64,000 nt of DNA, from positions 6,842 through 70,841 of the forward strand of contig JBAXXQ010000001.1 in NCBI GenBank assembly GCA_037127795.1. The letters are read 5' to 3'. Every line of letters begins with the position of its first letter. Within the stretch, counting starts at the first letter, position 1. Of the stretch, positions 1 to 64,000 are shown piece after piece. The notes under the pieces were generated by a model that saw nothing but the letters and a program-made list of their open reading frames with translations, ran no database searches and had not been told where the DNA came from. A program made the translations under genes and the position numbers. The stretch comes from a bacterium (lineage in GTDB: Bacteria > Patescibacteriota > Minisyncoccia > Phycocordibacterales > UBA9973).

Positions 1-220
1 CAAAAACAATACTATCGGGTGTCATATACCACAAAAATACCGCGCCCAATACAAAAGATGCTCCTATAATACAAGAAAGTACAAATCCTCGTTTTGTTTT
101 AAAATAAAAAATACCTGCCAATACAATACTGACAGATATAGTAGCTATGAAACCAAAACTTGGATTGTAGTGAAACAGTATTGCGCCGAGCGTGATAGCA
201 AGAGCAATACTTTCTATCAT
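1..220 (-). CDS. Partial CDS for a membrane protein. Its start lies in the window and it continues past the 5' window edge.
   Basis: The minus-strand frame reads MIESIALAITLGAILFHYNPSFGFIATISVSIVLAGIFYFKTKRGFVLSCIIGASFVLGAVFLWYMTPDSIVF from the ATG at 220-218 with no stop to the window edge. The ATG overlaps the rnhA stop as ATGA, and the protein is hydrophobic throughout. It is absent from the ORF track because it is truncated by the edge. Confidence 0.4.
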   Translation of the reverse strand, partial: MIESIALAITLGAILFHYNPSFGFIATISVSIVLAGIFYFKTKRGFVLSCIIGASFVLGAVFLWYMTPDSIVF

Positions 221-681
221 AGGTTTACAGAGAGCGCTGCTTCTACGGCGAGAACGTCGGCCCGTTCATTATATTCATCCCCCGCATGACCTTCGACTTT
301 TTTGTATTGCAATCTTTTTCCAAAAAAGTTTCGTAATTCATATAGCGTCTCCCAGAGCTCTTTGTTTTCTACAGGTTTTTTGGTGCTTGTTTTCCAGCCA
401 TTGCGAACCCAATTATCAAGCCAACCCTTAAGCCCACCGAGCACATATGCAGAGTCTGCAAGAAGTACCACATCTATATCAGAATATTTTTCCTTTGCAA
501 AACGAAGTCCTTCTATAGCAGCAACAAGCTCCATTTGGTTGTTTGTAGCGAGCACTCCTTTGGGAGGACACCCACTTCCTTCAAAGACTTCTCCGTCAAC
601 AAGTGCAACATATGCCCACCCCCCAAGACCAGGGTTCCCACGAGACGATCCGTCTGTATATAGCTGTATCTCTTTTTTCAT
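217..681 (-). CDS. rnhA: Ribonuclease HI
   Basis: 154 aa starting MKKEIQLYTDGSSRGNPGLGGWAY with the C-terminal GHAGDEYNERADVLA motif, the canonical RNase H catalytic signature. Confidence 0.9.
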   Translation of the reverse strand: MKKEIQLYTDGSSRGNPGLGGWAYVALVDGEVFEGSGCPPKGVLATNNQMELVAAIEGLRFAKEKYSDIDVVLLADSAYVLGGLKGWLDNWVRNGWKTSTKKPVENKELWETLYELRNFFGKRLQYKKVEGHAGDEYNERADVLAVEAALSVNL

Positions 682-804
682 GAAAATAGTATAACAGAAT
701 TACTTACAAATTTCTTTTATTTGACATCTAACTAAATATCTATATACTTATCTCATAAGGCCTTAGGGCTCCGAGAAAATCCCCAGAAATGGGGATTTTC
801 GATT

Positions 805-1206
805 TTATATAGAATTTTTATATTTCATCATTATTTCTAAAAAATCAGAAGTACTTATACGTCCCACCTTTCGAGAAAGTCTATTAGTGCTTATTGTACG
901 AACATGAGCAAGACTTGCATATGAAGTTATATCACCGAGTGTTACCGGGGTAAAATATTTTGTCCCATTATTTTTTGAGGTAAGTGGTACGACTTTTATA
1001 GTATTTTTATTATAGACTTTTAATACCAAAACAGGTCTTTCAAAAAGTTCATGTTTTCCATACAGCTCGGTACCAATATTTAAACCAAATGAACACCACC
1101 ATATCTCACGTTTATTTGCAAAAACATTTCTTTGTTCTTTATCTAATTGTTGTTTTAAAATATTCCAAGCATCAAAATCTTTTTCCATACTAAAATAGTA
1201 TAACAA
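805..1206 (-). CDS. PemK/MazF-family endoribonuclease toxin with no adjacent antitoxin
   Basis: 133 aa with the pattern REIWWCSFGLNIGTE...RPVLVLKV...VVPLTSK...VRTISTNRLSRKVG, which matches the MazF/PemK/Kid fold motifs (RPxvVls, vvPlTS, irtId..Rl). The true start may be the internal MEKDF. Confidence 0.65.
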   Translation of the reverse strand: MLYYFSMEKDFDAWNILKQQLDKEQRNVFANKREIWWCSFGLNIGTELYGKHELFERPVLVLKVYNKNTIKVVPLTSKNNGTKYFTPVTLGDITSYASLAHVRTISTNRLSRKVGRISTSDFLEIMMKYKNSI

Positions 1207-1211
1207 AATGA

Positions 1212-1640
1212 TTACAGCATTTTATCAAAAAGAATAAAATCTTGATTAGCTATATGGTTTGGCAATATACATCTTTCTGTATACCCATTTTTTATATAAA
1301 AAGGACATGATTTCCATGTAGCACCTGTCTCAAGCCATACTTTGTGTACATTCATTTTCTTAAGTTCTTGTTCTATATATGAAATAAGTTTTGTTCCAAT
1401 ACCTTGTCCTTGAGTATCTACTGCAACCATAAGTGGTTCTATTTGAGCAATACCGCTATCGATAATAATAGTTACATATCCTAAAATAGTATCTCCCTCT
1501 TTTGCAAGATATGTGATTTCTTTTTTATAAAAATCTGGCATTTTGTCGCCATAGTGCTCCATATCAGCGACAGGCCAAACAGCAGATTTGAATATTTCTA
1601 AACTTTCAAGATCTGATATTGTATATTCTTTAATTTCCAT
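1212..1640 (-). CDS. GNAT family N-acetyltransferase
   Basis: 142 aa containing the acetyl-CoA-binding motif VAVDTQGQGIGTKLI (the Q/RxxGxG/A motif). Confidence 0.8.
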   Translation of the reverse strand: MEIKEYTISDLESLEIFKSAVWPVADMEHYGDKMPDFYKKEITYLAKEGDTILGYVTIIIDSGIAQIEPLMVAVDTQGQGIGTKLISYIEQELKKMNVHKVWLETGATWKSCPFYIKNGYTERCILPNHIANQDFILFDKML

Positions 1641-1647
1641 ACATTTA

Positions 1648-3300
1648 TTATATCACTTCTTTTATATGTATTCGCACACCACCTTTCCAACCAGCGACTA
1701 TTACACCAGTAAAAGATATCTTTGCGCCTTTTTGTAACACCGCAACAATATCTTCACTAGCAAAAAACATAAACCCTGTTGCGCGACCAGTCATGTCAGA
1801 AATAGTTATTTCAATATGCTCTTGGTGTTTACCAAACATCTTCACACTTTCTATTACTACGTTTTCAAATAAAAATACTGGCTCTGGATTACCTACTCCA
1901 AACGGCGCAAAACTTCGGACCATAGACAATGTTTTTGTATGTACTGATGCAAGATCTACCTGTATTGCAACACTCGTGTTTTTTTCTGCGGCGACATGCC
2001 CCACTACCGCAATAGCTTCATTCAATGCATTTTCAAGAAAATGAATCTTTTCTTTTTCTACCGCAAAGCCACCCGCTGCTTGGTGCCCTCCTCCATGAAG
2101 CAATACATCAGACGAAAGTGCTTGAAATAAATACGCAGCATGATGCTCATCTTGCATACGACACGATCCTTTGATCAATCCATCTCCAGATTCTCCCCAG
2201 ACAAAAAAACTTCGTTTATATGTTTCTTGTAATTTATTTGCAACAAGTCCCAATACCGCAGGGCGCCACGAGAGATCACCTATAACCACAATATCCGGAA
2301 GCACTCTTTTATCGAGACGGCTGTGTGCCTCTTTACTAATTTTTGTAACCAACTTTTTGCGCTCGTTATTTATTTTTTCTAAATTATCAGCAAGAGCAAT
2401 AGCTTGTGCATGTGAGCGAGTAGAGAGTAAATCGAATGCAAGCATCGGGGTATCCATACGAGACGCAGCGTTGAGGCGCGGCGCAAGAGTAAAGGTGAGG
2501 TCTTGCTCAGTGAGCGTAGCAAGCGACATATTATTTTTTAAAAAAAGTGTTTGCAAACCGAGCCGTTTGGTTTTGCGCATGACGAGCATACCGTACCACG
2601 CGAGCACTCTATTTTCTCCAATTAGTGGAACCATATCTGCAAGTGTCGCAAATCCTACCAAGTCGAGTAGCCATTTTGTTTGATCAATAGAGATGTTATA
2701 GTCTGCGCCATACTTGGTAATAAACGCTCGAATAAAATGAAATATAACTCCCGCACCACAAGGATTTTTGTCTGGATAGTCACCCTTTTTGGGATGTACT
2801 ACTGCATATGCACCTGGGTAGTCTGGAGTATCTCCCCCGAGCGGTTGATGATGATCGGTGAGTAACACATCAATACCAATGCTTTGTAAGTGCGCAATTT
2901 CTTTTGTTGCAGTGATCCCTACATCTATAGTGATTACTAGTGTGGTATTATTTTTTTGTAAAAAGTCTATTCCAACCCCAGATATACCATACCCTTCGTC
3001 ATGACGATCTGGGATATACACAGACACTTTTTCTATATACCCAATAAGCTCAAAAAAATCTCGCAATACAACAGCTCCTGGTATACCATCGCAATCATAA
3101 TCAGAATATATAGTTATATGCTCACCGGTATTGATAGCAGCTTGTAGTCTATCTACTGCTTTGTGCATATCTGCAAATAAAAATGGATCAGCAAGGAGAT
3201 ATTGTGGGTGCACAAAAGCCTCTTTTTCAGACGGAGAAATATGAAGAAAAGAAAGAATTTTTTGCTCTAAGTTGGAGATTTCGGGCATATAGAATATCAT
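1648..3300 (-). CDS. recJ: Single-stranded-DNA-specific exonuclease RecJ
   Basis: DHH family motifs: ITIYSDYDCDGIPGAVVL, LLTDHHQP and the GGGH DHHA1 motif. The track ORF extends to 3444 and overlaps the HIT gene. The start was reset to the internal Met MIFYMPEIS at 3300, with MPEIS at 3288 as an alternative. Confidence 0.85.
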   Translation of the reverse strand: MIFYMPEISNLEQKILSFLHISPSEKEAFVHPQYLLADPFLFADMHKAVDRLQAAINTGEHITIYSDYDCDGIPGAVVLRDFFELIGYIEKVSVYIPDRHDEGYGISGVGIDFLQKNNTTLVITIDVGITATKEIAHLQSIGIDVLLTDHHQPLGGDTPDYPGAYAVVHPKKGDYPDKNPCGAGVIFHFIRAFITKYGADYNISIDQTKWLLDLVGFATLADMVPLIGENRVLAWYGMLVMRKTKRLGLQTLFLKNNMSLATLTEQDLTFTLAPRLNAASRMDTPMLAFDLLSTRSHAQAIALADNLEKINNERKKLVTKISKEAHSRLDKRVLPDIVVIGDLSWRPAVLGLVANKLQETYKRSFFVWGESGDGLIKGSCRMQDEHHAAYLFQALSSDVLLHGGGHQAAGGFAVEKEKIHFLENALNEAIAVVGHVAAEKNTSVAIQVDLASVHTKTLSMVRSFAPFGVGNPEPVFLFENVVIESVKMFGKHQEHIEITISDMTGRATGFMFFASEDIVAVLQKGAKISFTGVIVAGWKGGVRIHIKEVI

Positions 3301-3306
3301 TGTAGC

Positions 3307-3720
3307 ATGGAACAAACAATTTTTGAGCGTATTATACAAGGCGAAATTCCTTGCACAAAAATATATGAAGATGAGATATGTCTTGTTTTTTTGGATATAC
3401 AACCACTCAATCTCGGACATGCACTCGTAATACCAAAAATTCATTCAAGAAATATTTTTGATACCCCAGATGAAACAGTGGCACATCTTTTTGTTATGGC
3501 AAAAAAAGTGGCACTAGCTCTCAAAGAAACAGTAGGTGCAGAAGGTATCAATATTTATATGAATAATGAAGCAGCTGCTGGGCAGATGGTTTTTCATACA
3601 CATATACACGTAATCCCTCGATACAGTACTGATGGATATGTATTATGGCACGGGAAAAAAACATATTCTGAAGAAGAAACAAATAATCTCGCAGAAAAAC
3701 TTACTCACAAACTGCAATAA
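3307..3720 (+). CDS. HIT family (histidine triad) hydrolase
   Basis: 137 aa with the HTHIHVIPR histidine triad. Confidence 0.9.
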   Translation: MEQTIFERIIQGEIPCTKIYEDEICLVFLDIQPLNLGHALVIPKIHSRNIFDTPDETVAHLFVMAKKVALALKETVGAEGINIYMNNEAAAGQMVFHTHIHVIPRYSTDGYVLWHGKKTYSEEETNNLAEKLTHKLQ

Positions 3721-3728
3721 ACAAAAAA

Positions 3729-3760
3729 ATTCCTCCGTCAACTGGCGAAGGAATTTTTAT
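3729..3760 (+). terminator. Rho-independent terminator downstream of the HIT gene
   Basis: The hairpin attcctccg..cgaaggaat is followed by ttttta. Confidence 0.55.
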
Positions 3761-4185
3761 ACCACTTGATATATAGCTATATTAAAATTTTCATAATGCA
3801 TAGCACCTGAATCAAGTCTTTGAAGACCCCAACTCCAAAACCCTTTTTTCCAATAAAGATACCTAACAAAAGGAAAATGAGAAAAATGGTATACGGTTCC
3901 GAAAAAATATACCCTATGTTTCTTCCATTTTTCAGGAATAAATAAAGTATTAGATAAAAGATAATCTAATATACACCCACCTAAAACTTCTTTCTCTTTA
4001 ACCTTTTCAAGTATATCTTTCGAGTATAAACCCTCGCTTTTTATATTATATAATGAGAGATTGTCTTCACCCATTTCTTTATATACAAACAAGACATCTT
4101 CTAATACAGAACAACCATCATAAGGGATGTTGGCCGTACTATTAATCAGAACATCGAGATTAAAAGCATTTTTACTAAGTTTCAT
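3757..4185 (-). CDS. Hypothetical protein
   Basis: A 142-aa ORF with no recognisable motif and an aromatic-rich C-terminus (FWSWGLQRL). Confidence 0.45.
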   Translation of the reverse strand: MKLSKNAFNLDVLINSTANIPYDGCSVLEDVLFVYKEMGEDNLSLYNIKSEGLYSKDILEKVKEKEVLGGCILDYLLSNTLFIPEKWKKHRVYFFGTVYHFSHFPFVRYLYWKKGFWSWGLQRLDSGAMHYENFNIAIYQVV

Positions 4186-4334
4186 TTTACAAATTTTATA
4201 GCATGTTTATATATGCTGGTTACAAAATATTTTTTGAAATATATTATAATTAAAAATAAATGTCAATTTATTAGCCCGATTACTTATTATAAAAGGGCAC
4301 ATAATATTTACTATTACAATACAATTAGATCAAA

Positions 4335-4362
4335 CAAAAAAATCCCGAAAGGGATTTTTTTG
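4335..4362. terminator. Bidirectional hairpin terminator
   Basis: The sequence aaaaaaatcccgaaagggatttttttg has an A-run and a T-run flanking a perfect 5-bp stem with a GAAA loop. It lies downstream of the minus-strand DUF378 gene. Confidence 0.6.
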
Positions 4363-4387
4363 TAGCTACGTACCTGTCGAACAATAT

Positions 4388-4597
4388 TTATTTTGCTTGG
4401 CAATTTGTGCAAGAATTTTTGTGTGTAAACAATTCATACAAAGCTGAAATACCAACAAGGATATATACAATCTTTGAAATAAGCGCTGCTTGACCACCAA
4501 AAATACTTCCTACGTCCCATGAGAACAAACCAACCAAGAGCCAGTTCAAACCACCAACTATAAGAAGAATCCATGCGATTATGTGTACTGTTTTCAT
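4388..4597 (-). CDS. DUF378 small membrane protein
   Basis: 69 aa with two TM helices and the GLNWLLVGLF motif typical of DUF378. Confidence 0.7.
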   Translation of the reverse strand: MKTVHIIAWILLIVGGLNWLLVGLFSWDVGSIFGGQAALISKIVYILVGISALYELFTHKNSCTNCQAK

Positions 4598-4650
4598 AAA
4601 TGTTTTGTGTACTAAAATACTACTAAATCGAGTACCTCTTTAGTATACCA

Positions 4651-5763
4651 CTATTTTGACTTGTCGAGTGCAATTATCCCCGGAAGTGTACCATTTGCGA
4701 GAAAGTCTAATGTTGCTCCTCCTGCAGTAGAAACAAAGATTCGCTTGTTGTTTTCTGGGAGAATCTTCTCTACAAGCAAGCCTGTATCGCCACCCCCTAC
4801 TATTGCATGTGCTTTTGAATCAACGATTGATTGTGCGAGAGCTTTGGTTGCCTTAGTAAAACCTTTTTCATACCACCCAGTCGGACCATTCCATACAACA
4901 AGTTTTGCAGTACCGATAAGTCCCACTATGAGCTTGGTGCTTTCTGGGCCAATATCTACAATACAATCCCCTGGCAATACTGCATCTGGAGTTGTGACAA
5001 CCTTTGCGTCTTTGCGCAATACAATAAGATCTATAGGTAATAATATTTTTTCATCTTTGAGAAGCTTTTTGATTTGTGTATCGAACCCATCTTCTGCAAC
5101 AGAACTTCCTATTTCAAATCCTGCTGATTTGTAAAAATTATTCAAAATAGCACCAGCAATCACGATACTATCTGCTTTGCCTATAAACTTTTTGATAAGC
5201 GGGATTTTTGTCCCAAACTTTGCACCCCCTAAAATAAACACAAACGGATGTTTTATTTGTGCATCAGTAAGGGTAAGGTTTTTTATCTCTTGAGCAAAAG
5301 AAAATCCTGCAAAACTAGGTAGGTATTTTGGAATACCTACCACAGATGCATGTTTGCGGTGACTTACAGAAAATGCGTCATTTATATATACACTACCGAG
5401 AGATGCGAGCTTTTTTGCAAAAGCAGTATCGTTTTTTTCTTCGCCTTCATATGCGCGAATATTTTCAAGCAATACTATATCTCTTGGTTTCATATCAGAT
5501 GCAATATCTTCTATGGTTTTTGCAAAAGAAAGTGTAGAATATTTTTTCTTGAGGTAAGTATATACCGGTTTCAAACTTTCTTCTTTGCTGTGTGAAATAA
5601 GCACAATACTTGCACCTTTTTTCAAAAGAAAATCAATTGTTTTGTAGCTTGCTTCTATGCGACGAGGGTCGAGTATACGAGTTCCTTTTGTTGGTACATT
5701 ATAATCAGCACGAACAATAACACGCATACCTTTGGTAATTGGAGATTCAGAAATAGCTTTCAT
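4651..5763 (-). CDS. pgk: Phosphoglycerate kinase
   Basis: 370 aa with RVIVRADYNVP at the N-terminus and PGK-wide similarity. The GGGDT and STAGGA motifs are near the C-terminus. Confidence 0.9.
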   Translation of the reverse strand: MKAISESPITKGMRVIVRADYNVPTKGTRILDPRRIEASYKTIDFLLKKGASIVLISHSKEESLKPVYTYLKKKYSTLSFAKTIEDIASDMKPRDIVLLENIRAYEGEEKNDTAFAKKLASLGSVYINDAFSVSHRKHASVVGIPKYLPSFAGFSFAQEIKNLTLTDAQIKHPFVFILGGAKFGTKIPLIKKFIGKADSIVIAGAILNNFYKSAGFEIGSSVAEDGFDTQIKKLLKDEKILLPIDLIVLRKDAKVVTTPDAVLPGDCIVDIGPESTKLIVGLIGTAKLVVWNGPTGWYEKGFTKATKALAQSIVDSKAHAIVGGGDTGLLVEKILPENNKRIFVSTAGGATLDFLANGTLPGIIALDKSK

Positions 5764-5766
5764 ATA

Positions 5767-6507
5767 TTAAGAAATAGATTGTATAAGACTAGTAAACTTT
5801 TTTATATCGGTACTCACACGCCCCACGAGGAGTCCATGTGCACCACCTTCAGAAAGGAAATTTTTTGCATTTTGTTCATCTACTGAACCTCCATACAAAA
5901 CAGGGATAATATTGGCAACTTTTTCCCCCACAGCATCTGCGAGTGTTTTACGGATAAAAATAATCATCTCTCGACATTCCTCTACTGTTGCAGGACGTGT
6001 CGCATGTGACCCAATAGCCCAGACAGGCTCATATGCAAATACCAATTCTTTTATTTTTGTTTTTGGTACCAATGCAATAGCGCTCACTATTTGTTCTTTT
6101 ACAAACAGTAAGTATGCACCCTTGGTATCGCGAGATTTTTCTCCGACACAAATAATAGGTCTAATCTTTTTTTCAATAAGACGAAGTGTATTTTGTGCAA
6201 CGATGTCATTAGTTTCAAATCCAGCAGAACGACGTTCTGAGTGGCCGACAATAGTATATGACGCACCGAGCTTTTGGAGCATCTTTGCACTCACCTCTCC
6301 TGTATGCGGCATTTCTAGATGTGGAGATACAGCTTGTGCTCCAAAAAGTACTTTGGTTTTTTTACCAATTTCTCCCAGATATATATATGGCGGACAAACA
6401 ACAATGGTATTTTTATTTTTTTTGGCAATAACACCAGTTTCTTTGGCAAGCATTAGCGCTTCTTCCAATGTATCAGGTGACATTTTCCAATTTCCAACTA
6501 GTAACAT
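5767..6507 (-). CDS. tpiA: Triosephosphate isomerase
   Basis: 246 aa with LVGNWKM, IVGHSERR and YEPVWAIG motifs. Confidence 0.9.
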   Translation of the reverse strand: MLLVGNWKMSPDTLEEALMLAKETGVIAKKNKNTIVVCPPYIYLGEIGKKTKVLFGAQAVSPHLEMPHTGEVSAKMLQKLGASYTIVGHSERRSAGFETNDIVAQNTLRLIEKKIRPIICVGEKSRDTKGAYLLFVKEQIVSAIALVPKTKIKELVFAYEPVWAIGSHATRPATVEECREMIIFIRKTLADAVGEKVANIIPVLYGGSVDEQNAKNFLSEGGAHGLLVGRVSTDIKKFTSLIQSIS

Positions 6508-6527
6508 AGTACTAGTATATCATAGAG

Positions 6528-7811
6528 CTAGTTGGTGGTTTCTTGCCAGGAAGAGACTCCCCATCCTCCAGTACTAGAGAATGTCAATGTAGAAAGTCCA
6601 GAATTATAGGTAATAGAAACACCACCCAGTAATTGCACAGTTTTTGCTGTCGCTTGTTGTACTCCGGTACAACTATTGATTACCAACGTACCATTTTGCG
6701 CAATAAGTGCGATACTTCCTCCTCCACCGTTTACACTAATTGCAGGATTTCCCCCACAAAAACCACTTGTAGGACAATCTGATGTATCTACAATAATCGC
6801 ATAACTCCCCGCAACACCAGAACCAGTAATTGTTGCCCCGTTTCCTACTGAAGTATACCCATCAACAAGCAATGCAATACTACCTCCGGCATATGAAGGA
6901 TCAACTTGTAATTTTCCATTTCCCATAGTGAAATTCCCAGTGACCCAAATTGGCCCAGTGAGTTTTACTGTGTATCCGTTATCAATATTCAAATTACCTA
7001 CTATTTTTCTAGAACTAATAGTTACCGTGCCACTAGTACCTGCATAGTTTACGTTTCCATTAATCACATTACCCGAAGCTTTTGTTTTCCAATCTGCAAT
7101 AAGTGCATCTGGTATTGGCATAGTCTGAGGACTAGGTGTACCACGACTTGTATCACATACCTTATTATTCAAAGATCCAGTAGTGCAGTATATTTTCCCG
7201 GTCGCATTTGTCTTACTTACTATTGGGGCCCACGCATCATATGTACCAGAAGTTCCCACATTAAAAGGTCGCCATTGATCATCTCCTATAATAGAAGTGG
7301 TAGAAATAGCAGCCCCGGAAATAGTCACACTACTATTGCTTCCTGTGATAGGACCATTGGCATATACCCCTCCATAAATAGCTTGTCCGTTTTGCATACT
7401 AAGCCCGCCAGTACCAACGATTGCCCCATAAAAAAGATTTACCGTGGCAGCCTTTGCAACAGTTGCGGTAGAAATTCTATTAAAATTAGAAAGTGCGCCA
7501 ATACTTTTTATTTGTTTTTGTGTACTACTAATATCTGTAACAGTAGTAGTTGCAGTTGCATTACCGAGTACCAACGTATTTGTAGAACTTACATTTTTAT
7601 TATTCATAACACGATAATACGCATCTTCTACGCCAGATTCTGCAAGCGCATAACTTGCTTTTGATTGTATATCACTCTTTGAATTACCATATGCACCAAG
7701 CACCGGAAGAATAAGCCCAAAAGATATAGACAGCGTGATCGCAACAAAAAGCAATGTCGTTATTATCATTACATTTCCTTTTTCTTTTGTTGTATGAAAA
7801 AATTTCTCCAT
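6528..7811 (-). CDS. Large membrane-anchored protein ending the pseudopilin operon, possibly PilX/PilY1-like and pilus-associated
   Basis: 427 aa with an N-terminal TM segment (IITTLLFVAITLSISFGLILPVLGAY) followed by a Gly/Thr/Ser-rich beta-like ectodomain. It sits immediately downstream of three prepilin genes. Confidence 0.45.
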   Translation of the reverse strand: MEKFFHTTKEKGNVMIITTLLFVAITLSISFGLILPVLGAYGNSKSDIQSKASYALAESGVEDAYYRVMNNKNVSSTNTLVLGNATATTTVTDISSTQKQIKSIGALSNFNRISTATVAKAATVNLFYGAIVGTGGLSMQNGQAIYGGVYANGPITGSNSSVTISGAAISTTSIIGDDQWRPFNVGTSGTYDAWAPIVSKTNATGKIYCTTGSLNNKVCDTSRGTPSPQTMPIPDALIADWKTKASGNVINGNVNYAGTSGTVTISSRKIVGNLNIDNGYTVKLTGPIWVTGNFTMGNGKLQVDPSYAGGSIALLVDGYTSVGNGATITGSGVAGSYAIIVDTSDCPTSGFCGGNPAISVNGGGGSIALIAQNGTLVINSCTGVQQATAKTVQLLGGVSITYNSGLSTLTFSSTGGWGVSSWQETTN

Positions 7812-7812
7812 A

Positions 7813-8313
7813 TTATTTTCCTCTCAATAATACTGTAGTATTAAAAGGTACTGTGATCTTATACCCAGTAACTGTTTGTAATTGTAATTCTACTTTTACT
7901 GCCGATCCATTTGAGGTAGTTACTTTTCTAAAAATCAAACTGTTTGAAGCAACTTGTCCTCCTGTAAGAGTACTATTTACTCCATTTACAGAAATTTGTA
8001 CTTGATTATTAACTACAGAAAATGCGACAGTATCTGGATTTCCTGAAAGATCTTTCCCGGCGAGTGTTATAGATCCAGGATTTGCATCAAAATTTCCCCC
8101 TGTCACACTTGTCGCCTGGCGTAATTCTCGAGTCATACGCTCCATAACAAGCTCACCTTGTGCTTGGATTTTTCTATAAGATTGAGACTGACTATAGACA
8201 GTCATACTAGTCACCAAAGATTTTATAATAACCAAACAAAGGATAGAAAAAATAGATAGGTATACAAGTAATTCGATAAGAGAATATCCTTTTGTAGCTT
8301 GTGTTTTTTTCAT
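7813..8313 (-). CDS. Prepilin-type (type IV pilin-like) protein
   Basis: The N-terminus KGYSLIELLVYLSIFSIL is the class III signal peptide G|(F/Y)(S/T)LIE followed by a hydrophobic helix. Confidence 0.75.
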   Translation of the reverse strand: MKKTQATKGYSLIELLVYLSIFSILCLVIIKSLVTSMTVYSQSQSYRKIQAQGELVMERMTRELRQATSVTGGNFDANPGSITLAGKDLSGNPDTVAFSVVNNQVQISVNGVNSTLTGGQVASNSLIFRKVTTSNGSAVKVELQLQTVTGYKITVPFNTTVLLRGK

Positions 8314-8316
8314 ATA

Positions 8317-8802
8317 TTAAATATTTGGACTACTAGTTATATAAAATGGCATAGTTTCTGTAGCGCTCGTACCATTGGCGCTTTGCCATGACACAGATAT
8401 AGTCATTTGTAATGTACCAGAATCAACACTTCCCCCAGATGAAACAATATCTGCATTTGCATTTCTTTGTACACTCGATATAACTATAGTTCGAGTAAAT
8501 ACCCCCACCTTTTCTGCGGTAGTTGTATAGCTCCATGTTTTTCCAGTATTATCCCAGTGCATATAATACGTAGTACCTGGAGTAAGGTTTGAAATATTTG
8601 ACCATGCTTGATTGCGCAATACTTTTGCAACCTCCCCACCCTCTTCGAGTAAGTATGAAGCTTGTGTTTTTTCTAATGCACGATGAGAAATATCTACTAC
8701 ATTACTAATAACAGCCAACATCAATACTAATGATGTTCCTATAATAGCCGAAGCAACAATTGCTTCTATAAGAAAAAATCCTTTTTGTGTTTTTTTGGGC
8801 AT
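8317..8802 (-). CDS. Prepilin-type (type IV pilin-like) protein
   Basis: The N-terminus KGFFLIEAIVASAIIG is a prepilin cleavage/methylation motif. Confidence 0.75.
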   Translation of the reverse strand: MPKKTQKGFFLIEAIVASAIIGTSLVLMLAVISNVVDISHRALEKTQASYLLEEGGEVAKVLRNQAWSNISNLTPGTTYYMHWDNTGKTWSYTTTAEKVGVFTRTIVISSVQRNANADIVSSGGSVDSGTLQMTISVSWQSANGTSATETMPFYITSSPNI

Positions 8803-8803
8803 A

Positions 8804-9271
8804 TTACGAATGACTTACCGAACCACTCGCACCGATAGTAATTATTTTTGTACTACCACCTTGTGCTGTTAGAGTAATTGTACCATATTGATTTGGTACT
8901 CCTGTAATTTTATTAAAAATAATTTGTGACCCACTATCAGAAAGACTAATTGCACTCATAGTGACCCCAGTATCATATTGCACCACTCTATTTCCACTTG
9001 CACCAGCAGCATAACTAGACCCAGAAAAAAATGTCATTTGATTTGTTTCAAAGTTTACCCCATAGGTTGTACCATTGAGCCCAGATATCGTATCAGTCCG
9101 TGCTTCATACAAAAGAGATAATGCGCTATCCATATTATTTTTTAATACCTGTGAAGATCGAAAAGAAGAAAAAGAAAGACTAAAAATACTAGACAAAATA
9201 ACTATAATTCCCAATACAAAAAGTATTTCTACTAATGTAAATCCTGATTGTGATTTTCTTATGGTATACAT
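8804..9271 (-). CDS. Prepilin-type (type IV pilin-like) protein
   Basis: The internal Met gives MYTIRKSQSGFTLVEILFVLGIIVI, a prepilin motif. This start at 9271 abuts the pilC stop at 9273, whereas the track ORF start at 9346 overlaps pilC. Confidence 0.7.
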   Translation of the reverse strand: MYTIRKSQSGFTLVEILFVLGIIVILSSIFSLSFSSFRSSQVLKNNMDSALSLLYEARTDTISGLNGTTYGVNFETNQMTFFSGSSYAAGASGNRVVQYDTGVTMSAISLSDSGSQIIFNKITGVPNQYGTITLTAQGGSTKIITIGASGSVSHS

Positions 9272-9272
9272 A

Positions 9273-10475
9273 TTATTTGATAGAATCCATGATTGAGTAC
9301 ATAGGTGAAAGCATGGATACAGCAAAGAATCCAACAGCAGCTCCAATAAATATCATAAGTACTGGCTCTACGATTGTAGAGAGGTTGTTTGTTCTTGCTT
9401 GCACCTCTCCTTCATAAAAGAGTGCTACATCAAAAAGCATTGATTGTAATTTACCTGTCTCTTCTCCTACTGCGATCATCTCTCCCATCATTGGGGGGTA
9501 CAAATTTTCTTTTGCAATAAATACTTTTGCAATTGGCTCTCCTTTTTCAATAGCAATAGCGACCTCTGCAAGAGATGCTTTATAATAACTATTTTGCAAT
9601 ACATCACTAGTAATATCGATAGCGCGATTGATACTTACCCCAGAAGACAAAAGGAGTGATAATGTTCGCGCTGCACGAGCAGTATAGAGCTCACTTAACA
9701 TATCCTTGATAATAGGGGTACGGATTGCAAGCCAGTCAAAGATAATCTTTGTTCTAGGTAGTGTTGCAAGAACTTTTATTGCAAAAACAACTACTAAAAT
9801 AAATACAAATAATAATGCTGTGTGATTTGAAATAAAATCACTCATACCAATGATAAACTGTGTAGACATAGGCAATTTTGCACCAAGCTCCTTAAATGTT
9901 TTGACCAATGTAGGAACTACATACATAAACATCAATATCGCAATAAGTCCGATAGCAGACAATATAATAGCTGGATACATCAACGCACTTTTTACCTTAC
10001 GGTTTATTGCGTAAGTTTTTTCTAGGTTATCCCCCACTTCTTTGAGAGTAATAGGAAGACCTCCAGATTCTTCACCGGCACGCACCATAGCAACAAATAA
10101 TTTTGAAAATACTTTTGGATGCTTTTCCAAAGATTCCGAAAGAGTTCCTCCTTTGTCGATACCTTCTAATATAGAAGTAATAACACTTTTGAATGCCGGC
10201 GAGTGTGTTTGTTTGATAAGTACTTGCAATGCGCGAGAAAGAGAAAGTCCTGCGCCAAGCATCCCTGAAAGATTTTTTGTAAAAAGGATTTTTTCTGCCA
10301 AGGTGACATGTCCAGGTAATATATTTTGCAAAGAAAAACCAATTTTTTGATCTAGTGTATAGGGCACAATATGGTTTGCACGAAGTTCAGATATGGCAAC
10401 AGATCGAGAACTCGCCGCAATCACCCCTTCTATAGTTGCTCCCTCTTTTGTTTTTGCTTTGTATGAGAATTGCAC
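9273..10475 (-). CDS. pilC: Type IV pilus assembly platform protein PilC (GspF family)
   Basis: 400 aa with the duplicated GspF-domain architecture, three TM segments and the typical PilC N-terminus (QFSYKAKTKEG..EGVI). Confidence 0.85.
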   Translation of the reverse strand: MQFSYKAKTKEGATIEGVIAASSRSVAISELRANHIVPYTLDQKIGFSLQNILPGHVTLAEKILFTKNLSGMLGAGLSLSRALQVLIKQTHSPAFKSVITSILEGIDKGGTLSESLEKHPKVFSKLFVAMVRAGEESGGLPITLKEVGDNLEKTYAINRKVKSALMYPAIILSAIGLIAILMFMYVVPTLVKTFKELGAKLPMSTQFIIGMSDFISNHTALLFVFILVVVFAIKVLATLPRTKIIFDWLAIRTPIIKDMLSELYTARAARTLSLLLSSGVSINRAIDITSDVLQNSYYKASLAEVAIAIEKGEPIAKVFIAKENLYPPMMGEMIAVGEETGKLQSMLFDVALFYEGEVQARTNNLSTIVEPVLMIFIGAAVGFFAVSMLSPMYSIMDSIK

Positions 10476-10536
10476 ATATATATTGTATCATGTACGCCGT
10501 GCTTGCATAGAGCTATTTTGCCTGTACAATACCAAC

Positions 10537-11250
10537 ATGCATACATTATGGATTACATTTATATATCAACCAATTTATAACACGCTCGTTTTTCTTGCAC
10601 AGTATATTACTATGCACGACGTAGGTCTTGCGGTTATACTTTTGACTATTCTTATTCGTATTATTCTTTTACCATTGAGTAAAAAAATGGTTATTAGTCA
10701 ATACAAAATGCGCGCATTGCAACCAAAATTGCAAGCAATCAAAGAGCGCGGTCTTGATAAGCAAGCAGAGGCAAAAGAAACGATGGAATTATATAAAACG
10801 GAAAAAATGAATCCTTTTTCTGGGTGTCTATTCCTTCTTGTACAGCTCCCTATTTTATTTGGACTATACTATGTACTTCGCAGTGGTATAAACCAACCAG
10901 AGCATTTGTATTCTTTTTTAAGTACCAATAACCTCCATAATATGCTTTTTGGTATTCTTGATATAACCAAACCATTCCTTCCATTTGCTATTCTTGCTGG
11001 TCTTACTCAAGGTATTCAAGCATTTCTCGTACCACAGCAACAAACAAATAGTTCTGATGTAAGTTTCCAAGGTCAATTGGCAAAAAGTATGAGTATGCAG
11101 ACTCGCTACATACTCCCTCTTATTATTATCCTTATTGCAAGTAAGCTCGCTGCGGCAGTAGCAATATACTGGGTAGTAACAAATACATTCTCTATATTCC
11201 AAGAGCTTTATTTTAGAAAGAAATTTACTTCAAAAGTAGAAGTACTTTAA
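10537..11250 (+). CDS. yidC: Membrane protein insertase YidC/Oxa1 (short form)
   Basis: Contains LLPLSKKMVISQYKMRALQPKLQAIKERG and multiple TM helices. The start was set to ATG 10537 (MHTLW) because the track ORF start at 10393 overlaps pilC. Confidence 0.85.
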   Translation: MHTLWITFIYQPIYNTLVFLAQYITMHDVGLAVILLTILIRIILLPLSKKMVISQYKMRALQPKLQAIKERGLDKQAEAKETMELYKTEKMNPFSGCLFLLVQLPILFGLYYVLRSGINQPEHLYSFLSTNNLHNMLFGILDITKPFLPFAILAGLTQGIQAFLVPQQQTNSSDVSFQGQLAKSMSMQTRYILPLIIILIASKLAAAVAIYWVVTNTFSIFQELYFRKKFTSKVEVL

Positions 11251-11252
11251 TT

Positions 11253-12665
11253 CTATATATTCAACCTCCAAAGAGTGCTATCGTTTTTATTTATAAAATA
11301 AAGCTGATTATGCATTTCGTCATATTGCAAATTTGTCGCATCAAAATCTACCCCGCCATCATATAATATACTTAGCATATTAAGCCCAGGAGAAATACGA
11401 ATTATCTTATCACTAAAATGTGTTATACCTGCATACCACGTATCGGGATAATTTCCTGTTGGAGGATTTTGCATAGTTGCACATATAAGAGCATCTTGCG
11501 ATGTCCATACACATTTTTCAGGAAGAGTAGTAATAGCGAGCGTAGTAATAGTACCATCTGAAGTTTTATACAATTTTGTAGAAAAACTACCTTGTGTAGA
11601 CTCAGAATACAATATATAAGAACCACTAGGACTTAATGATGCAGTAAGACCGTTAATATTACCTAATATTTTTTTCAAACGAGCATCTGTTAATAGAATA
11701 CTATAGAAAAATCCTTCTACCGCCCCAGCAGCACGAGTTTGCACACTTACTGTATTTTGAGAATTCCAAGAAATAAGCCAATCATGAAATGGATTATTCA
11801 TTATTTCTTTTCTTCCTTTATTACTAGTATCAGAAATAGTAAGCGCGGTCCCACCTGTCGTATTGGGTGCAAGCTGTGCGAGATACCCTTGATCTGGACT
11901 TACTGCAAGACTTTTTATATTATCAGCCAAGAAAAATCCTGCGAGTTGTGTACGACTACCATCAAGATTTGGGTCTGGGATAGGCACACCAAATGTTGCC
12001 ACAGTTTTTTGATCATCTCGAAGAAATCGTAAAAACACCTTTTTACCTTGATCAGAAAAAAGTGCCTCATAAATATTTGGTATATAAATATTGGTTATTT
12101 GTGTTGCTACTCCGCCATTTGCAATTTCATATACATACCCACTCTTTCTATCTACATATCGAATATAGTTATTAGTAGAAAAATCACTTGTCGCAGGAGA
12201 AGTTGTTTGAGGTTGTGGCGTAGGTGTAACTGGTGCAGGATTTGCTATAGATGCTGGTTGCTGTACAACAACAGTCTTTGTTGTTTTTTTACCAGTTTTT
12301 TTATTAATAGTTACAATAGTTTTTGTAATAGGCTTTGTTGTAACACTTGATGGAGTACTTACCGCTGCTGTAGTAAGGATTTTTTGTTGATTCATCACAG
12401 TATACCCAGCAACCGGCACAGGTACTATTTGTTCTAGTTTTTGCACAACCTTTACTGCAGTGCTACTACCATCACTATTTGTAGCACCAGGCAATACAAT
12501 AGCCCCATCACTACCACTACCCCCTATATTTATTTTTCCAACCAAAGGAAACGATATCTGACTTACTACTTGAGGAATAGTCTGTCCTGTTTTATACACA
12601 CTAAAATACCACCAAATACCAAATGCAGTACCAAGCGCTATGAGTATAAAAAGTATTTTACGCAT
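11253..12665 (-). CDS. Secreted or membrane-anchored protein, possibly a beta-propeller, that ends the T4SS-like block
   Basis: 470 aa with an N-terminal signal anchor, a Thr/Pro-rich linker (PVTPTPQPQTTSPATS) and a C-terminal domain with repeated beta-strand-like segments. Confidence 0.45.
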   Translation of the reverse strand: MRKILFILIALGTAFGIWWYFSVYKTGQTIPQVVSQISFPLVGKINIGGSGSDGAIVLPGATNSDGSSTAVKVVQKLEQIVPVPVAGYTVMNQQKILTTAAVSTPSSVTTKPITKTIVTINKKTGKKTTKTVVVQQPASIANPAPVTPTPQPQTTSPATSDFSTNNYIRYVDRKSGYVYEIANGGVATQITNIYIPNIYEALFSDQGKKVFLRFLRDDQKTVATFGVPIPDPNLDGSRTQLAGFFLADNIKSLAVSPDQGYLAQLAPNTTGGTALTISDTSNKGRKEIMNNPFHDWLISWNSQNTVSVQTRAAGAVEGFFYSILLTDARLKKILGNINGLTASLSPSGSYILYSESTQGSFSTKLYKTSDGTITTLAITTLPEKCVWTSQDALICATMQNPPTGNYPDTWYAGITHFSDKIIRISPGLNMLSILYDGGVDFDATNLQYDEMHNQLYFINKNDSTLWRLNI

Positions 12666-12684
12666 GAGAATAGTATACTACAAA

Positions 12685-14445
12685 CTAACTTCCAATTCTT
12701 TTAATATAAGTAATCTTATCTTTATAAGACTCTACTGTTCGGGTACCAAAACCACCAGCAACAGGATGCCCGCCTCCACCATGAGATTCTGCCAGTTGCC
12801 CATTTCCTATATATATAAGCACATGTCCAAAACCCTTACCTACAGCTTTCCAGCCAACAATATCACCAGGATTAAGTGTTTTACCATTTATTGCTGTATT
12901 TGTTATTCTTGAAGAATATGTTGTTTCTCCCCCATTAAAAATAGAATCTGTTCCTCCGTTAATAAAATCTGTTCCAGCTTTATATCCAGCACAATCCAAA
13001 ACAGTAGTAACAAAACCTGAACAATCTAAGTGGGAAGTTCCGTCAGATTGTACTGATGGATCCTTACCTTTACATATACTATTACCACTACCACAAGAAT
13101 TACTTAAATCAATATCATATGTTATTTTTCCTTGCCAACTCATAGCTATTTTATTTATATTGGAAGATTTACCTGATTTAAGACAAAACACACCGTTTGG
13201 TAGAGACCCAGAGGCTGTAAACTTTGTAGGTGCATTAGTATCACTATCCTGCTTAGTTATAAGTAATTGATCAATTCCTATAGTATTAGAAACCAGTGTT
13301 GGGTTTATAGTATTCAAAACAACGTACGCACTAAGTGCTATAAGAAGTCCTATACCCTTGTCCATCAAGGTACCCTTTACAGAAGCCTTAACTCCAGCAA
13401 CATCAGTAAGCATATACTTGAATCCATCAGACATTATACTTATCACCAAAATAACAACAGCAATACCAATAGCGTATTTAATAATAGTATTTAATAAATC
13501 ACTAAAACTACATATAGCATTAGCGTTTATTTTTTTTGCCAATGTACAAGACAAAGACCCAGGATCGGCAACAATAATAGTAGGGGTAAGGTCGTTTATA
13601 CTGGTACCTTTTACAGAAGAAAGAAGACCATACGCATTTTCCTCAAGATCCTTTGCTTGTGCTTTAATATTATTTCCAAAAACAGAGTTTGCCTGGGTTA
13701 TATTTTTAGGATCATCATATACCCATGGTCCATTATTTAATTTATATGCTTGTCGAAGGTAATATATAGAACCCGGGTTTGCAAATATACCAGGAAGAAT
13801 ACAAGAAAAACTTCCATCGCTATGTAAACAATTTGTTGCAGGAAATATAGGAACAGCCCCTTTATATGCTGCATCATACTGAGTTTTATCTGTTGTTGCT
13901 TGTATTGCAAATTCATATCCAGTTATTCCGTTTGGCAAATTAAGCCCTCCTGTCGCTAATGCGTTTCCATTCGCATCAGCAACGCCTATAGTAAGACTAC
14001 GAAACTCTACGGGTATCAAGGAATCATATTTAATATTTTGTAAAAAAGGTTTGCCTGCATTTTGCAAATCAATACTGGTTAAATCTGGAAACTTATAGAC
14101 ATATAAATAAACAAGAGGCGACGATCCGATCTTTGTATCCAAAACTACATCAAAATCTGTTTTAGGCAAAGGGTTTGATATTTTATATAAAGCATTATTT
14201 CCATAAGTAATATCACTTACACTAAATTGAGATAATAATTTAGTTGTAAATATAACTCTATATGCAGCATTAGGGTTTGTAGAAGTAGGAAGTGGTCCCT
14301 GTGAAAGATCAGGGCACCCTTTGACAGAAATAGTGGTTCTATCTGTTTGAGCAATAGGTACTGCCGTTAAAGAACAATTTGCAAATGCATTACTACCTAA
14401 AAAAAGTGTTGTAAGAAATATAAACGTGTAAAAATATTTTTTCAT
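12685..14445 (-). CDS. NlpC/P60-family peptidoglycan hydrolase with an N-terminal ectodomain and a TM hairpin. It is a candidate VirB1-like cell-wall hydrolase for the T4SS-like locus.
   Basis: The C-terminus has the catalytic Cys motif LDCSGFVTTVL and the His motif GHVLIYIGNG...H, both typical of NlpC/P60. Upstream of the domain lie a signal peptide and two hydrophobic helices (IGIAVVILVISIM, GIGLLIALSAYVVL). Confidence 0.7.
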   Translation of the reverse strand: MKKYFYTFIFLTTLFLGSNAFANCSLTAVPIAQTDRTTISVKGCPDLSQGPLPTSTNPNAAYRVIFTTKLLSQFSVSDITYGNNALYKISNPLPKTDFDVVLDTKIGSSPLVYLYVYKFPDLTSIDLQNAGKPFLQNIKYDSLIPVEFRSLTIGVADANGNALATGGLNLPNGITGYEFAIQATTDKTQYDAAYKGAVPIFPATNCLHSDGSFSCILPGIFANPGSIYYLRQAYKLNNGPWVYDDPKNITQANSVFGNNIKAQAKDLEENAYGLLSSVKGTSINDLTPTIIVADPGSLSCTLAKKINANAICSFSDLLNTIIKYAIGIAVVILVISIMSDGFKYMLTDVAGVKASVKGTLMDKGIGLLIALSAYVVLNTINPTLVSNTIGIDQLLITKQDSDTNAPTKFTASGSLPNGVFCLKSGKSSNINKIAMSWQGKITYDIDLSNSCGSGNSICKGKDPSVQSDGTSHLDCSGFVTTVLDCAGYKAGTDFINGGTDSIFNGGETTYSSRITNTAINGKTLNPGDIVGWKAVGKGFGHVLIYIGNGQLAESHGGGGHPVAGGFGTRTVESYKDKITYIKRIGS

Positions 14446-14448
14446 ATA

Positions 14449-15147
14449 TTAAAAATTAATCTGCGTATTTAATGTTGCCGACTGCCAATCACTATGTGTT
14501 GATTGCATACTACTTGAAAGCTGTACAGAACCACTATCAGAAGGTTTCAAGATAGGTATTTCAAAATTATTGATAGCTGTTGGAGTTTGGTCGCCAAGCT
14601 GAAATGCAATAGCGAGATCTGATAATACATTTTTTGGTATTGAGAAAAAGTACGGCTCAACACGAAGTGTGGTACCTGCATATTTCAAATCAAATGAATC
14701 TGTATAGCCATTATTATAATCAACAAACCCGTCTCGTTTTTCATATGCAACAAGCGCAGGGGTTATTGGTGTAATATCTGCAGTAGCTGAAGCATCAGAA
14801 ATATTGCCTCCAGTGTGTAATGTGACCGCAAGTGACTCTGTATTATTAAGAATATTATGAGTAAATGTCATACTATTTTTATTTACTCCAGAAAAACTAC
14901 TTAATGATGCCCCATTACGAGACCAAGTAAATGTTGTAGTTTTTGGTGTAAAAATACTTGATATAACAACCGCCCTAATCCCCCCTTCATTACTAGGAAG
15001 CGCTTTTCCTTTATAAAAAGGTGGTGCATATGAATCTGTAGATTCCCACAAAATATCTACTCGTGAGTCAGTGGTCGCATCTTGCGCATAACTTACAAAA
15101 GGAGACAGTATGAGAAGAAAAAATACAAGTATAGAAACTTTTTTCAT
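14449..15147 (-). CDS. Secreted hypothetical protein in the T4SS-like operon
   Basis: The internal start MKKVSILVFFLLILSPFVSYAQD gives a signal peptide. The start was reset to 15147, since the track ORF start at 15246 overlaps the VirB4 gene. Confidence 0.5.
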   Translation of the reverse strand: MKKVSILVFFLLILSPFVSYAQDATTDSRVDILWESTDSYAPPFYKGKALPSNEGGIRAVVISSIFTPKTTTFTWSRNGASLSSFSGVNKNSMTFTHNILNNTESLAVTLHTGGNISDASATADITPITPALVAYEKRDGFVDYNNGYTDSFDLKYAGTTLRVEPYFFSIPKNVLSDLAIAFQLGDQTPTAINNFEIPILKPSDSGSVQLSSSMQSTHSDWQSATLNTQINF

Positions 15148-15196
15148 ATCATCAGTATACCATATACAAATACCAAGGCGATATCTAGCCTTGGTA

Positions 15197-17011
15197 TTAT
15201 ATCTTTCTTTGCTCTCTAAATTCTGCTTTTGCTTTTTTGATTGCAAGTACTTGTGATGGATCTGAAGTAATAATCTGGTCTTCGGTATATGAAGAAATGA
15301 TTTTTATTGCCACATGTTTCAACCCTGCAAAGAATATCCCCTCCCCAACACCTGATTCAAGCAACAAATATCGCTCTTCATCAGTCAAATTAAAGGTTTT
15401 TTGCAATACATCCATAGAGCTTGGAGATTGTTTGAGCAAAAGCTGAATCGATGAGTTGGTCACAATCGGTACCCCGTATGGTGATTTCATAAAGTCTCCT
15501 ACGTCTTGGGTAATAGTACAAAGTCCAAGATAGTATTTTCTTCCTCGCTTTGCAATACTGTACAAGAATGATGCAGTATCATCACTTTTCATCATCCACC
15601 ATGCCTCATCCACAATAAGGAGTCTTTTTTTGATTTGGCGACGTACCGCATTCCAAATAAAGTGCGTTACGATATACATAGCGGCCGGCTTGAGATCATC
15701 TTCCATATCTCGTACAGAAAATACAATAAACTTTTTATTTATATCTACATTTGAAGGTTGGTTGATGAAGTTTGACCATGATCCTTTAGTATACTTGGTC
15801 AATCGAGTAAGAATAGACTCACTCCCCTCCATACCAGAAAGTACCATTTCAAAATCAGAAAGCAACGGTGGCTCAACACTCGCAAAATCTGAATTAGGGG
15901 TAATATCTTTCAATGCATATGTTTCTGTAATAGCACGGTCTACAATAGAATCCTCTTCTGGAGTAAGCCCTCCAAGCATAATACGAAACAACCCAACCAG
16001 GTTGATAATATTTGAACGCAATACGTCTTCTGGAGATTCATCTTCACGAGGGACAGGGAGGTCAAATGGATTGATATGATGATCTGAAGAAAGAGAGATA
16101 TTGAAATATCTTCCTCCTACTGCTTCTGCAAGATATTCATACTCTCGCTCTGGGTCAATAACAATAACCTCTGTTTCAAACATGAGCGTGCGAATAATTT
16201 CAAGCTTTGTTGCATATGATTTACCAGATCCAGATTTTGCAAAAATAATTGAGTTATAGTTTTCAAGAGAAAATCTATCAAAAATAACCAAACTAGAGTT
16301 GTGACGATTTACTCCATACAAAATCCCTTTATCATCAGTAAGATCAAAAGATACAAATGGAAAAATACTTGAAAGTGGTTCTGAGTTGAGCTTTTGGGTG
16401 ACATTGAGTGCGTCTTTTGCAAATGGCGATACAGTACGGAAACCGTCTTCTTGTTGAAAAAGTGCTGGTTTTATATAGATCATGCGAGATTCAAGGATAG
16501 ACTTGATCTCATTTTCAGATCTAAAAAGCTCTGTATCATTATCTGCATATACAGTAATGTATAAACCTACATCAAACATCTTTTCCTGTGCTTGGGTAAG
16601 GTTGTCGCGAAGTTCTTCGAGATCTTCTGCGGCAGTATCAAGTACTGGATCACGTACAAGACCTTTGTTCTGACGCTCCATAATCTGACTTTCTACTTCA
16701 GCAATTTTTTTCTGAAAGTGTTTCAAAAGTTCAGTGGTTGGAATCGGGTTTATATAAATAGCAACATCAAAAATTTTGTCGAGGTTGATAATAGGAGTAA
16801 ACCAATTATCAGAGAGATATCGAGGATATGAGAGGACAAAAAACGTACGTGCAATTTTATCCCCCAAGTGTATCCACTTTGGAGTAATCTCAAGTGCTTC
16901 AGGAGCAATAAGATCTTGCAGCTCAAGAGTTGCAGAAGAGTATAAATCGGTCGGCAAAATAGGTAATTGTTTACCTGTTGTTTGTTTTTGTTCACCACCA
17001 AAAATTCCCAT
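15197..17011 (-). CDS. VirB4/TraC/CagE-family conjugal-transfer-type ATPase, ATPase-domain half
   Basis: 604 aa with Walker A FAKSGSGKSYATK, Walker B RLLIVDEAWWMM and VirB4-family similarity throughout. Confidence 0.8.
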   Translation of the reverse strand: MGIFGGEQKQTTGKQLPILPTDLYSSATLELQDLIAPEALEITPKWIHLGDKIARTFFVLSYPRYLSDNWFTPIINLDKIFDVAIYINPIPTTELLKHFQKKIAEVESQIMERQNKGLVRDPVLDTAAEDLEELRDNLTQAQEKMFDVGLYITVYADNDTELFRSENEIKSILESRMIYIKPALFQQEDGFRTVSPFAKDALNVTQKLNSEPLSSIFPFVSFDLTDDKGILYGVNRHNSSLVIFDRFSLENYNSIIFAKSGSGKSYATKLEIIRTLMFETEVIVIDPEREYEYLAEAVGGRYFNISLSSDHHINPFDLPVPREDESPEDVLRSNIINLVGLFRIMLGGLTPEEDSIVDRAITETYALKDITPNSDFASVEPPLLSDFEMVLSGMEGSESILTRLTKYTKGSWSNFINQPSNVDINKKFIVFSVRDMEDDLKPAAMYIVTHFIWNAVRRQIKKRLLIVDEAWWMMKSDDTASFLYSIAKRGRKYYLGLCTITQDVGDFMKSPYGVPIVTNSSIQLLLKQSPSSMDVLQKTFNLTDEERYLLLESGVGEGIFFAGLKHVAIKIISSYTEDQIITSDPSQVLAIKKAKAEFREQRKI

Positions 17012-17047
17012 GATATAAGTATAGCATATGAATATGACGAGATGATA

Positions 17048-17692
17048 TTATTGTGTCGGCATTTTTACATTACTACTTCCTTCTCCTGGATTAAATGTTT
17101 TATACAAAAGTTCTATAAGTTCTTCTGTACCAAGACTTGCAGTACGGACTCCGAGTCTTCCTAAGCCTTGCTCTACAACAGAAACGCGTTGCTCGAGCTG
17201 TGTGCGTTGTTCTTCAAAATCTTTGAGCATTTGTGTTTGTGTATTATTACTACCAAACAATCCAGTAATTTTCCCCATGAAACCACTATTAGTACTGGCA
17301 AGTGGTGGAACATACGGTACCACTACATAAAATGATTTGCGCATAATATTCACATTTTCATTAAAAGAACGAATAAATTCAATATACTCACGTGTTTGTG
17401 TTTGCAAAAGTGGTTCTTCCTGTTCTTTGAGTCTTGCATCAAGTAATAACAGATATGGGCGTATGTCGTATCGACGAGATTGGATCAAAATTTGTATTGG
17501 AAAATCAAGTCCATTGAGGAACCCTTGAAATTGCATCAGTACAGACTTTTGCTCTTCATACGATTTGAGGCTGAGGTTGATAGAAGAAACAAGCACTGCT
17601 TTACAGAGCGAGTCGTCTTTGAGCACAATAACACCGTCTCGAACTTCTTTGACGGGTACAAACTCTTGAGTTGGTGATGATTTTACTGCCAT
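17048..17692 (-). CDS. VirB4 N-terminal domain encoded as a separate ORF
   Basis: 214 aa with FVPVKEVRDGVIVLKDDSLCKAVLVSSINLSLKSYEEQKSVLMQFQGFLNGLDFPIQILIQSRRYD, which resembles the N-terminal region of Gram-positive VirB4 (TraE/Orf16-type). It is in the same frame as 15197-17011 and separated from it by a single TAA plus 12 codons. Confidence 0.6.
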   Translation of the reverse strand: MAVKSSPTQEFVPVKEVRDGVIVLKDDSLCKAVLVSSINLSLKSYEEQKSVLMQFQGFLNGLDFPIQILIQSRRYDIRPYLLLLDARLKEQEEPLLQTQTREYIEFIRSFNENVNIMRKSFYVVVPYVPPLASTNSGFMGKITGLFGSNNTQTQMLKDFEEQRTQLEQRVSVVEQGLGRLGVRTASLGTEELIELLYKTFNPGEGSSNVKMPTQ

Positions 17693-17693
17693 A

Positions 17694-18266
17694 TTATTTT
17701 CTCGTATCTATTATATCAAGACTTCGTGATAATGTTTTGAGTTTATCCTCTGTAAGTGATGGACGAAGTACTCGATCAGTCTTGGGTGCAAGCGCACGAT
17801 CAGTTCTCGTATCCACAGGAGCTTGCTGTTGTGCACCTTGCTGCGCAAATCGATTAACATTTTGTTTTTGGTGTAAATACATATTTTGATTTACCATTGC
17901 CATATCTCCCTGTACTGGCGTATTGTCGCGAGCTGTATCTATCCCCCACGATTCAGGAGTTTGTGCTATTGCGGCTTTCTTTTTTTGCCAAATATATAAT
18001 CGTGATCGAAAATAATATTTTACAAATGATTCTACAAAGTTTATAAATGGCTTGTCGTTATATTTATAAAACGCAAGCGCCGCACCAAACCCTCCAAACG
18101 CTAAACCAAATACTGCAGAAAAAGGAAATGGTAATAATTTAAAACAAAGATATAATCCTCCTGTCCCACCAGCAAGATACGCAAACTGTTTAAAAGTAAA
18201 CGGTCCAAAAATTTTATCTTCAATGTCAATAAATTGTGGGACTTTGAATTGCATATATACAATCAT
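17694..18266 (-). CDS. PrgI-family (VirB3-like) small membrane protein
   Basis: The N-terminus FKVPQFIDIEDKIFGPFTFKQFAYLAGG followed by two TM helices matches the PrgI/VirB3-analog pattern (KVP..I...EDKI.G.T.RQ..YL). It sits immediately upstream of VirB4, the canonical gene order. Confidence 0.55.
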   Translation of the reverse strand: MIVYMQFKVPQFIDIEDKIFGPFTFKQFAYLAGGTGGLYLCFKLLPFPFSAVFGLAFGGFGAALAFYKYNDKPFINFVESFVKYYFRSRLYIWQKKKAAIAQTPESWGIDTARDNTPVQGDMAMVNQNMYLHQKQNVNRFAQQGAQQQAPVDTRTDRALAPKTDRVLRPSLTEDKLKTLSRSLDIIDTRK

Positions 18267-18292
18267 ACCGCACTTATATAGTAATGACTATA

Positions 18293-18856
18293 CTACAAAG
18301 GCATTTCGCGGTATGGATCTGTTGATTTTGTTGGCGCACCAGGATTTTGCATTGGTTTATTTTGAGATCCAGGGATAAACTTTTGTGCAACAGAGGCAAT
18401 AGGAGCAACAACACTTGGTTTTTGCATTTTTGCCTGAATAGAAGCAAACAATTGCCCCATCTCTTGATTTTCAGGAGAAGATACTGTTTCAATATTATTA
18501 ACACCTATTTCATCTTTTTCTTCCTCCAGACTATTGGTAATCTCTGAAATAGTTGGATCTATTATGAATTCCTGTATATACCCAAGAAATATATCTTTAT
18601 TTTCTTCAGATAACCCCAGAGAATCAATAGTATTTTCAAATTCTTCTTTTGTAGAAAAATGAATAAGAAAATCAAATAATGCATTACGCGCAGTAGTAAC
18701 TTGTTCACTAGTAAATCCTATTTTCTTTTCGATAGTATCAAGTATATTTTTGTATGCATCGCTAAACAAAAACTCGCGAACCTCTACAGGAGTCATATCG
18801 AGTTTTTCCTCGTATAGATTCATATATTCTTCATTTGGATTATATTCGGTATCCAT
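18293..18856 (-). CDS. Acidic soluble hypothetical protein in the T4SS-like operon
   Basis: 187 aa with no TM segment and no recognisable motif. Confidence 0.4.
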   Translation of the reverse strand: MDTEYNPNEEYMNLYEEKLDMTPVEVREFLFSDAYKNILDTIEKKIGFTSEQVTTARNALFDFLIHFSTKEEFENTIDSLGLSEENKDIFLGYIQEFIIDPTISEITNSLEEEKDEIGVNNIETVSSPENQEMGQLFASIQAKMQKPSVVAPIASVAQKFIPGSQNKPMQNPGAPTKSTDPYREMPL

Positions 18857-18859
18857 ATA

Positions 18860-21800
18860 TTATTTACCCCCCTCTTTAGCCTTATCTTGTATTTTTTTCT
18901 CAAGAGCTTCTCTTTTATCCCAAATATTTTTTAAATCATTATGCTTATCTTCTGCAGCCTTCTTTGCTATTGAAGCATTAGCAAAAGCTTCTTTATCTGA
19001 TTCTGCTGGACTATCTATATTCATAAACACTTTTTCTGCTTTTTTATGTTCAGCATTAGCAACTTGAACATCAGAATATGCTTTTGCAACGATTTTTTCA
19101 AAATCATCCTTTTTCTCCTTATCTTTGTCTTTATACTTTTCATTATACTCTTCATCAGGCACGTCCTCACCAACAAGGGTCTTTTTAACCTTTTCGTCTA
19201 ATTTTCGTAATTGCGCCTCAAGACTATTCTTACCTTTATTCTTACCATAATCTCTAGTATATGAATCAGCAGCTTTTTTCATAGCATCTGTTTCAGCAGG
19301 AGCAAGATATTTTGACCATGTTCGCTTTTCTCCATCTGGTTTAAAGTATAGAGAATTTTGCTTCATATCTTCTGCATAGTCATTCTTCATTGCAGCAGAA
19401 AAATCTTTAACACTGCCAATTTTTCCATATTTTTCAACATCATCTTTTTGTTTCTTTTCAAACAATGTCTTAACTTTATCTTTAAAGATTTTTTCTTCTT
19501 CATCACTGAGAGACTGCTTACCACCCTTGATTTTTAGTGTGTTAGCATCAATTCTACTTGCCTGTACTTTGTTTTGCTCTTTTATAGTAGACACCAATTC
19601 ACTCAACTTAGTGTTATGTGTTTCCAAAAGTTGCATTTTTTGTGCTTTTTCCTCTTTTGAATACAAACCAGCATTAAGCCCTGTTTTAATTTCTTTTATA
19701 GCAGCCTCAGCTTGCTTTTTCTGATCTGTAGCATTTTTCTTTGTGGCTTCAGCTGTTTTATATTGCTCATCTTGCTCTTTAGTAAATGCAGCAATAGCTT
19801 CTTTTTCAGCTTTTCTTCCTTGATGTTTTTCCCAAGCCATTTTTGCACCAACATCATCAAGATAATCAAATGTGCTAGATTTTTCAATCTTTTCTTTATT
19901 TTGTTTTTCTTTACGCTCTTTCATTCCTTTGAAGCCACCTTCAAAATCTTTTTTACCAAAACCAACCTTTTCAGCAAATTTATCATTATAATTCATACCA
20001 ACAGACCCCCCCACCTTACTAAGACCTGACATAATAGTGCTATTATTTCTAAAATCAAAACTAGCTGTCTGTGATTTATTAAGCGCATTATTTGCCTTTC
20101 TTGCAAAATAGTTATTATCAGCATTTGAGCTTGCCCATTGCCCTAGTCTTGACTTACCAATAGACCTTCCTGCTACACCACTCAATCTTGAACCCGCAGC
20201 TGCAATACCAGACGCCGCACCCATAGTACCCACAGTAAGCGCTGCTCCACCAACAAAACCTGCAGCCTTTGACATCATAGCCTGTGCTTGTTTTCCAAAA
20301 TCACCAGCAAAAGAAGTAATAATTACTTTCCCTTTATCCAAAAGACCCTTTACAATAAGCAATGGTATTGCTATCCAAAGGACTGTATATGTAAATGTAT
20401 GGTTTGTGCCATCAAGGTGTGATGTATAAAACGGTGTCTGCATTATCTTTATCACCAGATAAAAATATATAACAGTAACTGGAGCAAGGATAGCATAATT
20501 CATCAATTCACCAAGCCATTTTGTCCAATGCAAAGAATCAAGTTTTGATAAGAATGGTATCTCTCGAGACATAAATGCAACCGGAGAAAATATCATAGCA
20601 ACATATAACCCAATCACACGACCAATAAATATAAATCCTATACTCCAAAAAATAAGCCCTGTACCAAATGCAATAAAGGTACAAATAAGCACCACAAGAG
20701 TAAAGTAGCCCGCATATTCTTCTGGAGAATCCTTTTTAATTTGTGATAAATCTTTTGCTGTACCAAATGTAGCAGCACCACCATTTGTTTGAGCACTCAC
20801 CTGATCTTTTGTAGCTTGTGCTTTTGATGCCTCATCTGTGCCAGATAATGCATTATTAAATACTCGTTGCGGATCAAAGCTTTGTACAACAATAGCAGAG
20901 ACCCCTTTATATCCAGAATCACTATTACCATTATTTGCAGCACCACTAGACCCGACAGTACCTGCGTTATTACCCTGTACGCTAATTTGTGCGTAAAATA
21001 CTCGCGCAACAATATTTGAAATATCTATAACACCACGAGTAAGAAGCAAGCTAAAGTTTATTAAAATAGCATTAACAATAATTGCAGAAACAAGCTTCTT
21101 CAAATCTTTACCGCCAAAAATAGTAGATAATCCTGCATATATCAAAAGAATAATAAAGAATATATTTGCAATATCTCGCACTGTCGTCCATGCACTCGCT
21201 ACAAATGGTTGTAAATATGCAGTAGAACTAATTGAATACCCTAAAAAGAAGTCAAAAATATTCCCCATTAAATATGCAAAAAATGCAGCCCCTCTAAAAA
21301 GTACATAGTAGAAAAAGAGTGCAATACAACCCATGAATGTACCACTACTCATCCAGGTAAGACCACAAGAAGGCAATACATCATTACCACTAGCGGCAAC
21401 ACTAGCACCAGCAGCAGCTACTGCTTGTGTCATATCTGTAGCATTTTGATCAATGGCAGCCTGAGCGTTTGTAGTAGGAATAGTATATGGAATTGGTTTA
21501 CCAATTCTATAATAATACCCCTCAACAACCTTTGTGGTTTTTGTGTTTGACCATGAGGCACATTTTATTCCTGCTGTAGGACTTGCACTATTCCATAATT
21601 TTTTAACATCCTTTGGGTTATTTTTTGCATCAGTATCATCAGAAACAACAATACTATAAGTACCTTGTTTATATGTATACACCGAGGGGTCTTGCTCTGG
21701 ACAATACCAAAGACCCATATACACCTGCTGACCAGGAGCCAAGTGTCCTGTTTGAACAATTGTTTTTACTGTTTCTGATTGATTGGTCGCATTACTATCA

Positions 21801-22363
21801 TTTTTGGGTTTTCCATTTGAATCAGTTGAGTTATCGGTAAAATATTTATAAAAACTAGATGTTGGCATTTTTTGCGCAATAAGCGCATCATCAGCACTAC
21901 TTGTAGAATGTTCTTGAGGCAATATTATAGGTTGCCCAAAAATATTACCATTAGTATCTTCTAGTGTTGCAACAAAAGATGCTGTATCTTTACTTGGTCC
22001 ATAATAACTAAAATCTGCATTACCATCAGAAAATACATGTCTCCAACCATTTTTTATATCTGTCCATTTATTAGTAAAAATCAAATTTGCCTGTATAGTA
22101 AGCTCGCTTGCACCAATAGTAGTATCTTTTGAATCAAATTTATTTGGATCAGCTGGTGGTTTAAAATCAGTAGAAACCACACTCATACTTTTTATACCAG
22201 AATTCACATTATCAAAAAGATCAGAACCATATCCAGTTAGAGTAGGGCCACCAGCAGGCCAATTACCCGCAAATGCAGTACTAGCAGGTACTACAATACC
22301 TATAATAAAAATACTTAGGAGAACGGAAGTAATTATTTTTTTCCAAGCAAATGCTTTTTTCAC
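18860..22363 (-). CDS. Giant polytopic membrane protein, VirB6/TrbL-like, with an N-terminal secreted domain and a C-terminal K/E-rich coiled-coil tail
   Basis: 1167 aa with a signal peptide, a roughly 330-aa ectodomain, at least six hydrophobic helices between roughly residues 340 and 700, then about 450 aa of low-complexity KEKQNKEKIEK-type charged repeats. Confidence 0.5.
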   Translation of the reverse strand: MKKAFAWKKIITSVLLSIFIIGIVVPASTAFAGNWPAGGPTLTGYGSDLFDNVNSGIKSMSVVSTDFKPPADPNKFDSKDTTIGASELTIQANLIFTNKWTDIKNGWRHVFSDGNADFSYYGPSKDTASFVATLEDTNGNIFGQPIILPQEHSTSSADDALIAQKMPTSSFYKYFTDNSTDSNGKPKNDSNATNQSETVKTIVQTGHLAPGQQVYMGLWYCPEQDPSVYTYKQGTYSIVVSDDTDAKNNPKDVKKLWNSASPTAGIKCASWSNTKTTKVVEGYYYRIGKPIPYTIPTTNAQAAIDQNATDMTQAVAAAGASVAASGNDVLPSCGLTWMSSGTFMGCIALFFYYVLFRGAAFFAYLMGNIFDFFLGYSISSTAYLQPFVASAWTTVRDIANIFFIILLIYAGLSTIFGGKDLKKLVSAIIVNAILINFSLLLTRGVIDISNIVARVFYAQISVQGNNAGTVGSSGAANNGNSDSGYKGVSAIVVQSFDPQRVFNNALSGTDEASKAQATKDQVSAQTNGGAATFGTAKDLSQIKKDSPEEYAGYFTLVVLICTFIAFGTGLIFWSIGFIFIGRVIGLYVAMIFSPVAFMSREIPFLSKLDSLHWTKWLGELMNYAILAPVTVIYFYLVIKIMQTPFYTSHLDGTNHTFTYTVLWIAIPLLIVKGLLDKGKVIITSFAGDFGKQAQAMMSKAAGFVGGAALTVGTMGAASGIAAAGSRLSGVAGRSIGKSRLGQWASSNADNNYFARKANNALNKSQTASFDFRNNSTIMSGLSKVGGSVGMNYNDKFAEKVGFGKKDFEGGFKGMKERKEKQNKEKIEKSSTFDYLDDVGAKMAWEKHQGRKAEKEAIAAFTKEQDEQYKTAEATKKNATDQKKQAEAAIKEIKTGLNAGLYSKEEKAQKMQLLETHNTKLSELVSTIKEQNKVQASRIDANTLKIKGGKQSLSDEEEKIFKDKVKTLFEKKQKDDVEKYGKIGSVKDFSAAMKNDYAEDMKQNSLYFKPDGEKRTWSKYLAPAETDAMKKAADSYTRDYGKNKGKNSLEAQLRKLDEKVKKTLVGEDVPDEEYNEKYKDKDKEKKDDFEKIVAKAYSDVQVANAEHKKAEKVFMNIDSPAESDKEAFANASIAKKAAEDKHNDLKNIWDKREALEKKIQDKAKEGGK

Positions 22364-22402
22364 ATCAATAGTATATCACTTTGTTGCTATAAAAAACTAG
22401 TG

Positions 22403-23185
22403 CTACCAGATGTGTAATTTAAGATTATCTTCGATACCATTATATTGAGCAAAACTTCCATCTATATTATATGTCGGAGCACCTTGTGTACCATTTGTAA
22501 GGAAACCACCAGTATTTGTAGCACCTCCAGAAGAATTTTTCTTATCGAGCTTTGAATCACTCCAAAATGGCGTAGGAAGGTGTACTGCATAATATCCAGT
22601 AAAACTAGACTCGACGCTTTCACAATAATTTCTAAGTTCTTTTATTTTTGCAAGCTCAAGCGCCATACCGTCATATATAGATTGTTCATCTGCTACATTA
22701 TCATCAGAATATAGTTGTTGATACAATGCACCAAAACGAGTATTTAATACCGCAAGTTGTGCTTGCTCAGCAGCAGTAAAAGGAATATTCAAATCAACAT
22801 CACTACAGGTAAGATTATTTGCATTTACTATATTATTATTTATTGTCCAAGAAGTATTATTATTGTCTGATATATCTCCAGAGTCACCCGATTGTGTATT
22901 CACTGTACTAGTAGAAGATGTAAAAATAGACACGAGTGGATTAAACCCATTAGAACTTGTAGTACTATTCTGTGTTGCGCTCGGATTTGTAAACAAAGAA
23001 GAGAGTAATGTATTACCAGAACCATCCTGTGCTGGCTTTTTATCTCCAAGACCAAGAAACTCTCTAAAACTCGCTTGATGTCCAAGGCTTTTTTGTAATT
23101 GCGCATTACGATACGCAACAAAAGCAAACCCTCCTATGACGATAATTATAACCAATATAGTGATGAATAATTTTTTGTTTTGCAT
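22403..23185 (-). CDS. N-terminally membrane-anchored hypothetical protein
   Basis: 260 aa with a single N-terminal TM segment (ITILVIIIVIGGFAFVAY) and a Ser/Thr/Asn-rich ectodomain. Confidence 0.45.
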   Translation of the reverse strand: MQNKKLFITILVIIIVIGGFAFVAYRNAQLQKSLGHQASFREFLGLGDKKPAQDGSGNTLLSSLFTNPSATQNSTTSSNGFNPLVSIFTSSTSTVNTQSGDSGDISDNNNTSWTINNNIVNANNLTCSDVDLNIPFTAAEQAQLAVLNTRFGALYQQLYSDDNVADEQSIYDGMALELAKIKELRNYCESVESSFTGYYAVHLPTPFWSDSKLDKKNSSGGATNTGGFLTNGTQGAPTYNIDGSFAQYNGIEDNLKLHIW

Positions 23186-23188
23186 ATA

Positions 23189-26100
23189 CTAATCAGCACA
23201 GAGTGCTACGCTTGATGTTTGTAATGATCTATATTTTAAATTAGGATCCAATGTTTCTGCGATAGTACTTCCTCCTCCGTAATTTCTCAAAAGAGTACCT
23301 GCTTGTATTTGCGCATATGGTCCTGGGTCAGGGAATTGATATACAGAGCTGTCGTGTGGAGGGCTAAATGTAGTACCCAACAAAGATGATTTTGAAGGAT
23401 TAATATCTTTTGTATAGAACCCTTCGAAAGGAACACTTACTGTATTGATTGATATTCTTCGAGGTTTTCCTGTTGTTGTATCAATATCATTATTATCAGA
23501 AATAGTAATAACATATCGCACGTTTTTTGGAATATATTCTTCTATTGAGTGAGTACATACATTATCTGTTTCACCTATATGTGTCTTACTATTATTACCA
23601 CGACCAGAATCTTGAGAATATTCATCACATTTTCTATATGTTTCAAATAATGAAGTAAGACTAGTGTCAGTTATAGTTGGTATCGTAGTAACATCTTTAT
23701 CATACAACCCGATAATATTAGGATCTTTTCCTCCTGAATCTATATCAATAGTAGTATCAGGATAATTAAAATTCCACCCATCGGTCAAATAACTAAGCCA
23801 AGTCAAACCACCAGCACTCATTACCTGAGTTCCACAACTTCCACTTGGATCAACATTAGGATTACAACTAGGGTTACATGATGGATCATTATTTAAATAT
23901 GCAGTATCTTGTGTGCTTGGATCTGTCCCCCAAGAAAAACTTGTCATACATGCTCGTGGTGCACAATTTGGATCATAATTTGGATCTGATGGGCCAGCAC
24001 AAATAGTAGTACCAGAAACATTAGTAATATCTCCTCCACTAGTGAATGTATTTGAAGATGAAGCATCAGGAAGCCATGGCATATCTATATAGTTTGTAAT
24101 ACCCGATACGTGCAACATAGATAATGCAGCAGCACTACCAGGATTGACAATAGCATTCATTAAATAAATATTACTTTGGAAGATAGTATCAATAGTTTGT
24201 CCACTTATATATAATGCATCTCCGTATCTAGGTCTTGAAGCTTTAGCGGCAACATTTGAACCTTCTAGTTTTATTTGAGGATCTTTATATACCGCAAGAG
24301 GGAATCCTCCATAGGGTGCTAGTTCAGCAGCCTGATCTGCTCTATAATAATCAGCATATACCTGCCTATCTACATGTACATGATAATTCCCTGCAGCAAC
24401 AGTCTTTATTGGTGTTAATGTAATAGAGGTAGTTGGTTGCACACTTTTTGCCAAAAGATTTGGCCCCATAAGACAACTTACCGCATTAGATTTTGCGATA
24501 AAACCAATTTTTGATACAGGTTTTACTGTTGGCGGGGTACATGTTGCATTAGCTATACCACCGGCAGTATTACAAAGATTTTGATAAAAATCATATTGTG
24601 CAAATTGTGATTGGATTACCGTAGAATCACTGTTTGCATCAGACTCTTGAGCAGGGGCTCCAGCTGTTGAAAGATTGATAGCATAATTTTGATCAAGGCA
24701 ACTTTGATTTACGGTAATACCTTGTGCTGCCTGTGTTGCAATATGACGAGCACGTGCAACTTTTACAATAGCAAGTACTTGATTATAAATATCTTGCATT
24801 TGCGCTGCGGTAGATTCCGCCTTATCTATTTCAGTACCATAGGCGTCAGCATTTGCTTGGAGCTGATTGTTGTATTCAATCAAATTAAAAGATTCATTAT
24901 ACATATCACGAACTTGTCCACGAACAAATTCCGGAGAATTATTCTTATTTGGATCAGTAAGTACATATTGATCCATAAGTGTATCGAGACCATATCGAGT
25001 ATTTATTTCATTGGTATATGAAGAAAACCATTGCTCAAATGCATCCGCAACATCAGATCCAGGGGTAGGGCTTGCCTCTGTTTTTGTTACTGTATGAGAA
25101 CAGCTAGTGTTAAATTGCCCAGCAGATCCTAAAATACCGCCAACAGATGAACCTGTTGAACCTCCAATATACCCCCCTGCAAGCGAACCGACAGCACTTG
25201 TTAATGCTCCACTATTGAGCAAACTAGAACCAATATTACATGCAATATCCAAAAATCCCTCATTGTTTGGCTCTTGTACTTGGTATGTGTATGGAGGGTG
25301 AATAGGATATATATTAAAAACCTGATTTCTATAAGGAATTACACTATTTGTAACAGGGTCTTGAAAACCATATCTATCTGTAGCAAATGATTCATTTGTA
25401 TAATTAGGTGCTGGGCCAGGTCCTTGATATCCAGAACCAGAAGATAATGCTTTATTAAAATTATCATTACTATCTCCTGCATATACAGACCATGAAGGAT
25501 TTGGTCCAGGGAGACAATAATCAAGTGCTCCAAGATTTGCAACCATTTTTTTGTTTGCGTTAATAGAATCACTTGCTTTATTTATATAGTCATACTGTGT
25601 TTTAAGAATTGCGGCAAGTTGTGTCGTATGTGAAATATCAAAATTAGCTCCTACATCTGCACCGTTAGCATAACTAATTTCTGCAGTTGCTGTATCTACA
25701 CCATCAGTAGCTAAAGGTAAGCTATTACTAAACGGACTTGGAGACCATTTATTCGGTGTTGTAGGTGGATTGTACGGATAATCCTGACTTCCTTCTCCAT
25801 AATGAGCAAGTCCTTTATTGAGCCAATCATTAAGCTTTGCATCTACAATCCCCGCAATAACATCACTTATTTTATTTGCTGTCTCGAGTTGATGAATTTG
25901 TGTAGTAGTAATAGCGTTTGCCTGATTTGCAATAGCATCTCCAGGAGTAACTACACGAAATTGTGTGCATACTTTTTCTCCATTTTCATCTGTTTGATTA
26001 CTATATTTTGCACACACTTTTTGACTAAAATACCCATGTCCTTGATTGAGTTCATTTTGTGCATTATTTTTTTGATTACTATAATCACGATTAATATAGT

Positions 26101-27043
26101 CTATAGTACTGAGGTATTGCCCCATAGCATTTCCTTGGTTGTAAGTACTATTGAGCCATCCAGTCCACCCACCAGTCATTATATTATTAGCATCTTTATT
26201 ATACGTTTTACCAAACTGAGTATTTGAAAGATTACTCAAAAAATGAGGTGTCTTACCTGTTATCTCACTAGTAATAAGATTGTTTACTTGTTGATTAACA
26301 GCATTATTTAAAGTGGGATCATTACTACTTACTGTAAGGTTTGCAGGTTTTAAGTATTTATACAAAATACTATGATACATATTTTGAAAATATGATGACT
26401 GATCAGTAACATAAAATGGCGATCCTGCCATACCCGTATTTATATAACCCAATACAATACTAGACATTTTCGCTAATGATTTTCGAAGAGTATATTTTGC
26501 TAGAGCATCTGTACAAGTCTCACGCTTGTCTTGATTTGCAGCAGTGGTCTTGGCAATATCAACAGCAGCCTTACCGTTACTATTTATAGCATCTACTATA
26601 TTTGTTTCAGAAACAATCACAGGTTGTTGTATACTCGACCCTGTACTTTTTACCGAAGCATCTTTTTCATTTGATGCTTTTTTAAAAGCATCAGCTTGTA
26701 ATCTATTTTTACAAGAGGTACCACAAAAAAGTCCTCCATGTGCAACAGGAATAACAACACCCGCACCTGCTATATATTGATTAGTAACACCTCCAAAAAG
26801 CGCACTACTTGCCTTAGAGACTTCTTTATTTGCAAATGCAGTAACACTACCAACCCCTTGAGTAATCCAATCATCAGAAGATTTACCTCCAGCAACCTGA
26901 CAATTAAGCAAAGCCCCTGTCATACCAGTAACATTTATATTTGATCCTTGAAAAGACTGTGCATAAGTTTGAGAAATAGGTAAAAATAAAACACATCCTA
27001 GAAAAATGGTGAGTATTGTTTTTTTGCCAAAAAAATATTTCAT
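23189..27043 (-). CDS. Giant secreted surface protein, a candidate adhesin or substrate of the T4SS-like locus
   Basis: About 1283 aa from the internal start MKYFFGKKTILTIFLGCVLFLPISQTYAQS, which is a signal peptide. The protein is rich in N, T, S, G and Y with many Cys pairs. The start at 27043 abuts the upstream gene stop at 27045. Confidence 0.55.
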   Translation of the reverse strand: MKYFFGKKTILTIFLGCVLFLPISQTYAQSFQGSNINVTGMTGALLNCQVAGGKSSDDWITQGVGSVTAFANKEVSKASSALFGGVTNQYIAGAGVVIPVAHGGLFCGTSCKNRLQADAFKKASNEKDASVKSTGSSIQQPVIVSETNIVDAINSNGKAAVDIAKTTAANQDKRETCTDALAKYTLRKSLAKMSSIVLGYINTGMAGSPFYVTDQSSYFQNMYHSILYKYLKPANLTVSSNDPTLNNAVNQQVNNLITSEITGKTPHFLSNLSNTQFGKTYNKDANNIMTGGWTGWLNSTYNQGNAMGQYLSTIDYINRDYSNQKNNAQNELNQGHGYFSQKVCAKYSNQTDENGEKVCTQFRVVTPGDAIANQANAITTTQIHQLETANKISDVIAGIVDAKLNDWLNKGLAHYGEGSQDYPYNPPTTPNKWSPSPFSNSLPLATDGVDTATAEISYANGADVGANFDISHTTQLAAILKTQYDYINKASDSINANKKMVANLGALDYCLPGPNPSWSVYAGDSNDNFNKALSSGSGYQGPGPAPNYTNESFATDRYGFQDPVTNSVIPYRNQVFNIYPIHPPYTYQVQEPNNEGFLDIACNIGSSLLNSGALTSAVGSLAGGYIGGSTGSSVGGILGSAGQFNTSCSHTVTKTEASPTPGSDVADAFEQWFSSYTNEINTRYGLDTLMDQYVLTDPNKNNSPEFVRGQVRDMYNESFNLIEYNNQLQANADAYGTEIDKAESTAAQMQDIYNQVLAIVKVARARHIATQAAQGITVNQSCLDQNYAINLSTAGAPAQESDANSDSTVIQSQFAQYDFYQNLCNTAGGIANATCTPPTVKPVSKIGFIAKSNAVSCLMGPNLLAKSVQPTTSITLTPIKTVAAGNYHVHVDRQVYADYYRADQAAELAPYGGFPLAVYKDPQIKLEGSNVAAKASRPRYGDALYISGQTIDTIFQSNIYLMNAIVNPGSAAALSMLHVSGITNYIDMPWLPDASSSNTFTSGGDITNVSGTTICAGPSDPNYDPNCAPRACMTSFSWGTDPSTQDTAYLNNDPSCNPSCNPNVDPSGSCGTQVMSAGGLTWLSYLTDGWNFNYPDTTIDIDSGGKDPNIIGLYDKDVTTIPTITDTSLTSLFETYRKCDEYSQDSGRGNNSKTHIGETDNVCTHSIEEYIPKNVRYVITISDNNDIDTTTGKPRRISINTVSVPFEGFYTKDINPSKSSLLGTTFSPPHDSSVYQFPDPGPYAQIQAGTLLRNYGGGSTIAETLDPNLKYRSLQTSSVALCAD

Positions 27044-27044
27044 A

Positions 27045-27950
27045 CTATTGTTGTAGTGTATCATATTTTGCTATAGCTTGGTTAAGGTTATCCATAGCAG
27101 TATTCAAAAGAGTAGTAGCATTACTATATTCTCCTATAGCAGTTGCACCAAGCAGGTCATCATTTTTTATATTTGCAGCAGCAACAAGTGTATCTCCAAT
27201 AGTTTTTATACCGTTTACATAATCAAGATGCTCTCTCGCAATAGATATTGGAACCTTTATTTGTATAAGTTTTTGAGCAATTACTTGATACTCTTTGCCA
27301 TTTTGCGCAACACTATCGAGCTTACTATAATCATTATTTTGTACTGCATCAGACAAGATAGTCGTTTCGTCTTGGTCAAAATGTACTTTTGCTATAACTT
27401 TTTGAAAATTTATCGCATAACTATGTATATTATTTATAGTAGAAGGCAATAATATTACATCATTTATTGTATATAATTTCTTTTGTACAGGTTTAACAAT
27501 ATTTTGCACGAGCGGTGTAGTTACATCTTGTAATGTACCAGCATCAACATTACCGACTTGGTCCAAGATACTGGTCGTAGTGTAAATACCATATGCGAGT
27601 TTGTCTGTACCAGAGGCGGTAGAAAGATCGGTACCACCCGCAGCTTTATTTTCAGCCCTTTTTTGCATTACAATATCCCTATTTGATATACCATTCGTAA
27701 CAGCAACAGTAGGATCAAGCCCCCAGAGACGCTCTTCCCAATCTGGAATACCGTTATTATTACTATCTATTGCAATAATATCACCAAATGTTTGTTCTTT
27801 TTGGGTAGAAAGAACTTTAGGTCTATAGCTAAAGATTTTTTGTAAAATACCTGTTTGCACAACAATAATAACTAACAAAATACTACCTGCAACAATAGCA
27901 ACTCGCTTAAACTGTTTTGAAGGTTTTGGTATATTAGAAAACTGTTTCAT
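27045..27950 (-). CDS. N-terminally membrane-anchored hypothetical protein, first gene of the block
   Basis: 301 aa with the TM segment VAIVAGSILLVIIVVQTGIL and then a soluble domain. Confidence 0.5.
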   Translation of the reverse strand: MKQFSNIPKPSKQFKRVAIVAGSILLVIIVVQTGILQKIFSYRPKVLSTQKEQTFGDIIAIDSNNNGIPDWEERLWGLDPTVAVTNGISNRDIVMQKRAENKAAGGTDLSTASGTDKLAYGIYTTTSILDQVGNVDAGTLQDVTTPLVQNIVKPVQKKLYTINDVILLPSTINNIHSYAINFQKVIAKVHFDQDETTILSDAVQNNDYSKLDSVAQNGKEYQVIAQKLIQIKVPISIAREHLDYVNGIKTIGDTLVAAANIKNDDLLGATAIGEYSNATTLLNTAMDNLNQAIAKYDTLQQ

Positions 27951-27962
27951 AGGGTTTTAAAA

Positions 27963-28757
27963 TCATATTGATTTTACAATACCTTTCCATTGTATCAATG
28001 AAAGTGTCTCAGGGCGAGCTTTTATATCCACACCAATAGAAACAAGTACATCCTCAACAGCTTTTTTTGAACCAAACATTTCAGAGAGACTAGTACTTAT
28101 CTGTTTTCGTTTTGTGCCAAACGCCTTTTTAACTATAGAAAAAAAGGTTTTTTCATCTACATCAGCAAAAAAATCTCTTGAAATACTTGAAATACATAAA
28201 ATAGCTGAATCAACCTTTGGTGGTGGGACAAACGCACCTTTTGGTACTTTTGATATAATTTTTGGTTTCCCATATACACTCACTGCAATAGATAAAATAC
28301 TTTCTTTATCCGTGTCACGAGACACGATACGTTCTGCAACCTCTTTCTGCATCAAAAGTACCATTATTTCAGGTTGAAAATGTGCACTAAGGAACTGCTC
28401 TATAATAGCCCCTGTTATATAGTATGGAATATTTGCTACTAATTTGTATTTTTTGCCGTATGTTTTAAGTGTTTCTGGATCAAAACGCAAAATATCCCCT
28501 GATATAATAGAAAGTGTTTTGTTTTGTAGCTCTTTTTCAAATTTTTCTTCCAAAAGCCCTATAAGACTATTATCTTTTTCAATAGCAACAACGTGCGCAC
28601 CAGTAGCAAGAAGTGCTTCAGTAAGTACCCCTTTTCCCGGACCAATTTCAACAATAATATCACCAGGTGATACTTGCGCAGACTCAACCATTTCACGAAG
28701 TGCTTTAGGGCTATTGAGCCAATGCTGTCCTAAACTTTTTTTGGGAGCTATATACAT
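27963..28757 (-). CDS. rsmA: 16S rRNA (adenine1518/1519-N6)-dimethyltransferase
   Basis: Contains KKSLGQHWL, the KsgA signature SLGQHFL, and the SAM motif VEIGPGKGVLT. Confidence 0.9.
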   Translation of the reverse strand: MYIAPKKSLGQHWLNSPKALREMVESAQVSPGDIIVEIGPGKGVLTEALLATGAHVVAIEKDNSLIGLLEEKFEKELQNKTLSIISGDILRFDPETLKTYGKKYKLVANIPYYITGAIIEQFLSAHFQPEIMVLLMQKEVAERIVSRDTDKESILSIAVSVYGKPKIISKVPKGAFVPPPKVDSAILCISSISRDFFADVDEKTFFSIVKKAFGTKRKQISTSLSEMFGSKKAVEDVLVSIGVDIKARPETLSLIQWKGIVKSI

Positions 28758-28768
28758 ATATATGTATG

Positions 28769-29164
28769 TTATCGAGAACCATAATAATTAACAGTATCTT
28801 GTATTGTTACAGTTGCAGTATTTGGTGGATACCCTTGATAAATACAAGTATATTGTGAAGACTGTTTTTTATAAATACCAAGTATTTGTTGACCAACATG
28901 TAATTTAGAATTTAAACGAGTACCTGGAGGAACAGCAAGATCTATCAATCCCCCGCTCACTAATTTAACTCGAATAGTATGTCCTGGTACAGTACATTTA
29001 TAATTACTACTTTCTTGCTGTTCAATAGCTTGTGCCTTCATTGCCATCACTCTACCACCAAAAGATATACCTCCACCTCCTGCATACACTGGATACGCAA
29101 AAAAACTTATCGCAAAAATAGAGATACTAAATGCAGACACACTCAAGAGATACTTCATATTCAT
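28769..29164 (-). CDS. Small secreted hypothetical protein
   Basis: 131 aa with a signal peptide (MKYLLSVSAFSISIFAISFFAYPVYA). Confidence 0.45.
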   Translation of the reverse strand: MNMKYLLSVSAFSISIFAISFFAYPVYAGGGGISFGGRVMAMKAQAIEQQESSNYKCTVPGHTIRVKLVSGGLIDLAVPPGTRLNSKLHVGQQILGIYKKQSSQYTCIYQGYPPNTATVTIQDTVNYYGSR

Positions 29165-29188
29165 ATATATGAGTATACCACAGACATT

Positions 29189-31126
29189 TTAGAGATAGAC
29201 TACTGTACCAAATCCAGCTTCACCAGCACGAGTTTCTCGATAACAAAGTTCTTCTGGAATATCGAGCAAAAATTCACTAGGCAATCGTACATCGCGCATA
29301 CCAAAAATAGTGCGCATTGATGCATAGGTGATAAAAAGTTTTTTGCGTGCACGAGTCACAGCAACATACATGAGTCGTCGTTCTTCTTCTGCGTCTGCAC
29401 CTTGCTTGGTATCACGTTCATGAGGGAACAGTCCTTGTTCAAGTCCTGCGACAAATACTATATCAAACTCGAGACCTTTTGCTGCGTGTATCGTCATCAA
29501 TTTTACTGCATGTGTTTGCTCTGTTTTATTTGCAGTATCCAAACTATCTTGATCAGATGCGAGTGTTGCATCTTCCAATAATTTTTCCAACGCTTCATTC
29601 GTTTCCAAATGTTCATATCGCAATGCAATCGTCACAAGCTCTTGTAAATTTTCTAAACGCTCAGTACCTTCGATACCCTCTGTTTTATACATCGCCTCGA
29701 TACCACTTTTTTGTATTGCAAATTTTACTACTTCAGAAATACTATGTTCATGTGCATACTGTTCTATCGCATCAAGTACTTCAAAATATTTTTCTACAGA
29801 GATGCGCGCTTTACCAGTGAGACTCTCGACTCCTTCAGCAAATAATTTTGCAAGTGTCACTTTTCCAATTCCTCGTGCAGGAATATTTATACTTCGTGCA
29901 ACATCATACAAACTATCTCTGTTGTACACCGCGCGCAAATATGAAAGTACTTCTTTAATTTCTTTTCTTTCAAAAAATCGAATACCCAAAAGTTGATACG
30001 AAACATTGTATGAAAGAAATGCTTCTTCAAGTGCGCGTGATTGGAAGTTGGTTCTAAACAACACTGCAATGTCGCTCGACTTTGTTCCACCATCTACAAG
30101 TTCTACGATTCGCTCTGCAATAAAATTTGCTTCGTCAGTTTCATCATATGCTGTGTAGAGAGAAATTTTTTCTCCGTCTATGTTGTTGGTAAAAAGTGCC
30201 TTAGGTTGACGGTAAGTATTTTTTTGAATAATTTCATTTGCTGCAGCGATGACTGTTTTTGTCGATCGATAATTTTCTTCAAGCAAAATTGTTGCCGCAT
30301 CTTTGTAGTCTCTTTCGAACTCCAAAATATTTTTTATGTTTGCACCACGCCACGAATAAATAGACTGATCAGAGTCTCCCACAACACAAATATTTTTTCT
30401 TTCGCCAGCGAGAATACGCGCCATGTGGTACTGCACTTCGTTCGTATCTTGATACTCATCGACATGAATATACTGCCAGGTATTTTCGCACCACTGTCGA
30501 ACACTCGCATCTGTTTGCAAAAGTTTCAAACTCTCAAGCAAGAGATCATCGAAGTCGAGCGCTTTTTGTGCGCGCTTTTTTTGTGAAAACAATCGCCACA
30601 CATTTCCCGCAATACGATAACTTGGATTTGATTCACTTTGCAATTGCTCATAGGTGCGTGATGCATTTGCTGCAGTACTGATCACATTACGAATACGACG
30701 AGGGTCGTTTTGTTTTGGATCAAGCCCGAGCTCTTTGAGACACTCCTTCATAAGCGACATAGTGTCGTTATCATCGAGCACAGTGAAACGTTTTATACGA
30801 GTTTCATACACACCAAATTTTCTCAACAAAAAAACTCCGAGCGAGTGAAACGTTGCGACGAATGGCATATCACCCTCAGTATAAAAATCTGGTAGTGAGT
30901 TCAGAAGTGAGTGCACACGTTCGCGCATTTCTTTTGCAGCCTTATTTGTAAAGGTTACCGCAAGAATACTTCCTGGTCTCACCCCCTGTGTAACAAGATA
31001 CCCGATTCTATGTGTAACAGTCTTTGTTTTCCCCGCACCAGCACCAGCAACAATCAAAAGCGGTCCTTCTGTAGTAAGTACCGCTTTCTTTTGCGCATCA
31101 TTTAATCCATTCAATAAGCTATCCAT
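29189..31126 (-). CDS. pcrA: ATP-dependent DNA helicase PcrA/UvrD
   Basis: Contains LNDAQKKAV, the motif I box AGAGAGKTKT and UvrD-wide similarity. The start was reset to the internal MDSLLNGLN. Confidence 0.85.
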   Translation of the reverse strand: MDSLLNGLNDAQKKAVLTTEGPLLIVAGAGAGKTKTVTHRIGYLVTQGVRPGSILAVTFTNKAAKEMRERVHSLLNSLPDFYTEGDMPFVATFHSLGVFLLRKFGVYETRIKRFTVLDDNDTMSLMKECLKELGLDPKQNDPRRIRNVISTAANASRTYEQLQSESNPSYRIAGNVWRLFSQKKRAQKALDFDDLLLESLKLLQTDASVRQWCENTWQYIHVDEYQDTNEVQYHMARILAGERKNICVVGDSDQSIYSWRGANIKNILEFERDYKDAATILLEENYRSTKTVIAAANEIIQKNTYRQPKALFTNNIDGEKISLYTAYDETDEANFIAERIVELVDGGTKSSDIAVLFRTNFQSRALEEAFLSYNVSYQLLGIRFFERKEIKEVLSYLRAVYNRDSLYDVARSINIPARGIGKVTLAKLFAEGVESLTGKARISVEKYFEVLDAIEQYAHEHSISEVVKFAIQKSGIEAMYKTEGIEGTERLENLQELVTIALRYEHLETNEALEKLLEDATLASDQDSLDTANKTEQTHAVKLMTIHAAKGLEFDIVFVAGLEQGLFPHERDTKQGADAEEERRLMYVAVTRARKKLFITYASMRTIFGMRDVRLPSEFLLDIPEELCYRETRAGEAGFGTVVYL

Positions 31127-31200
31127 ACATATAGTATACACTACGACCATTACTATTGACTTTTTTTGTTTTTTATGAGACTATATAAAAAACATTTAGT

Positions 31201-31365
31201 ATGAATTTTATGACATTAGTTGATTTCCCTATTGAACAGGGTACCACTATCCAACAACCATCAAAAGAGGTTGGAATAATATTTATAATTGCGTTTGCAA
31301 CAGCACTCGTATATAGCATATACAGTGTTATAAAAAGCAGATTCAAAAAAAATAATATTGAGTAA
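31201..31365 (+). CDS. Small 54-aa membrane protein not in the ORF track
   Basis: The ORF atgaattttatgaca...gagtaa encodes MNFMTLVDFPIEQGTTIQQPSKEVGIIFIIAFATALVYSIYSVIKSRFKKNNIE with one TM helix. It is followed 13 nt later by a perfect rho-independent terminator. The antisense track ORF 31173-31412 is rejected. Confidence 0.4.
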   Translation: MNFMTLVDFPIEQGTTIQQPSKEVGIIFIIAFATALVYSIYSVIKSRFKKNNIE

Positions 31366-31378
31366 AAAACAAACTCAC

Positions 31379-31416
31379 GCGTCCGCAGAAAAATATTTTT
31401 CTGCGGACGCATTTTC
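31379..31416 (+). terminator. Rho-independent terminator
   Basis: The sequence gcgtccgcagaaaaatatttttctgcggacgc forms a perfect 12-bp stem followed by attttct. Confidence 0.7.
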
Positions 31417-31495
31417 TATTATTTGACTCACACTCAAAAATGTTTTCCAATCAAAAAGACCTCAAAATATCTGGTATGATTATTTTTGCAAACGT

Positions 31496-32593
31496 ATGTT
31501 TACAAAACACACAAATAAATACTTTTCCAAAACAACCGGCACTATACTTTCTTTCGTACTTATATACAGTACGACCGGTATTCTTCTTGCAAAACAAATC
31601 ACCTCTTTCAGACACACAAACACTTCGCAAGTAAAAAACGAGGAGGTGTCTTTGCCACAAGTTGGCCACATCACAAATGAAAATACTATCGAGCCACTCG
31701 CCGCAACAAACGACAAACCAAGTATCAGCACATATACTGTTGTGACTGGTGACACACTCGCAAGTGTTGCAAAAAAATTCGACATCTCAGTCAACACTAT
31801 TTTGTGGGCAAACAATCTCTCTTCAAAATCTGCGCTCAAAGTAGGACAAAAACTTGTCATCCTCCCAGTGACCGGAATTACATATACAGTAAAAAAAGGT
31901 GACACACTCGGTAGTATTGCAAAAAAATTAAAAGCAGATCAATCAGAAATAATTTCTTTCAACGATCTCGGTGATGCAAAGTATATTAAGGTAGGAATGA
32001 AACTTGTGATCCCTGATGTAGAACCACAAATTCCAACAAAGACTCCAGAGAAAAAAGTAACAGAAAAAACACAACCTAAAAAATCAGAACCGAAAAAAAA
32101 TGAGACTCCGAGTGTTACTACTCAACAAGCAACAACTCCTTCACAAACTACTACTCCAACACAAGAGCTCGATGCACCCGCAGCACCAGCACCAAGCACT
32201 ACCCCACTCAAATCAACAACAGATTATTTTATTATGCCGATCCCTGGAAGCCACATCTCACAAGGACTTCACGGGTACAACTCTGTAGACTTTGGTGCAC
32301 CAACAGGAACACCTGTACTCGCAGCTGCAGATGGTATTGTGATCGTTGCAAAAAACGATAATGGCTTTGGTGGCGGCTATGGTAACTACATCGTAATCTC
32401 TCACCCCAATGGTACACAGACTCTCTACGCCCATCTTTCAAAAGTAGAAGTTGGTGTTGAAGATACTGTAAAGCAAGGTGCTGAAATTGGTAAGTGTGGG
32501 AGAACAGGGCGCGCTACTGGTCCTCACCTTCACTTCGAAGTTCGTGGTGGAGTGAACCCTTGGGTTGGTATGAAAGTCGGCACTAGTTTTTAA
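31496..32593 (+). CDS. LysM-domain M23-family metallopeptidase, a peptidoglycan hydrolase
   Basis: Two LysM repeats (YTVVTGDTLASVAKKF...; YTVKKGDTLGSIAKKL...), a Thr/Pro linker, and the M23 motifs HGYNSVDFGAP and GPHLHFEV. Confidence 0.85.
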   Translation: MFTKHTNKYFSKTTGTILSFVLIYSTTGILLAKQITSFRHTNTSQVKNEEVSLPQVGHITNENTIEPLAATNDKPSISTYTVVTGDTLASVAKKFDISVNTILWANNLSSKSALKVGQKLVILPVTGITYTVKKGDTLGSIAKKLKADQSEIISFNDLGDAKYIKVGMKLVIPDVEPQIPTKTPEKKVTEKTQPKKSEPKKNETPSVTTQQATTPSQTTTPTQELDAPAAPAPSTTPLKSTTDYFIMPIPGSHISQGLHGYNSVDFGAPTGTPVLAAADGIVIVAKNDNGFGGGYGNYIVISHPNGTQTLYAHLSKVEVGVEDTVKQGAEIGKCGRTGRATGPHLHFEVRGGVNPWVGMKVGTSF

Positions 32594-32644
32594 AAAAAAT
32601 ACGAAACAAAAAAAAAGAACCCGGAAGGGTTCTTGGTGTTTTAC

Positions 32645-33181
32645 TTAGTAGGTATCTACAATATACTCAACATCATCTAGTGTCTCAATATCGCCATACT
32701 CACTAGCATGCTCAGAAACTTTTTTGTTGATAGTTTCAGCAATCGTGATATCGTGATTGATACTCCTTACCATGTCGGCCACAGAAATCTCAAACACCTC
32801 TCTTTTGCCAGTGAATCTTTCAAAAAAGTCATCATGCTTGGTAAGCACTGTATCCCACCCTACTTGCACCATACCAGTACTTTTGATGATATATTCCATC
32901 CAAAAATAATGGTGCTTGGTACTAATAAGTGTGATGTACAAATACGCGAGATTCCCTTCTTCAGAATATTCTGTATTCCTATCTTCAAGCGCAACATCCA
33001 TAAGATCTGTATCTATAGCGAGATCGTTAGGAAAATCTTTTTCATCACGCCATTGTTTCAGATTACACAAACGATCTTTTACCACAGAAGACACTTTTAG
33101 ATACAGCGGAATTTTTTCATAATCCAAACCACAGAGTATACTAAGCAAAATTTCATTGTTTACAGTACTAGTACTATTCAT
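32645..33181 (-). CDS. Hypothetical protein
   Basis: A 178-aa ORF with no motif recognised. Confidence 0.4.
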   Translation of the reverse strand: MNSTSTVNNEILLSILCGLDYEKIPLYLKVSSVVKDRLCNLKQWRDEKDFPNDLAIDTDLMDVALEDRNTEYSEEGNLAYLYITLISTKHHYFWMEYIIKSTGMVQVGWDTVLTKHDDFFERFTGKREVFEISVADMVRSINHDITIAETINKKVSEHASEYGDIETLDDVEYIVDTY

Positions 33182-33216
33182 ATTTTATTTTTTTAAGAAT
33201 GAACAAATTTATTTTC

Positions 33217-33293
33217 ACTATCAACACACCATCAATTGATGAGCTGAACAATGAGGACACTTTTATACTTTTAAAGGCGTGTCCGTTTTCCTT
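33217..33293 (+). repeat. Copy 1 (A1) of a duplicated structured intergenic element
   Basis: The core cactatcaacacaccatcaattgatgagctgaacaatgaggac is followed by the hairpin ggacac...gtgtcc and a T-rich tail. A second copy lies at 33970-34048 with compensatory stem changes. Confidence 0.7.
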
Positions 33294-33442
33294 GAAGGTC
33301 TTAGCTTCTTGTATATGGTAGTAGTAATTATTTTATTAGGCACTACCTGATACCTAAATCACTTTTTCCATCCGAAGATGTACTTTCTGTTGCCAACCGG
33401 ATCTTCTATAGAAATAGAAGATGTGGTGATACCGGTCCGTTT

Positions 33443-33835
33443 CTACTCGTCTTCATCTTCACGCATAATATATGTAACATACTCATCAGCATGATAAAAA
33501 TAAATGAAGTGCTCATCCTCATACTTATAGAGCCACTCTTCTCCATCAATAAGAAAAAGTGGTTGTATGGCGTCGATTCTAAACCAATCAGTATTCTCAA
33601 CCTTCAAAATAATGGTTGCTCCAATACCTCTTCGTTGAATAGATCGATTAACCATCTCCGCAGTTATAGGAATTTGCCCAAGTCCTTTATATTCAAAACT
33701 TTCAAGAAAGTATAGATTTAAGCCGTACGTATCATCTACACTATCAGACTCTGAATATATAAAACATCGGCGACTAGATACTTCAAGATTTATACAGTCT
33801 TGCACTGCTTTACGGATTGTTTTAAATTGATCCAT
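33443..33835 (-). CDS. Acidic hypothetical protein bracketed by the A1 and A2 repeats
   Basis: A 130-aa ORF with an acidic C-terminus (EDEDE) and no motif. Confidence 0.4.
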   Translation of the reverse strand: MDQFKTIRKAVQDCINLEVSSRRCFIYSESDSVDDTYGLNLYFLESFEYKGLGQIPITAEMVNRSIQRRGIGATIILKVENTDWFRIDAIQPLFLIDGEEWLYKYEDEHFIYFYHADEYVTYIMREDEDE

Positions 33836-33969
33836 AAAAATTTCCCAGACAGCTGAATGCTGTTTTCCGTTCCTTGAAACGGGGTTTTATTAACTGGGTA
33901 ACGAGTTTCTTAAACTCTTTTTCGTTTTTAAAAGAACACTTATAGTGACTCACACTCAAGGATGTTTTT

Positions 33970-34048
33970 CACTATCAACACACCATCAATTGATGAGCTG
34001 AATAATGAGGACGATTTTACTACATAGGCTCGTCCATTTTCCTTTTTT
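33970..34048 (+). repeat. Copy 2 (A2) of the duplicated structured intergenic element
   Basis: The sequence cactatcaacacaccatcaattgatgagctgaataatgaggac is followed by the hairpin ggacga...tcgtcc and attttcctttttt. The stem differs from A1 by paired compensatory changes. Confidence 0.7.
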
Positions 34049-34214
34049 AATTTGAACTCTTATTTTTGTTATGAAAGATAAAAAATATATCAATCAGGTA
34101 ACACATAACCAAAACCCCTAATGTGAGAACTATAATAATCCCCACAGGATTACCTATTACTGCTTGAGTAATAAAAGTTAAGATAGCAAAAATAATGTTT
34201 CTTCTGTGTTTCAT
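34047..34214 (-). CDS. Small membrane protein, divergent partner of a TrmB gene
   Basis: About 55 aa from the ATG (MKHRRNIIFAILTFITQAVIG...) with two hydrophobic segments. The track ORF used an upstream TTG. Confidence 0.3.
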   Translation of the reverse strand: MKHRRNIIFAILTFITQAVIGNPVGIIIVLTLGVLVMCYLIDIFFIFHNKNKSSN

Positions 34215-34228
34215 TTTTTTAATTTTAG

Positions 34229-34261
34229 TGAACAAATGTTTTATCTGAGTACATCATAGCA
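34229..34261. repeat. Copy 1 (B1) of a conserved 33-nt intergenic element between a divergent small ORF and a TrmB gene
   Basis: The sequence tgaacaaatgttttatctgagtacatcatagca is identical 33 out of 33 to 35676-35708. Confidence 0.7.
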
Positions 34262-34372
34262 CCTTGTTTGATTTATGTCAAGTACATAGTCAATATATTT
34301 AGCACTATTTATCAACTTTAATATTATAAAATAAGGTTTATTTTATAAAAAAGAATATTTGTGTCAAAATTA

Positions 34373-34401
34373 TTGACATTTTATACCCTATTTTATATAC
34401 T
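34373..34401 (+). promoter_or_regulatory. Sigma-70-type promoter of the TrmB paralog. The predicted transcription start is at or next to the ATG, so the mRNA is leaderless.
   Basis: TTGACA, a 17-nt spacer, then TATACT ending 6 nt before the ATG at 34408. Confidence 0.55.
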
Positions 34402-34407
34402 TATTTT

Positions 34408-35160
34408 ATGGAAGACCAAATACAAGCACTTATTAAGATAGGACTTACAGACAAACAAGCTGTTGTCTACACCGCACTTCTTGAGCTTGGTGAAGCAAAA
34501 ATGACTCATATTGCCCGCCACGCAAAACTCAAACGTCCTACCGTATACCTTGTCATAGAAGAACTTATAGAGCTTGGACTAGTATCTCTCATAGAAAAAG
34601 GTAACAAGAAGATATATTCTTCAGTACACCCCAATCGTATTGCTGAGCTACTAGAATCACGCAAACAACAATACCAAGAGCTACTCCCCGACCTTCTCGC
34701 TCGATACGGATCTATCCGTGGTAAACCAAAAGTACAAATGCTCGAAGGTATACAAGGTATCAAGCAAGCATACCAAGAAGCCTACACACTACTTCTCGAA
34801 AATGAGAATGAGGGTTTGTGGTTTGGCAATATTTCTTTTCTCCTAAAGCACTTTCCCCAAGTAATTAAAGAATATAATATAGTATTAAACTCTTTAAAAA
34901 AATATAAGATTCGTGAAATAATTATAGGGGGTATAGAGAGTAAGCAGTGGGTAGAAAAAATGCAATCAAATCAAAAACCTAATCATCAAATAAAATATCT
35001 TGATGATAGTGAGCAATGCGGGATTACCGACCAATTCATAATAGGTAATAAAATTATACTTTTTTCTATGAATAAGGAATTGTTCACCCTTATAATAGAG
35101 AGCGAAGAGATTGTAAAAACTCAACGCTTTTTGTTTGAACAAATCTGGAAAAACAATTAA
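34408..35160 (+). CDS. TrmB-family transcriptional regulator, paralog 1
   Basis: 250 aa with an N-terminal winged HTH (LTDKQAVVYTALLELGEAKMTHIARHAKLKRPTVYLVIEELIELGLV) plus a C-terminal domain of TrmB length. Confidence 0.65.
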   Translation: MEDQIQALIKIGLTDKQAVVYTALLELGEAKMTHIARHAKLKRPTVYLVIEELIELGLVSLIEKGNKKIYSSVHPNRIAELLESRKQQYQELLPDLLARYGSIRGKPKVQMLEGIQGIKQAYQEAYTLLLENENEGLWFGNISFLLKHFPQVIKEYNIVLNSLKKYKIREIIIGGIESKQWVEKMQSNQKPNHQIKYLDDSEQCGITDQFIIGNKIILFSMNKELFTLIIESEEIVKTQRFLFEQIWKNN

Positions 35161-35292
35161 TATTTATATTTTAAATGAACATTTTCTGTTTCGCTCTTTT
35201 GAGCTCATCAGTCGAAATAATACATCTCGAGACAGAACGGAGCTTTTTCAAACTCCGTAGTTTGTGAACGATTTTATCTTTAGGATCATTCT

Positions 35293-35652
35293 TTACCCTC
35301 TTGAGTTTCTTAAAAAGGATAATATGTTTTCACCCTCAATGCTTGTACATTTTGAATTTATATATCTTTCACGTATATAACCTTCAGTATGTTTTGTGAT
35401 AGAAAAACCCGTAAGCTTTGAAATTGCTTTGAGACGACCCAAGTCGCACATACACCCACAATCACCTAAATTTTTTGTTTTCCTTGTAACAAATTCTTTA
35501 CATACCAATTGAAAATCTTTTTTATTTTTAACCATTAGGTATAAGGCTTTCTTAGATGGAGAACCTGTATCTCCCTTATCCTGAAAACCGATTTCGAGTA
35601 ATGAAAGATTGTCTGTTGCAACAAAAAACAAATTTAATAAATTTTTTTTCAT
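35293..35652 (-). CDS. Hypothetical Cys-containing protein, divergent partner of a TrmB gene
   Basis: A 119-aa ORF with a DCGCMCD cluster and no family recognised. Confidence 0.4.
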   Translation of the reverse strand: MKKNLLNLFFVATDNLSLLEIGFQDKGDTGSPSKKALYLMVKNKKDFQLVCKEFVTRKTKNLGDCGCMCDLGRLKAISKLTGFSITKHTEGYIRERYINSKCTSIEGENILSFLRNSRG

Positions 35653-35675
35653 ATGTGTAAGTTTTTTAATTTAAA

Positions 35676-35708
35676 TGAACAAATGTTTTATCTGAGTACA
35701 TCATAGCA
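35676..35708. repeat. Copy 2 (B2) of the conserved 33-nt intergenic element
   Basis: Identical to 34229-34261 and in the same position relative to the divergent gene pair. Confidence 0.7.
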
Positions 35709-35792
35709 GTTTTGTAAAGGTTTGTCAATATAACATCAAATAAATATTTGTAAATATATAAAAATATATTATAAAATATAGATAAAAAAGTG

Positions 35793-35821
35793 TTGACCAT
35801 ACTCCAACAACATGATATATT
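35793..35821 (+). promoter_or_regulatory. Sigma-70-type promoter of TrmB paralog 2. The mRNA is leaderless.
   Basis: TTGACC, a 17-nt spacer, then TATATT. The ATG at 35830 lies 8 nt downstream of the -10 element. Confidence 0.5.
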
Positions 35822-35829
35822 TATTATAT

Positions 35830-36597
35830 ATGATTGAACAATCGCTGCAAAAATTAGGGTTTTCTGAGAAAGAAATAGCTATATATCTATGTGTTCTAGA
35901 GCACGGCAAACTATCTGCGGCTATAGTAGCTCGTATCACAAAAATCAATAGAACAACTGTCTATAGTGTGACAAAAGAGCTTATTTCTAAAGGGTTTATT
36001 ATAGAAGATATAGGAGGGGTAAATCGCTACTATACCGCACTACAACCAAACGACATACCTGGATTATATAAAAAAGAAGAGCAATTACTCCAAGAAAAGA
36101 AAAAGATAGTAGATCAGGTAATACAAGAACTTGCCTCTATTCCAAAATCAAAAAGTTATTCAGTTCCCAAGATTCGCTTTATCGATGAATACCACTTAAA
36201 CGATTTCCTTCATACACAACTCCCTGTCTGGATAGAAAGTGCAAAATCTACAGACAAAAACTGGTGGGGCTTTCAAGATGTTTCTTTTATAGATACCTAT
36301 CCAGACTGGTACAAATACCATTGGGAGATTTTTCCCAAAGAATACGGCACAAGACTATTTACCAACCAAAAACCTTCTGAGGAAAAATTTGCAAAACATG
36401 TCTCTGACACAGAGCGTCGACAGATTAAGTATTGGTCAAAATCAAAAGACTTTACTGCAACACACGCCGTTCTTGGCGACTATGTATTGTTTTCTATCAC
36501 AAACCAAAGACCTCATTATGCCGTAGAAATACACGACGCTGTCATGGCGGAAAATATCCGAGAGATATTTAGGGGGTTATGGGAGGAAGTTAATTAA
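35830..36597 (+). CDS. TrmB-family transcriptional regulator, paralog 2
   Basis: Starts MIEQSLQKLGFSEKEIAIYLCVLEHGKLSAAIVARITKINRTTVYSVTKELISKGFI and is closely similar to 45861-46619 in the shared KINRTTVYSV, YSVPKIRFI, WWGFQD and EIHDAV motifs. The start was reset from the track ORF start at 35812. Confidence 0.7.
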   Translation: MIEQSLQKLGFSEKEIAIYLCVLEHGKLSAAIVARITKINRTTVYSVTKELISKGFIIEDIGGVNRYYTALQPNDIPGLYKKEEQLLQEKKKIVDQVIQELASIPKSKSYSVPKIRFIDEYHLNDFLHTQLPVWIESAKSTDKNWWGFQDVSFIDTYPDWYKYHWEIFPKEYGTRLFTNQKPSEEKFAKHVSDTERRQIKYWSKSKDFTATHAVLGDYVLFSITNQRPHYAVEIHDAVMAENIREIFRGLWEEVN

Positions 36598-38114
36598 TAC
36601 TCAATCTTTGGTCTATATTGCAATGCTTCGAGAATGTGACTTGTTTCTATAGTTGGAGATTTTTCGAGGTCGGCGATAGTGCGAGCGACTTTGATAGTAC
36701 GCATATATGCGCGCGGAGAGAGTTTCAATTTTGTCGCATAGTTTTGCAATTGTGTTTTTGCGTTTTGTGAAAGCTGCGACTTTTCTTGTACTTCCCGGCT
36801 CGAGAGGACGCTGTTTAATTTTCCTCGACTACTGTTTTGTATATCTTGTGTACGACATACCAATTCGCGCAATATAGGACTTTCTTTTGTTTCTACTTTT
36901 GTATGCAAATCTTCATATTCAACATGAGTCACTGGTACCCACAGATCGATACGGTCTATTATAGGACCTGAGAGTTTTTTACTATATCGCGCGAGCTCAT
37001 TTGCACTACACGTGCACTGCTTGATACTACTTCCTCTATATCCACACGGACATGGATTCATCGCGGCGAGTAATATGAAACGCGCTGGATATCGGATACT
37101 TCCTTTTGCACGAGCGACAGTGATAGATCCATCTTCGAGTGGTTCACGAAGCGCTTCTATCACTCGACGATCAAACTCTGGGAATTCATCCATATACAGT
37201 ACACCACGATGCGCCATAGTAATATCCCCTGGGCGAAGATTGGTCCCACCACCAATTATCGCAACATGACTTGCACTATGATGTGGCGCGCGAAACGGAC
37301 TCGCTCCGTGTAACACATCATCGATAAGTCCCACACTCGAATAAATAGTTGCAACCTCCAAAAAATGTTCTTCAGATAATTTGGGTAAAATAGAGTGAAA
37401 GCTTTTTGCAAGCATAGTCTTCCCTGTCCCTGGTGGTCCATAGAGTACTATGTTGTGCCCGCCAGCAGCCGCGATAGTAAGTGCACGTTTTGCATTCATC
37501 TGCCCACGAATATCTGCAAAATCTGTACCAGACTCTATTTCAAAAATACTTCTCGTGCGAGGTTTTTCTCTATCGACTATATTCACAGCACTTTCTTCAC
37601 CTTGTAAAAAATGCACCACATCTGCAAGGGTGGGTACGAGGTAACACTCGACACCGCTGACAAGCAAAGCTTCTTGTTCATTTCCTATTGGCATAAATAC
37701 TTTTTGTATACCCATCTTTTTTGCAAATTGTAAAATGGAAAGCATACCGCGTACCACTCGGACATCGCCATTAAGTCCAAGCTCTCCAACAAAAAGCATA
37801 CTACTCATATCGAGCGTGAGTACTTCTGTCGCAGCGAGATACCCTATCGCTATCGCCATATCAAAATACGCACCTTCTTTTTTGAGTTCTGCAGGCGAGA
37901 GCGACACTATCACTTTATGATTTTCTGCTTTTGGATTTTTGCCAAGAGAATTTCGTAACGCACTTATTACTCGCTCGCGCGCTTCTTCTACTGCTTTATC
38001 AGGAAGTCCTACAATTTGAAAAAGATATAACCCTCGAGAAATATCGGTCTCCACCACTACACTGGTTGCACCAAGTCCATGCATTTGCGCACTCTGTACT
38101 CGTGAAAACGCCAT
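36594..38114 (-). CDS. comM: YifB/ComM-family Mg-chelatase-like AAA+ ATPase
   Basis: 506 aa with the Lon-like N-terminal domain, Walker A YGPPGTGKTMLAKS and a C-terminal ChlI-like domain. Confidence 0.9.
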   Translation of the reverse strand: MAFSRVQSAQMHGLGATSVVVETDISRGLYLFQIVGLPDKAVEEARERVISALRNSLGKNPKAENHKVIVSLSPAELKKEGAYFDMAIAIGYLAATEVLTLDMSSMLFVGELGLNGDVRVVRGMLSILQFAKKMGIQKVFMPIGNEQEALLVSGVECYLVPTLADVVHFLQGEESAVNIVDREKPRTRSIFEIESGTDFADIRGQMNAKRALTIAAAGGHNIVLYGPPGTGKTMLAKSFHSILPKLSEEHFLEVATIYSSVGLIDDVLHGASPFRAPHHSASHVAIIGGGTNLRPGDITMAHRGVLYMDEFPEFDRRVIEALREPLEDGSITVARAKGSIRYPARFILLAAMNPCPCGYRGSSIKQCTCSANELARYSKKLSGPIIDRIDLWVPVTHVEYEDLHTKVETKESPILRELVCRTQDIQNSSRGKLNSVLSSREVQEKSQLSQNAKTQLQNYATKLKLSPRAYMRTIKVARTIADLEKSPTIETSHILEALQYRPKIEY

Positions 38115-38165
38115 ATATATTTTTTAGTATATCACTTCAAAAATTTTTTACTTGTGTATAAATTA

Positions 38166-38195
38166 AAAACACCTCACTTTCATGAGGTATTTTTA
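38166..38195. terminator. Hairpin terminator downstream of the dksA-like gene
   Basis: The sequence aaaaacacctcactttcatgaggtattttt has a 6-bp stem flanked by an A-run and a T-run. Confidence 0.5.
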
Positions 38196-38200
38196 ATAAA

Positions 38201-38554
38201 CTAGTTATTTATGTGAGCTTTGCAAGTTCTCGCTGCAGGGTTTGCATCGAGACGTTCTTTTTCAATAGCTTCGCCACCGATTTCGCAAATACCGAATGCA
38301 TTTGCATCAATCTTTTTGATTGCTGCTTCGATATCTGTAAGACGAGCTTGCAATGTAGTTACCATACTTGTCCGTTCTTCAAAATCTTCGAAACGATCAG
38401 CTGCATCATTGTCGTCTGTTTCATTTACCATATCAGTATCTGGGGTTGCTTCCCACATATTTGTTTCAGTATTAAAACGAGCGATTTCTGTAAGCTCTAC
38501 TTCGAGATCTTTTTGTTCAGCGAGCAATACGTTTTTGAAATGTGATGTATCCAT
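38201..38554 (-). CDS. DksA/TraR-family protein with a degenerate zinc finger
   Basis: The C-terminus FGICEIGGEAIEKERLDANPAARTCKAH aligns with the DksA segment [29 protein letters not shown]. Only two of the four Cys are retained (CEIG, CKAH). The start was set to the internal MDTSHF. Confidence 0.6.
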   Translation of the reverse strand: MDTSHFKNVLLAEQKDLEVELTEIARFNTETNMWEATPDTDMVNETDDNDAADRFEDFEERTSMVTTLQARLTDIEAAIKKIDANAFGICEIGGEAIEKERLDANPAARTCKAHINN

Positions 38555-38607
38555 AGCAAGTATACTAGCATGTGTACAGAAAAGCACAATAGCACAAAAA
38601 AGCCTTA

Positions 38608-39507
38608 TTAATGCTGGCTATTTAGCGTATCTGAAATGATTTTGATAATAGATTCGTCGGTTCCAAACACTACAATTTTGTCTTGTACAAATCCGTACAA
38701 GATAGTTGTTGCAAATGGGTCTGATTTTTGTGCATGCAATATACGGATAGGGGTATTGTATACAGTTTTTTGTGTAAATCCTCCACCAACAGTATCGAGC
38801 AGTGTACTTGGGTCTATACTAAATGCTTGAGAAAATAGTATAGGCATTTTTTGCTCAGCAATGAGAAATTCTTTTGAAGCAACCACATCATCTTGTACTG
38901 CACCTATGACAAATGGCACCACCTGCGTATCACTTGTTTTTATCAAGCCATATCGCAATACTGCAAAACTTGTTTCAAAAGGCTCAGTCGCATCTATATG
39001 CAAAAAAGTACAAAGTTCTTTTGGAGAAAGAAGTGCACCAGTATTGGGATCAAAAATATCTACCAATATCGGCTTCCCTACTACAAAGTTCGCATCATTT
39101 GAAACACTTGCAATGATATCTTTTGCGAGCACTGTCTGCTCATTGATACGTGTAGGAAATGTCGGGAACGCACCAAGCGATACATTACTCTCAAGTGGGA
39201 CAGTGAGATTTTTGTAATGCCAGCCACTATATGCAAACCCTGCCAATGCTATACAAAAAAGTACAATAGCCGTTGTTGAAAAAAATACTCGCTGTCGAGC
39301 ACGCTCTGCGCGCTCTTTGTCGAGAGATTCTTGATCTTTGGCATCTTGAATAAATTTTTGTATTGCAGATGCGTCAGTCTCAGACATTGCATGCGCAACA
39401 TCATCAGTATACCGAGAAAGCACTGCGCGATTTACTGTCGACACCGGCTCTGGAGTTGGTGGGACAGGTGCAGGATTTGGTGTTGTATTTTCTACAATAT
39501 CAGCCAT
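38608..39507 (-). CDS. Membrane-anchored hypothetical protein
   Basis: 299 aa with a Pro-rich N-terminus, one TM segment (VFFSTTAIVLFCIALAGFAY) and a soluble C-terminal domain. Confidence 0.45.
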   Translation of the reverse strand: MADIVENTTPNPAPVPPTPEPVSTVNRAVLSRYTDDVAHAMSETDASAIQKFIQDAKDQESLDKERAERARQRVFFSTTAIVLFCIALAGFAYSGWHYKNLTVPLESNVSLGAFPTFPTRINEQTVLAKDIIASVSNDANFVVGKPILVDIFDPNTGALLSPKELCTFLHIDATEPFETSFAVLRYGLIKTSDTQVVPFVIGAVQDDVVASKEFLIAEQKMPILFSQAFSIDPSTLLDTVGGGFTQKTVYNTPIRILHAQKSDPFATTILYGFVQDKIVVFGTDESIIKIISDTLNSQH

Positions 39508-39508
39508 A

Positions 39509-40018
39509 TTAATATCCTAATAAATATTTTTTAGGAGCACTTGATAAATCAAAGAAATCATCTGCTGCTTCTTTGAGAGATGCGGAAGCAGATTTGCCAA
39601 AAGTTGCGACTTCTACTTGTACGCCATGGTGGTATTGCAAGTATTTACAAAGCGGGACAAAGTCTCCATCGCCTGTAATCAAAATAACCGCATCAAGCTT
39701 GGGAGCCATAGTTACCGCATCGATAGCCATACCAATATCCCAGTCTGCTTTTTTACTACCGTCATAAAAAATTTGGAGATCTTTTACTTTTGTCTCAATC
39801 CCCGCTTTGAGCAGTGCTCCGAGGAATCCCTTTTCATCTTCTGCTTCCGTAGTGATTGCGTATGAAATAGCACGTATCAATTTGCGTCCAGCAACAACAT
39901 CTTTGAGTACGGTACCAAAATTAACTTTTCGTTTATATAAATTTTTTGCAGTGTGGTAGAGGTTTTGCGTATCAATAAATACCGCTACACGCTGATCTTT
40001 TTGTTTAATTATTGCCAT
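39509..40018 (-). CDS. NYN-domain (LabA-like, DUF88) protein
   Basis: Contains VAVFIDTQNLYH and ILITGDGDFVPL, both characteristic of NYN/LabA. The start was set to MAIIKQK. Confidence 0.75.
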   Translation of the reverse strand: MAIIKQKDQRVAVFIDTQNLYHTAKNLYKRKVNFGTVLKDVVAGRKLIRAISYAITTEAEDEKGFLGALLKAGIETKVKDLQIFYDGSKKADWDIGMAIDAVTMAPKLDAVILITGDGDFVPLCKYLQYHHGVQVEVATFGKSASASLKEAADDFFDLSSAPKKYLLGY

Positions 40019-40034
40019 ATATATAGTATACAAC

Positions 40035-40056
40035 AAAAAACCGCCATCTGGCGGAA
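40035..40056 (-). terminator. Rho-independent terminator of rpsO
   Basis: On the minus strand the hairpin ccgccagatggcgg is followed by ttttttgttgt. Confidence 0.6.
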
Positions 40057-40075
40057 TCTTGATACAATATATGTA

Positions 40076-40345
40076 TTAGTTTTTGATTATTTTGAGAGCC
40101 TCCTTGTGTTGGTCAGGATTTGATTTCTCAAGCTTCTTCAAATGACCTCGGCGATCTGCAACCATCTTGATAAGGCCGCGTCGTGAGTGATTATCTTTCT
40201 TGTGTTTCTTCAAGTGATCAGCCAAAACGTCGATACGCTCTGTCATCACTGCAATTTGCACCTTTTTTGAACCAGTGTCAGTTGCATGAACCTGGTGCTT
40301 TTTGATGATTGTTTGTTTTTTCTTAGTCGTAAGCATGGACCCCAT
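40076..40345 (-). CDS. rpsO: 30S ribosomal protein S15
   Basis: 89 aa with HATDTGS..QIAVMTERI..L..HLKKHKKDNHSRRGLIKMV, matching the S15 consensus. Confidence 0.9.
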   Translation of the reverse strand: MGSMLTTKKKQTIIKKHQVHATDTGSKKVQIAVMTERIDVLADHLKKHKKDNHSRRGLIKMVADRRGHLKKLEKSNPDQHKEALKIIKN

Positions 40346-40471
40346 TATGCACTAAGACACGAAAAAAAGCAAGTGTCCGGCAATATACTCATTTTTACCT
40401 ATAAAATATTGACAAATTGGTATATGTGGAGTATTGTAACAAAAATTGTTAACGCTTTTAAAATACAGCTT

Positions 40472-41275
40472 ATGAAATTTAAGTACGGGATAACCCACAG
40501 AGGGAGACCCCATTTAGATGAAATCATGGCGGCCGCGGTATTGGAATATTTATTTGGTGAATTTCCCATAAAAAGGAAGGAGGAAATAACCAAAAAAGAA
40601 TATGATGATCCAGAGATTCTTGTTTTTGATATCGGAAAACGATATTCACCTGAAACAAACTGCTTTGATCATCATCAAGATAAGAGACTGCCGTCTGCCT
40701 GCTATCTTATCTGGGAGTATTTTGCTCCAACGCTCACTTATGAAGAGCGAGTTATAAAAAGTGTTGTGATAAGAAACTTACTGAAACCTATTTCAAACTT
40801 TGATGTAGGTAAGTATGATGAAACATCTGGATTATACGCGAACACATTGTTCAACTATATGAGTCACTGCTATAGCGATTCAGATATTTCATTTACTAAA
40901 GGTGTTGAGTTTTGTGATACTGTCTTACGAGGACTTATTAATAAGACCTTAGAGAAAATAACACTCGATACACAGTATGAGGACCAAGCAATATATTTTG
41001 GTCCAAATCAAAGTATTGTACGTTTTAAAAAACATCATGGAAAACTTCCTGATGAATGGAAACACTTAGCAAGGTCACGTGGCGTAGACTTTATTATTAC
41101 TACACACATACGGACATTGCATAGCGAAATCCATAGCCTGCAAGGTATTGTAATTCCAGAGGATAAAAAAACTCAAATAGAGCACTCTTCTGAAATTGCA
41201 ACGTTTAAAAACGAGACCCTCGCAACAAACACAGCATTAGATCTTATCCTCAAACACAAAAAGCCTCCTCACTAG
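40472..41275 (+). CDS. Possible UPF0160/MYG1-like metal-dependent hydrolase. Otherwise hypothetical.
   Basis: Contains GITHRGRPHLDEIMAAAVL, which is similar to the MYG1 segment GTHSGxFHADEAL, and a later FDHHQD motif. The start was set to ATG 40472 because the track ORF start overlaps rpsO. Confidence 0.4.
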   Translation: MKFKYGITHRGRPHLDEIMAAAVLEYLFGEFPIKRKEEITKKEYDDPEILVFDIGKRYSPETNCFDHHQDKRLPSACYLIWEYFAPTLTYEERVIKSVVIRNLLKPISNFDVGKYDETSGLYANTLFNYMSHCYSDSDISFTKGVEFCDTVLRGLINKTLEKITLDTQYEDQAIYFGPNQSIVRFKKHHGKLPDEWKHLARSRGVDFIITTHIRTLHSEIHSLQGIVIPEDKKTQIEHSSEIATFKNETLATNTALDLILKHKKPPH

Positions 41276-41304
41276 GGGGCTTTTTATTGTATACTGGTAG
41301 TGTA

Positions 41305-42207
41305 ATGGATATACAAAAACTAAAACGCCAATTTCTCGAGTATATAGAAATTGAAAAAGGGCGAAGTCTAAAAACAGTTGAAAACTATGATCGATATATC
41401 AGTCGGTTTATTGCTGAAGCACATATCAAACAAGCCCGCGATATAACAGAATCTCATATCCGAGAATTTCGCCTCAAGCTCAATCGTTCTCAAGGGATAA
41501 AAGTTCGTGGGCAAGCATCTGCGACAATGAAAAAAAATACACAAAACTACTACATGATCGCGCTTCGTTCATTACTCAAGTACGCGCGCAAGTGCAATAT
41601 AGACACACTCACGCCCGATGCAATTGAGCTCGCAAAAACAGGAGGCAGACACCTCGACCTTATTTCTTTTGATGAGCTCTCTCGCCTACTCAAAGCTCCA
41701 GATACCAAAGAGCTCAAAGGGCTTCGCGATAAAGCAATACTAGAATTATTTTTTTCAACAGGACTTCGTCTTTCTGAGCTTTGTTCACTCAATCGGGATT
41801 TGGATTTATCAAAAGATGAATTTTCTATTCGCGGAAAAGGAGAAAAAGTGCGCGTCGTATTCCTTTCTGATGATGCAAAAGCAAGTATCAAAGCATATAT
41901 CGCTGCACGCAAAGATATGGACGATGCGCTCTTTGTCGATACTATAAAAAGCAAAACAGGTAGTCGTCTCACCCCCCGCTCTATAGAACGACTTGTCCGA
42001 CACTATGCAATACAAGCAGGTATTTCAAAAAAAGTAACACCGCACGTACTACGTCACTCATTTGCGACAGACCTTTTATCAAATGGGGCTGATATTCGCA
42101 GTGTCCAAATGATGCTCGGACATGCAAATATTGCTACCACTCAGGTATATACCCATATCACAGACAAACAACTCCGCGATGTACACAAAAAATTCCACTC
42201 TCGCTAG
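41305..42207 (+). CDS. xerC: Tyrosine site-specific recombinase, XerC/XerD-type
   Basis: The C-terminus HVLRHSFATDLLSNGADIRSVQMMLGHANIATTQVYTH carries the R..H..R..Y catalytic residues and there is an N-terminal SAM-like core-binding domain. The ATG is at 41305, as the track ORF used TTG at 41287, and a TATACT -10 element sits 9 nt upstream. Confidence 0.85.
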   Translation: MDIQKLKRQFLEYIEIEKGRSLKTVENYDRYISRFIAEAHIKQARDITESHIREFRLKLNRSQGIKVRGQASATMKKNTQNYYMIALRSLLKYARKCNIDTLTPDAIELAKTGGRHLDLISFDELSRLLKAPDTKELKGLRDKAILELFFSTGLRLSELCSLNRDLDLSKDEFSIRGKGEKVRVVFLSDDAKASIKAYIAARKDMDDALFVDTIKSKTGSRLTPRSIERLVRHYAIQAGISKKVTPHVLRHSFATDLLSNGADIRSVQMMLGHANIATTQVYTHITDKQLRDVHKKFHSR

Positions 42208-42267
42208 TACTTGACAAATTTATGTAAAGGTGCTATCATATAATTAAATCATAAAACAATTTAACAA

Positions 42268-42987
42268 ATGAAAAGAGTACTTATTTTAGTTTTTGCTATA
42301 TCAGCAATACTTACATCTTGTAGTAACAACGAACAAACATATCCAGCAAAGGATATAACTGTTCAAATGAGCTTGGACACCAGTATCTATACACAGGTAG
42401 CAAAAACTGCTCCCCGATATGGATGTAATGGGAAAAAGCTTTCCCAGCCGAAACTTGTAGGATATGAAACACAACTTATACCTATAAAACTACACGGCAG
42501 CAAAACCTTAAGTGGTGATAGCTTACAAAAAGCTGGCTGGTTTTTTTACCCTTTTGGTAACGGAACAACTCCTGGTCATATCAGCACATTCACTTGGTTT
42601 CCTGATTGGCTTATCACATTACTTAATGGGCTTTGTTGGCTGGTAATAATACTTATTTGCTTAGGTTTTACTTGGATACTTTTGTCATGGTTATGGGGAT
42701 TAACTCACAACAATATACAAGAGATCACCAAACTTCCTGAAACAATAGTAGTACCTACTACCACAACCCAGACAGTTCATGTTGTTGGTTGTACAGACAA
42801 GGATATTAAGGATGTTGATATTACTGGTTGTACTGGTATCAAAAACAATGTTACGTTCCCAAGTGGAAATAACAATGTGTATATCTTTGTAGGAGGAAAC
42901 ATAACAGGCGATATTACCGTAGAAGGTAATCACGTAATGACTCCGAAAACAAAAGACGAAGATACCAACCAACAGAGCAACAAGTAA
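42268..42987 (+). CDS. Putative lipoprotein with an internal TM segment
   Basis: Signal peptide with the lipobox LTSCS, a later hydrophobic stretch (LCWLVIILICLGFTWILLSWLWGL), and a Gly/Thr-rich C-terminus. Confidence 0.5.
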   Translation: MKRVLILVFAISAILTSCSNNEQTYPAKDITVQMSLDTSIYTQVAKTAPRYGCNGKKLSQPKLVGYETQLIPIKLHGSKTLSGDSLQKAGWFFYPFGNGTTPGHISTFTWFPDWLITLLNGLCWLVIILICLGFTWILLSWLWGLTHNNIQEITKLPETIVVPTTTTQTVHVVGCTDKDIKDVDITGCTGIKNNVTFPSGNNNVYIFVGGNITGDITVEGNHVMTPKTKDEDTNQQSNK

Positions 42988-43005
42988 TTTTTTTCACCAT
43001 TAAAC

Positions 43006-43043
43006 ACAGCAGCGTTATGAATTTCATAACGCTGCTTTTTTAT
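43006..43043 (+). terminator. Rho-independent terminator
   Basis: The sequence cagcagcgttatgaatttcataacgctgcttttttat forms a 13-bp stem followed by a T-run. Confidence 0.7.
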
Positions 43044-43333
43044 ACACAGTTTTATTTGCACAAAAATTTGTATGCTGTATACTTAATACAAGAGTTATTT
43101 AATTAAATATTTTTAAAATAAAAAGTGCTCAACACTTTTCTATAGCATACAGCTATGACACACATAAAGCTTCGTCTTTAAAATCCAAAAAACCTTTTTA
43201 GTTCTTTTAGTTCTTTATATAACTTATCATATACTCATTGGAATTTTTTCTAGTTCCAATGAAAACAAACAAAAGCCGCCGTCGTACCTTATGACGCGGT
43301 TTTTTTATTCCATTTTCTTGCTATTATATAAGT

Positions 43334-44101
43334 ATGAAAATAATATCTTGGAATACCAACGGCCTCCGCGCAACATACAAACAAGGGTTTTTTACTCCAC
43401 TATTTGAAACATATACCCCAGATATTGTATGCCTCCAAGAAACAAAATCAGAGCTCGATCAATTACCACCAGAATTGGCACAGTATAAAGATTATCATCT
43501 CTACATATCCCCTTGTCGCACTCGCAAAGGCTATAGTGGTGTTGCTATATATACCAAACAAAAACCTCTTTCTGTACAAAACGGCTTTGGTATAGAGCTT
43601 TTTGATCAAGAAGGTCGTACTATAGTTGCAGAGTATGCGGATTTTTATCTTATTACCGGATATTTCCCCAATGGCGGAAGTGGTCCAGATAGACTCACCT
43701 ACAAACTAGCTTTTTATGATGCATTTCTTCTATATATTGAAAAATTAAAGAAAAAGAAACCAGTTATTTTTTGTGGCGATGTAAATACCGCACATACCCC
43801 TATAGATCTTGCTCGCCCAAAAGAAAATGTTGAAAATACAGGATTCCTCCCTATCGAACGTGCATGGATAGACAAGCTTATTAGTAAAAAATGGATCGAT
43901 GTATACAGAACATTACACCCAGATACTATTGATTCATATACATATTGGGATCAAAAGACTCGTGCTCGCGAAAGAAATGTCGGCTGGCGTATAGATTACT
44001 TTTTTGCAAGCGATACTATATATAATCGTATAAAAAAATGCGAACCACTTACTGATTATCTAGGAAGCGACCATTGCCCTCTCATGCTTGAATTAAAATA
44101 G
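43334..44101 (+). CDS. xth: Exodeoxyribonuclease III (AP endonuclease)
   Basis: Contains MKIISWNTNGLRA, CLQETK and GSDHCPL motifs. Confidence 0.9.
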   Translation: MKIISWNTNGLRATYKQGFFTPLFETYTPDIVCLQETKSELDQLPPELAQYKDYHLYISPCRTRKGYSGVAIYTKQKPLSVQNGFGIELFDQEGRTIVAEYADFYLITGYFPNGGSGPDRLTYKLAFYDAFLLYIEKLKKKKPVIFCGDVNTAHTPIDLARPKENVENTGFLPIERAWIDKLISKKWIDVYRTLHPDTIDSYTYWDQKTRARERNVGWRIDYFFASDTIYNRIKKCEPLTDYLGSDHCPLMLELK

Positions 44102-44274
44102 AAAAGTAGTATAGTGTAAGTCACACTAAATTGTTCCACATATGAGAAAGTTGTTTAATCAACCAGGAGTACAAGTAGAAGAAAATGATGACTTTGATTT
44201 TTTCCCAGACAGGCCAATCACTTTTTAAGCTAACTACTTACACACAGGAAGAGGTGCTACATGCACCTCTTTTT

Positions 44275-45243
44275 TTATACCTTCTTCAACAAACTCATTT
44301 CTTGCTCTTGTGTAAGTACCGAATGAAACAATGCCTGTAATGCACGCTTTCGTGTTTCTTCGGGGAGATATTCCCATGGTCCAGAGATAGGTTTGCCTGC
44401 ATGCTTCCAGTTTTCAAGCGCTTTTACCAAGATACTACTCTCAAGTGCGACATATACAATATCGTCGACATGCACTCCGCGCTCTTTTGCTTTTTCTATT
44501 TGTTCTGCTTTGTGTGCTTGTTTTGCAGTGTTGATAGTAAATTGTATACCGACACTTTTATATTCTTGCTCTAGCTCCCCCGCCTCAATACGAGCTCCAC
44601 GTGTTTTTTGCTTACTTGCAATAATAAAATCAATCTTATTGTGAACATCTTCATACGCATTCGCTGCGCTGATACGCAAGCCAAGATCTGGTCTATCGAT
44701 AGCAATCATTTCTGCAACAGAAAACATGAGCTTTTCTGCAAAGACTCCAAGTTGTTCACTGTTCCCCTCTTTTTCTCGCTCTGCGATTTTTGCATACGCC
44801 TTAGAAACAAACATATCTTTTTTGAACGTATGCTCTGCGAGATTTTGCGCAAGTAACACATTCATTTTTTCACCAACAAAATCTTCAATTCTTTTTTCTC
44901 TATATATCTTTTGCAATCCTTTTTCCTCAAAAGACATTGTTTCACTTATTGGAAGTGCTATACCATGTTGCAAATGTCGTGCTGCGACAATAGCACCCTT
45001 TGTTACCGATTTACCATCACAAAAAAAGCTTTTTTTATATTTATCGTATGAAACAGTTTTTTCTGTAGTGTCTTTATTTGTTTCATATATAGTTTTTTCA
45101 AAAGTACCTGCCTGCTCTACTACACTAGCAATATCGTTTTCTGATACATAAGGAGCAGCTTCTCCAAGAAACACATCGATCATGTGCTTATATTCAGTAT
45201 GTAATGGATTTTCTTGCGAAACAGGCATTTCAAAATGTTCCAT
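44275..45243 (-). CDS. Hypothetical soluble protein
   Basis: About 322 aa from the internal MEHFEMPVSQ with no family recognised. It is divergent from the 45309 gene. Confidence 0.45.
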   Translation of the reverse strand: MEHFEMPVSQENPLHTEYKHMIDVFLGEAAPYVSENDIASVVEQAGTFEKTIYETNKDTTEKTVSYDKYKKSFFCDGKSVTKGAIVAARHLQHGIALPISETMSFEEKGLQKIYREKRIEDFVGEKMNVLLAQNLAEHTFKKDMFVSKAYAKIAEREKEGNSEQLGVFAEKLMFSVAEMIAIDRPDLGLRISAANAYEDVHNKIDFIIASKQKTRGARIEAGELEQEYKSVGIQFTINTAKQAHKAEQIEKAKERGVHVDDIVYVALESSILVKALENWKHAGKPISGPWEYLPEETRKRALQALFHSVLTQEQEMSLLKKV

Positions 45244-45308
45244 ATATATAGTATAGCAAAACATTGCAAAATAAGTAGTTTTTGGTATTGTTATAAAAAA
45301 CAACTATT

Positions 45309-45821
45309 ATGAGTTATTTAATTATTGACTCCCAACCAGGAGAAAGTAAGTACGACGTGCTTACAAAAGCCTTTTATAATGCTATTTCAAAAGATGTGCG
45401 AGTTCAAACACTCAAAGGATCTGTAGGTATAGCAACCCCGATCTATGAAGATGCATTTCTCCCTGTAATAGAGGGAAGAATTGCAATAATGAAAGATCTT
45501 TGGCAATCCAGAGCCGAAGGATCGATTTTTGCAACCATACAAAAAGGATTTTTTGATGCTGCAGGGTTCTTATTTCTTAGCGCCATGGTAGGTGTAGAAA
45601 AAGACGGTATTTTATATACCGCTTCTACAAAATCAATCCCACTGACTCGTGTCGGTGGAGAAATACTGGAAAAAAGTGAAGAAGTTCGCTATGCAGAGTT
45701 TGGAAGACTGTATCCAGGATTCAAACAACTTGGCTTGGTCACCATAGAAACAGATGGTGAAACCAGCGAAGAGTCGTGGCTCGAAGAAGCAACAAGAGAG
45801 TGTTTCGAAAAATTAAAGTGA
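45309..45821 (+). CDS. Hypothetical protein, with weak resemblance to DUF84-type NTP pyrophosphatases
   Basis: A 170-aa ORF. The resemblance (TASTKSIPLTRVGGEIL versus TAGKLTRA) is weak. Confidence 0.4.
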   Translation: MSYLIIDSQPGESKYDVLTKAFYNAISKDVRVQTLKGSVGIATPIYEDAFLPVIEGRIAIMKDLWQSRAEGSIFATIQKGFFDAAGFLFLSAMVGVEKDGILYTASTKSIPLTRVGGEILEKSEEVRYAEFGRLYPGFKQLGLVTIETDGETSEESWLEEATRECFEKLK

Positions 45822-45860
45822 GTTATTCCCAAAAAGCCCATGCATTTGCATGGGCTTTTA

Positions 45861-46619
45861 TTATTTTTTCCAAAGCTCTTTGAATACTTCTCGCATATTA
45901 TGAGCAAGTACCGCATCATGTATTTCTACCAAATAATACGGCTTTTCTTTAGTAAGAACAGATACAACATATTCCCCTACGACCCACTGTGTACTTGTGA
46001 AGTTAGATTCTCCAGACCAAAATCGTATCATTCTTCTTGATATATCTTTTTCTTTCATTTGCACCTCTATATCAGAATCATTACTAAAAAGTTTCAAATC
46101 AATCTCTTGTGGTGCTTTTTTCCAAAACCAGTCTATCCATTTTTCATATTTTTCTGCAAATGTATGATCTTGGAACCCCCACCACGTCAACTCTTGTGTT
46201 GCACGTTGACTCTCTATCCATCGAGGAGTCGCCTCATGAAGATAATGCTCAAGATCACCCTCCTCTATGAATCTAATTTTTGGTACTGAGTACGCTGTCG
46301 AAGATGGAAAACTCTGCACAACCTCTTTCAAATCTTTAATTGTATGCTCTTTTTGAGCAATACGCTCTTTTTCTTTTATTATCAACCTATCAAGTTCACT
46401 TACTGGCGCTGGACTATAGTAAGTAGTCTTCCCTCCCAAATCTTCTACTATCAAACCTTTTTGTAGAAGCTCCTTTGCGACACTATATACAGTGGTACGA
46501 TTTATTTTTGCGAGGCGAGAAAGTGTTGTCGCAGGAACCTTTCCTTTCTCAAGAATAATCTTATATAAAGATTGCTCTTTTATTCCAAGTCCAAGATCTG
46601 TAAGTATTTTCTCCAACAT
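45861..46619 (-). CDS. TrmB-family transcriptional regulator, paralog 3
   Basis: Starts MLEKILTDLGLGIKEQSLYKIILEKGKVPATTLSRLAKINRTTVYSVAKELLQKGLI and is very similar to paralog 2. The start was set to 46619. Confidence 0.7.
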   Translation of the reverse strand: MLEKILTDLGLGIKEQSLYKIILEKGKVPATTLSRLAKINRTTVYSVAKELLQKGLIVEDLGGKTTYYSPAPVSELDRLIIKEKERIAQKEHTIKDLKEVVQSFPSSTAYSVPKIRFIEEGDLEHYLHEATPRWIESQRATQELTWWGFQDHTFAEKYEKWIDWFWKKAPQEIDLKLFSNDSDIEVQMKEKDISRRMIRFWSGESNFTSTQWVVGEYVVSVLTKEKPYYLVEIHDAVLAHNMREVFKELWKK

Positions 46620-46625
46620 ATCCTT

Positions 46626-46655
46626 ATTATACATAGTTTGTTGAAAAATTGTCAA
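46626..46655 (-). promoter_or_regulatory. Consensus sigma-70 promoter of TrmB paralog 3. The mRNA is leaderless.
   Basis: On the minus strand: TTGACA, an 18-nt spacer, then TATAAT, with the ATG 6 nt after the -10 element. Confidence 0.55.
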
Positions 46656-46715
46656 CAAAATATGTATAAAATCTTATTTAATGTTGATAATTAAGGTTTA
46701 TTTGTTTATATTTAC

Positions 46716-47261
46716 TTGACAAATAATTATATACCTGCTATGATTAACTTAAACAATTTTGTTAATTTAAAAAAATATATTATGAACAAGGTAACTATTC
46801 CAGTCCTTCCAGAAATTTTAACCAATCTTACTTGGGAAGATAAATATGACTCTATCTACAAATGGATTTCGAGTACACCTATAGGTAAAACCTATAGTCT
46901 ACGACTAAAAAGTTTCAAAGATTTTATAGAGTACTTAGAAGAAAAAGATACACGAGAGTATATTAGTAGTGTAGAGTACAGCGACAATTTTTTTGATTGT
47001 ATAGAAGATGGCAGATTATTTTCTATTCATTTTAAAGCTATTCCTTATGAAGATGGAGGTTGGGTTGATTTTGTTTTCTATTTTTATAGTAATAACAAAG
47101 TTACTACTAGAGTAGAGGCTGATTTTCCCGAAGATAGATTAAAGCATGTAGTCAATAACCATAAAAAAACAGGGTTTAAGGACGATACAAGTCTTACTTG
47201 GAAAAAAGCATTTCTTATTTTAAACAAGCTATATAATGGTAATATACCTGAGTTTGTTTAA
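46716..47261 (+). CDS. Hypothetical protein
   Basis: A 181-aa ORF with no motif. The start may be the internal MNKVTIPVL. Confidence 0.4.
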   Translation: MTNNYIPAMINLNNFVNLKKYIMNKVTIPVLPEILTNLTWEDKYDSIYKWISSTPIGKTYSLRLKSFKDFIEYLEEKDTREYISSVEYSDNFFDCIEDGRLFSIHFKAIPYEDGGWVDFVFYFYSNNKVTTRVEADFPEDRLKHVVNNHKKTGFKDDTSLTWKKAFLILNKLYNGNIPEFV

Positions 47262-47265
47262 AATA

Positions 47266-47296
47266 AGAAAAACCCTGCAAATGCAGGGTTTTTCTT
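47266..47296. terminator. Bidirectional terminator, copy 1 of a duplicated terminator sequence
   Basis: The sequence aaaccctgcaaatgcagggtttttcttatt has a 7-bp stem. Its core is identical to 48674-48704. Confidence 0.65.
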
Positions 47297-48089
47297 ATTG
47301 GTGGTGTGTAACACCCAATTCCCTATCCAGTCTTTTTGCTTCAGCCCAAGCGAGCTCGTAGATTTTTTTCATAGCATCAGCAATTTCTGCACTTTCTATA
47401 ATAATACCAAGCTTTTCTCGCCATGAAGCGATCATGATTTTATTATCATAGATATTTATTTCTGGGTGGAATCCATACCTATCAGACGGTATAAAAACAG
47501 AATCACGAAGCTCTGCTGTGTCATGCCTTGCGAGATCTCTCCCTTCGGCATTATCAGTAAAAATAGCACGTATTGGTATACCTTTTTCTGCACGACGCTT
47601 GTAGTACAAGGGAAAATATCCAGGGAGTGCCGCGTGTACATCATCGACACTCGCATATGCACGTATCGGCTCAAGAGAGCTCAACGTATCTTCATATACC
47701 TCCTTCAAACCTTCTACCCCCTCATAAAATCGTACTTGTGGGCGCCCCGCAACATTGTGCATTGATTTTAATGTAGGTATAACAGTGCGCACACGTACAA
47801 GCTCTTTTTGTAAAGATTCCAACTTACTAGAGATAAGTATATCGAGCTTGTCTGGTGATTCTGCAATATACTCTTGTTTTGGCTTCTTACCTGAAATACT
47901 AGCGAGCCCTTTTGACACCAATCTATCCAAAATATCATACCCTGTTGTTCTATTAAGGAGTGCTTTTCTAGAAATTTGTGAAACGGTACCTTTTCCAAGC
48001 CCCAAAAGCGCTATATACACAGCAAATTCATTATCAGAGATTCCTACAAGTTGTAGTTGTTTTTGTAATATATCAAGCTCTTTATCCAT
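47295..48089 (-). CDS. TrmB-family transcriptional regulator, paralog 4
   Basis: Starts LQLVGISDNEFAVYIALLGLGKGTVSQISRKALLNRTTGYDILDRLVSKGLA, a winged HTH, and has TrmB-like length. Confidence 0.65.
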   Translation of the reverse strand: MDKELDILQKQLQLVGISDNEFAVYIALLGLGKGTVSQISRKALLNRTTGYDILDRLVSKGLASISGKKPKQEYIAESPDKLDILISSKLESLQKELVRVRTVIPTLKSMHNVAGRPQVRFYEGVEGLKEVYEDTLSSLEPIRAYASVDDVHAALPGYFPLYYKRRAEKGIPIRAIFTDNAEGRDLARHDTAELRDSVFIPSDRYGFHPEINIYDNKIMIASWREKLGIIIESAEIADAMKKIYELAWAEAKRLDRELGVTHHQ

Positions 48090-48252
48090 ATCTACATGGT
48101 ATCATCTCTATATTTTGTGTCAACTGCTTCCCACAATTCTTATATTTATATATATAAATAAAAGGTTTTTATGCAAATACTACTTGACATATAATTGACT
48201 TTCTGCTATATTATATTTAAATTAATTCTTTCACAAAATAAAAACAACTAAA

Positions 48253-48672
48253 ATGAAATTTATTATTCAAGTTCTCGCACACACAATAGAGAATATTATC
48301 TTTTTTCTTCCAATTATTTGTATCAGCTTAAAATATGAAGACTTAATCAATGTCTTAATATGTGAGTTAGTATTAATTTACGGACTACCTATAACTGATA
48401 AATTAATCAATTATAAAAGAGATTATCCTGACTATGAAAGGGTTATAGCTAACAATTTAGGTGTAACATTAGCCTTTCTTGGTAATCTTTTTATAGCAAC
48501 TTTATTATGTCTAGGAAAATATAAAATTATAAAAGGATATCAATATTATATTCCTGGTTTTATAGATGATTTTTTCTCCAATAAAGATATTGCATTAAAG
48601 TTGGTGTCTATTGTGCTTGCATGGGTACTTACCTATTTAGCGTACAGAAAAGCAAAAGAAGAAGAATATTAA
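48253..48672 (+). CDS. Hypothetical multi-TM membrane protein
   Basis: 139 aa with three or four hydrophobic helices. Confidence 0.45.
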   Translation: MKFIIQVLAHTIENIIFFLPIICISLKYEDLINVLICELVLIYGLPITDKLINYKRDYPDYERVIANNLGVTLAFLGNLFIATLLCLGKYKIIKGYQYYIPGFIDDFFSNKDIALKLVSIVLAWVLTYLAYRKAKEEEY

Positions 48673-48673
48673 C

Positions 48674-48704
48674 CAAAAAACCCTGCAAATGCAGGGTTTT
48701 TCTT
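48674..48704. terminator. Bidirectional terminator, copy 2 of the duplicated terminator sequence
   Basis: The sequence aaaaccctgcaaatgcagggtttttcttatttttt is the same 25-nt core as at 47266. Confidence 0.65.
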
Positions 48705-50217
48705 ATTTTTTGGGTTTTCCGACACCGTGTTTCACATGTAACTGTTTTATTTCTGCGTCATTTACATCTTCTTTTTTCTCTTTCCCTTTCTCGCCGAGGA
48801 TTTTAAGATCCTTATCTTCGAGCTCTTCAAGGTCTTTTACCCTTTCTGAGAGCTGTTCCACAGTGTTTAATGCAGGGTTTTCTAGGACTTCTTCCAAAAG
48901 AACGTGTAAAATCCAGCCCATACGAGGTCCAGCTTTCACGTGTAACACTTCCATAAGATAGATACCGTCTATTGCCAATGCTGAAACAGATATAGGATCG
49001 CGAAGCGCTTCTTCTATCATTGCATGGTATTTGCGAAGTCTATATGGGGCTTCTACCTTTTTCATACCCACCCGATCACATTCGCGGACTTCCATAAGCT
49101 CCCAGATATGCTCCACACCAACCTTTTGAATAATACGGCGGACAGCAGAAAGAGTGATTTGCTCAGTATCTGAGAAAAACATATGATTTCTAACCAGTGA
49201 AACAACCAATTGCTCGGTAACACGATCAACTTTTAATCGATCCAAGATCTTTTTTGCCATACGAGCACCTACTACTTCATGTCCAAAAAACGTATATTTA
49301 TCCTTTTTTGCATCATACCTACGAGTTACAGGCTTGCCTATATCATGAAACAGAGCAGTAAGACGAATTTCACGACCAAACCCTTTATCAGCAGCATGCT
49401 GTAATGCGTGTAACAAATGACTATATACATCGTATATATGAGCACCTTTTTGCTCACAACCTACCCCTTCGAGAAGGTCAGGGATAATATATTTGAGCAA
49501 CCCTGTTCTATATAAGAGATCTACACCAAAAGCGGGAACGGGAGAATCTATTATCTTGAGGAATTCATCTCGAATACGCTCTACAGAAATGTTCGCAATA
49601 CGAGGAGAAAGATCTTCTATAGCAGATAGTGTTTCATGTGAAATAGAAAAACCTAGGGTTGTGGAAAACCTCACCGCGCGCAACATACGTAATGCATCCT
49701 CCATAAAGCGATCTGGCGCATAAAGGACACAACGCAATACTTTGTCGTTTATGTCGTTTTGTCCGTTATATGGGTCTATAAAATGTCGTTTATGTGGATC
49801 ATATGCTATGGCGTTGACTGTAAAGTCCCGACGAGCAAGGTCTTTTTGTATATCTGTTTCATATGTAACAGTATCTGGGTGGCGACTATCCGTATAATCA
49901 GATTCTGAACGATATGTGGTTATTTGGACATGAAACGTTTCATGTGGAACATTTTCTCTATCTGCAGCGTCTTTGGCCATATCAAATACAGTGACCGTAC
50001 CAAAAGTATTTTGGTATACCGTCTTGTATTGATGAAACACCTCTTCGATCTGTTCTGGTAAGGCATTGGTTGTAATATCCCAGTCTTTTGGACTTTTACC
50101 CAAGATACTATCTCGAACACAACCACCAACCAAATACGCCTCAAAACCTGCATCTTGAAGTATTTTAGTTACATGTGAAACAAAAACAGGGATGTTTTCT
50201 ATAGAAATAGATTGCAT
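48703..50217 (-). CDS. cca: CCA-adding tRNA nucleotidyltransferase with an HD domain
   Basis: Contains AYLVGGCVRDSILGKSPKDWDITT (the polymerase-beta head), the HD motif FHDIGKP and a K-rich C-terminus. Confidence 0.85.
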   Translation of the reverse strand: MQSISIENIPVFVSHVTKILQDAGFEAYLVGGCVRDSILGKSPKDWDITTNALPEQIEEVFHQYKTVYQNTFGTVTVFDMAKDAADRENVPHETFHVQITTYRSESDYTDSRHPDTVTYETDIQKDLARRDFTVNAIAYDPHKRHFIDPYNGQNDINDKVLRCVLYAPDRFMEDALRMLRAVRFSTTLGFSISHETLSAIEDLSPRIANISVERIRDEFLKIIDSPVPAFGVDLLYRTGLLKYIIPDLLEGVGCEQKGAHIYDVYSHLLHALQHAADKGFGREIRLTALFHDIGKPVTRRYDAKKDKYTFFGHEVVGARMAKKILDRLKVDRVTEQLVVSLVRNHMFFSDTEQITLSAVRRIIQKVGVEHIWELMEVRECDRVGMKKVEAPYRLRKYHAMIEEALRDPISVSALAIDGIYLMEVLHVKAGPRMGWILHVLLEEVLENPALNTVEQLSERVKDLEELEDKDLKILGEKGKEKKEDVNDAEIKQLHVKHGVGKPKK

Positions 50218-50256
50218 AGATATAATATAAGCCCCTTATATAGTAATTGTATTTTG

Positions 50257-50327
50257 TGCGGCTACAGGGAATCGAACCCTGGTCTCGTCCTTGGCAAGGA
50301 CGCATTCTACCACTAAACCATAACCGC
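50257..50327 (-). tRNA. tRNA-Gly (anticodon GCC)
   Basis: Cloverleaf found by hand. The acceptor stem is GCGGTTA/TAGCCGC, the anticodon stem is CGTCC/GGACG, the loop is TTGCCAA and the T-loop is TTCGATT. No CCA is encoded. Confidence 0.8.
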
Positions 50328-50388
50328 AACAGAAATTAGTATAGATTATTTTTACTTTTTTGTAAATAAATGCTACATTTAGCGTACT

Positions 50389-50460
50389 GCACCTATGGTG
50401 AAATGGATATCACAGCGGTCTTCGGAACCGTTATTCTGGGTTCGAGTCCTGGTAGGTGCA
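50389..50460 (+). tRNA. tRNA-Arg (anticodon TCG)
   Basis: The acceptor stem is GCACCTA/TAGGTGC, the D-stem is GTGA/TCAC, the anticodon stem is GCGGT/ACCGT, the loop is CTTCGGA and the T-loop is TTCGAGT. The T-stem has two G-U pairs. Confidence 0.75.
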
Positions 50461-50470
50461 CAGCGTTTAG

Positions 50471-50498
50471 AAAAACATGCACTGCTGCATGTTTTTTA
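50471..50498 (+). terminator. Hairpin with a T-run downstream of tRNA-Arg
   Basis: The sequence aaaaacatgcactgctgcatgtttttt has the stem ACATGCA/TGCATGT. Confidence 0.55.
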
Positions 50499-50500
50499 GC

Positions 50501-50650
50501 TGTGCAAGGCGGAGACATGTCCGCAGGGCAGTCGAGCCGGGGTCGCGAACACTTTGCAGATTTCGAGCATTAGCGAAGAAATATGCTTAGTGATTTGTGA
50601 CCACAACAACCATCAGCTCCAGCAGGAGCGAGAGTCGAGTCCTATTTTCA
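50501..50650. other. Compact GC-rich segment with local hairpins, a candidate structured RNA of unknown identity
   Basis: Markedly higher G+C than the surrounding AT-rich DNA, with local stems such as gcgga/tccgc and agcat/atgct. There is no convincing ORF, and only a spurious track ORF overlaps the tRNA. It lies between the tRNA-Arg terminator and the yraN promoter region. Confidence 0.3.
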
Positions 50651-50817
50651 CATTATTAAAGACTTTATAACGCGCGTCTTTTACACCTGTCTTTTCTTGT
50701 CTTTTACGATATACTAATTATGTCCTAGAGTTTTCCCCTGTTTTTTACTCAAAAAAGTGCAAAACTGTGGATAACCCTGTGGGTATGTGGGATAAACGAC
50801 GACTTTTAGGGTCTTTT

Positions 50818-51177
50818 ATGAAGCAATTCACCTCAAAAACACAAAAGATTGGCGAATACGGAGAAGAACAAGCGGTGGTGTTTCTCATGAAACAAGGCTT
50901 TAGTATTGTAGATCGCAATGTATCAAACAAGTACGGAGAAATAGATATTATTGGGAAAAAGGGGAAAACATACTACTTTTTTGAAGTAAAAGCAGGGAAG
51001 TATGGTGGTTTTATAAATCCAGCAGAGAATCTTACCCCAGTGAAACTACGAAAATTCCTTATTTCTGTAGAGCATTATTGTTTCATACACAAAATCAAAG
51101 ATTATAGGGTGCAGGGTATTATCGTACTACTACAAGGTGAAAAAGTGTTTTCTGTAGAGTGTATTGATATATATTAA
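50818..51177 (+). CDS. yraN: YraN-family (UPF0102) predicted endonuclease
   Basis: The sequence GEYGEEQAVVFLMKQGFSIVDRNVSNKYGEIDIIGKKGKTYYFFEVKA matches the YraN consensus. The start was set to the internal MKQFTSK. Confidence 0.75.
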   Translation: MKQFTSKTQKIGEYGEEQAVVFLMKQGFSIVDRNVSNKYGEIDIIGKKGKTYYFFEVKAGKYGGFINPAENLTPVKLRKFLISVEHYCFIHKIKDYRVQGIIVLLQGEKVFSVECIDIY

Positions 51178-51220
51178 CAATTCTGGTACTATGGGCTGTA
51201 CAGCTATTTGAAAATTGAGT

Positions 51221-51293
51221 CGGGATGTAGTGTAACGGCTAACATTCCTGTTTTGGGAACAGGCGACTCCGGGTTCGAATCCCGGCATCCCGA
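51221..51293 (+). tRNA. tRNA-Pro (anticodon TGG)
   Basis: The acceptor stem is CGGGATG/CATCCCG, the anticodon stem is CCTGT/ACAGG, the loop is TTTGGGA and the T-arm is CCGGG TTCGAAT CCCGG. Confidence 0.85.
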
Positions 51294-51340
51294 CTCAGTT
51301 TTTAAATGTAGACTGTATATAGTAAAATAGATTATCCGTC

Positions 51341-51411
51341 GCGGGATTAGTTTATCGGTAAAATAACAGTTTTCCAAACTGTGGTGAAGGGTTCGACTCC
51401 CTTATCCCGCA
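51341..51411 (+). tRNA. tRNA-Gly (anticodon TCC)
   Basis: The acceptor stem is GCGGGAT/ATCCCGC, the anticodon stem is ACAGT/ACTGT, the loop is TTTCCAA and the T-arm is AAGGG TTCGACT CCCTT. On folding, positions 34-36 read TCC, so this is Gly rather than Trp-CCA. Confidence 0.7.
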
Positions 51412-51475
51412 CAATACAAAAAATACTCAGGTTTTCCTGGGTATTTTTTGTTATTTATTATGATAAACTATATTT

Positions 51476-52105
51476 ATGAAAAAACTTATTTTTATAGACC
51501 TAGACGGGACACTTACAGATGAATCTACTTGGCTTACACTTAATACCGCACTGGGAATTACAAAAGAAGAAGATGAATTGCTTTTTATTCAATATTTACA
51601 AAACGATATTGCATATGACGATTGGATAAAAAAACTTGTAGAAATACATACATCTCGGGGAAGTATTACAAAAACAGAACTAAAACTAATGGTGGAAAAT
51701 ATTCCTCTTAAAGAGGGGGTATTAGAAATGGTTCTAGATTTACACAGTAAAGGGTTTCATACAGTACTTCTTTCAGGATCTGTAGATTTTATCGTGGAAC
51801 AAATAGCTCAAAAAATTGGGATACGTGCATGGATGGCTTGCTCAAAACTTATTTTTAATGAAAATGAAACACTTATAGATATAATATCTGGTGGTGATGA
51901 AATATACAAAAAAGAAACTCTTGCTGAAAAATACATACAAGATAACGATTTTATGAACGCAGAGATATATGCACTAGGGGATGGAGCAAACGATATTGAG
52001 TTATTTAAAAAATATAAAGGAATACTTATTGGTAATAATAAACATCTAGAACCAATAACCTGGAAAAGTATACAAACACTACAGGAAATAAAAGATTTGA
52101 TATAA
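51476..52105 (+). CDS. HAD-IB family hydrolase (SerB-like)
   Basis: Contains LIFIDLDGTLTD (HAD motif I), LSGSVDF (motif II) and GDGANDIELF (motif IV). Confidence 0.8.
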   Translation: MKKLIFIDLDGTLTDESTWLTLNTALGITKEEDELLFIQYLQNDIAYDDWIKKLVEIHTSRGSITKTELKLMVENIPLKEGVLEMVLDLHSKGFHTVLLSGSVDFIVEQIAQKIGIRAWMACSKLIFNENETLIDIISGGDEIYKKETLAEKYIQDNDFMNAEIYALGDGANDIELFKKYKGILIGNNKHLEPITWKSIQTLQEIKDLI

Positions 52106-52118
52106 TATACCCACCACT

Positions 52119-52189
52119 GCGAGTATGGTTTAGTGGTAGAATGCGACCTTCCCAAGGTTGAGACCGGGGTTCGATTCCCCGTACTCGCA
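52119..52189 (+). tRNA. tRNA-Gly (anticodon CCC)
   Basis: The acceptor stem is GCGAGTA/TACTCGC, the anticodon stem is CGACC/GGTTG, the loop is TTCCCAA and the T-arm is CGGGG TTCGATT CCCCG. It is a close paralog of the GCC tRNA. Confidence 0.8.
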
Positions 52190-52224
52190 CAAAAAAAGCT
52201 GCCTATGTATAAAACATAGGCAGA
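52190..52224 (-). terminator. Terminator for the minus-strand gene 52245-52601
   Basis: The hairpin ctgcctatgt..acataggcag has a T-run on the minus strand, seen as the caaaaaaag A-run on the plus strand. Confidence 0.55.
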
Positions 52225-52244
52225 CAAAGAACTAAAGCAATCCA

Positions 52245-52601
52245 TTAGGATGTTTGTTTTTGCAAGTATTCTTGCAAGGCAGCGTGATTCAATAAAGATT
52301 CCACACCCTCGATACCGTAAGCAGTAGCTACCTGAACCATTTTAGGTGAGGTGCCGTTCATTGCTTTATGAACAGCTCTTTTAACAGCTACCACCCTTTC
52401 GTGTGATAGACCATCGAACACAAGGGTTTTTACCTTTTTTTCCTTTATCTTTTTAGCTATAACATGAGGTTCCTCATGCTGGTGACTAAAACTCAGACTT
52501 GGAGGGTTATCACCCTTTAGGTGTTTTCCCTTAAGATCATTTTCAACACTAGGACCGCCCTTAGTGTCGGCTCCTGTAACAAACATTACTTTATTACTCA
52601 T
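52245..52601 (-). CDS. Hypothetical protein
   Basis: A 118-aa ORF with no family recognised. Confidence 0.45.
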   Translation of the reverse strand: MSNKVMFVTGADTKGGPSVENDLKGKHLKGDNPPSLSFSHQHEEPHVIAKKIKEKKVKTLVFDGLSHERVVAVKRAVHKAMNGTSPKMVQVATAYGIEGVESLLNHAALQEYLQKQTS

Positions 52602-52655
52602 ATAAATTAATTTTCATAAATACTACTCTTTTATTTAAAAAAGTCAATAAAAATA

Positions 52656-52686
52656 CACAAAAGCCCCTTATATAAGGGGCTTTTGT
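52656..52686. terminator. Bidirectional hairpin terminator downstream of hup
   Basis: The sequence aaaagccccttatataaggggcttttg. Confidence 0.6.
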
Positions 52687-52705
52687 AGAAAAGTGCTAAA
52701 AGAGA

Positions 52706-52978
52706 CTATTTTACAGCGTCTTTAAGTGCTTTTGCTGCACGGAATTTTGGTGCACGACTTGCAGCTACTTTAACTTGTTCACCAGTTTTTGGATTACGAG
52801 CCATACGTGCTGCGCGTGCTTTTACTGAGAAGATACCAAGACCAGCGATAGAAACTTCGCCACCTTTTTTCAAAGTTTTGATGATTTCTTCGATGATACT
52901 TTCTACAACTTCTTCAGCTTGTACTTTTGTACCGCCGATTTTTGCGTGTACGAGTTCAACAATTGCTTGTTTGTTCAT
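52706..52978 (-). CDS. hup: HU-family DNA-binding protein
   Basis: 90 aa with MNKQAIVELVHAK...GFGTF-like arms, and RNPKTGEQVKVAASRAPKFRAAKALKDAV matches the HU/IHF consensus. Confidence 0.9.
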   Translation of the reverse strand: MNKQAIVELVHAKIGGTKVQAEEVVESIIEEIIKTLKKGGEVSIAGLGIFSVKARAARMARNPKTGEQVKVAASRAPKFRAAKALKDAVK

Positions 52979-53113
52979 TGTATATGAGGGGAGACCCCTA
53001 AAGAAACTAATAATAAAAATCTCGTCAATGCGTGCCAGGCAAATGCCTTACGCTTTTATCATTATATAACAAGGGTTTTTTTGCACTATATTGACAAAGG
53101 TATTTTTTGTATC

Positions 53114-53320
53114 TTATTGTTTTTCTTCTTCTACTGGTTTTTCTTCCAAAACACCTGATTTGTTCACACTGAGACCTGCTTGTTGGTCTTCAAAAGCACG
53201 TTCCAAAAGATCATTTGTTTGTGCTGTTGCGATATTTGCTTGTATTTGTTCTGGGGTGAGATCGTTACTAAATTCTTCTACTGTTTCTACTACTGGTGGC
53301 ATTTCATTTATATTTGTCAT
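53114..53320 (-). CDS. Small acidic protein downstream of the TraD-like ATPase
   Basis: About 68 aa from the internal MTNINEMPPVVETVEEF, ending in EEKPVEEEKQ. Low confidence. Confidence 0.3.
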   Translation of the reverse strand: MTNINEMPPVVETVEEFSNDLTPEQIQANIATAQTNDLLERAFEDQQAGLSVNKSGVLEEKPVEEEKQ

Positions 53321-53342
53321 ATACAGAAATATAGCACAAATA

Positions 53343-56036
53343 CTATGATTGGTAACGTGCCATGATTTCTCCATCAACTTCTTCACGAGGTCTTCCAAAT
53401 TTGAGATATGAAAGCTCTTTTATTTTTTCTGCGAGATCTACACTACCACGAGGAGGGAAGGGGGTATGTGAGTTGAATGGTTTTGCAGGTACACCAGCGA
53501 CAAGCATCTTGATATAACAATTAAGGTTTTGTAGTTTCACAATATCTTCTGCAGACACTGTAGGGGAGAATTGTTTTGCAAATACTTCTGCATTCTCAGT
53601 GCTTACACGATGTATCACCATAGAGCCTACGTTACCGAATACTGCATTCTTTATACCTTCATCGAGTTGTTCTATGTATTGGTGTGCAACAGTGAGTGAG
53701 AGGCGATATTTACGCGCTTCAGACAAGATGGTGTTGATTGAGTCTGTAGTAATATTTTGGAACTCATCGATATACAAATAAAAATCATTCACCTGACTCT
53801 TGCCAACAATATCTACACGAGACAATGCAGCCATAGTAATTTTTCCTACAAGCAACAACCCAATAAGGTGTGAGTTGATATCTCCGAGACGTCCTTTTGA
53901 AAGATTTACCAAAAGAATTTTTTTGTTGTCCATGATATCGCGGAAATTAAACGCACTTTTTTGTTGTGCAATTACCGGACGCATAATATCGTTTGAAACG
54001 AATACATCGAACTTGTTTGTAATGTAGGGAACAAAGTTTGCAAGTGCACTTTCTCCTGTTGTTTTTTCTGCACCTTCCCAAAATTGTTTGATGATTGGAT
54101 TTTTACATTTAGATAATTTCATTTGGCGAAATTCTTTGCTTTGCAATACGCGCCCAATCTCAAGAAGGGTACACCCACTCTCTGGGTCTTCCATAACAAG
54201 CCCTGCAGCATTTCTAAAATACTGTTCAAACATAGGACCCCCGGCAACCTTCATATCAAAGAGTTTATTGAAAATAGCGAGCAATTCATTGATTACAAAT
54301 ATCTTTTGTTCAGGATATCGTACATCGTATTCGAGCATATTGAGCCCTATAGGACGGTCTGTATATGCAGGATCAAAATAGATAACATCATCAACACGTT
54401 CTGGGGGAATATTTGCCAAGATGTCTTGAATATCATTGCCGTGTGGATCGATGAAACACACCCCATCACCATTTTTGATATCTTGCAAAATCATGTTTTT
54501 CAAAAATACTGTCTTACCAGTACCAGTCTGTCCGACTACGTAGCAATGTCGCACACGATCTTCTTTTGCAAAAAATACATCACTTGTTTTTCCGCGATAG
54601 GTATTTTGACCCAATACGATACCTGATGATTGCATATTGTTTGGTACTGGTGCAGTAGTTGCATTTACTTCTTTGAGTTCGTTTTTTGCACTGAGTCCTA
54701 CAGGGAAGTGAAAGAGTGTTGCGAGCTCATCGATGTTGCAGAGAATAGTGTTTGCATCGTTCCATACACGATATGAGAAGTTGTGTGTGAACTCATGGAT
54801 GTTTGTTGTTTTGATATCGTTCCATGTCACACTGTTACCACCGACAAGCGCAAATTGATTGAATGATGACTTGATTGTTGCAAGAGTATTTTTTGCCTTA
54901 TCAAAACTATGTGATGTCGCAATAATACGAAACTGACATTCGATCATTTGTGATTTTATTTTTTTGCGAGCAAGTTCAATACCTGCAGTATCTATTTTTT
55001 TATCTTCTGTTTTTTCTTCGCCAGCTGGCGAATCAAAAAAAGACATCAAGCCTTTTACTACTCCTTTTGCAACAGATTCATGTGCGAGCTCATATTCTTT
55101 TTTAATAGTATTACCAGTTTTTTCTGCTTGATCGATAATGTGTGAAAACAAGTCGTATTCTGATTTGTCTATTTTTGTAGATACGAGAAATTGTATTGCT
55201 GCACCATCGCCTTTTGCTTGAAGACTTGAGAGAGATGAGACCAATGCTGCGAGCGGGTCATGAGAATATGCATCATCTGTCTGCATAGGGAATATATATG
55301 GTTGTGCCAAGTTGAGCACACTTCCGACAATGGCAGTACCCTCAGGTGAGAAAATATTGTAGTCATCACTTACTTCTTCGACAGTTGCATTGGGATAATA
55401 CGCAACAACGAGTTTTTGAAAAACATCTTCGACACCATTTGGTACTGATGCATAGAGCACTATATCTTTGCCTTCGTGCTCTACAGCGAGCTCAAGGGTA
55501 TAGTAGCGAGGTTTTTTTTCATCTATTGCCATCCCTACATAAAACTGTTTCATGGCTTGGATAAAGGTCTTGAACAACGTCGTACTATCACTGTCTGTAG
55601 TTGGGGGGAGTGTTACAGAAAATAGTGTATGCTCGAGGGTTTCAGCAAGACTACCAGGCTCAGAAAGCCCAGGAATTGCTTTGATAGTACGCAAATATTG
55701 CACCAAAAATCTGTGAAAATCATCATCGAGGTGTGGATCATTCATTTTTGACACAACATCAAGCGCGTTTTTAATGCCTTTTTCTAGAACAATCCCAAAA
55801 AGCATTTCAATACGAGCATCATGAGACTCCGGCGCAAGATTGAGCACAATACGCTCTGTTTCATGCTCTGGAAGTATGTGTGATTCATGGAGAAATTCTT
55901 TTGCTTCTGCGCGTGCATAATCCCGAAGCGCGTTTTCTGCAGATACCCCAGGAGCTTCTTTGTGCTCATTCTGGCGATGCATCATTGAATCTTGTAAATA
56001 ACTAATTTCTTTTGAAAGTGGTGATTGTTCTAACAT
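53343..56036 (-). CDS. Large P-loop ATPase of the TraD/VirD4/HerA (DUF87-like) type. It is a candidate type IV coupling protein or DNA translocase with an N-terminal domain of about 470 aa of unknown function.
   Basis: 897 aa with Walker A CYVVGQTGTGKTVFLKN, a Walker B-like LYIDEFQNI, and a C-terminal TVAHQY..VFGNVGSMVIHRV segment reminiscent of TraD/TrwB-family ATPases. Confidence 0.55.
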   Translation of the reverse strand: MLEQSPLSKEISYLQDSMMHRQNEHKEAPGVSAENALRDYARAEAKEFLHESHILPEHETERIVLNLAPESHDARIEMLFGIVLEKGIKNALDVVSKMNDPHLDDDFHRFLVQYLRTIKAIPGLSEPGSLAETLEHTLFSVTLPPTTDSDSTTLFKTFIQAMKQFYVGMAIDEKKPRYYTLELAVEHEGKDIVLYASVPNGVEDVFQKLVVAYYPNATVEEVSDDYNIFSPEGTAIVGSVLNLAQPYIFPMQTDDAYSHDPLAALVSSLSSLQAKGDGAAIQFLVSTKIDKSEYDLFSHIIDQAEKTGNTIKKEYELAHESVAKGVVKGLMSFFDSPAGEEKTEDKKIDTAGIELARKKIKSQMIECQFRIIATSHSFDKAKNTLATIKSSFNQFALVGGNSVTWNDIKTTNIHEFTHNFSYRVWNDANTILCNIDELATLFHFPVGLSAKNELKEVNATTAPVPNNMQSSGIVLGQNTYRGKTSDVFFAKEDRVRHCYVVGQTGTGKTVFLKNMILQDIKNGDGVCFIDPHGNDIQDILANIPPERVDDVIYFDPAYTDRPIGLNMLEYDVRYPEQKIFVINELLAIFNKLFDMKVAGGPMFEQYFRNAAGLVMEDPESGCTLLEIGRVLQSKEFRQMKLSKCKNPIIKQFWEGAEKTTGESALANFVPYITNKFDVFVSNDIMRPVIAQQKSAFNFRDIMDNKKILLVNLSKGRLGDINSHLIGLLLVGKITMAALSRVDIVGKSQVNDFYLYIDEFQNITTDSINTILSEARKYRLSLTVAHQYIEQLDEGIKNAVFGNVGSMVIHRVSTENAEVFAKQFSPTVSAEDIVKLQNLNCYIKMLVAGVPAKPFNSHTPFPPRGSVDLAEKIKELSYLKFGRPREEVDGEIMARYQS

Positions 56037-56051
56037 GTCTCAAGTATATAC

Positions 56052-56083
56052 CAAAAAGCCCGTAACTAGTACGGGCTTTTTGT
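56052..56083 (-). terminator. Terminator of clpP
   Basis: The hairpin aaaagcccgtaactagtacgggcttttt has a T-run on the minus strand. Confidence 0.6.
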
Positions 56084-56096
56084 GAAAAATACATTA

Positions 56097-56687
56097 TTAT
56101 TTTACTGTACTTGCCTTGGTAATTATCGCATCGATAATACCGTATTCTTTTGCTTCTTTTGAAGTCATAAAGAAATCACGCTCCATATCTTTTTGTACTT
56201 GAGCGAGTTTTTGTCCAGTGTTTTTTGCAAAAATCTCATTAAGGCGTTCTTTGAGTTTGATTACTTGTTTTGCAGTAATTTCAATATCGGTAACCTGCCC
56301 TTCAAAACCTCCGTGTGGTTGATGAATCATAACCTCAGCATTTGGAAGTGCATATCTCTTACCCTTTGCACCACCTGCGAGCAAGTGTGACCCCATAGAA
56401 GCGGCCATACCTACACAAATAGTAGATACATCTGGTTTTACAAAATTCATAGTATCAAGAATAGCAAGACCAGCTGTTACAGATCCACCAGGAGAGTTTA
56501 TATACAAACTAATATCCTTTTTAGGATCTTCGTTGGCAAGAAACAAAAGCTGGGCAATAACCAGATTTGCTACTTGGTCATCAATTGGACCACCGAGGAA
56601 AATAATGCGTTCTTTTAAGAGGCGAGAGTATATATCATATGCTCGTTCGCCCATATTTGTTTTTTCTATAACTGTTGGTATTAACAT
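56097..56687 (-). CDS. clpP: ATP-dependent Clp protease proteolytic subunit
   Basis: 196 aa with [24 protein letters not shown], the catalytic Ser motif GMAASMGS and His/Asp residues. Confidence 0.9.
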
Positions 56688-56708
56688 ATGGTTTTACTAT
56701 ACGATTAA

Positions 56709-56736
56709 TTGACTTTTTTTGCAAAAAGCATAGAAT
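56709..56736 (+). promoter_or_regulatory. Strong sigma-70-like promoter for a small plus-strand ORF
   Basis: TTGACT, a 16-nt spacer, then TAGAAT, located 20 nt upstream of the ATG at 56756. Confidence 0.5.
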
Positions 56737-56755
56737 TTGTAAAAATATATTTGCC

Positions 56756-57070
56756 ATGGTACAGACAATACGCATTATCAGACTACGTCCTGAATGTTCT
56801 TTACTAAAGAATATTTTCTCGTTTAATTTTGCCTTGTACAACCAAGAGCAAAGATTTAACAACATTATTTTACTTGCATATGATAGACTCACAAAATACT
56901 CTGTCAATTATGCTGTAAAGAGAGAAGCATTCTTTAAAAAATTACTAAAACTTGATTTTATTTCAAAAGAAGAAAGAGATAAAATACTTGTACTTAAAAA
57001 TAGTACAAGTGAACATGACTACGACTTTGTTGAAGTAGAAGAGTGCGAGGAAATCCCTCGCCAAGTTTAA
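56756..57070 (+). CDS. Small hypothetical protein between clpP and tig on the opposite strand
   Basis: About 104 aa (MVQTIRIIRLRPEC...), bracketed by a good promoter upstream and the terminator at 57076-57112 downstream. Confidence 0.35.
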   Translation: MVQTIRIIRLRPECSLLKNIFSFNFALYNQEQRFNNIILLAYDRLTKYSVNYAVKREAFFKKLLKLDFISKEERDKILVLKNSTSEHDYDFVEVEECEEIPRQV

Positions 57071-57075
57071 AACAA

Positions 57076-57112
57076 AAAGCCCCCCGATGTATAACACGGA
57101 GGGCTTTTTTAT
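57076..57112 (+). terminator. Rho-independent terminator
   Basis: The sequence aaagccccccgatgtataacacggagggctttttt. Confidence 0.6.
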
Positions 57113-57121
57113 TTTCTTTTT

Positions 57122-58183
57122 TTATTTACCTTCCAAGAAGTCAAATACTTTTTCGTTGGTGAGTACCATCTCGGCATATACTTCTGCGCGACTTGCGTCT
57201 GCACCAGGGTACATACTGATAAGTGTTTGCGCGTGTGCTTTTACTTCTTCTTCACTTGGTGCAAGCTTTTCTTGTTTTGAAATAGAAAAGAGTACGAGCT
57301 CTGTTTTTGCACGCTTGATAGCTTCATCGCGATATTCTGCTTTTATTTCTTCACGAGTCTTTTTTGTTTCTGCAAGATATTGGTCGAGTGTGAAACCAGT
57401 ACGTGAAATATCTGCTTCGATTTGTGCAAGCATTTTGTCTTGCTCAGATTCAATGAGGAGCTCTGGGAGCTCACATTCTGAAGCTTCTGTAAGTGCTGAA
57501 ATAACTTTTGCACGCCATTTATCCTTTGTTTCCATCTCTTTTTCGCGAACAAGGTTTTCTTTGATCTTATCTTTCATTTCTGCAACGTTTGCAAATGAAC
57601 CAAAAGATTTTGCGAATTCATCGTTTACCTCAGGGAGCTCTTCTGTGTGATCATGTGCTGCTGGTGCTTCTGTTTCACCTTCGATTGTTTCATGGTTGTG
57701 TACATGGCCGTATGCACGCATTTCACGCAAATCTTGAATAACCTTTTCAACAGCAGATTCTTCTACTGCAGGTACCACTTCTTTTTCTACTTCTTGTGCG
57801 ATTTTTTTGTATTCAGGAAGTTTTATTTCAGGAATAACGGCAGAAGTAATAGTAAAACCAAGCTCATTACCACGAGCGATTTTTGTAATAGATACTTGTG
57901 GGCGACCGATCACTTCGAGCTTTTCATCCATAGCAATCTTTGGATACCATTCAGAAAGAGCGAGCTCTGCCATTTCAGGAAGCACTATCGCATCGTTGAT
58001 ATGCTTTTTTGCAATATCTTCAGGTACCATTCCTTTACGGAACCCATCTATTTCAAGATGTTTTGCAAGGCGAGAAAATGCTTTTGATTCAAATGAAGCA
58101 AATGTTTCCCAATCGATAGTAACAGAGATTTCTATAAGACTTCCAGGAAGTTTTTTGATGTTCGCAGTATATGGTTTTGACAT
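57122..58183 (-). CDS. tig: Trigger factor, short form without a PPIase domain
   Basis: The N-terminal ribosome-binding domain carries the GFRKGMVP signature and there is a C-terminal chaperone arm. At 353 aa it is shorter than the canonical length of roughly 430 aa. The tig-clpP order is conserved. Confidence 0.8.
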   Translation of the reverse strand: MSKPYTANIKKLPGSLIEISVTIDWETFASFESKAFSRLAKHLEIDGFRKGMVPEDIAKKHINDAIVLPEMAELALSEWYPKIAMDEKLEVIGRPQVSITKIARGNELGFTITSAVIPEIKLPEYKKIAQEVEKEVVPAVEESAVEKVIQDLREMRAYGHVHNHETIEGETEAPAAHDHTEELPEVNDEFAKSFGSFANVAEMKDKIKENLVREKEMETKDKWRAKVISALTEASECELPELLIESEQDKMLAQIEADISRTGFTLDQYLAETKKTREEIKAEYRDEAIKRAKTELVLFSISKQEKLAPSEEEVKAHAQTLISMYPGADASRAEVYAEMVLTNEKVFDFLEGK

Positions 58184-58195
58184 AGGGTAAAAAAA

Positions 58196-58597
58196 TTAAT
58201 TAGCTTTTGTTGTATCTGTGGTAATGGTTTTAAGTTCGGTAAGTGAATCAATAAGAGATTGTTTTGCAGTCTTTATCAATTCTTGTGCTTTTTTAACAGA
58301 AAGCACGTTTTTTGGGTCTTTGCTTGGTGACACTAGACCGTCGTGAGCAATAGTAAGGGTGTTTGTCGCATTTTGCAAGAAAGCTGCAGCATTTGTTGTA
58401 TCAAACCCTTTTGCAGTCAATCGGTCTATAGCTATTTGAGTACGAGTAGCAAGATCTGAAAGCTTTTCTATAGTAGCAAGAGGGGAATCAGCCTTTTGTT
58501 CTACAGGAGCAACTTTTACCCCTTCAGCATAGACAAAAGAACCACCAAAAGTGGCAAAAAATGCAATAAATATAATAAAAATAAGTCCTTTTTTCAT
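58196..58597 (-). CDS. Secreted hypothetical protein
   Basis: Signal peptide MKKGLIFIIFIAFFATFGGSFVYA. Confidence 0.5.
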   Translation of the reverse strand: MKKGLIFIIFIAFFATFGGSFVYAEGVKVAPVEQKADSPLATIEKLSDLATRTQIAIDRLTAKGFDTTNAAAFLQNATNTLTIAHDGLVSPSKDPKNVLSVKKAQELIKTAKQSLIDSLTELKTITTDTTKAN

Positions 58598-58686
58598 GTC
58601 TATAGTATACAGTTTTATACAAAAAAAGCTAGCCCTCTGCTTTTTTGAAAACCTGCTATGCTGTAATACAAATAAACCGTACTCGT

Positions 58687-59046
58687 ATGAAACAAATTCT
58701 TTTATTCCTAATCTTTATGATTAGTGTTGGTTTTACCAACAAAGTGTACATTTTTAGTACAGAAAAAGGTGATATATTACGATTTCGTCTTGAAATACAA
58801 CACTCGAAAACTCTTGGGGTAATTATAGAAGTTCAAAAAGAAATTTCTCAAAAAGACCTACAAAGTATAGGTAAAACTGACTATGTAACCATTTTTTATA
58901 CAAAAAATAATGTATTGTATGAAAAATTATTACACATAAACACCGCAATAATTTCTCAACAAACAATCTCATTATCTTTTTTGTGTAAAACACCCACCGA
59001 ATGCCGAGAAATAGGGGAATCTACTATTCAAAAAGTGATACTCTAA
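58687..59046 (+). CDS. Secreted or membrane-anchored hypothetical protein
   Basis: The internal start MKQILLFLIFMISVGF gives a signal sequence. Confidence 0.4.
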   Translation: MKQILLFLIFMISVGFTNKVYIFSTEKGDILRFRLEIQHSKTLGVIIEVQKEISQKDLQSIGKTDYVTIFYTKNNVLYEKLLHINTAIISQQTISLSFLCKTPTECREIGESTIQKVIL

Positions 59047-59054
59047 GAGGGTAC

Positions 59055-59096
59055 AAAAAAATCCCAGAAGGTTTTATACTTCTGGGATTTTCTTAT
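59055..59096. terminator. Bidirectional terminator between convergent genes
   Basis: The sequence aaaaaaatcccagaaggttttatacttctgggattttc. Confidence 0.65.
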
Positions 59097-59116
59097 TTTA
59101 TCTATATTTTACAATA

Positions 59117-59704
59117 CTATTCCTCGAATTTTGGAGCGTATTCTTTGTTGTATCGCTCGCGAGATTCTTGAATTATCTTTATTGCTTCTTCTGGGCCGTG
59201 GAATGTTTCTACTACACTAGTACCAGGTTTTTTCAATGCTTTGTAATTTTCCCAGTAGTAACGAGTTTCTTTTTCCCAGTATTCACCAAGGTCTGTATAT
59301 GATTTTATGTGATCTGAACGTTTGTCTCCAGCAAGCACTGCGATGATTTTGTCATCTACTTCGCCACCGTCGATAAATTTCATTACACCAATAACACGAG
59401 CCTCTGCGACAGATCCAGGAACAAGCGGCTCTGTGATGTTTACAATCTCAACATCGAGCGGGTCATTATCTTCGTCCCAAGTACAAGGGATAGCACCATA
59501 GGTAAAAGGGTAGGCGAGAGATGAGTATCCTACACGATCAAGCTTGAGTTGTCCTGATTCTGTAATAATTTCATATTTATTAATACTTCCTGCAGAAACT
59601 TCTACAAGTGTATTGATAATACCGTCTTCTTCGTGTGCAAACGGAGGAAGCACATGAAGGAGGTTGAGCATGTATTTTGATGGTTTGTGATTTATATTTG
59701 CCAT
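59117..59704 (-). CDS. ppa: Inorganic pyrophosphatase (family I)
   Basis: Contains DPLDVEIV and DDKIIAV motifs and shows PPase-wide similarity. Confidence 0.9.
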   Translation of the reverse strand: MANINHKPSKYMLNLLHVLPPFAHEEDGIINTLVEVSAGSINKYEIITESGQLKLDRVGYSSLAYPFTYGAIPCTWDEDNDPLDVEIVNITEPLVPGSVAEARVIGVMKFIDGGEVDDKIIAVLAGDKRSDHIKSYTDLGEYWEKETRYYWENYKALKKPGTSVVETFHGPEEAIKIIQESRERYNKEYAPKFEE

Positions 59705-59717
59705 AGATATCTATACA

Positions 59718-60929
59718 TTATGCTGTTATGTCTTCTGCGATAAGCTCTGCGAGTGGGATAAAATCTTCGTCTGTAGTTTCACCAGCATCTTCACTTGGTG
59801 TTATTTTATCTTCTGCAGCATCAGTTCCTTTGATGTCGATTTTCCATCCTGTAAGGCGAGCAGCAAGACGTACATTTTGTCCACCCTTTCCGATAGCGAG
59901 AGAGAGCTGATCAGGAAGTACTTCGATAAGTGCTTTGTGTTCTGCTTCATCAAGAGTGATATCAAGTACTTTTGCTGGAGAAAGTGCTTTTTGTACAAAT
60001 TCTGCAGGATCGTTAGAATATTCAATAATATCAATCTTTTCTCCGCAAAGCTCACTCATTACAGTACTGACACGTACTCCTTTTTGACCCACACATGACC
60101 CTACTGGATCAATATTTGAATCATCAGTCCATACAGCAATCTTTGAGCGACTACCTGGCTCACGAGCAATAGCTTTGAGTTGTACAACACCACTTGCAAC
60201 CTCAGGAGACTCATATTCAAAAAGCTTTTCCAAGAATTTTGGATGAGTACGTGAGAGTTTGAGGGTAATACCACGAACAGAATCTTCTACAGCGTAGAGA
60301 TATGCGCGGATACGAGCACCGCGAGCAAAACGCTCACCAGGAATTTGTTCATTGTATGGCAAAATACCTACTGCGCGATTGAAATCCACATATACAGTAC
60401 CGTTTTCCACTTTTTGCACATATCCACTGATAATATCTCCTTCTTTACTACCAAATTCATCGAGCACAGAACTTCGTTCTGCTTCTTTGATGCGCTGCAT
60501 GATTACTTGTTTTGCTGTTTGTGCGGCAATACGTCCAAAGTCATCCTTTTGCTCGAGAGGGAAGACAATTTCTTCGCCAAGAGCTACGTCTGCTTTCAAA
60601 ATTTTTGCATCCTCAATAAGAATATGTTTTTCTTCATTGAAACGCTCAAGAGCACCTTCTTCTTCGGTATTTGTGTGATCAAGTTCTTCTTCTCCTTCAA
60701 AACGAACTGTTGTATCATCTACGACAGTTTTTATTTGTTCAAAAGAAACAGTACCTGAATCAAGGTCTATATGAGAGCGAACGATTTGTCCACGCTTTCC
60801 GTATTCTTTTTTGTATGCAGCAGCAAGTGACTGCTCGATTGCATCAATAAGTTTTTCTCGTGCTATTCGTCTTTCACTTTCTAATTGTTCTATTGCTATT
60901 TTTAATGCTTTTATATCCAACATATTCAA
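59718..60929 (-). CDS. nusA: Transcription termination/antitermination factor NusA
   Basis: NusA N-terminal domain, an S1 domain (GDIISGYVQKVENGTVYVD) and two KH domains (VGSCVGQKGVRV; GKGGQNVRLAARLTGWKIDI). Confidence 0.9.
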   Translation of the reverse strand: MNMLDIKALKIAIEQLESERRIAREKLIDAIEQSLAAAYKKEYGKRGQIVRSHIDLDSGTVSFEQIKTVVDDTTVRFEGEEELDHTNTEEEGALERFNEEKHILIEDAKILKADVALGEEIVFPLEQKDDFGRIAAQTAKQVIMQRIKEAERSSVLDEFGSKEGDIISGYVQKVENGTVYVDFNRAVGILPYNEQIPGERFARGARIRAYLYAVEDSVRGITLKLSRTHPKFLEKLFEYESPEVASGVVQLKAIAREPGSRSKIAVWTDDSNIDPVGSCVGQKGVRVSTVMSELCGEKIDIIEYSNDPAEFVQKALSPAKVLDITLDEAEHKALIEVLPDQLSLAIGKGGQNVRLAARLTGWKIDIKGTDAAEDKITPSEDAGETTDEDFIPLAELIAEDITA

Positions 60930-61057
60930 TTGTGTATTTAATTTTTAATAGAAACGCCCGACCTTTCGGGACGGACGTTTGTATACACATATTAGCACAA
61001 AATACTTTTTTTCACAAAAAATTGTATACATATATATAGTACGCTATACTTATACAT

Positions 61058-61990
61058 ATGAGTAGTACAAAAAAATTACGAGTGTTTCTTTTTTCTCTTG
61101 TTGCGATTTTTATAACAACGTCGATAGTATTAGCGAGCTCAACAGACACCATTTCTGGGTGGGCATGGTCAGGAAATACTGGCTGGATAAAATTAAATAA
61201 TTGTACTGATCCAAACACAGCAAGTACGTGCGACACCAATGCGTATGGTCTCACCGCACCACTTACCGGATCAGGCAATATTACCGGATACGCATGGTCT
61301 TCAAATATTGGATGGATAAATTTTGCAGATAGTAGTTGTCCTACTAGTGGCTGTACTGCTGGTGCAAAAATAAACTGGACTACTGGCAAAATTACTGGCT
61401 GGGCTCGTGCCTGTTCAGTATATGCAAGTGGGTGTAGTGGAACACTCGCAAATACCAACTACCTTGGTGGCTGGGATGGGTATATAAACCTTGGTCCTGG
61501 AAGTAATTGGGGGCTTAGTGTTGATGCTAGTGGAACTATTTCAGGATACGCATGGGGGTCTGATGTTATTGGATGGACAGAATTTAATGGCACAGTAAAT
61601 CTCGCATGCCCTACAGGACAAACACGAATAAATGGAAGCTGTACTCAAATTACTAGCTGTGCAGGGGGGACTGTTAATACTCAGACAAATACTTGCTCAT
61701 GTCCTACAGGAACAACACTTACAAATGGTGCGTGTTTAACAACAATCACCCCATCTGATTGTGTAAACGGCACTGTATCAGGAAATATTTGTTCATGCCC
61801 TACAGGAACAACTCTTGTTGGAAAAATTTGTACAACAATAAACCCTACCCCCCAAAATCCAACCTCTTGTCCTACAGGACAAAAATTAGTTAACAATACC
61901 TGTGTTTGTTCTGATGGAAACACTCCTCCAAGTACAGGACCAACAGCCGGACAATGTCCAAAGAAGCACCCTAGCTATATCGAGTCATAA
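61058..61990 (+). CDS. Secreted Cys-rich repeat protein with GW-type and CPTG repeats
   Basis: Signal peptide, then four repeats of G(W/Y)AWSxN(T/I)GWI(K/N)(L/F), then five C(P/S)CPTGTTL-type Cys-spaced repeats. Confidence 0.5.
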   Translation: MSSTKKLRVFLFSLVAIFITTSIVLASSTDTISGWAWSGNTGWIKLNNCTDPNTASTCDTNAYGLTAPLTGSGNITGYAWSSNIGWINFADSSCPTSGCTAGAKINWTTGKITGWARACSVYASGCSGTLANTNYLGGWDGYINLGPGSNWGLSVDASGTISGYAWGSDVIGWTEFNGTVNLACPTGQTRINGSCTQITSCAGGTVNTQTNTCSCPTGTTLTNGACLTTITPSDCVNGTVSGNICSCPTGTTLVGKICTTINPTPQNPTSCPTGQKLVNNTCVCSDGNTPPSTGPTAGQCPKKHPSYIES

Positions 61991-61991
61991 T

Positions 61992-62306
61992 ATGGAACAA
62001 CAAATACAACAAACCTCATACCATCAAAAAAAGAAAATTGTTTTTACAGCAATAATTATCATACTAGTATTTCTAGGTCTAGGTATCTATTATGTAGTAA
62101 CAAAAAAACACACTACTAACACTCCTGAAAAACCAAGTCTCACTCCAATAGAGACACTACAAAAACTAGATGAGCAGTCTGCTCCTACACTCAAAGATCC
62201 CAACAATCTCGCACAAGCACTGAAGAAAATTAATACAAATACAAAACCTATAAAAGAAACAAGGCAAGATCGTCAAAACATTATTGATGTATTAAATAAA
62301 AAATAA
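61992..62306 (+). CDS. Small membrane-anchored protein
   Basis: Starts at the internal Met MEQQIQQ and has one TM segment (IVFTAIIIILVFLGLGIYYVV). The track ORF start overlaps the upstream gene. Confidence 0.4.
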   Translation: MEQQIQQTSYHQKKKIVFTAIIIILVFLGLGIYYVVTKKHTTNTPEKPSLTPIETLQKLDEQSAPTLKDPNNLAQALKKINTNTKPIKETRQDRQNIIDVLNKK

Positions 62307-62309
62307 TAT

Positions 62310-63143
62310 ATGACAAAACTACCTATACAAAAAATATTAGCAATCACACTCATCACCGCAAGTGCAGCAGGATTATCTTTTGCATATACACCAGCACCAG
62401 CAGGTGGCCCAACAGGGAACAATACTGATGCACCGTTTACTGTAGGATCTTTTTTTGATGTAAAAAATGGAGACCTTGGTATTAATGATACATTTTATGC
62501 AACAGATAATTCATACATAAAAGGTAATACTGCAGTACTCGGACAAATAAATGGGGGACTTGTAAGTGGAGGGCTTAACTCTACAGCAACTATTGGACAA
62601 GCACCAACAATCACAGACGCTGCAGTATCTGGTACGTTTCGATCAAACACTATCCAAGCAGACAGTCTTGTACCAAAAACTGGAGTGACTTACCAAACAG
62701 TAACCACAGGAAAGGGTAATGTATACAATAAAGTATGTACTGATACAACAGGGAAACTTTCTCTTTGTCTTGCAGCTGCGGCAGTAGTAACACCACCAAC
62801 ACCAACTATTACCGATTACACAAAAACAATCATGGGCTCATCTGTAGGATTTTCAACAAAACACGCAGCATGTCTTGCTCTAACATTTGGTGGACAATAC
62901 GGACACAAAATGAATATTCCATTCCCTGTAAGTGGTGATATTATTTATTCATCACCAGCAGGCACAACACCAGTAAATGGAGGAAATAATTGGTATGGCC
63001 TGTTCTATCCAGACACAGCAACAGGTAATGTCTCACACAACTATCCTTATGTAGCACAACTTTCTAGTGCTGGAGTGGTTGGATTATCAAATTCTGTACC
63101 ATTATTAGCATCAGGTCTTCCGGATTGTAGCTTAATTTATTAA
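62310..63143 (+). CDS. Secreted hypothetical protein, a tandem paralog of the next gene
   Basis: Signal peptide (ILAITLITASAAGLSFA). It shares the motif VCTDTTGKLSLC with the downstream gene, which has VCADTNGNLILC. Confidence 0.5.
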   Translation: MTKLPIQKILAITLITASAAGLSFAYTPAPAGGPTGNNTDAPFTVGSFFDVKNGDLGINDTFYATDNSYIKGNTAVLGQINGGLVSGGLNSTATIGQAPTITDAAVSGTFRSNTIQADSLVPKTGVTYQTVTTGKGNVYNKVCTDTTGKLSLCLAAAAVVTPPTPTITDYTKTIMGSSVGFSTKHAACLALTFGGQYGHKMNIPFPVSGDIIYSSPAGTTPVNGGNNWYGLFYPDTATGNVSHNYPYVAQLSSAGVVGLSNSVPLLASGLPDCSLIY

Positions 63144-63146
63144 TAT

Positions 63147-64000
63147 ATGAATAAAAAAAATATCATACAAACAGTATTTGGTATCACACTACTTACAGCA
63201 ACACTTGCTTTTGCGGGATGGAATGCAAATACTAGTACACCAACAGGAGGGAATATGGGTATACCAATAAACACTTCATCAAATACACAAATAAAAGAAG
63301 GTGGTCTTTCTGTGGGGAAATTTGTTGGAATGGGGAATGCCCAATTCAATCAACAATTATTCATGAATGGGTCATTACTAAGCTCTAGTACAACCCTTGG
63401 TATAGGAGATACTACACATGCAGTAAATGTTAATATACCAAACGGGCAAACGCGCGTAGGGTATACCTCTAGTACATCTGGAAACATTACAACCAAAACA
63501 CTCTTGGCTTCTGCTACAAATACTCCTGTGTGTGCTGATACAAACGGAAACCTAATACTTTGTTCTACTACAACCACTACCCCAGGAAGTACAACACCAA
63601 CAACCCCTGCCACCACACCAGAAGTTATTTCTGTGTTAAGCCCTATTTTTGTTGTTACACAAAATATATCACCATCAGGAGAGTGTGGCTGGGCAACAGA
63701 TGGGAATTATTATGATTGTCTTAATAGCACAACATCTTCTATGATTTTTTCTACAAGTACTCCAACAACAGATCCTAATATTTCTGGCAATTTTCATATT
63801 TCTTTCACAAGAGATTTAACAGTTGACACAAACTCAGTTGGTACTATGTATACAACAACATCAAATACAACATACGGGCAAGTGCTTGATATAACAGATA
63901 CTACTGGAAACGTAATATCTTCGGGTGATACAACCTCATTAAAAAATATAAAACTTATAGACGCTTTTCAAGAAAGTGTAGATTCTATAACATTTGATCC
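63147..64000 (+). CDS. Secreted hypothetical protein, 3' partial, paralog of the gene at 62310-63143
   Basis: Starts MNKKNIIQTVFGITLLTATLAFAGWNANTS. The ORF runs to the window edge and shares the N-terminal architecture and the VC.DT.G.L.LC motif with the upstream gene. Confidence 0.45.
   Translation, partial: MNKKNIIQTVFGITLLTATLAFAGWNANTSTPTGGNMGIPINTSSNTQIKEGGLSVGKFVGMGNAQFNQQLFMNGSLLSSSTTLGIGDTTHAVNVNIPNGQTRVGYTSSTSGNITTKTLLASATNTPVCADTNGNLILCSTTTTTPGSTTPTTPATTPEVISVLSPIFVVTQNISPSGECGWATDGNYYDCLNSTTSSMIFSTSTPTTDPNISGNFHISFTRDLTVDTNSVGTMYTTTSNTTYGQVLDITDTTGNVISSGDTTSLKNIKLIDAFQESVDSITFD

Follow-up and report, generated by a model that had tools for sequence, protein, structure and literature searches.

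A probable host-contact type IV secretion locus of Paceibacteria-like Patescibacteria, with a pilin fused to a cell-wall enzyme domain

Results

A block of eleven genes within the 64,000-nucleotide stretch of DNA that we analysed (the window) probably encodes a vertically inherited chromosomal type IV secretion system (T4SS) of Paceibacteria/Nomurabacteria-like Patescibacteria, of the Patescibacteria-clade type, serving as a conduit for host contact rather than as a conjugation apparatus. The Patescibacteria-clade T4SS, to which the block probably belongs, is a type descended from the conjugation machines of monoderms (MPF_FATA). The genes of the membrane translocon (extended VirB6-like, PrgI/VirB3, TrsD-like and VirB4) are present and look intact; besides the translocon and a single pilin, five more exported or anchored proteins make up the block. 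That sole pilin is fused to a wall-cutting enzyme domain which varies between close species, apparently an unreported feature.

Gene order and conservation

The block consists of eleven minus-strand open reading frames in 11253-27950, all found at the coordinates listed in block order in Table 1. The first-pass annotation had described a co-directional run with gaps of 50 nt or less, and this was confirmed, as the spacing between block genes ranges from -20 to +49 nt. Almost all genes from 217 to 31150 are likewise tightly packed on the minus strand, so that shared strand and short gaps are not distinctive of the block here, and a promoter and terminator scan gave no signal exceeding shuffled controls. 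The housekeeping flanks also stand: RsmA (27963-28757) lies 12 nt upstream of the block and YidC (10393-11250, plus strand) is convergent with its last gene. The order UvrD-RsmA-block-YidC is kept in about 80 species representatives, which are Paceibacteria/Nomurabacteria-like metagenome-assembled genomes (MAGs), and because this synteny is conserved in so many species-level genomes we conclude that the block genes belong together. The relatives come from 597 tblastn-confirmed matches, of which the best 80 (74-95% identity) were kept; nearly all of these best 80 of 597 are titled Patescibacteria/CPR MAGs, a few being titled only "bacterium". They are not clearly Saccharibacteria, the lineage for which the first-pass annotation had mentioned T4SS-like genes. 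GC content in the block is 0.33-0.38, equal to the flanks, with no compositional island. Since synteny extends over about 80 species, GC is flat and no relaxase or integrase is adjacent, we conclude that the block is chromosomal, as proposed earlier, and vertically inherited.

Table 1. Features of the block, in block order, and two distal genes of the window
Feature	Coordinates	Strand	Basis or remark
301-aa membrane-anchored extracytoplasmic protein, first block gene	27045..27950	-	TM residues 17-35
1291-aa signal-peptide protein (1284 from second ATG, NCBI call)	23189..27064	-	conservation profile
260-aa N-terminally anchored protein, S/T/N-rich linker	22403..23185	-	TM residues 6-24
1167-aa putative extended VirB6-like channel subunit	18860..22363	-	predicted fold, position by virB3/virB4
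187-aa acidic soluble protein, pI 4.3, lineage-restricted	18293..18856	-	no TM
190-aa PrgI/VirB3-like two-TM protein	17694..18266	-	PF12666
214-aa TrsD-like protein, separately encoded VirB4 N-terminal domain	17048..17692	-	HMM matches
604-aa VirB4 ATPase core	15197..17011	-	NF045971; Walker motifs
232-aa secreted protein (265 from upstream TTG)	14449..15147	-	signal peptide MKKVSILVFFLLILSPFVSYA
586-aa VirB2-like pilin fusion	12685..14445	-	NLPC_P60, pilin family HMM
470-aa N-terminally anchored TolB-like beta-propeller, last block gene	11253..12665	-	family profile
897-aa soluble VirD4/TraD-like ATPase, outside block, candidate distal partner	53343..56036	-	Pfam matches
Tyrosine recombinase, XerC/D-type domain set	41287-42207		13 kb from block, among housekeeping genes

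The translocon core

HMM searches returned scores over the curated cut-offs for the PrgI, VirB4 and NlpC/P60 assignments. The 190-aa product, with two adjacent hydrophobic segments, matched PrgI at 36 bits (E 1e-8; cut-off 27), and its family gene lies directly upstream of the TrsD-like gene in 77 of the 82 loci. The 604-aa product matched the CD1110-family VirB4 at 381.6 bits (cut-off 325; model positions 182-733), P-loop_TraG at 91 bits and PrgJ by phmmer at E 2.4e-43. Both of its Walker motifs are intact (A, AKSGSGKS from residue 258; B, LLIVDE at residue 464), and its median identity across the 82 loci is 78%, as against 43-52% for RsmA, UvrD and YidC in the same genome pairs. The 214-aa product aligns to CD1110 model positions 2-118, VirB4_plasma 101-233 and TrsD 21-99, and carries a precomputed PF26593 TraC-like annotation. 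Its reading frame closes with an in-frame TAA, the next ATG lying 36 nt downstream. These two open reading frames had been read as VirB4 in two pieces; there are indeed two, but they are an ancestral TrsD + VirB4 gene pair and not a broken gene, because every one of the 81 related loci that have the two on one strand keeps them apart, with different reading frames in 57 of these.

The 1167-aa product combines a signal/anchor and an outer domain of 310 aa, which is variable, with a conserved helical domain of about 7 TM segments (about residues 340-700) and a 400-aa K/E-rich tail (residues 761-1167, 30% K+E) which, from the inferred topology, would be cytoplasmic. The TrbL/VirB6 profile PF04610 matched neither the window protein nor any of its 54 orthologs. 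The AlphaFold model of the protein resembles VirB6 (TrwI) of R388 and DotA of Legionella Dot/Icm, with which it shares 11-16% sequence identity, and adds to them the outer domain and the tail (the "extended VirB6" type). On this predicted fold and its position beside virB3/virB4, not on a sequence profile, we take the protein to be VirB6-like, in agreement with the large polytopic analog proposed before.

The pilin fusion

The 586-aa product opens with a signal peptide and an N-domain of 290 aa, which is variable; these are followed by the pilin hairpin of two helices (about residues 315-385) and, as an extra domain of 200 aa, a C-terminal NlpC/P60 endopeptidase with the motifs DCSGF (from residue 474) and GHVLIY (from residue 540). 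It matched NLPC_P60 at 32.3 bits (cut-off 23). Against the T4SS_pilin profile PF18895 the window copy scored 19.2 bits, below the cut-off of 26.6; among its positional orthologs 51 of 61 matched this profile at E<1e-3 and five matched TrbC/VirB2. A pilin-family HMM gave 90.8 bits for the window copy, the sole such domain in the window. Whereas a typical VirB2/TrbC is a hairpin of about 100-150 aa with a signal peptide, the product here carries the 290-aa and 200-aa domains in addition. The first-pass annotation had therefore been right about the enzyme but not about a dedicated hydrolase, since the domain is part of a VirB2-like pilin and is swappable. In the orthologs the enzyme is invariably C-terminal to the hairpin and belongs to at least 11 unrelated families among close relatives (NlpC/P60, VanY, M15, YkuD, amidase, lytic transglycosylase and several unrecognised). 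Bare pilins of 144-203 aa occur in five relatives, while most copies bear bulky domains at both ends. The same enzyme family is shared by 14% of species pairs at 90-95% VirB4 identity and by 11% at 75-80%; the enzyme cassette appears to turn over from species to species at nearly the highest rate that can be measured.

Other proteins of the block

The first-pass descriptions of the products as membrane-associated, secreted or acidic held throughout, and the 301-, 1291-, 260-, 232- and 470-aa products each have one hydrophobic segment, at the N-terminus. Many of the exported or anchored block proteins are fast-evolving in the related loci. No recognisable fold or family was found for the 301-, 1291-, 260-, 187- and 232-aa proteins and the pilin N-domain, which we count as six of the eleven products. 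The 301-aa protein, which has no Pfam, PDB or PrgL similarity, carries a conserved DxDGDG..DWEE..WG.DP motif in which D62, W71 and E73 are invariant; its family occupies the same position in 37 related loci, always just upstream of the 1291-aa family gene, and is also found in a distant locus (L088). The conserved part of the 1291-aa protein is a mainly helical core of about residues 150-550, in which the motif LDYC.PGPNP is invariant; the C-terminal 500 aa of the protein are Cys-rich and hypervariable. Its family numbers 4,272 clusters at 50% identity for E<=1e-3 and 634 for E<=1e-30. Searches found no Pfam core domain and no PDB sequence match for it, and its AF2 model (mean pLDDT 35) offers no usable fold. 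The 260-aa and 187-aa proteins, neither of which has a Pfam match, gave tblastn matches in only eight loci (the closest relatives) and six loci, respectively.

The 232-aa protein, called at the same length in an independent assembly, has orthologs of about 325 aa with an additional N-terminal repeat, and its family gene lies between the VirB4 and pilin genes in 78 of 82 loci. Its fold is probably a beta-sandwich; its PDB matches are weak and Ig-like only. Profile comparison of the 232-aa and 301-aa families with PrgL by hhalign gave a probability of about 1%, and no VirB8-like protein was recognised by sequence in the block. The 470-aa family profile matches TolB chains (best E 2.5e-4), with PD40 repeats in four orthologs and PG_binding_1 in four; the gene is present in 71 of 82 loci, always ahead of the convergent YidC.

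Distal ATPase and mobility functions

The claim that relaxase, coupling protein and integrase are lacking holds for the surroundings of the block but not for the window, which encodes a VirD4/TraD-like ATPase at a distance of 25 kb; the gene for this ATPase sits between those of ClpP and trigger factor in a housekeeping neighbourhood. This 897-aa protein matched TrwB_AAD_bind at 29.5 bits (cut-off 20.5), T4SS-DNA_transf at 26.9 (20.1), TraG-D_C at 25 (22) and SXT_TraD at E 1.6e-16, and has a Walker A motif (GQTGTGKT from residue 502) and no TM segment. Since this ATPase is in the same window, transport of DNA or nucleoprotein is a possibility. Near the block there was no relaxase or T4CP match to pCF10 or Tn916 proteins, including PcfG and MobT. 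No relaxase or mobile-element Pfam family occurs among the annotated neighbours, an absence that is not absolute as several window ORFs are unannotated.

Discussion

In the Tra/Trs systems of pIP501 and pGO1 the core order is VirB6-like, VirB3-like, (TrsD/TraD), VirB4, a small protein and a cell-wall hydrolase. The block order (VirB6-like, VirB3, (TrsD), VirB4, X, hydrolase) also parallels PrgH-PrgI-PrgJ-PrgK of pCF10, in keeping with the Gram-positive-type (MPF_FATA-like) core recognised in the first pass. With these monoderm conjugative systems it shares an architecture without VirB7/9/10. In contrast to them, it has no relaxase, oriT, adjacent membrane-anchored coupling protein, PrgB-type adhesin or plasmid/ICE backbone; it has a VirB2-like pilin, absent there, and its hydrolase is anchored by the pilin hairpin, where theirs has a single TM.

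The closer likeness is to the Patescibacteria-clade T4SS, published with a separate TrsD gene, PrgI, VirB6, VirB2-like pilins and no relaxase, near ksgA (Quinonero-Coronel et al. 2025, PMC12102498); in most Patescibacteria, systems of this type have no relaxase (PMC12102498). In the cultured Saccharibacterium Southlakia epibionticum, growth as an epibiont requires such a T4SS (SEML1_0006-0019), whose cluster also encodes proteins of about 1000-1100 aa (Wang et al. 2023, PMC10633639). Because these systems are published, the suggestion that the architecture is uncharacterised fails. Shared features are the MPF_FATA-type VirB4, the separate TrsD-like gene, PrgI/VirB3, a VirB6-like protein of the extended type (about 1100 aa), the PF18895 pilin domain, a gene for a peptidoglycan hydrolase downstream of virB4, several large uncharacterised products (about 1000 aa), no relaxase, a T4CP homologue elsewhere and a chromosomal site beside ksgA/rsmA. 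The present block differs in having one pilin fused to an enzyme and an N-domain in place of an array of six small pilins, in lacking a recognised NTF2/VirB8-like gene, and in its own accessory set (the 301 + 1291 pair, the 232-aa protein and the TolB-like propeller). The lineage also differs, being Paceibacteria-like here.

An unlikely alternative is a ComB- or Ced-like machine in which the T4SS, perhaps aided by the neighbouring type IV pilus genes and the distal ATPase, takes up DNA from the host or the environment and so supplies nucleotides to an organism unable to make them. VirB4 does show weak similarity to the archaeal importers CedB (31.5 bits) and CedD (22 bits), but far under the cut-offs of 700 and 600, so that the likeness is not at the family level. 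The 897-aa ATPase, too, has slight matches to CedD and CedB, RecJ and UvrD are encoded in the window, and an importer would predict the missing relaxase. PilC and pilin genes lie directly past YidC, but such adjacency is limited to the two closest relatives, and none of the block's components was recognised as DNA-binding. Moreover, competence in S. epibionticum needs comEC, whose deletion is viable (PMC12857230), whereas its T4SS is essential. We also think it improbable that the VirB4 machine only builds a pilin-based tether to the host, with nothing translocated. The VirB2-like pilin keeps its place from locus to locus, the ATPase that assembles pili in known systems is VirB4 (PMC12102498), and the many exported, fast-evolving proteins would suit an adhesion organelle; however, the bulky domains at both pilin ends are hard to square with a homopolymeric VirB2-type filament, there is one pilin gene rather than the arrays of Saccharibacteria, and the conservation of a VirB6 channel whose cytoplasmic tail is large points to the handling of substrates. 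A conjugative element (an ICE or integrated plasmid), intact or decaying with a broken VirB4, is largely refuted and very improbable: the nearest characterised homologues are conjugation proteins (CD1110-type VirB4, PrgI, TrsD), an in-frame TAA separates the VirB4 parts and the window holds a recombinase and a VirD4-like gene, but the RsmA/YidC position is constant, the two-gene VirB4 is universal, with intact Walker motifs and conservation above that of its housekeeping neighbours, there is neither compositional island nor relaxase match, and the recombinase is distant and XerC/D-type.

A non-conjugative use, as first proposed, is the most plausible reading of this chromosomal block. In such a host-contact machine, VirB4 with TrsD and PrgI would power assembly at the VirB6 channel. 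The pilin fusion would use its enzyme to open peptidoglycan, and perhaps also forms a filament on the surface or caps one. The fast-evolving outer proteins would touch the host cell, and the whole would be a conduit for proteins or small molecules. More speculatively, and at low confidence, the fusion may be an "armed pilin", its conserved VirB2-like hairpin bearing a hypervariable outer domain and a cassette-like enzyme that acts on peptidoglycan. This enzyme would target the wall of the host and not that of its producer, would be matched to host wall chemistry and, displayed on or delivered by the T4SS, would set host range. If this is true, the armed pilin would be the logic of polymorphic effectors built into a pilin.

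Composition of the block

The eleven tightly spaced genes that the first-pass annotation had grouped as a type IV secretion system (T4SS) form a real block (see the table), and its descriptions of charge, hydrophobic segments and a K/E-rich tail all hold. The 232-aa gene would encode 265 aa if started at an upstream TTG. Adjacent genes in the block are -20 to +49 nt apart; the distance to RsmA, on the upstream side, is 12 nt, and the convergent YidC gene ends 2 nt past the last gene. Since nearly all genes between positions 217 and 31150 share the minus strand, the strand bias and tight packing of the block are not special. A consensus scan for promoters and terminators gave background levels, not above those of shuffled sequences.

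Coordinates of the T4SS block and other features of the window
Feature	Positions	Strand	Content
T4SS block	11253-27950	-	Eleven ORFs of 301, 1291, 260, 1167, 187, 190, 214, 604, 232, 586 and 470 aa
Inverted repeat	15169-15198		11 bp, perfect; between VirB4 stop and start of 232-aa gene
Type IV pilus module	6528-10475	-	PilC/T2SSF and three or four N-methyl pilin-like genes, directly past YidC
LysM protein	31496-32593	+	LysM and Peptidase_M23 domains
Tyrosine recombinase	41287-42207	+	306 aa; XerC/D-type domain set (Phage_int_SAM_1 and Phage_integrase)
tRNA cluster	50256-52190		Five genes: Gly-GCC, Arg-TCG, Pro-TGG, Gly-TCC, Gly-CCC
VirD4/TraD-like ATPase	53343-56036	-	897 aa; three T4CP Pfam models passed; Walker A GQTGTGKT
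Unannotated ORFs	61058-63143	+	

The T4SS reading was right: the 190-aa product passed the PrgI model (36 bits, cut-off 27), and the 604-aa product, in which Walker A and Walker B are intact, passed the NCBIfam model 'VirB4-like conjugal transfer ATPase, CD1110 family' over model positions 182-733 (381.6 bits versus 325). The 214-aa product aligns with both the TrsD/TraD model and the CD1110 model, in the latter over positions 2-118. In the window the 214-aa and 604-aa genes share a frame, with one TAA and 36 nt between them. A UGA-recoding artefact is ruled out because the intervening stop is TAA. A pseudogenised VirB4 is likewise ruled out because the split is universal in relatives: the counterparts are separate in all 81 of the 81 related loci that have both on one strand, with spacers of -4 to about 500 nt, and lie in different frames in 57 of these. 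This is the TrsD plus VirB4 arrangement, which is reported to occur more often than any other T4SS feature in Patescibacteria (PMC12102498).

Downstream of VirB4, the inverted repeat folds at -18.5 kcal/mol in its 81-nt context (z -3.2; a fold this stable was reached by 1 of 200 shuffles). This RNA hairpin could act as an attenuator inside the block, or stabilise RNA, at the boundary between the ATPase genes and the exported components.

The VirB6-like protein and the accessory products

A Pfam scan returned no match in the 1167-aa protein or its 54 orthologs, and a profile of the family gave nothing meaningful against PDB sequences. We accept the protein as an extended VirB6-type subunit on the basis of predicted fold and position rather than sequence family. 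With 49 homologues as input, AF2 modelled residues 1-760 at a pLDDT of about 90 over the membrane domain, and the top five Foldseek matches among 350,542 PDB chains were TrwI/VirB6 chains of the R388 T4SS (E 1.8e-3, prob 1.0, target TM 0.47-0.51). By hhalign the family matched Orf15 of Tn916 (E 1.6e-4, prob 50%) and was negative against the pCF10 protein PrgH (prob 1%). About seven TM segments follow an outer N-domain, a topology that should place the K/E-rich tail in the cytoplasm. Conservation is confined to the membrane domain, and the outer domain and tail differ among species.

The 301-aa and 1291-aa genes stay paired upstream of the gene for the VirB6-like protein, and this pairing extends to a distant contig. 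Only in the closest relatives can the 260-aa and 187-aa genes be recognised. Word-index searches for homologues of the 1291-aa protein returned only 4 and 3 matches, and the large size of its family was seen by exhaustive HMMER search (4,272 clusters at 50% identity, 634 at E<=1e-30). A core at about residues 150-550 is conserved and the C-terminal 500 aa are hypervariable; scanning all orthologs found no Pfam core domain, and an AF2 model of residues 36-850 from 7 sequences was unusable (mean pLDDT 35). Profile searches with the 1291-, 301- and 232-aa families against PDB sequences yielded nothing meaningful. The 470-aa family shows weak but consistent TolB/PD40 similarity (PDB TolB, E 2.5e-4), and a peptidoglycan-binding domain is present in some of its members. 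Sequence comparison revealed no VirB8-like protein, and hhalign of the 232-aa and 301-aa families against PrgL, the VirB8-like reference from pCF10, was negative.

A pilin joined to one of several cell-wall enzymes

The most original lead of the locus is the 586-aa protein, which had been called an NlpC/P60 hydrolase. Residues 469-555 form the NlpC/P60 domain, in which the DCSGF and GHV motifs are present, and there is a sub-threshold T4SS_pilin match at residues 315-380. The pilin domain is the element common to 61 positional orthologs (PF18895 in 51, TrbC/VirB2 in 5), and the enzyme varies: NlpC/P60 in 16, VanY in 7, YkuD in 5, Amidase_5 in 4, Peptidase_M15_4 and SLT_2 in 3 each, and Amidase_2 and SLT in 1 each. 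In every case the enzyme lies downstream of the pilin hairpin. From the order of signal peptide, outer domain, hairpin and outer enzyme, we infer that both large domains of the 586-aa protein lie outside the membrane.

An HMM of the hairpin family matched exactly one ORF in the 64-kb window and, across 72 related loci, one ORF or sometimes two in tandem, with products ranging from bare pilins of 144-203 aa up to 784 aa. Clustering of the C-terminal parts gave 11 unrelated multi-member groups and 9 singletons, and these groups do not track VirB4 similarity: 14% of pairs at 90-95% VirB4 identity share a group versus 11% at 75-80%, and nearest neighbours agree in 17 of 66 cases. Four loci (L003, L004, L005 and L015) contain two tandem paralogs with unlike C-terminal cassettes, an arrangement that suggests turnover through duplication and replacement. 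We found no description of a pilin-cell-wall enzyme fusion in the searchable literature; VirB1 and VirB2 were scored separately in the 2025 survey (PMC12102498).

Genomic setting

The block was proposed to be chromosomal and non-conjugative, and this is borne out by conserved synteny, uniform GC content and the lack of a relaxase match near it. The order UvrD-RsmA-301-1291-(260)-1167-(187)-PrgI-TrsD-VirB4-232-pilin-470-YidC was found in about 80 species representatives, the block's neighbours are housekeeping genes, and relaxases and coupling proteins of pCF10 and Tn916, used as queries, had no match near the block. The accompanying statement that no coupling protein is adjacent is literally true, but a VirD4-like gene lies 25 kb away, between ClpP/trigger factor and tRNA genes. 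Its product is soluble, lacks TM segments and carries a region of 450 aa (DUF8128) at the N-terminus; such a gene is reported for most Patescibacteria (PMC12102498). The tRNA cluster has no associated integrase or repeat. The tyrosine recombinase, placed among housekeeping genes, is probably a chromosome dimer resolvase and not a mobile-element integrase.

The type IV pilus module adjoins the T4SS in the two closest relatives only; the adjacency is therefore probably coincidental, and a functional link was rejected. Near the other end of the window, unannotated ORFs lead, on the matching contig, to a PilB-type (MshEN and T2SSE) ATPase just past the window end, which indicates a second pilus or secretion locus there. 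The LysM protein is encoded 3.5 kb from the block, on the upstream side, and a homologue adjoins the T4SS in one related locus (L011); VirB1-type matches with the same two domains occur in Patescibacteria (PMC12102498).

Relatives and rates of change

A 100% identical copy of the 1291-aa protein lies on a 580,599-bp MAG contig, of which the block makes up about 2.9%, and the block proteins recur in an NCBI MAG and on a Logan contig of 34 kb. The organism belongs to the Patescibacteria, is Paceibacteria-like and has a very small genome. Scanning one genome per species uncovered 597 VirB4 gene relatives; the 80 best, at 74-95% identity, belong to MAGs of Nomurabacteria, Paceibacterota or Parcubacteria. 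Some bulk-binned MAGs are labelled Saccharibacteria, all from one TPA project.

Across the related loci L003-L082, median identity to the window in the same genome pairs was 78% for the VirB4 core versus 43-52% for RsmA, UvrD and YidC, a contrast somewhat inflated by the choice of loci by VirB4 similarity; exported T4SS components reached 25-34%. The locus thus shows an extreme split between a frozen motor (VirB4) and fast-evolving surface parts.

Comparison with known systems and significance

The architecture had been described as uncharacterised, which is not right: it agrees in each point with the published Patescibacteria-clade T4SS (PMC12102498). The essential S. epibionticum cluster is likewise similar, with VirB6-like, TrsD-like, PrgI, VirB4 and lysozyme genes and several products of about 1000-1100 aa (PMC10633639). 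The window has one fused pilin in place of a pilin array, the accessory gene sets are unlike, and no NTF2 protein was recognised in the window; these differences are lineage-level. By analogy with Saccharibacteria, and from the make-up of the locus, the block may serve as a host-contact conduit.

The Patescibacteria T4SS is the first reported to be essential for its own carrier bacterium. The kind of system in the window is not new; what the window contributes is a clean Paceibacteria version, syntenic throughout, whose parts can be listed concretely: an extended VirB6 supported by its fold, TrsD and VirB4 as a pair of genes, a TolB-like propeller, a very large unannotated exported-protein family tied to the machine, and a pilin fusion in which the cell-wall enzymes are interchangeable. 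The last of these gives a testable approach to how walls are breached or remodelled by ultra-small epibionts, and possibly to host specificity.

Follow-up and report, generated by a model that had tools for sequence, protein, structure and literature searches.

Gene arrangement at the virB4 locus

The window (the whole stretch of 64,000 nucleotides that was analysed) carries on its minus strand a gene for a small VirB3-like membrane protein followed by two VirB4-related open reading frames, here termed ORF A and ORF B, with the following features:

17694..18266, minus strand: prgI, VirB3-like small membrane protein, 190 aa (Pfam PF12666 PrgI, E 1e-8)
17692..17048, minus strand: ORF A, 214 aa, ATG start, TAA end
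17048..17050, minus strand: ORF A stop codon TAA, a real gene end conserved in relatives
17012..17047, minus strand: intergenic spacer, 36 nt, 12 sense codons
17018..17026, minus strand: extended -10-like box TGcTATACT, ending 6 nt before the ORF B ATG
15197..17011, minus strand: ORF B, the VirB4 ATPase proper, 604 aa, ATG at 17011

On re-reading of the sequence and its ORFs, the coordinates that an earlier note had given for both frames, their common reading frame (the two starts are 681 nt, or 3 x 227, apart), and the TAA followed by 12 codons proved exact; the ORF A stop being TAA, UGA recoding is not involved, as the same note had argued. The TAA of prgI (17696..17694) lies 1 nt upstream of the ORF A ATG, and this VirB4 thus has an adjoining VirB3/PrgI homolog within its T4SS cluster; the gene order PrgI-A-B is common to relatives and to Clostridium perfringens pJFP838A. 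The scan of the 12 neighbouring ORFs between 9273 and 31150 recognised neither a relaxase nor a coupling protein.

Identity of the two encoded proteins

ORF B was described in the earlier note as a Walker A/B ATPase, an assignment borne out by its Walker A (GSGKS, residues 261-265, 16231..16217) and Walker B motifs (LIVDEAW, residues 465-471, 15619..15599), by the Pfam family P-loop_TraG/AAA_10 (PF19044, E 8e-26), and by the match of residues 224-582 to the VirB4 C-terminal domain in PDB 4ag5 (E 5e-42), with TrwK also matched. It scored 381.6 bits against the CD1110-type VirB4 profile (NCBIfam NF045971, cut-off 325), covering profile positions 182-733 of 752, and its best 120 homologs are 587-631 aa long with 82-100% identity. 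A full N-terminal domain of ca. 400 residues in one polypeptide is lacking in ORF B, where profile positions 1-181 are absent; its residues from 1 to ca. 223 represent the second half of this domain and are followed by the C-terminal ATPase domain. For comparison, the N-terminal domain of TrwK spans residues 15-400 (PMC9259494). Since some 220 non-ATPase N-terminal residues remain in ORF B, the part of the VirB4 N-terminal domain left for ORF A is only approximately its first half; the break falls inside this domain, and not between the N-terminal and ATPase domains as had been proposed.

The VirB4-N-terminal-like character of ORF A, likewise proposed before, is confirmed by matches to NCBIfam profiles for CD1110 VirB4 (positions 2-118) and TIGR00929 VirB4_CagE (3-172), besides VirB4_plasma (101-233) and TrsD/TraD (21-99). 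The database search gave more than 7,800 homologs of ORF A; each of the best 120 is a stand-alone protein, 208-226 aa long (64-98% identity). The Pfam family PF26593 ("TraC-like") is precomputed for every listed homolog, including the 98%-identical ortholog; our own Pfam scan of ORF A returned no family, and the scan's copy may not hold this model. The match to the TrsD/TraD family NF041427 reached 20.5 bits (E 3.4e-4, positions 21-99 of 201), below the curated cut-off of 200 bits, and membership in this family is not claimed here because an hhalign comparison of the ORF A profile with pSK41 TrsD was barely over noise (E 0.012, probability 3.6%). By profile comparison, ORF A is a remote homolog of TrsD and not a member of its family by the NF041427 model. 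It corresponds to TrsD/TraD in a functional sense, being of similar length (214 aa vs. 227 aa) and located directly upstream of an N-terminally short VirB4.

Searching PDB sequences with the profile of ORF A homologs gave only noise, so that a fold comparison was needed. The AF2 model of ORF A has medium confidence (pLDDT 67); its top 14 Foldseek matches in the PDB were all TrwK/VirB4 chains, at E-values of 2e-3 or worse. ORF A is TrsD-like; in a full-length VirB4, its equivalent is the initial stretch of approximately 200 residues of the N-terminal domain.

Break point and fused VirB4 relatives

ORF A and ORF B are collinear and without overlap on the CD1110 VirB4 profile. Judged by sequence, the pair supplies the complete VirB4 N-terminal domain, and neither ORF does so alone. 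The sister clade Colwellbacteria encodes a fused VirB4 of ca. 790 aa; 118 of the best 120 matches to a Colwellbacteria query were fused proteins of 775-807 aa with both PF26593 and PF19044. In the alignment with the fused Colwellbacteria protein, ORF A corresponds to residues 1-211 and ORF B to residues from ca. 230 to 791, and the break point coincides with a variable linker of ca. 20 residues within the N-terminal domain. The fused form was modelled as a single chain, using the natural fused ortholog; the predicted model matched full-length R388 TrwK/VirB4 with an E-value of 3.5e-25 and a TM score of 0.62 over ca. 800 columns. The pair is thus collinear over its full length with fused VirB4 proteins (the Colwellbacteria form, the CD1110 family, and R388 TrwK, PDB 7O41/8RTD), but it consists of two polypeptides: in place of the covalent linkage there is a stop codon, followed by the non-coding spacer with its promoter-like box and by a new start. 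A 600-aa "split" form within the fused Colwellbacteria clade (P0411, L074) proved to result from gene calling through a run of N at a scaffold gap, and was dropped as evidence for recurrent fission.

The spacer and the start of ORF B

A look for a leaderless start before the ATG at 17011, suggested in the earlier note, found the extended -10 box of the spacer; the 36 nt contain no in-frame start codon and, on reading of the sequence, no Shine-Dalgarno motif. Of 59 non-redundant related loci, 46 have a TA[TC]A[ACT]T hexamer 6-11 nt upstream of the ORF B start, and ten more distant loci lack the box. Within the window, the same hexamer precedes 11 of 62 gene starts by 6-7 nt (P 9e-17; 0.17 expected). 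A Shine-Dalgarno-like motif is present in only 2 of these 62 genes. A sigma-70 scan demanding both hexamers (-35 and -10) did not call the spacer promoter, and the case for this promoter therefore rests on positional conservation. Given the position of the box 6 nt before the ATG, the virB4 mRNA originating from the predicted promoter is probably leaderless or has a leader of 0-3 nt; a literature search for leaderless mRNAs in Patescibacteria/CPR yielded nothing relevant.

Conservation of the split and alternative readings

The comparison of orthologs for a fused or a split VirB4, which the earlier note had recommended, revealed a conserved split that argues against pseudogenization. In all 62 related loci, with identities down to 53%, ORF A ends in a stop codon at the equivalent place and the ATPase gene then follows; the stop is TAA in 37 loci, TAG in 22 and TGA in 3, the spacer ranges from -4 to 434 nt with a median of 36, and the relative frames of A and B (21/17/24) are random. 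By this distribution, the common frame of A and B and the stop-free run of 12 codons between them in the window are no more than chance would give, and the meaning of the frame had been over-read. The identical TAA position is found in three independent ENA assemblies with proteins that are 98-99.7% identical, yet their spacer of 61 nt is 25 nt longer and places ORF B in the +1 frame, which again marks the shared frame as coincidence. In one related locus the two genes overlap; in another (L053) the ORF B homolog is oriented divergently from A, on the other strand; and two Kaiserbacteria loci contain an A homolog without any B within 4 kb, indicating that A can also be encoded apart from B. 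Purifying selection on both genes is strong, with dN/dS ratios of 0.03-0.07 for ORF A and 0.005-0.02 for ORF B (dS 0.5-2).

Three readings had been left side by side in the earlier note: a real split, which is now strongly supported, and a recent inactivating mutation or a sequencing or assembly error, both of which are refuted by the conservation of the split in relatives. A nonsense mutation, by which the TAA would have inactivated a once-fused VirB4 and left a dead or decaying T4SS, could account for the common frame and the 12 open codons, and fused orthologs do occur in another clade of Patescibacteria; it is nevertheless extremely improbable in view of the random frames and variable spacers, the altered spacer and frame of near-identical relatives that keep the TAA, the low dN/dS ratios, and the conserved start (MGIFGG) and promoter-like box of ORF B. 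The marks of a pseudogene, a disruption absent in relatives together with relaxed selection, are not seen here, where the split occurs in 62/62 loci and dN/dS is at most 0.07. There is hardly any chance that the stop was created by sequencing or assembly error: the source is a metagenome-assembled genome, and a true artefact of this type exists elsewhere (the N run inside the fused gene of L074), but the same stop recurs in independent assemblies from other samples, thousands of stand-alone homologs come from NCBI, JGI, ENA and Logan, and the site is free of N runs and homopolymers. Programmed read-through of the TAA, yielding some fused A-B protein beside the two separate products, would fit the common frame and stop-free spacer, which are found in this genome only; it is rejected as very improbable because the A-B frames are random, and it is further contradicted by the +1 frame and different spacer of very close relatives, by the loci with overlapping genes or with genes on opposite strands, and by a spacer that shows neither a conserved read-through context or structure nor codons conserved as protein.

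A different kind of alternative accepts two genes, and regards ORF A as an independent T4SS accessory protein, for example an assembly factor or regulator, that descends from a VirB4 N-terminus without being the structural complement of ORF B. This would fit the faster evolution of ORF A (64-70% identity, vs. 82-86% for ORF B), the Kaiserbacteria loci in which A is unlinked to B, and the roughly one quarter of Patescibacteria TrsD genes that are not located beside virB4 (PMC12102498). It appears unlikely, since ORF B lacks exactly the segment that ORF A supplies, fused orthologs unite the two parts in a single polypeptide whose predicted model has the fold of a full-length VirB4, and the order PrgI-A-B mirrors VirB3-VirB4.

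Proposed function of the two-gene VirB4

The best explanation, to which we assign a probability of about 90%, is that a VirB4 of a Patescibacteria (Paceibacteria/Nomurabacteria-like) T4SS is present here in functional, naturally bipartite form, encoded by two genes that are separated by a true stop and a non-coding spacer. The polypeptides of ORF A and ORF B would associate non-covalently into a complete VirB4 protomer, with ORF B as the predicted hexameric motor. By analogy with R388, where VirB3 wraps the VirB4 N-terminal domain (PMC9259494), the ORF A module may be located on the membrane-proximal side and be bound there by PrgI, the VirB3 homolog, whose gene lies directly upstream of ORF A, probably with translational coupling between the two. 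The extended -10 promoter in the spacer probably yields an additional, leaderless transcript of ORF B; with such a separate transcript, the ATPase and the adaptor-like N-terminal module could differ in amount. A more speculative, and on balance unlikely, extension is that the split amounts to more than neutral fission: the leaderless transcript of ORF B would set the ratio of N-terminal module to motor independently, and, if only some VirB4 subunits contact VirB3 (as in R388), a free module could choose which ATPase subunits are anchored by PrgI. T4SS assembly in these epibionts would then be a regulated, modular step, and the stable coexistence of fused (Colwellbacteria) and split clades would reflect two assembly logics.

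Relationship to known systems

Small VirB4-N-terminus homologs beside virB4 are known from Patescibacteria, where TrsD next to VirB4 was published in 2025 (Quinonero-Coronel et al., Microb Genom, PMC12102498). In that paper, TrsD is described as remotely homologous to the VirB4 N-terminus, 1,664 of 2,272 Patescibacteria TrsD homologs adjoin virB4, and the trsD gene is reported as essential in S. epibionticum; the T4SS locus of Southlakia epibionticum ML1 was presented by Wang et al. (2023; PMC10633639). These very widespread TrsD + VirB4 pairs likewise follow PrgI/VirB3 in a monoderm-type (MPF_FATA-like) T4SS, and show no essential difference from the pair in the window, whose genes belong to the same set by sequence because their homologs are named as Paceibacterota, Nomurabacteria or Patescibacteria. 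The passages of PMC12102498 reached by term searches do not describe the pair as the product of a fission at a constant linker position, and mention neither a sister clade with the fused form nor a promoter in the spacer.

The same architecture and the same break point occur in staphylococcal pSK41, with trsD (227 aa) and trsE (672 aa) separated by a 14-nt spacer, compared to 214 and 604 aa here. ORF B residues 47-571 align end to end with residues 50-617 of pSK41 TrsE (23% identity), which implies a common starting point of both ATPases within the VirB4 fold. The TrsD/TrsE group comprises the staphylococcal conjugative plasmids pSK41/pGO1 and TraD/TraE of pIP501 (NCBIfam NF041427), and plasmids of Pontibacillus, C. 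perfringens and haloarchaea carry the split form as well. In pSK41 the genes serve plasmid conjugation, in a system that includes a relaxase and a coupling protein, whereas the locus described here is chromosomal.

The two-gene VirB4 is the normal form across this group of ultra-small Patescibacteria and is already in the literature; the finding is therefore an ordinary one, and the contrast between fused and split clades and the putative spacer promoter are modest refinements, with little else new. For genome interpretation, the T4SS-like machine should be scored as intact and not as decaying; miscalling its VirB4 as a pseudogene would misjudge the biology of the organism, since the T4SS belongs to a small number of systems whose essentiality for epibiotic life in Patescibacteria has been shown (PMC10633639; PMC12102498). 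Annotation pipelines should treat a PF26593 protein of ca. 210 aa followed by a VirB4 of ca. 600 aa as one functional unit.

Genes downstream of ORF B

Three further features follow ORF B:

15170..15197, minus strand: hairpin ATACCAAGGC-N8-GCCTTGGTAT, sharing its first base with the end of the ORF B stop codon
14449..15147, minus strand: next gene, 232 aa, with the N-terminal signal-peptide-like sequence MKKVSILVFFLLILSPFVSYAQ
12685-14445: NlpC/P60 and T4SS-pilin-like protein (Pfam scan)

The hairpin possibly marks the end of the transcript, with a weak T-run behind it. The next gene probably does not begin at TTG 15246, where the mechanical ORF call places its start; a TATACT of its own lies 6 nt upstream of the ATG at 15147, and the ortholog of this gene is called as a 232-aa protein in related loci L001-L003.

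Gene content and identity of the split virB4

The locus holds two genes, and their two conserved products together make up one VirB4. Re-reading of the sequence returned exactly the coordinates in the earlier note for both ORFs, the TAA, the twelve codons and the separate ATG, and its observation of two same-frame ORFs split by a TAA is confirmed:

17694-18266, minus strand: homologue of the VirB3-like small membrane protein PrgI, just upstream of ORF A; its stop lies 1 nt before the ORF A ATG
17692..17048, minus strand: ORF A, TrsD-like gene, 214 aa, stop TAA at 17050..17048
17026..17018, minus strand: TGcTATACT in the A-B spacer; its end is 6 nt from the ORF B ATG
17011-15197, minus strand: ORF B, VirB4 ATPase gene, 604 aa, ATG start at 17011
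15170-15197, minus strand: 10-bp hairpin, starting with the final base of the ORF B stop
15145-15159, minus strand: TATACT, 6 nt ahead of the ATG (15147) of the next gene

The two starts are 681 nt apart, so that both ORFs share a frame; the twelve sense codons between the ORF A stop and the ORF B ATG (a 36-nt spacer) include no in-frame ATG, GTG or TTG. In the window (G+C about 36%), genes are tightly packed and most lie on the minus strand; reading with the standard code gives long ORFs. Two large ORFs beside the T4SS genes, of 1167 aa (18860-22363) and 1291 aa (23189-27064), matched no Pfam or NCBIfam family; further neighbors are:

9273-10475, minus strand: PilC/GspF-type type IV pilus platform protein
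27963-28757, minus strand: KsgA/RsmA methyltransferase
29189-31150, minus strand: PcrA/UvrD helicase
50256-52190: five tRNA genes (Gly-GCC, Arg-TCG, Pro-TGG, Gly-TCC, Gly-CCC)

ORF B, which is 100% identical to MEI6022244.1, contains Walker A and Walker B motifs and matched P-loop_TraG, AAA_10 and DUF87 in a Pfam scan; its residues 224-582 matched the crystal structure of the VirB4 C-terminal domain (4ag5, E 5e-42), and TrwK, the full-length VirB4 of R388, was also matched. It scored 381.6 bits against the NCBIfam CD1110-type VirB4 model (curated cut-off 325 bits), covering profile positions 182-733 of 752, and its best 120 database homologs are 587-631 aa long. ORF A had no match in the Pfam scan, whose Pfam copy may lack PF26593; this family ("TraC-like") appears in the precomputed annotations of all ORF A homologs. 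Among NCBIfam models, ORF A mapped to the N-terminal ends of VirB4 profiles (CD1110 2-118, VirB4_plasma 101-233, TIGR00929 3-172) and weakly to the TrsD/TraD model; by these positions, ORF A and ORF B lie collinearly on one VirB4 profile and do not overlap. The best 120 of more than 7,800 significant ORF A homologs are all 208-226 aa long with 64-98% identity and PF26593, and are named as VirB4 component or TraC family from Paceibacterota, Nomurabacteria or Patescibacteria. The 14 best PDB matches to an AlphaFold model of ORF A alone (pLDDT 67) were exclusively TrwK/VirB4 chains, although weak (E 2e-3 to 5e-2, probability 0.8-1.0). Within the same species set, conservation is far stronger in the ATPase part (ORF B), with 82-86% identity, compared to 64-70% for the N-terminal module (ORF A).

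Position of the break and fused relatives

A profile search with the ORF A alignment against 1.84 billion cluster representatives yielded 2,893 matches; the best 150 were 146-443 aa long except for two proteins of 898 and 797 aa, A-like at the N-terminus and B-like in the remainder (48 and 54% identity to ORF B). The 797-aa protein, from Candidatus Colwellbacteria, is surrounded by a large clade of fused VirB4 proteins: 118 of its 120 best matches were 775-807 aa long and carried both PF26593 and PF19044, and in one genome of this clade the fused gene follows prgI, near dnaA. The two apparent exceptions of about 600 aa, P0411 and P0507, were not counted as evidence; P0411 (L074:1282-3470) is an artefact of an N-run scaffold gap within a fused gene, after which the gene caller restarted, and offers a useful contrast to a genuine split.

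In a joint alignment, ORF A falls on residues 1-211 of the fused protein and ORF B begins at about residue 230; the break lies downstream of a conserved YNP motif, in a linker of some 20 residues with little conservation. For the fused protein, an AlphaFold model (pLDDT 67) matched full-length TrwK/VirB4 chains of R388 with E 3.5e-25 and TM 0.62 both ways over about 800-900 aligned columns. Since ORF B retains about 220 residues ahead of its ATPase domain, and the N-terminal domain of TrwK spans residues 15-400 (PMC9259494), the break lies inside the N-terminal domain, and not between this domain and the ATPase domain as previously described.

Origin of the split

The earlier note left open whether the TAA reflected a recent inactivating mutation, a sequencing or assembly error, or a real split. 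The order PrgI - A - B is kept on contigs with a 98%-identical ORF A, and also in a 66%-identical relative, but there with B in another frame. In three independent ENA assemblies the end of ORF A (ACACAATAA) is identical to that in the window, which refutes a base-calling or assembly error; the spacer measures 61 nt compared to 36 in the window, and this 25-nt difference places ORF B in the +1 frame. A further 66 loci were taken from species-representative genomes, and the junction was measured in all 62 loci with both genes; all 62 are split: ORF A ends in a stop throughout (TAA 37, TAG 22, TGA 3), the spacer ranges from -4 to 434 nt (median 36), and the relative frames 0/1/2 occur 21/17/24 times. 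This distribution of frames rules out a conserved read-through, and the frame shared in the window genome is a coincidence. A pseudogene produced by a recent nonsense mutation is likewise refuted by the relatives' stops, spacers and frames and by low dN/dS (0.03-0.07 for ORF A, 0.005-0.02 for ORF B; Nei-Gojobori, closest relatives, dS 0.5-2). A real split into two separate products is supported with high confidence.

In one Paceibacterota genome (L053), virB4 (2097-3887, minus strand) and the TrsD-like gene (4001-4636, plus strand) are divergent and 114 nt apart, which shows that the two can be expressed from separate promoters. Two Candidatus Kaiserbacteria loci (L064, L067) have a TrsD-like ORF with 47-48% identity, and no VirB4 ATPase was found within 4 kb on either side; in this lineage, the N-terminal module and the ATPase are not linked.

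Split VirB4 in other systems

The same architecture is already known. Searching plasmids by tblastn with ORF A returned 272 records with 25-29% identity, mostly from Bacillota and haloarchaea; in all three records opened, the match fell in an annotated hypothetical protein of 274-349 aa, directly followed by a VirB4-like ATPase of 621-641 aa. Pontibacillus has a split pair as in the window, its ATPase annotated as CD1110 family; C. perfringens pJFP838A has the pair with PrgI upstream; and a Haloprofundus plasmid has the hypothetical protein followed by the VirB4-like ATPase. The staphylococcal plasmid pSK41 has a 14-nt spacer between trsD (227 aa) and the downstream trsE (672 aa). TrsE 50-617 could be aligned to residues 47-571 of ORF B (E 3e-33), and TrsE and ORF B therefore begin at the same fold point; direct similarity of TrsD to ORF A is only marginal. 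Quinonero-Coronel et al. (2025; PMC12102498) report the TrsD homolog as the most abundant T4SS component recovered from Patescibacteria (2,272 homologs, 1,664 of them associated with virB4) and list its counterpart in Southlakia epibionticum ML1 as essential; this strain requires its T4SS cluster for epibiotic growth (PMC10633639). Given these published reports, the window represents an ordinary instance.

Proposed assembly and expression

The products of ORF A and ORF B would associate and rebuild the VirB4 protomer; the portion of the N-terminal domain in contact with PrgI/VirB3 at the membrane would come from ORF A, and ORF B would form the motor ring. ORF A is probably translationally coupled to prgI. 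The spacer lacks a Shine-Dalgarno motif; a check for a ribosome-binding or leaderless start, as previously proposed, found TGcTATACT at 6 nt before 17011. Of 59 non-redundant relatives, 46 carry a TATACT/TATAAT-like hexamer 6-11 nt upstream of the ORF B start, in spacers that are otherwise unconserved. With this signature of leaderless transcripts, virB4 is probably transcribed from a promoter of its own into a leaderless mRNA; it is possible that the split and an internal promoter allow regulated, modular assembly.

Within the window, 11 of 62 genes have the -10-like TATA[AC]T 6-7 nt ahead of the start codon (starts at 681, 1640, 6507, 12665, 17011, 22363, 29164, 56036 and 58597 on the minus strand; 34408 and 61058 on the plus strand) vs. 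0.17 expected (P about 9e-17); SD-like motifs (GGAG/GAGG) precede only two of the 62 genes, and many others start 1-13 nt past the preceding stop. These sequence patterns suggest that, in this lineage, the first genes of operons commonly have leaderless mRNAs and genes inside operons are coupled; a literature search found nothing on leaderless mRNAs in Patescibacteria or the candidate phyla radiation.

Next to the -10 box, on its upstream side, the A-B spacers of three close relatives (L001:6646-6706, L002:6646-6706, L003:3509-3569; A and B proteins 98-99.7% identical to those of the window) contain a 13-bp hairpin with perfect pairing, ATATGAATATCAC-CTCC-GTGATATTCATAT, that may act as an attenuator or mark an RNA end; in the window spacer (17012-17047), a 25-nt deletion takes out its left arm. 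Downstream, the hairpin at the ORF B stop and the TATACT before the next gene suggest that virB4 may be transcribed as a separate unit. This next gene encodes a 232-aa protein with a signal-peptide-like N-terminus from ATG 15147; its mechanically called start, TTG 15246, which implies a 50-nt overlap with virB4, is probably not the real one.

Follow-up and report, generated by a model that had tools for sequence, protein, structure and literature searches.

A divergent VirB6-type protein of extended architecture in a probable Patescibacterial type IV secretion locus

The VirB6 subunit of type IV secretion systems (T4SS) typically contains five or more hydrophobic helices, with a large extracytoplasmic loop following the second membrane helix. 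Canonically its N-terminus lies in the periplasm and its C-terminus in the cytoplasm (PMC7648143). Structures have been solved for TrwI, the VirB6 protein of R388 (PDB 7O3V, 8RT9, 8RTD), in chains of about 260-270 residues; within the complete R388 machine TrwI spans the membrane with just two helices, alpha1 and alpha2, and its other hydrophobic helices make up a periplasmic dome (PMC9259494), so that counts of hydrophobic helices may mislead as to the side on which a C-terminus lies. Proteins with large C-proximal hydrophilic domains form an established class, the 'extended VirB6' (PMC12857230, PMC7648143), and the VirB6 paralogues of Rickettsiales, TraG of the F plasmid and TraG of SXT combine at least five hydrophobic helices with large hydrophilic N- and/or C-terminal domains, some with a predicted signal peptide; several of their extensions are repeat-rich and have been shown or proposed to be extracytoplasmic. 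For the T4SS of the ultrasmall Patescibacteria, a recent survey recovered 480 VirB6 proteins against 2,474 VirB4 and 2,272 TrsD and left the domain architecture of VirB6 undescribed (Quinonero-Coronel et al. 2025, PMC12102498). Here we describe a protein of 1167 amino acids, encoded in a window of 64,000 nucleotides (the whole stretch of DNA that was analysed), which is very likely a VirB6 homologue and T4SS subunit. On balance we read it as a divergent VirB6-type subunit of a chromosomal Patescibacterial T4SS, with an extended VirB6 architecture and a cytoplasmic tail.

The gene (18860..22363) lies in a cluster with the conserved order VirB6-x-PrgI/VirB3-TrsD-VirB4-hydrolase, encoded throughout on the minus strand. 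It is followed by a gene for a 187-aa hydrophilic protein (18293..18856) that falls in no Pfam or NCBIfam family and whose slot is filled in homologous loci by a gene of 173-194 aa. Next come a PrgI/VirB3-like membrane protein (17694..18266; Pfam PF12666 PrgI, E 1e-8, 36 bits, cut-off 27) and a TrsD-like protein, homologous to the N-terminal domain of VirB4 but encoded on its own (17048..17692; NCBIfam VirB4_plasma N-part, E 1.8e-10, and TrsD/TraD, E 3.4e-4), whose position in homologous loci is taken by a 213-214 aa 'TraC-like' gene. The VirB4 ATPase itself (15197..17011) is of the CD1110/MPF_FATA type (NCBIfam NF045971, E 7.5e-114, 381.6 bits, cut-off 325) and also matches Pfam P-loop_TraG (E 8e-26), and it is followed by an NlpC/P60 cell-wall hydrolase (12685..14445; Pfam NLPC_P60, E 1e-7), a candidate VirB1 analogue whose slot is likewise kept in homologous loci. 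Upstream lie co-oriented genes for a 260-aa bitopic envelope protein (22403-23185, minus strand) and a 1291-aa secreted protein (23189-27064, minus strand), each with an N-terminal hydrophobic segment and a secreted-type composition; the pair (22403..27064) has no Pfam or NCBIfam matches, and in homologous loci the VirB6-like gene is preceded by large genes of 773-967 aa. Some 31 kb away lies the gene for a VirD4-like coupling protein (53343..56036, minus strand), with three Pfam matches that each exceed the cut-off (TrwB_AAD_bind, E 4.8e-7; T4SS-DNA_transf, E 2.8e-6; TraG-D_C, E 2e-5).

The gene order of the cluster recurs around two homologues, one close and one distant, with one of the two loci adjoining rnpA/rpmH/dnaA, and the association of PrgI, TrsD and VirB4 is kept in loci L002-L005 and L086. 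It is also the arrangement described for Patescibacteria (Quinonero-Coronel et al. 2025, PMC12102498; Southlakia epibionticum, Wang et al. 2023, PMC10633639), where the order is VirB6-x-VirB3-TrsD-VirB4: a published table lists gene 531 as VirB6, 533 as VirB3, 534 as TrsD and 535 as VirB4, with the same spacing as here, and TrsD is the commonest T4SS component of the group (PMC12102498). Further points of likeness are the chromosomal setting near ksgA, yidC and origin-proximal genes (the housekeeping neighbours here are ksgA, uvrD, yidC, pgk and tpi), a coupling protein encoded far off, and the absence of any relaxase domain from the scanned ORFs of at least 150 aa within the window. The CD1110-family VirB4, TrsD, PrgI, housekeeping surroundings and lack of a nearby relaxase together match an MPF_FATA-like locus of the Patescibacteria clade. 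Among the 80 matches listed, all relatives come from uncultured metagenome-assembled genomes, most with Patescibacteria lineage labels, several labelled just 'uncultured bacterium' and one short contig labelled Simkania. The host is probably a Patescibacterium of the Paceibacteria/Nomurabacteria type, with a chromosomal, monoderm-type, MPF_FATA-like T4SS. Firmicutes MPF_FATA systems (PrgH of pCF10; C. perfringens plasmid L001) share the T4SS class, as judged by the CD1110-family VirB4, and the order membrane protein, PrgI, VirB4, hydrolase, but the TrbL_2-like protein beside PrgI/VirB4 on the C. perfringens plasmid has only 264 aa, with neither ectodomain nor tail; an hhalign comparison with this single sequence (prob 1.3%) was uninformative.

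The preliminary description of this DNA had proposed a VirB6-like protein made up of a signal peptide, an ectodomain of about 330 aa, a cluster of at least six hydrophobic helices and a long charged tail, and its general outline was borne out. The 1167-aa reading frame is real and begins at a GTG codon, a choice supported by homologue alignments that begin at residue 1. From the N- to the C-terminus the product comprises a signal peptide, a beta-rich ectodomain, a core of hydrophobic helices, a flexible linker rich in Gly/Ala/Ser and, last, a K/E-rich, all-helical tail. The signal peptide (residues 1-32; 22268..22363, minus strand) has a K-rich n-region, MKKAFAWKK, a hydrophobic stretch at residues 10-30 (hydropathy peak 2.46) and an AxA-type cleavage site, AFA|G, after residue 32, where the family consensus is 'AxAQ' and A32 is nearly invariant. 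The hydrophilic region that follows (residues 33-342; 21338..22267, minus strand) is a fast-evolving beta domain of disulfide type: AlphaFold2 predicts strands at 56-64, 85-94, 197-220 and 284-294, its length in homologues ranges from 41 to 406 aa, its cysteines are even in number in 93 of 94 homologues, and its composition (K+E 9%, STNGQ 39%) resembles that of secreted proteins of the same genome. The conserved core (residues 343-700; 20264..21337, minus strand) contains six long helices in the AlphaFold2 model, at 343-378, 386-415, 421-458, 547-591, 613-642 and 657-684; the hydrophobic helices number six to seven. Its mean top-residue frequency is 0.59, and the invariant residues, listed as polar, are R396, D397, N400, N436, S438, D447, N450, R582, W392 and W616.

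Direct HMM searches against TrbL/VirB6 were negative. Neither the whole protein nor any of three sub-regions matched Pfam TrbL (PF04610), TrbL_2 (PF19478) or the NCBIfam VirB6 models, even at E<=10; only one of 54 diverse family members matched TrbL (E 0.0046), and sequence searches of the PDB with the core found nothing. The assignment to VirB6 therefore needed more sensitive methods, and these, together with synteny, upheld it along three independent lines. In a Foldseek search of the PDB with the core model, ranks 1-7 are all R388 TrwI/VirB6 chains, the best being 8rt9_F (E 5.6e-3, prob 1.00, TM 0.53 normalised to the target), although E-values are modest (about 6e-3) and rmsd values are 7-10 Å; the matches that come next have prob <0.2. 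The same protein supplies the top seven matches of the full-length model. Homology to bona fide TrbL/VirB6 proteins is remote and transitive, running through a sister Patescibacteria family: the query matches its member P0050 at E 1e-5, and hhalign aligns the core with the P0050 family over 366 columns (prob 99.9, E 1.3e-34). P0050 in turn covers positions 2-212 of the 215 in the Pfam TrbL profile, and the family members P0181 and P0257 score 26.1 and 27.8 bits against a TrbL gathering score of 25.9. With TrwI the protein shares a helical hydrophobic core fold and a gene set that includes VirB3 and VirB4; its best-fitting topology would be the canonical orientation, with the N-terminus out, a large loop out and the C-terminus in, and a central channel or platform role is presumed to be the same. 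It differs in that sequence identity is about 13-15%, with no direct HMM match, in that it adds a signal peptide and an ectodomain of about 310 aa in front of the core and about 480 aa of linker and charged helical domain behind it, as in the extended VirB6 class (PMC12857230, PMC7648143), and in that the host is monoderm and lacks VirB5, VirB7, VirB9 and VirB10 partners.

The canonical orientation is the best fit to several topology indicators. A variable hydrophilic loop divides the core (residues 459-546; 20726..20989, minus strand) and probably lies outside the cytoplasm, as the P2 loop of VirB6 does: STNGQ residues make up 51% of it and K+E 8%, and its cysteines number exactly 2 or 4 (CxGxC) in 69 of 94 homologues, none in the other 25 (the query among them) and an odd number in no homologue. 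Its pLDDT is below 50 except in a conserved GYKxLSxxIVxxFNPQ helix. K and R residues are abundant in the loops at 420-423, 600-619 and 678-700, but not in that at 644-656. Since AlphaFold2 places three helices between two regions that look extracytoplasmic, not all of these helices can be plain membrane-spanning segments. The parity of the cysteines, the charges of the loops and the composition would agree with the canonical topology provided that helix 343-378 does not span the membrane fully and helix 547-591 crosses it once. Beyond the core lies a Gly/Ala/Ser/Asn-rich linker (residues 701-800; 19964..20263, minus strand) with a conserved QtgSfDvRnt motif at 765-774, a pLDDT below 50 at 703-728 and 768-794, and an extracellular-like composition at 726-800. 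It opens with a weakly hydrophobic G/A segment, 701-725, whose family hydropathy of 1.03 falls under the transmembrane range and which carries about 3 positive charges at each flank. Composition, these flanking charges and the canonical VirB6 topology favour a cytoplasmic location for the tail, which we consider likely. It should be noted that the G/A-rich segment could act as an additional membrane pass, a point against this placement.

The tail proper (residues 801-1167; 18863..19963, minus strand) departs in several respects from its preliminary description as a low-complexity, K/E-rich coiled-coil repeat region of about 450 aa. The charged character stands, with K 20.7%, E 11.6% and D 8.6% in the C-terminal region, 43% charged residues and a net charge of +9, but the K/E-rich part spans about 367 aa; the sequence beyond the last hydrophobic helix reaches about 480 aa only when the linker of about 100 aa is included. 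Low complexity is mild (entropy 3.47 bits against 3.6-3.7 elsewhere), and self-BLAST found no internal repeats. AlphaFold2 predicts 11 helices, each 8-44 aa long, with turns between them, at pLDDT 83-96. A coiled coil or ER/K single alpha-helix should show long unbroken helices with a hydrophobic heptad periodicity at positions a/d, or almost no hydrophobic residues together with dense i/i+4 E-K pairs. By our own measures, heptad contrast averages 0.27 against 0.21 in shuffled sequences, with only scattered windows above the 95th percentile, and the helices contain 12-30% hydrophobic residues with non-significant hydrophobic moments; by these measures the tail resembles neither structure, and the coiled-coil description is not supported. 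A TolC-family alpha-barrel was considered for the tail and rejected, OprN, VceC and OprM matching at E 0.06-0.8 with rmsd ~28-30 Å and TM ~0.13. Nor is so long and charged a tail as unusual as had been thought: all 24 close homologues and all 38 members of the sister family that were examined have one of 190-460 aa, in keeping with the established extended VirB6 class, and it is a normal, conserved trait of the protein family, not a one-off. The tail is unrelated in sequence to the extensions of the Rickettsiales, F and SXT proteins and differs from them in being free of repeats, 43% charged and most likely cytoplasmic.

It is conceivable, though unlikely, that the protein is a VirB6 homologue whose tail lies outside the cell, brought there either by the G/A segment acting as a further membrane pass or by hydrophobic helices that make up a dome outside the cytoplasm, as they do in assembled TrwI. 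In that case the five tails would build a helical, wall-crossing stalk or conduit in place of the absent VirB5 stalk, or a surface-exposed or released host-contact domain of the kind proposed for the Rickettsiales VirB6 paralogues and F-plasmid TraG. The two-helix membrane anchorage of TrwI (PMC9259494), the glycine-zipper-like character of the weakly hydrophobic segment 701-725, the secreted-type composition of linker residues 726-800 and the single cysteine found in linker and tail across all 94 homologues are consistent with such an arrangement. So is the finding that, VirB6 aside, the full model matches nothing in Foldseek but alpha-hairpin channels of the TolC family (OprN, E 0.058, prob 0.75), but these channels superpose with rmsd ~29 Å and TM ~0.13, indicating generic long helical hairpins only. 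Composition argues more directly against export, the K+E content of 32% (STNGQ 23%) being far from that of all secreted proteins of the genome (K+E 5-13%, STNGQ 37-47%), and the G/A segment, with its low hydropathy, positive flanks and pLDDT below 50, would make a poor membrane pass. Export of 450 residues, 43% of them charged, past the last membrane helix would moreover be costly. The specific proposal that an exported pentameric tail takes the place, as an extracellular stalk or conduit, of the VirB5/VirB2 stalk absent from monoderm systems, or is delivered onto the host cell, we regard as quite improbable; if true, it would make the tail a physical bridge from epibiont to host bacterium.

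Very unlikely, in our view, is a neutral tail, a compositionally biased spacer or disordered appendage that drifts freely while only the membrane core matters. Conservation of the tail is indeed low (mean top-residue frequency 0.28), the tails of the two sister families have no homology detectable by hhalign (E 0.11), and the only relative that a search with the isolated tail brings up is a truncated copy of it. However, a charged tail of similar length is retained in 62/62 homologues, in organisms with strongly reduced genomes, all 11 of its helices are predicted at pLDDT 83-96, and several motifs are kept at 60% or more, among the conserved patterns being GLGxxxxkGG..KR, hLsDxxakxxWek and kYGxvkxxkxLtxAmRxeYAexL, with WEK 844-846 and YG 979-980 as motif sites. 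That the protein is instead an unrelated polytopic membrane protein (a permease or adhesin anchor) merely situated beside T4SS genes has a little in its favour, namely the missing direct Pfam and NCBIfam matches and one database source in which a member of the sister family goes by the name 'ABC-type amino acid transport system permease subunit', but is already largely refuted by the seven top structural matches, all VirB6, by the hhalign link of the core to a family with TrbL-threshold members, and by a position relative to VirB3, TrsD and VirB4 that is invariant in distant genomes and equals the published VirB6 position.

For a VirB6 subunit with a cytoplasmic tail, the R388 machine suggests how the parts might work together. 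By analogy, the core would oligomerise (the R388 assembly is pentameric) in the middle of the membrane complex of VirB3 and VirB4 and act as a funnel or platform that passes substrate or a VirB2-like pilin along a path that may be lined by the invariant R396/D397, N436/S438, D447/N450 and R582. The linker of about 100 aa and the 367-aa charged helical domain would hang in the cytoplasm beneath this channel. There the tail would most plausibly dock or space either substrates or the ATPases, namely VirB4, TrsD and the VirD4-like coupling protein encoded at a distance, taking over part of the job done by the cytoplasmic tails of VirB8 and VirB10 in diderm systems. We put forward such a docking scaffold for an ATPase or substrate tentatively.

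Since extended VirB6 proteins and the Patescibacterial T4SS were both already known, our findings refine existing knowledge and do not overturn it. A T4SS is essential to epibiotic growth in the one genetically tractable Patescibacterium studied (PMC10633639), and the 2025 survey found VirB4 in 2,417 of 3,035 genomes and 480 VirB6 homologues, a gap that in some classes was put down to extreme divergence (PMC12102498). The core family described here, with 20,282 representative clusters at E<=1e-3, is left unannotated by Pfam and NCBIfam and may supply the 'missing' VirB6 for the ~80% of Patescibacterial T4SS loci where none has been detected, a suggestion better supported than that of an exported stalk; a profile built from the core of the family could close much of this gap. 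Of the parts of the protein, the hypervariable ectodomain and the family-wide tail of charged helices are those most likely to be lineage-specific, which makes them concrete targets for studying ATPase-channel coupling and host contact in a minimal monoderm machine.

The gene under study comprises 1167 codons with a GTG start (18860..22363, minus strand), and this start is credible because homologues align from residue 1. According to hydropathy analysis, residues 1-32 hold a K-rich N-terminus, a hydrophobic stretch (10-30) and an AFA/G site, followed by a hydrophilic region (33-342), a hydrophobic cluster (343-684) that is split by a hydrophilic loop at 459-546, a Gly/Ala-rich stretch at about 701-740, and a region from about 800 to 1167 in which 43% of residues are charged. 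The reading frame, this layout and the composition bear out the overall anatomy given in the preliminary description. Throughout the family the architecture is constant, with a signal peptide, a variable ectodomain (41 to 406 aa among 24 aligned close homologues), the VirB6 core, a linker and the charged helical domain.

The proposed kinship with VirB6 finds no direct echo in the curated models, since neither Pfam nor NCBIfam returned anything relevant, or any TrbL/VirB6 match, at E<=10 for the whole protein or for the ectodomain, core and tail searched separately. Searches of PDB sequences with full-length and core profiles likewise turned up no match to the core, and their only hits were coiled-coil noise from the tail. 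An hhalign comparison of the core with one C. perfringens TrbL_2-like protein gave a probability of 1.3% with a single sequence as the subject; such a comparison is uninformative, and a family profile is therefore needed.

Three independent lines of evidence nevertheless support the VirB6-like assignment, the first of them structural. When an AlphaFold2 model of the core (pLDDT 69.5) was compared with the PDB using Foldseek, ranks 1 to 7 were all chains of TrwI, the VirB6 protein of plasmid R388; the best match, 8rt9_F, had E 5.6e-3, probability 1.00 and a TM-score of 0.53 on the target, while everything below these ranks had a probability <0.2. A full-length model built from 94 sequences (pLDDT 76.7) gave the TrwI/VirB6 matches again. 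The second line is profile-profile homology. P0050, a weak relative that matches the query at E 1e-5, also matches Pfam TrbL over nearly the entire profile, and its family, likewise from Patescibacteria, includes members that exceed the TrbL gathering score (P0181 and P0257) and many with a precomputed match to PF19590, which we take to be the TrbL_3 family. The core aligns with this sister family in hhalign at 99.9% probability (E 1.3e-34, 366 columns), and the two have in common the motifs GWxxxRDIAN, (V/I)NFSL and SPxxW/F.

Synteny provides the third line. Directly following the target on the minus strand are a 187-aa hydrophilic protein of no known family (18293-18856), PrgI/VirB3 (17694-18266; PF12666, E 1e-8), a 214-aa TrsD-like protein (17048-17692) with matches to TrsD and to the VirB4 N-terminal part, a CD1110-family VirB4 of 604 aa (15197-17011, E 7.5e-114) and, further on, a protein of 265 aa, an NlpC/P60 hydrolase and a protein of 470 aa. 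The same series of VirB6-like gene, 173-194 aa gene, PrgI-like gene, TraC-like gene (213-214 aa) and VirB4, followed by more genes of which YidC is the last, is kept in one close and one distant member; the locus of the close homologue also has the NlpC/P60 gene, and that of the distant one adjoins rnpA, rpmH and dnaA. In position and spacing the target corresponds to the VirB6 gene of a published Patescibacteria genome, where genes 531, 533, 534 and 535 are VirB6, VirB3, TrsD and VirB4 (PMC12102498, supplementary table). VirB4 here looks split between the 214-aa gene and the 604-aa ATPase gene, but a frameshift is ruled out by the same two-gene layout in homologous loci, which identifies it as the known TrsD+VirB4 organisation. 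Taking structure, sequence and synteny together, the target is best regarded as a diverged homologue of VirB6/TrbL that escapes the curated models now in use.

The locus as a whole follows the published Patescibacteria layout, in which a monoderm-type, chromosomal T4SS, often near ksgA, rnpA, rpmH and dnaA, has TrsD, PrgI and VirB4, usually lacks a relaxase and often has a distant coupling protein, which is not essential in Southlakia (PMC12102498). An 897-aa VirD4-like coupling protein (TrwB_AAD_bind, T4SS-DNA_transf, TraG-D_C) is encoded on the minus strand at 53343-56036, between a tRNA cluster and clpP and ~31 kb from the VirB4 cluster, and the ORFs of at least 150 aa in the window yielded no relaxase domain. 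Directly upstream of the target, also on the minus strand, lie genes for a 260-aa bitopic protein (22403-23185) and a secreted protein of 1291 aa (23189-27064) with a high content of Cys, Ser, Thr and Asn; neither belongs to a Pfam or NCBIfam family, and ksgA and uvrD lie beyond them. In related loci large genes of 773-967 aa occupy this position. The 1291-aa and 260-aa proteins might supply wall-spanning or adhesin components and a VirB8-like component of the T4SS.

The window is chromosomal, carrying pgk, tpi, recJ, yidC, nusA, trigger factor, clpP, type IV pilus genes and five tRNA genes. The pilus block, which adjoins the T4SS (6528-10475, minus; 10393-11250, plus), encodes PilC/T2SSF, a 427-aa protein rich in Ser, Thr and Asn, and two proteins that bear N-terminal methylation motifs. 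As called, with a GTG start, the PilC ORF and the 5' end of yidC on the opposite strand share about 80 nt, so the true PilC start is probably further downstream. Four paralogous TrmB-family regulators of ~250-265 aa fall within 14 kb (34408-35160 and 35812-36597, plus; 45861-46658 and 47295-48089, minus), and G+C reaches its minimum for the window (0.307) in the segment at 34-36 kb. The window also encodes a XerC/D-like tyrosine recombinase (41287-42207, plus) and a ComM/Mg-chelatase-like ATPase (36594-38114, minus), a counterpart of which adjoins the T4SS block in the related locus L002. The tRNA cluster (50256-52190) comprises three different tRNA-Gly genes (GCC, TCC, CCC), tRNA-Arg(TCG) and tRNA-Pro(TGG), with a HAD-family hydrolase gene interspersed.

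The C-terminal tail departs from the ~450-aa low-complexity, coiled-coil repeat first envisaged. Its K/E-rich part measures ~367 aa (K 20.7%, E 11.6%, A 10.8%, D 8.6%), self-BLAST finds no internal repeats, local entropy is just slightly below that of the remaining protein, and heptad periodicity barely exceeds that of shuffled controls. In the AlphaFold2 prediction the tail forms 11 helices of 8-44 residues (pLDDT 83-96), with pLDDT under 50 at linker segments 703-728 and 768-794. These helices contain 12-30% hydrophobic and 34-65% charged residues, with no significant hydrophobic moment; periodicity, hydrophobicity and salt-bridge counts support neither a coiled coil nor a single alpha-helix. 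The only non-VirB6 Foldseek matches of the full model were TolC-family channels at an rmsd of ~29 A, a resemblance of generic helical hairpins only, and a TolC-like reading of the tail is rejected by rmsd and TM-score.

A charged tail is characteristic of the family. Each of the 24 close homologues in the alignment has one, 190-422 aa long, with K+R at ~15-23% and D+E at ~13-22% in nearly all (P0031, markedly less charged, is the exception), and the sister family has tails of 223-458 aa in 38/38 members (K+R 15-21%, D+E 11-17%), although homology between the tails of the two families is undetectable by hhalign (E 0.11). Across the 94 aligned sequences the tail shows little conservation as a whole, yet it holds motifs kept at 60% or more, namely GLGxxxxkGG..KR (801-818), hLsDxxakxxWek (833-846) and kYG...AmRxeYAexL (978-1001), as does the linker with SfDvR (768-772). 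A tail-only database search returned a single match, the same gene truncated at the start of a contig (L086), and no stand-alone tail protein; domain fusions offer no clue to the tail.

In canonical VirB6 the N-terminus and a large loop are periplasmic and the C-terminus is cytoplasmic (PMC7648143), and this topology fits loop charges, composition, cysteine parity and the literature alike. Family-wide, K/R number about 3 each at the N-terminus and in loops 367-396, 600-619 and 678-700, 1.7 in the four-residue loop 420-423 and 0.9 in loop 644-656. In this genome cytoplasmic proteins have K+E of 11-25% and S+T+N+G+Q of 19-32%, against 5-13% and 37-47% in signal- or anchor-bearing proteins; the corresponding values are 9% and 39% for the ectodomain, 8% and 51% for the central loop, 9% and 44% for the linker, and 32% and 23% for the tail. 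Cysteines are even in number in the ectodomains of 93/94 sequences, number 2 or 4 (CxGxC) in the central loops of 69/94, are absent from those of 25/94 and odd in 0/94, and amount to a single residue across all 94 linkers and tails combined. The CxGxC motif, which opens the central loop in about 73% of homologues (69/94; alignment A4, around query residues 462-468), could be a disulfide or metal site; among the 25 sequences without it, the query and its nearest relatives P0001 and P0002 have lost it.

In the canonical model the ectodomain and helix 343-378 would lie on the outer face, a hairpin made of helices 386-415 and 421-458 would have its K-rich turn inside, the central loop would be outside, and a single long inward pass (547-591), an outward pass (613-642) and an inward pass (657-684) would leave the tail inside. 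We consider a cytoplasmic tail probable, and it would be outside in only two cases. One is that membrane insertion is limited to the first two helices while the remainder forms an extracytoplasmic dome, the arrangement seen in assembled R388 (PMC9259494). The other is that the Gly/Ala-rich segment 701-725 is a further membrane pass, but this segment is only weakly hydrophobic (family hydropathy 1.03), has positive charges on both flanks and is modelled at pLDDT <50. A simple 7-TM topology, with a hairpin at 552-599 and the central loop inside, ranks below the canonical five passes because that loop resembles secreted proteins in composition and has its cysteines in pairs; the 7-TM model too would keep the tail inside.

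Starting from the observed homology, fold, synteny, domain layout and conservation pattern, and taking the canonical topology with its internal tail, a working model can be drawn. By analogy with R388 (PMC9259494, PMC12624023), the core would oligomerise at the centre of the VirB3/VirB4 complex as a funnel or platform passing substrate or a VirB2-like pilin, a path for which the invariant polar residues R396, D397, N400, N436, S438, D447, N450 and R582 within the hydrophobic helices are lining candidates. The hypervariable and presumably disulfide-bonded ectodomain would face the wall or host, and the tail, on a flexible tether of ~100 aa, would sit beside VirB4, TrsD and the coupling protein. 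Diderm machines possess VirB10 and VirB8-type cytoplasmic connectors; because the minimal monoderm system here is without them, the most economical role for the tail would be as a docking or spacer element. The conserved 187-aa protein, cytoplasmic in composition, is a possible partner of the tail; its gene always lies between those for the VirB6-like protein and PrgI, and its counterparts in other loci measure 173-194 aa.

The T4SS itself and the class of 'extended VirB6' proteins were already known, and the novelty here is modest but concrete. Database search yielded 52 relatives, about 700-1285 aa in length; all lack a Pfam domain, and the few that are named come from Paceibacterota or Nomurabacteria. 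Among 1.84 billion representatives, a profile of the core (query residues 325-795, alignment A2) matched 20,282 clusters at E<=1e-3, or 4,332 when the cut-off is E<=1e-30. In GTDB species genomes 237 relatives were confirmed, the best 59% identical. All 80 listed of these are from uncultured MAGs, most labelled with Patescibacteria lineages, several just as 'uncultured bacterium' and one short contig as Simkania. Fragmented assemblies also conceal the family: locus L086, an 8,123-bp public MAG contig (GCA_964516085.1, CAZEYQ010000002.1), encodes a product identical to the tail, annotated as a 390-aa protein from an internal Met because the contig starts inside the VirB6-like gene. Curated Pfam and NCBIfam models overlook this very large family, which is restricted to Patescibacteria-type MAGs and takes the place of VirB6 in the T4SS loci of a phylum in which only 480 VirB6 were detected against 2,474 VirB4 (PMC12102498).
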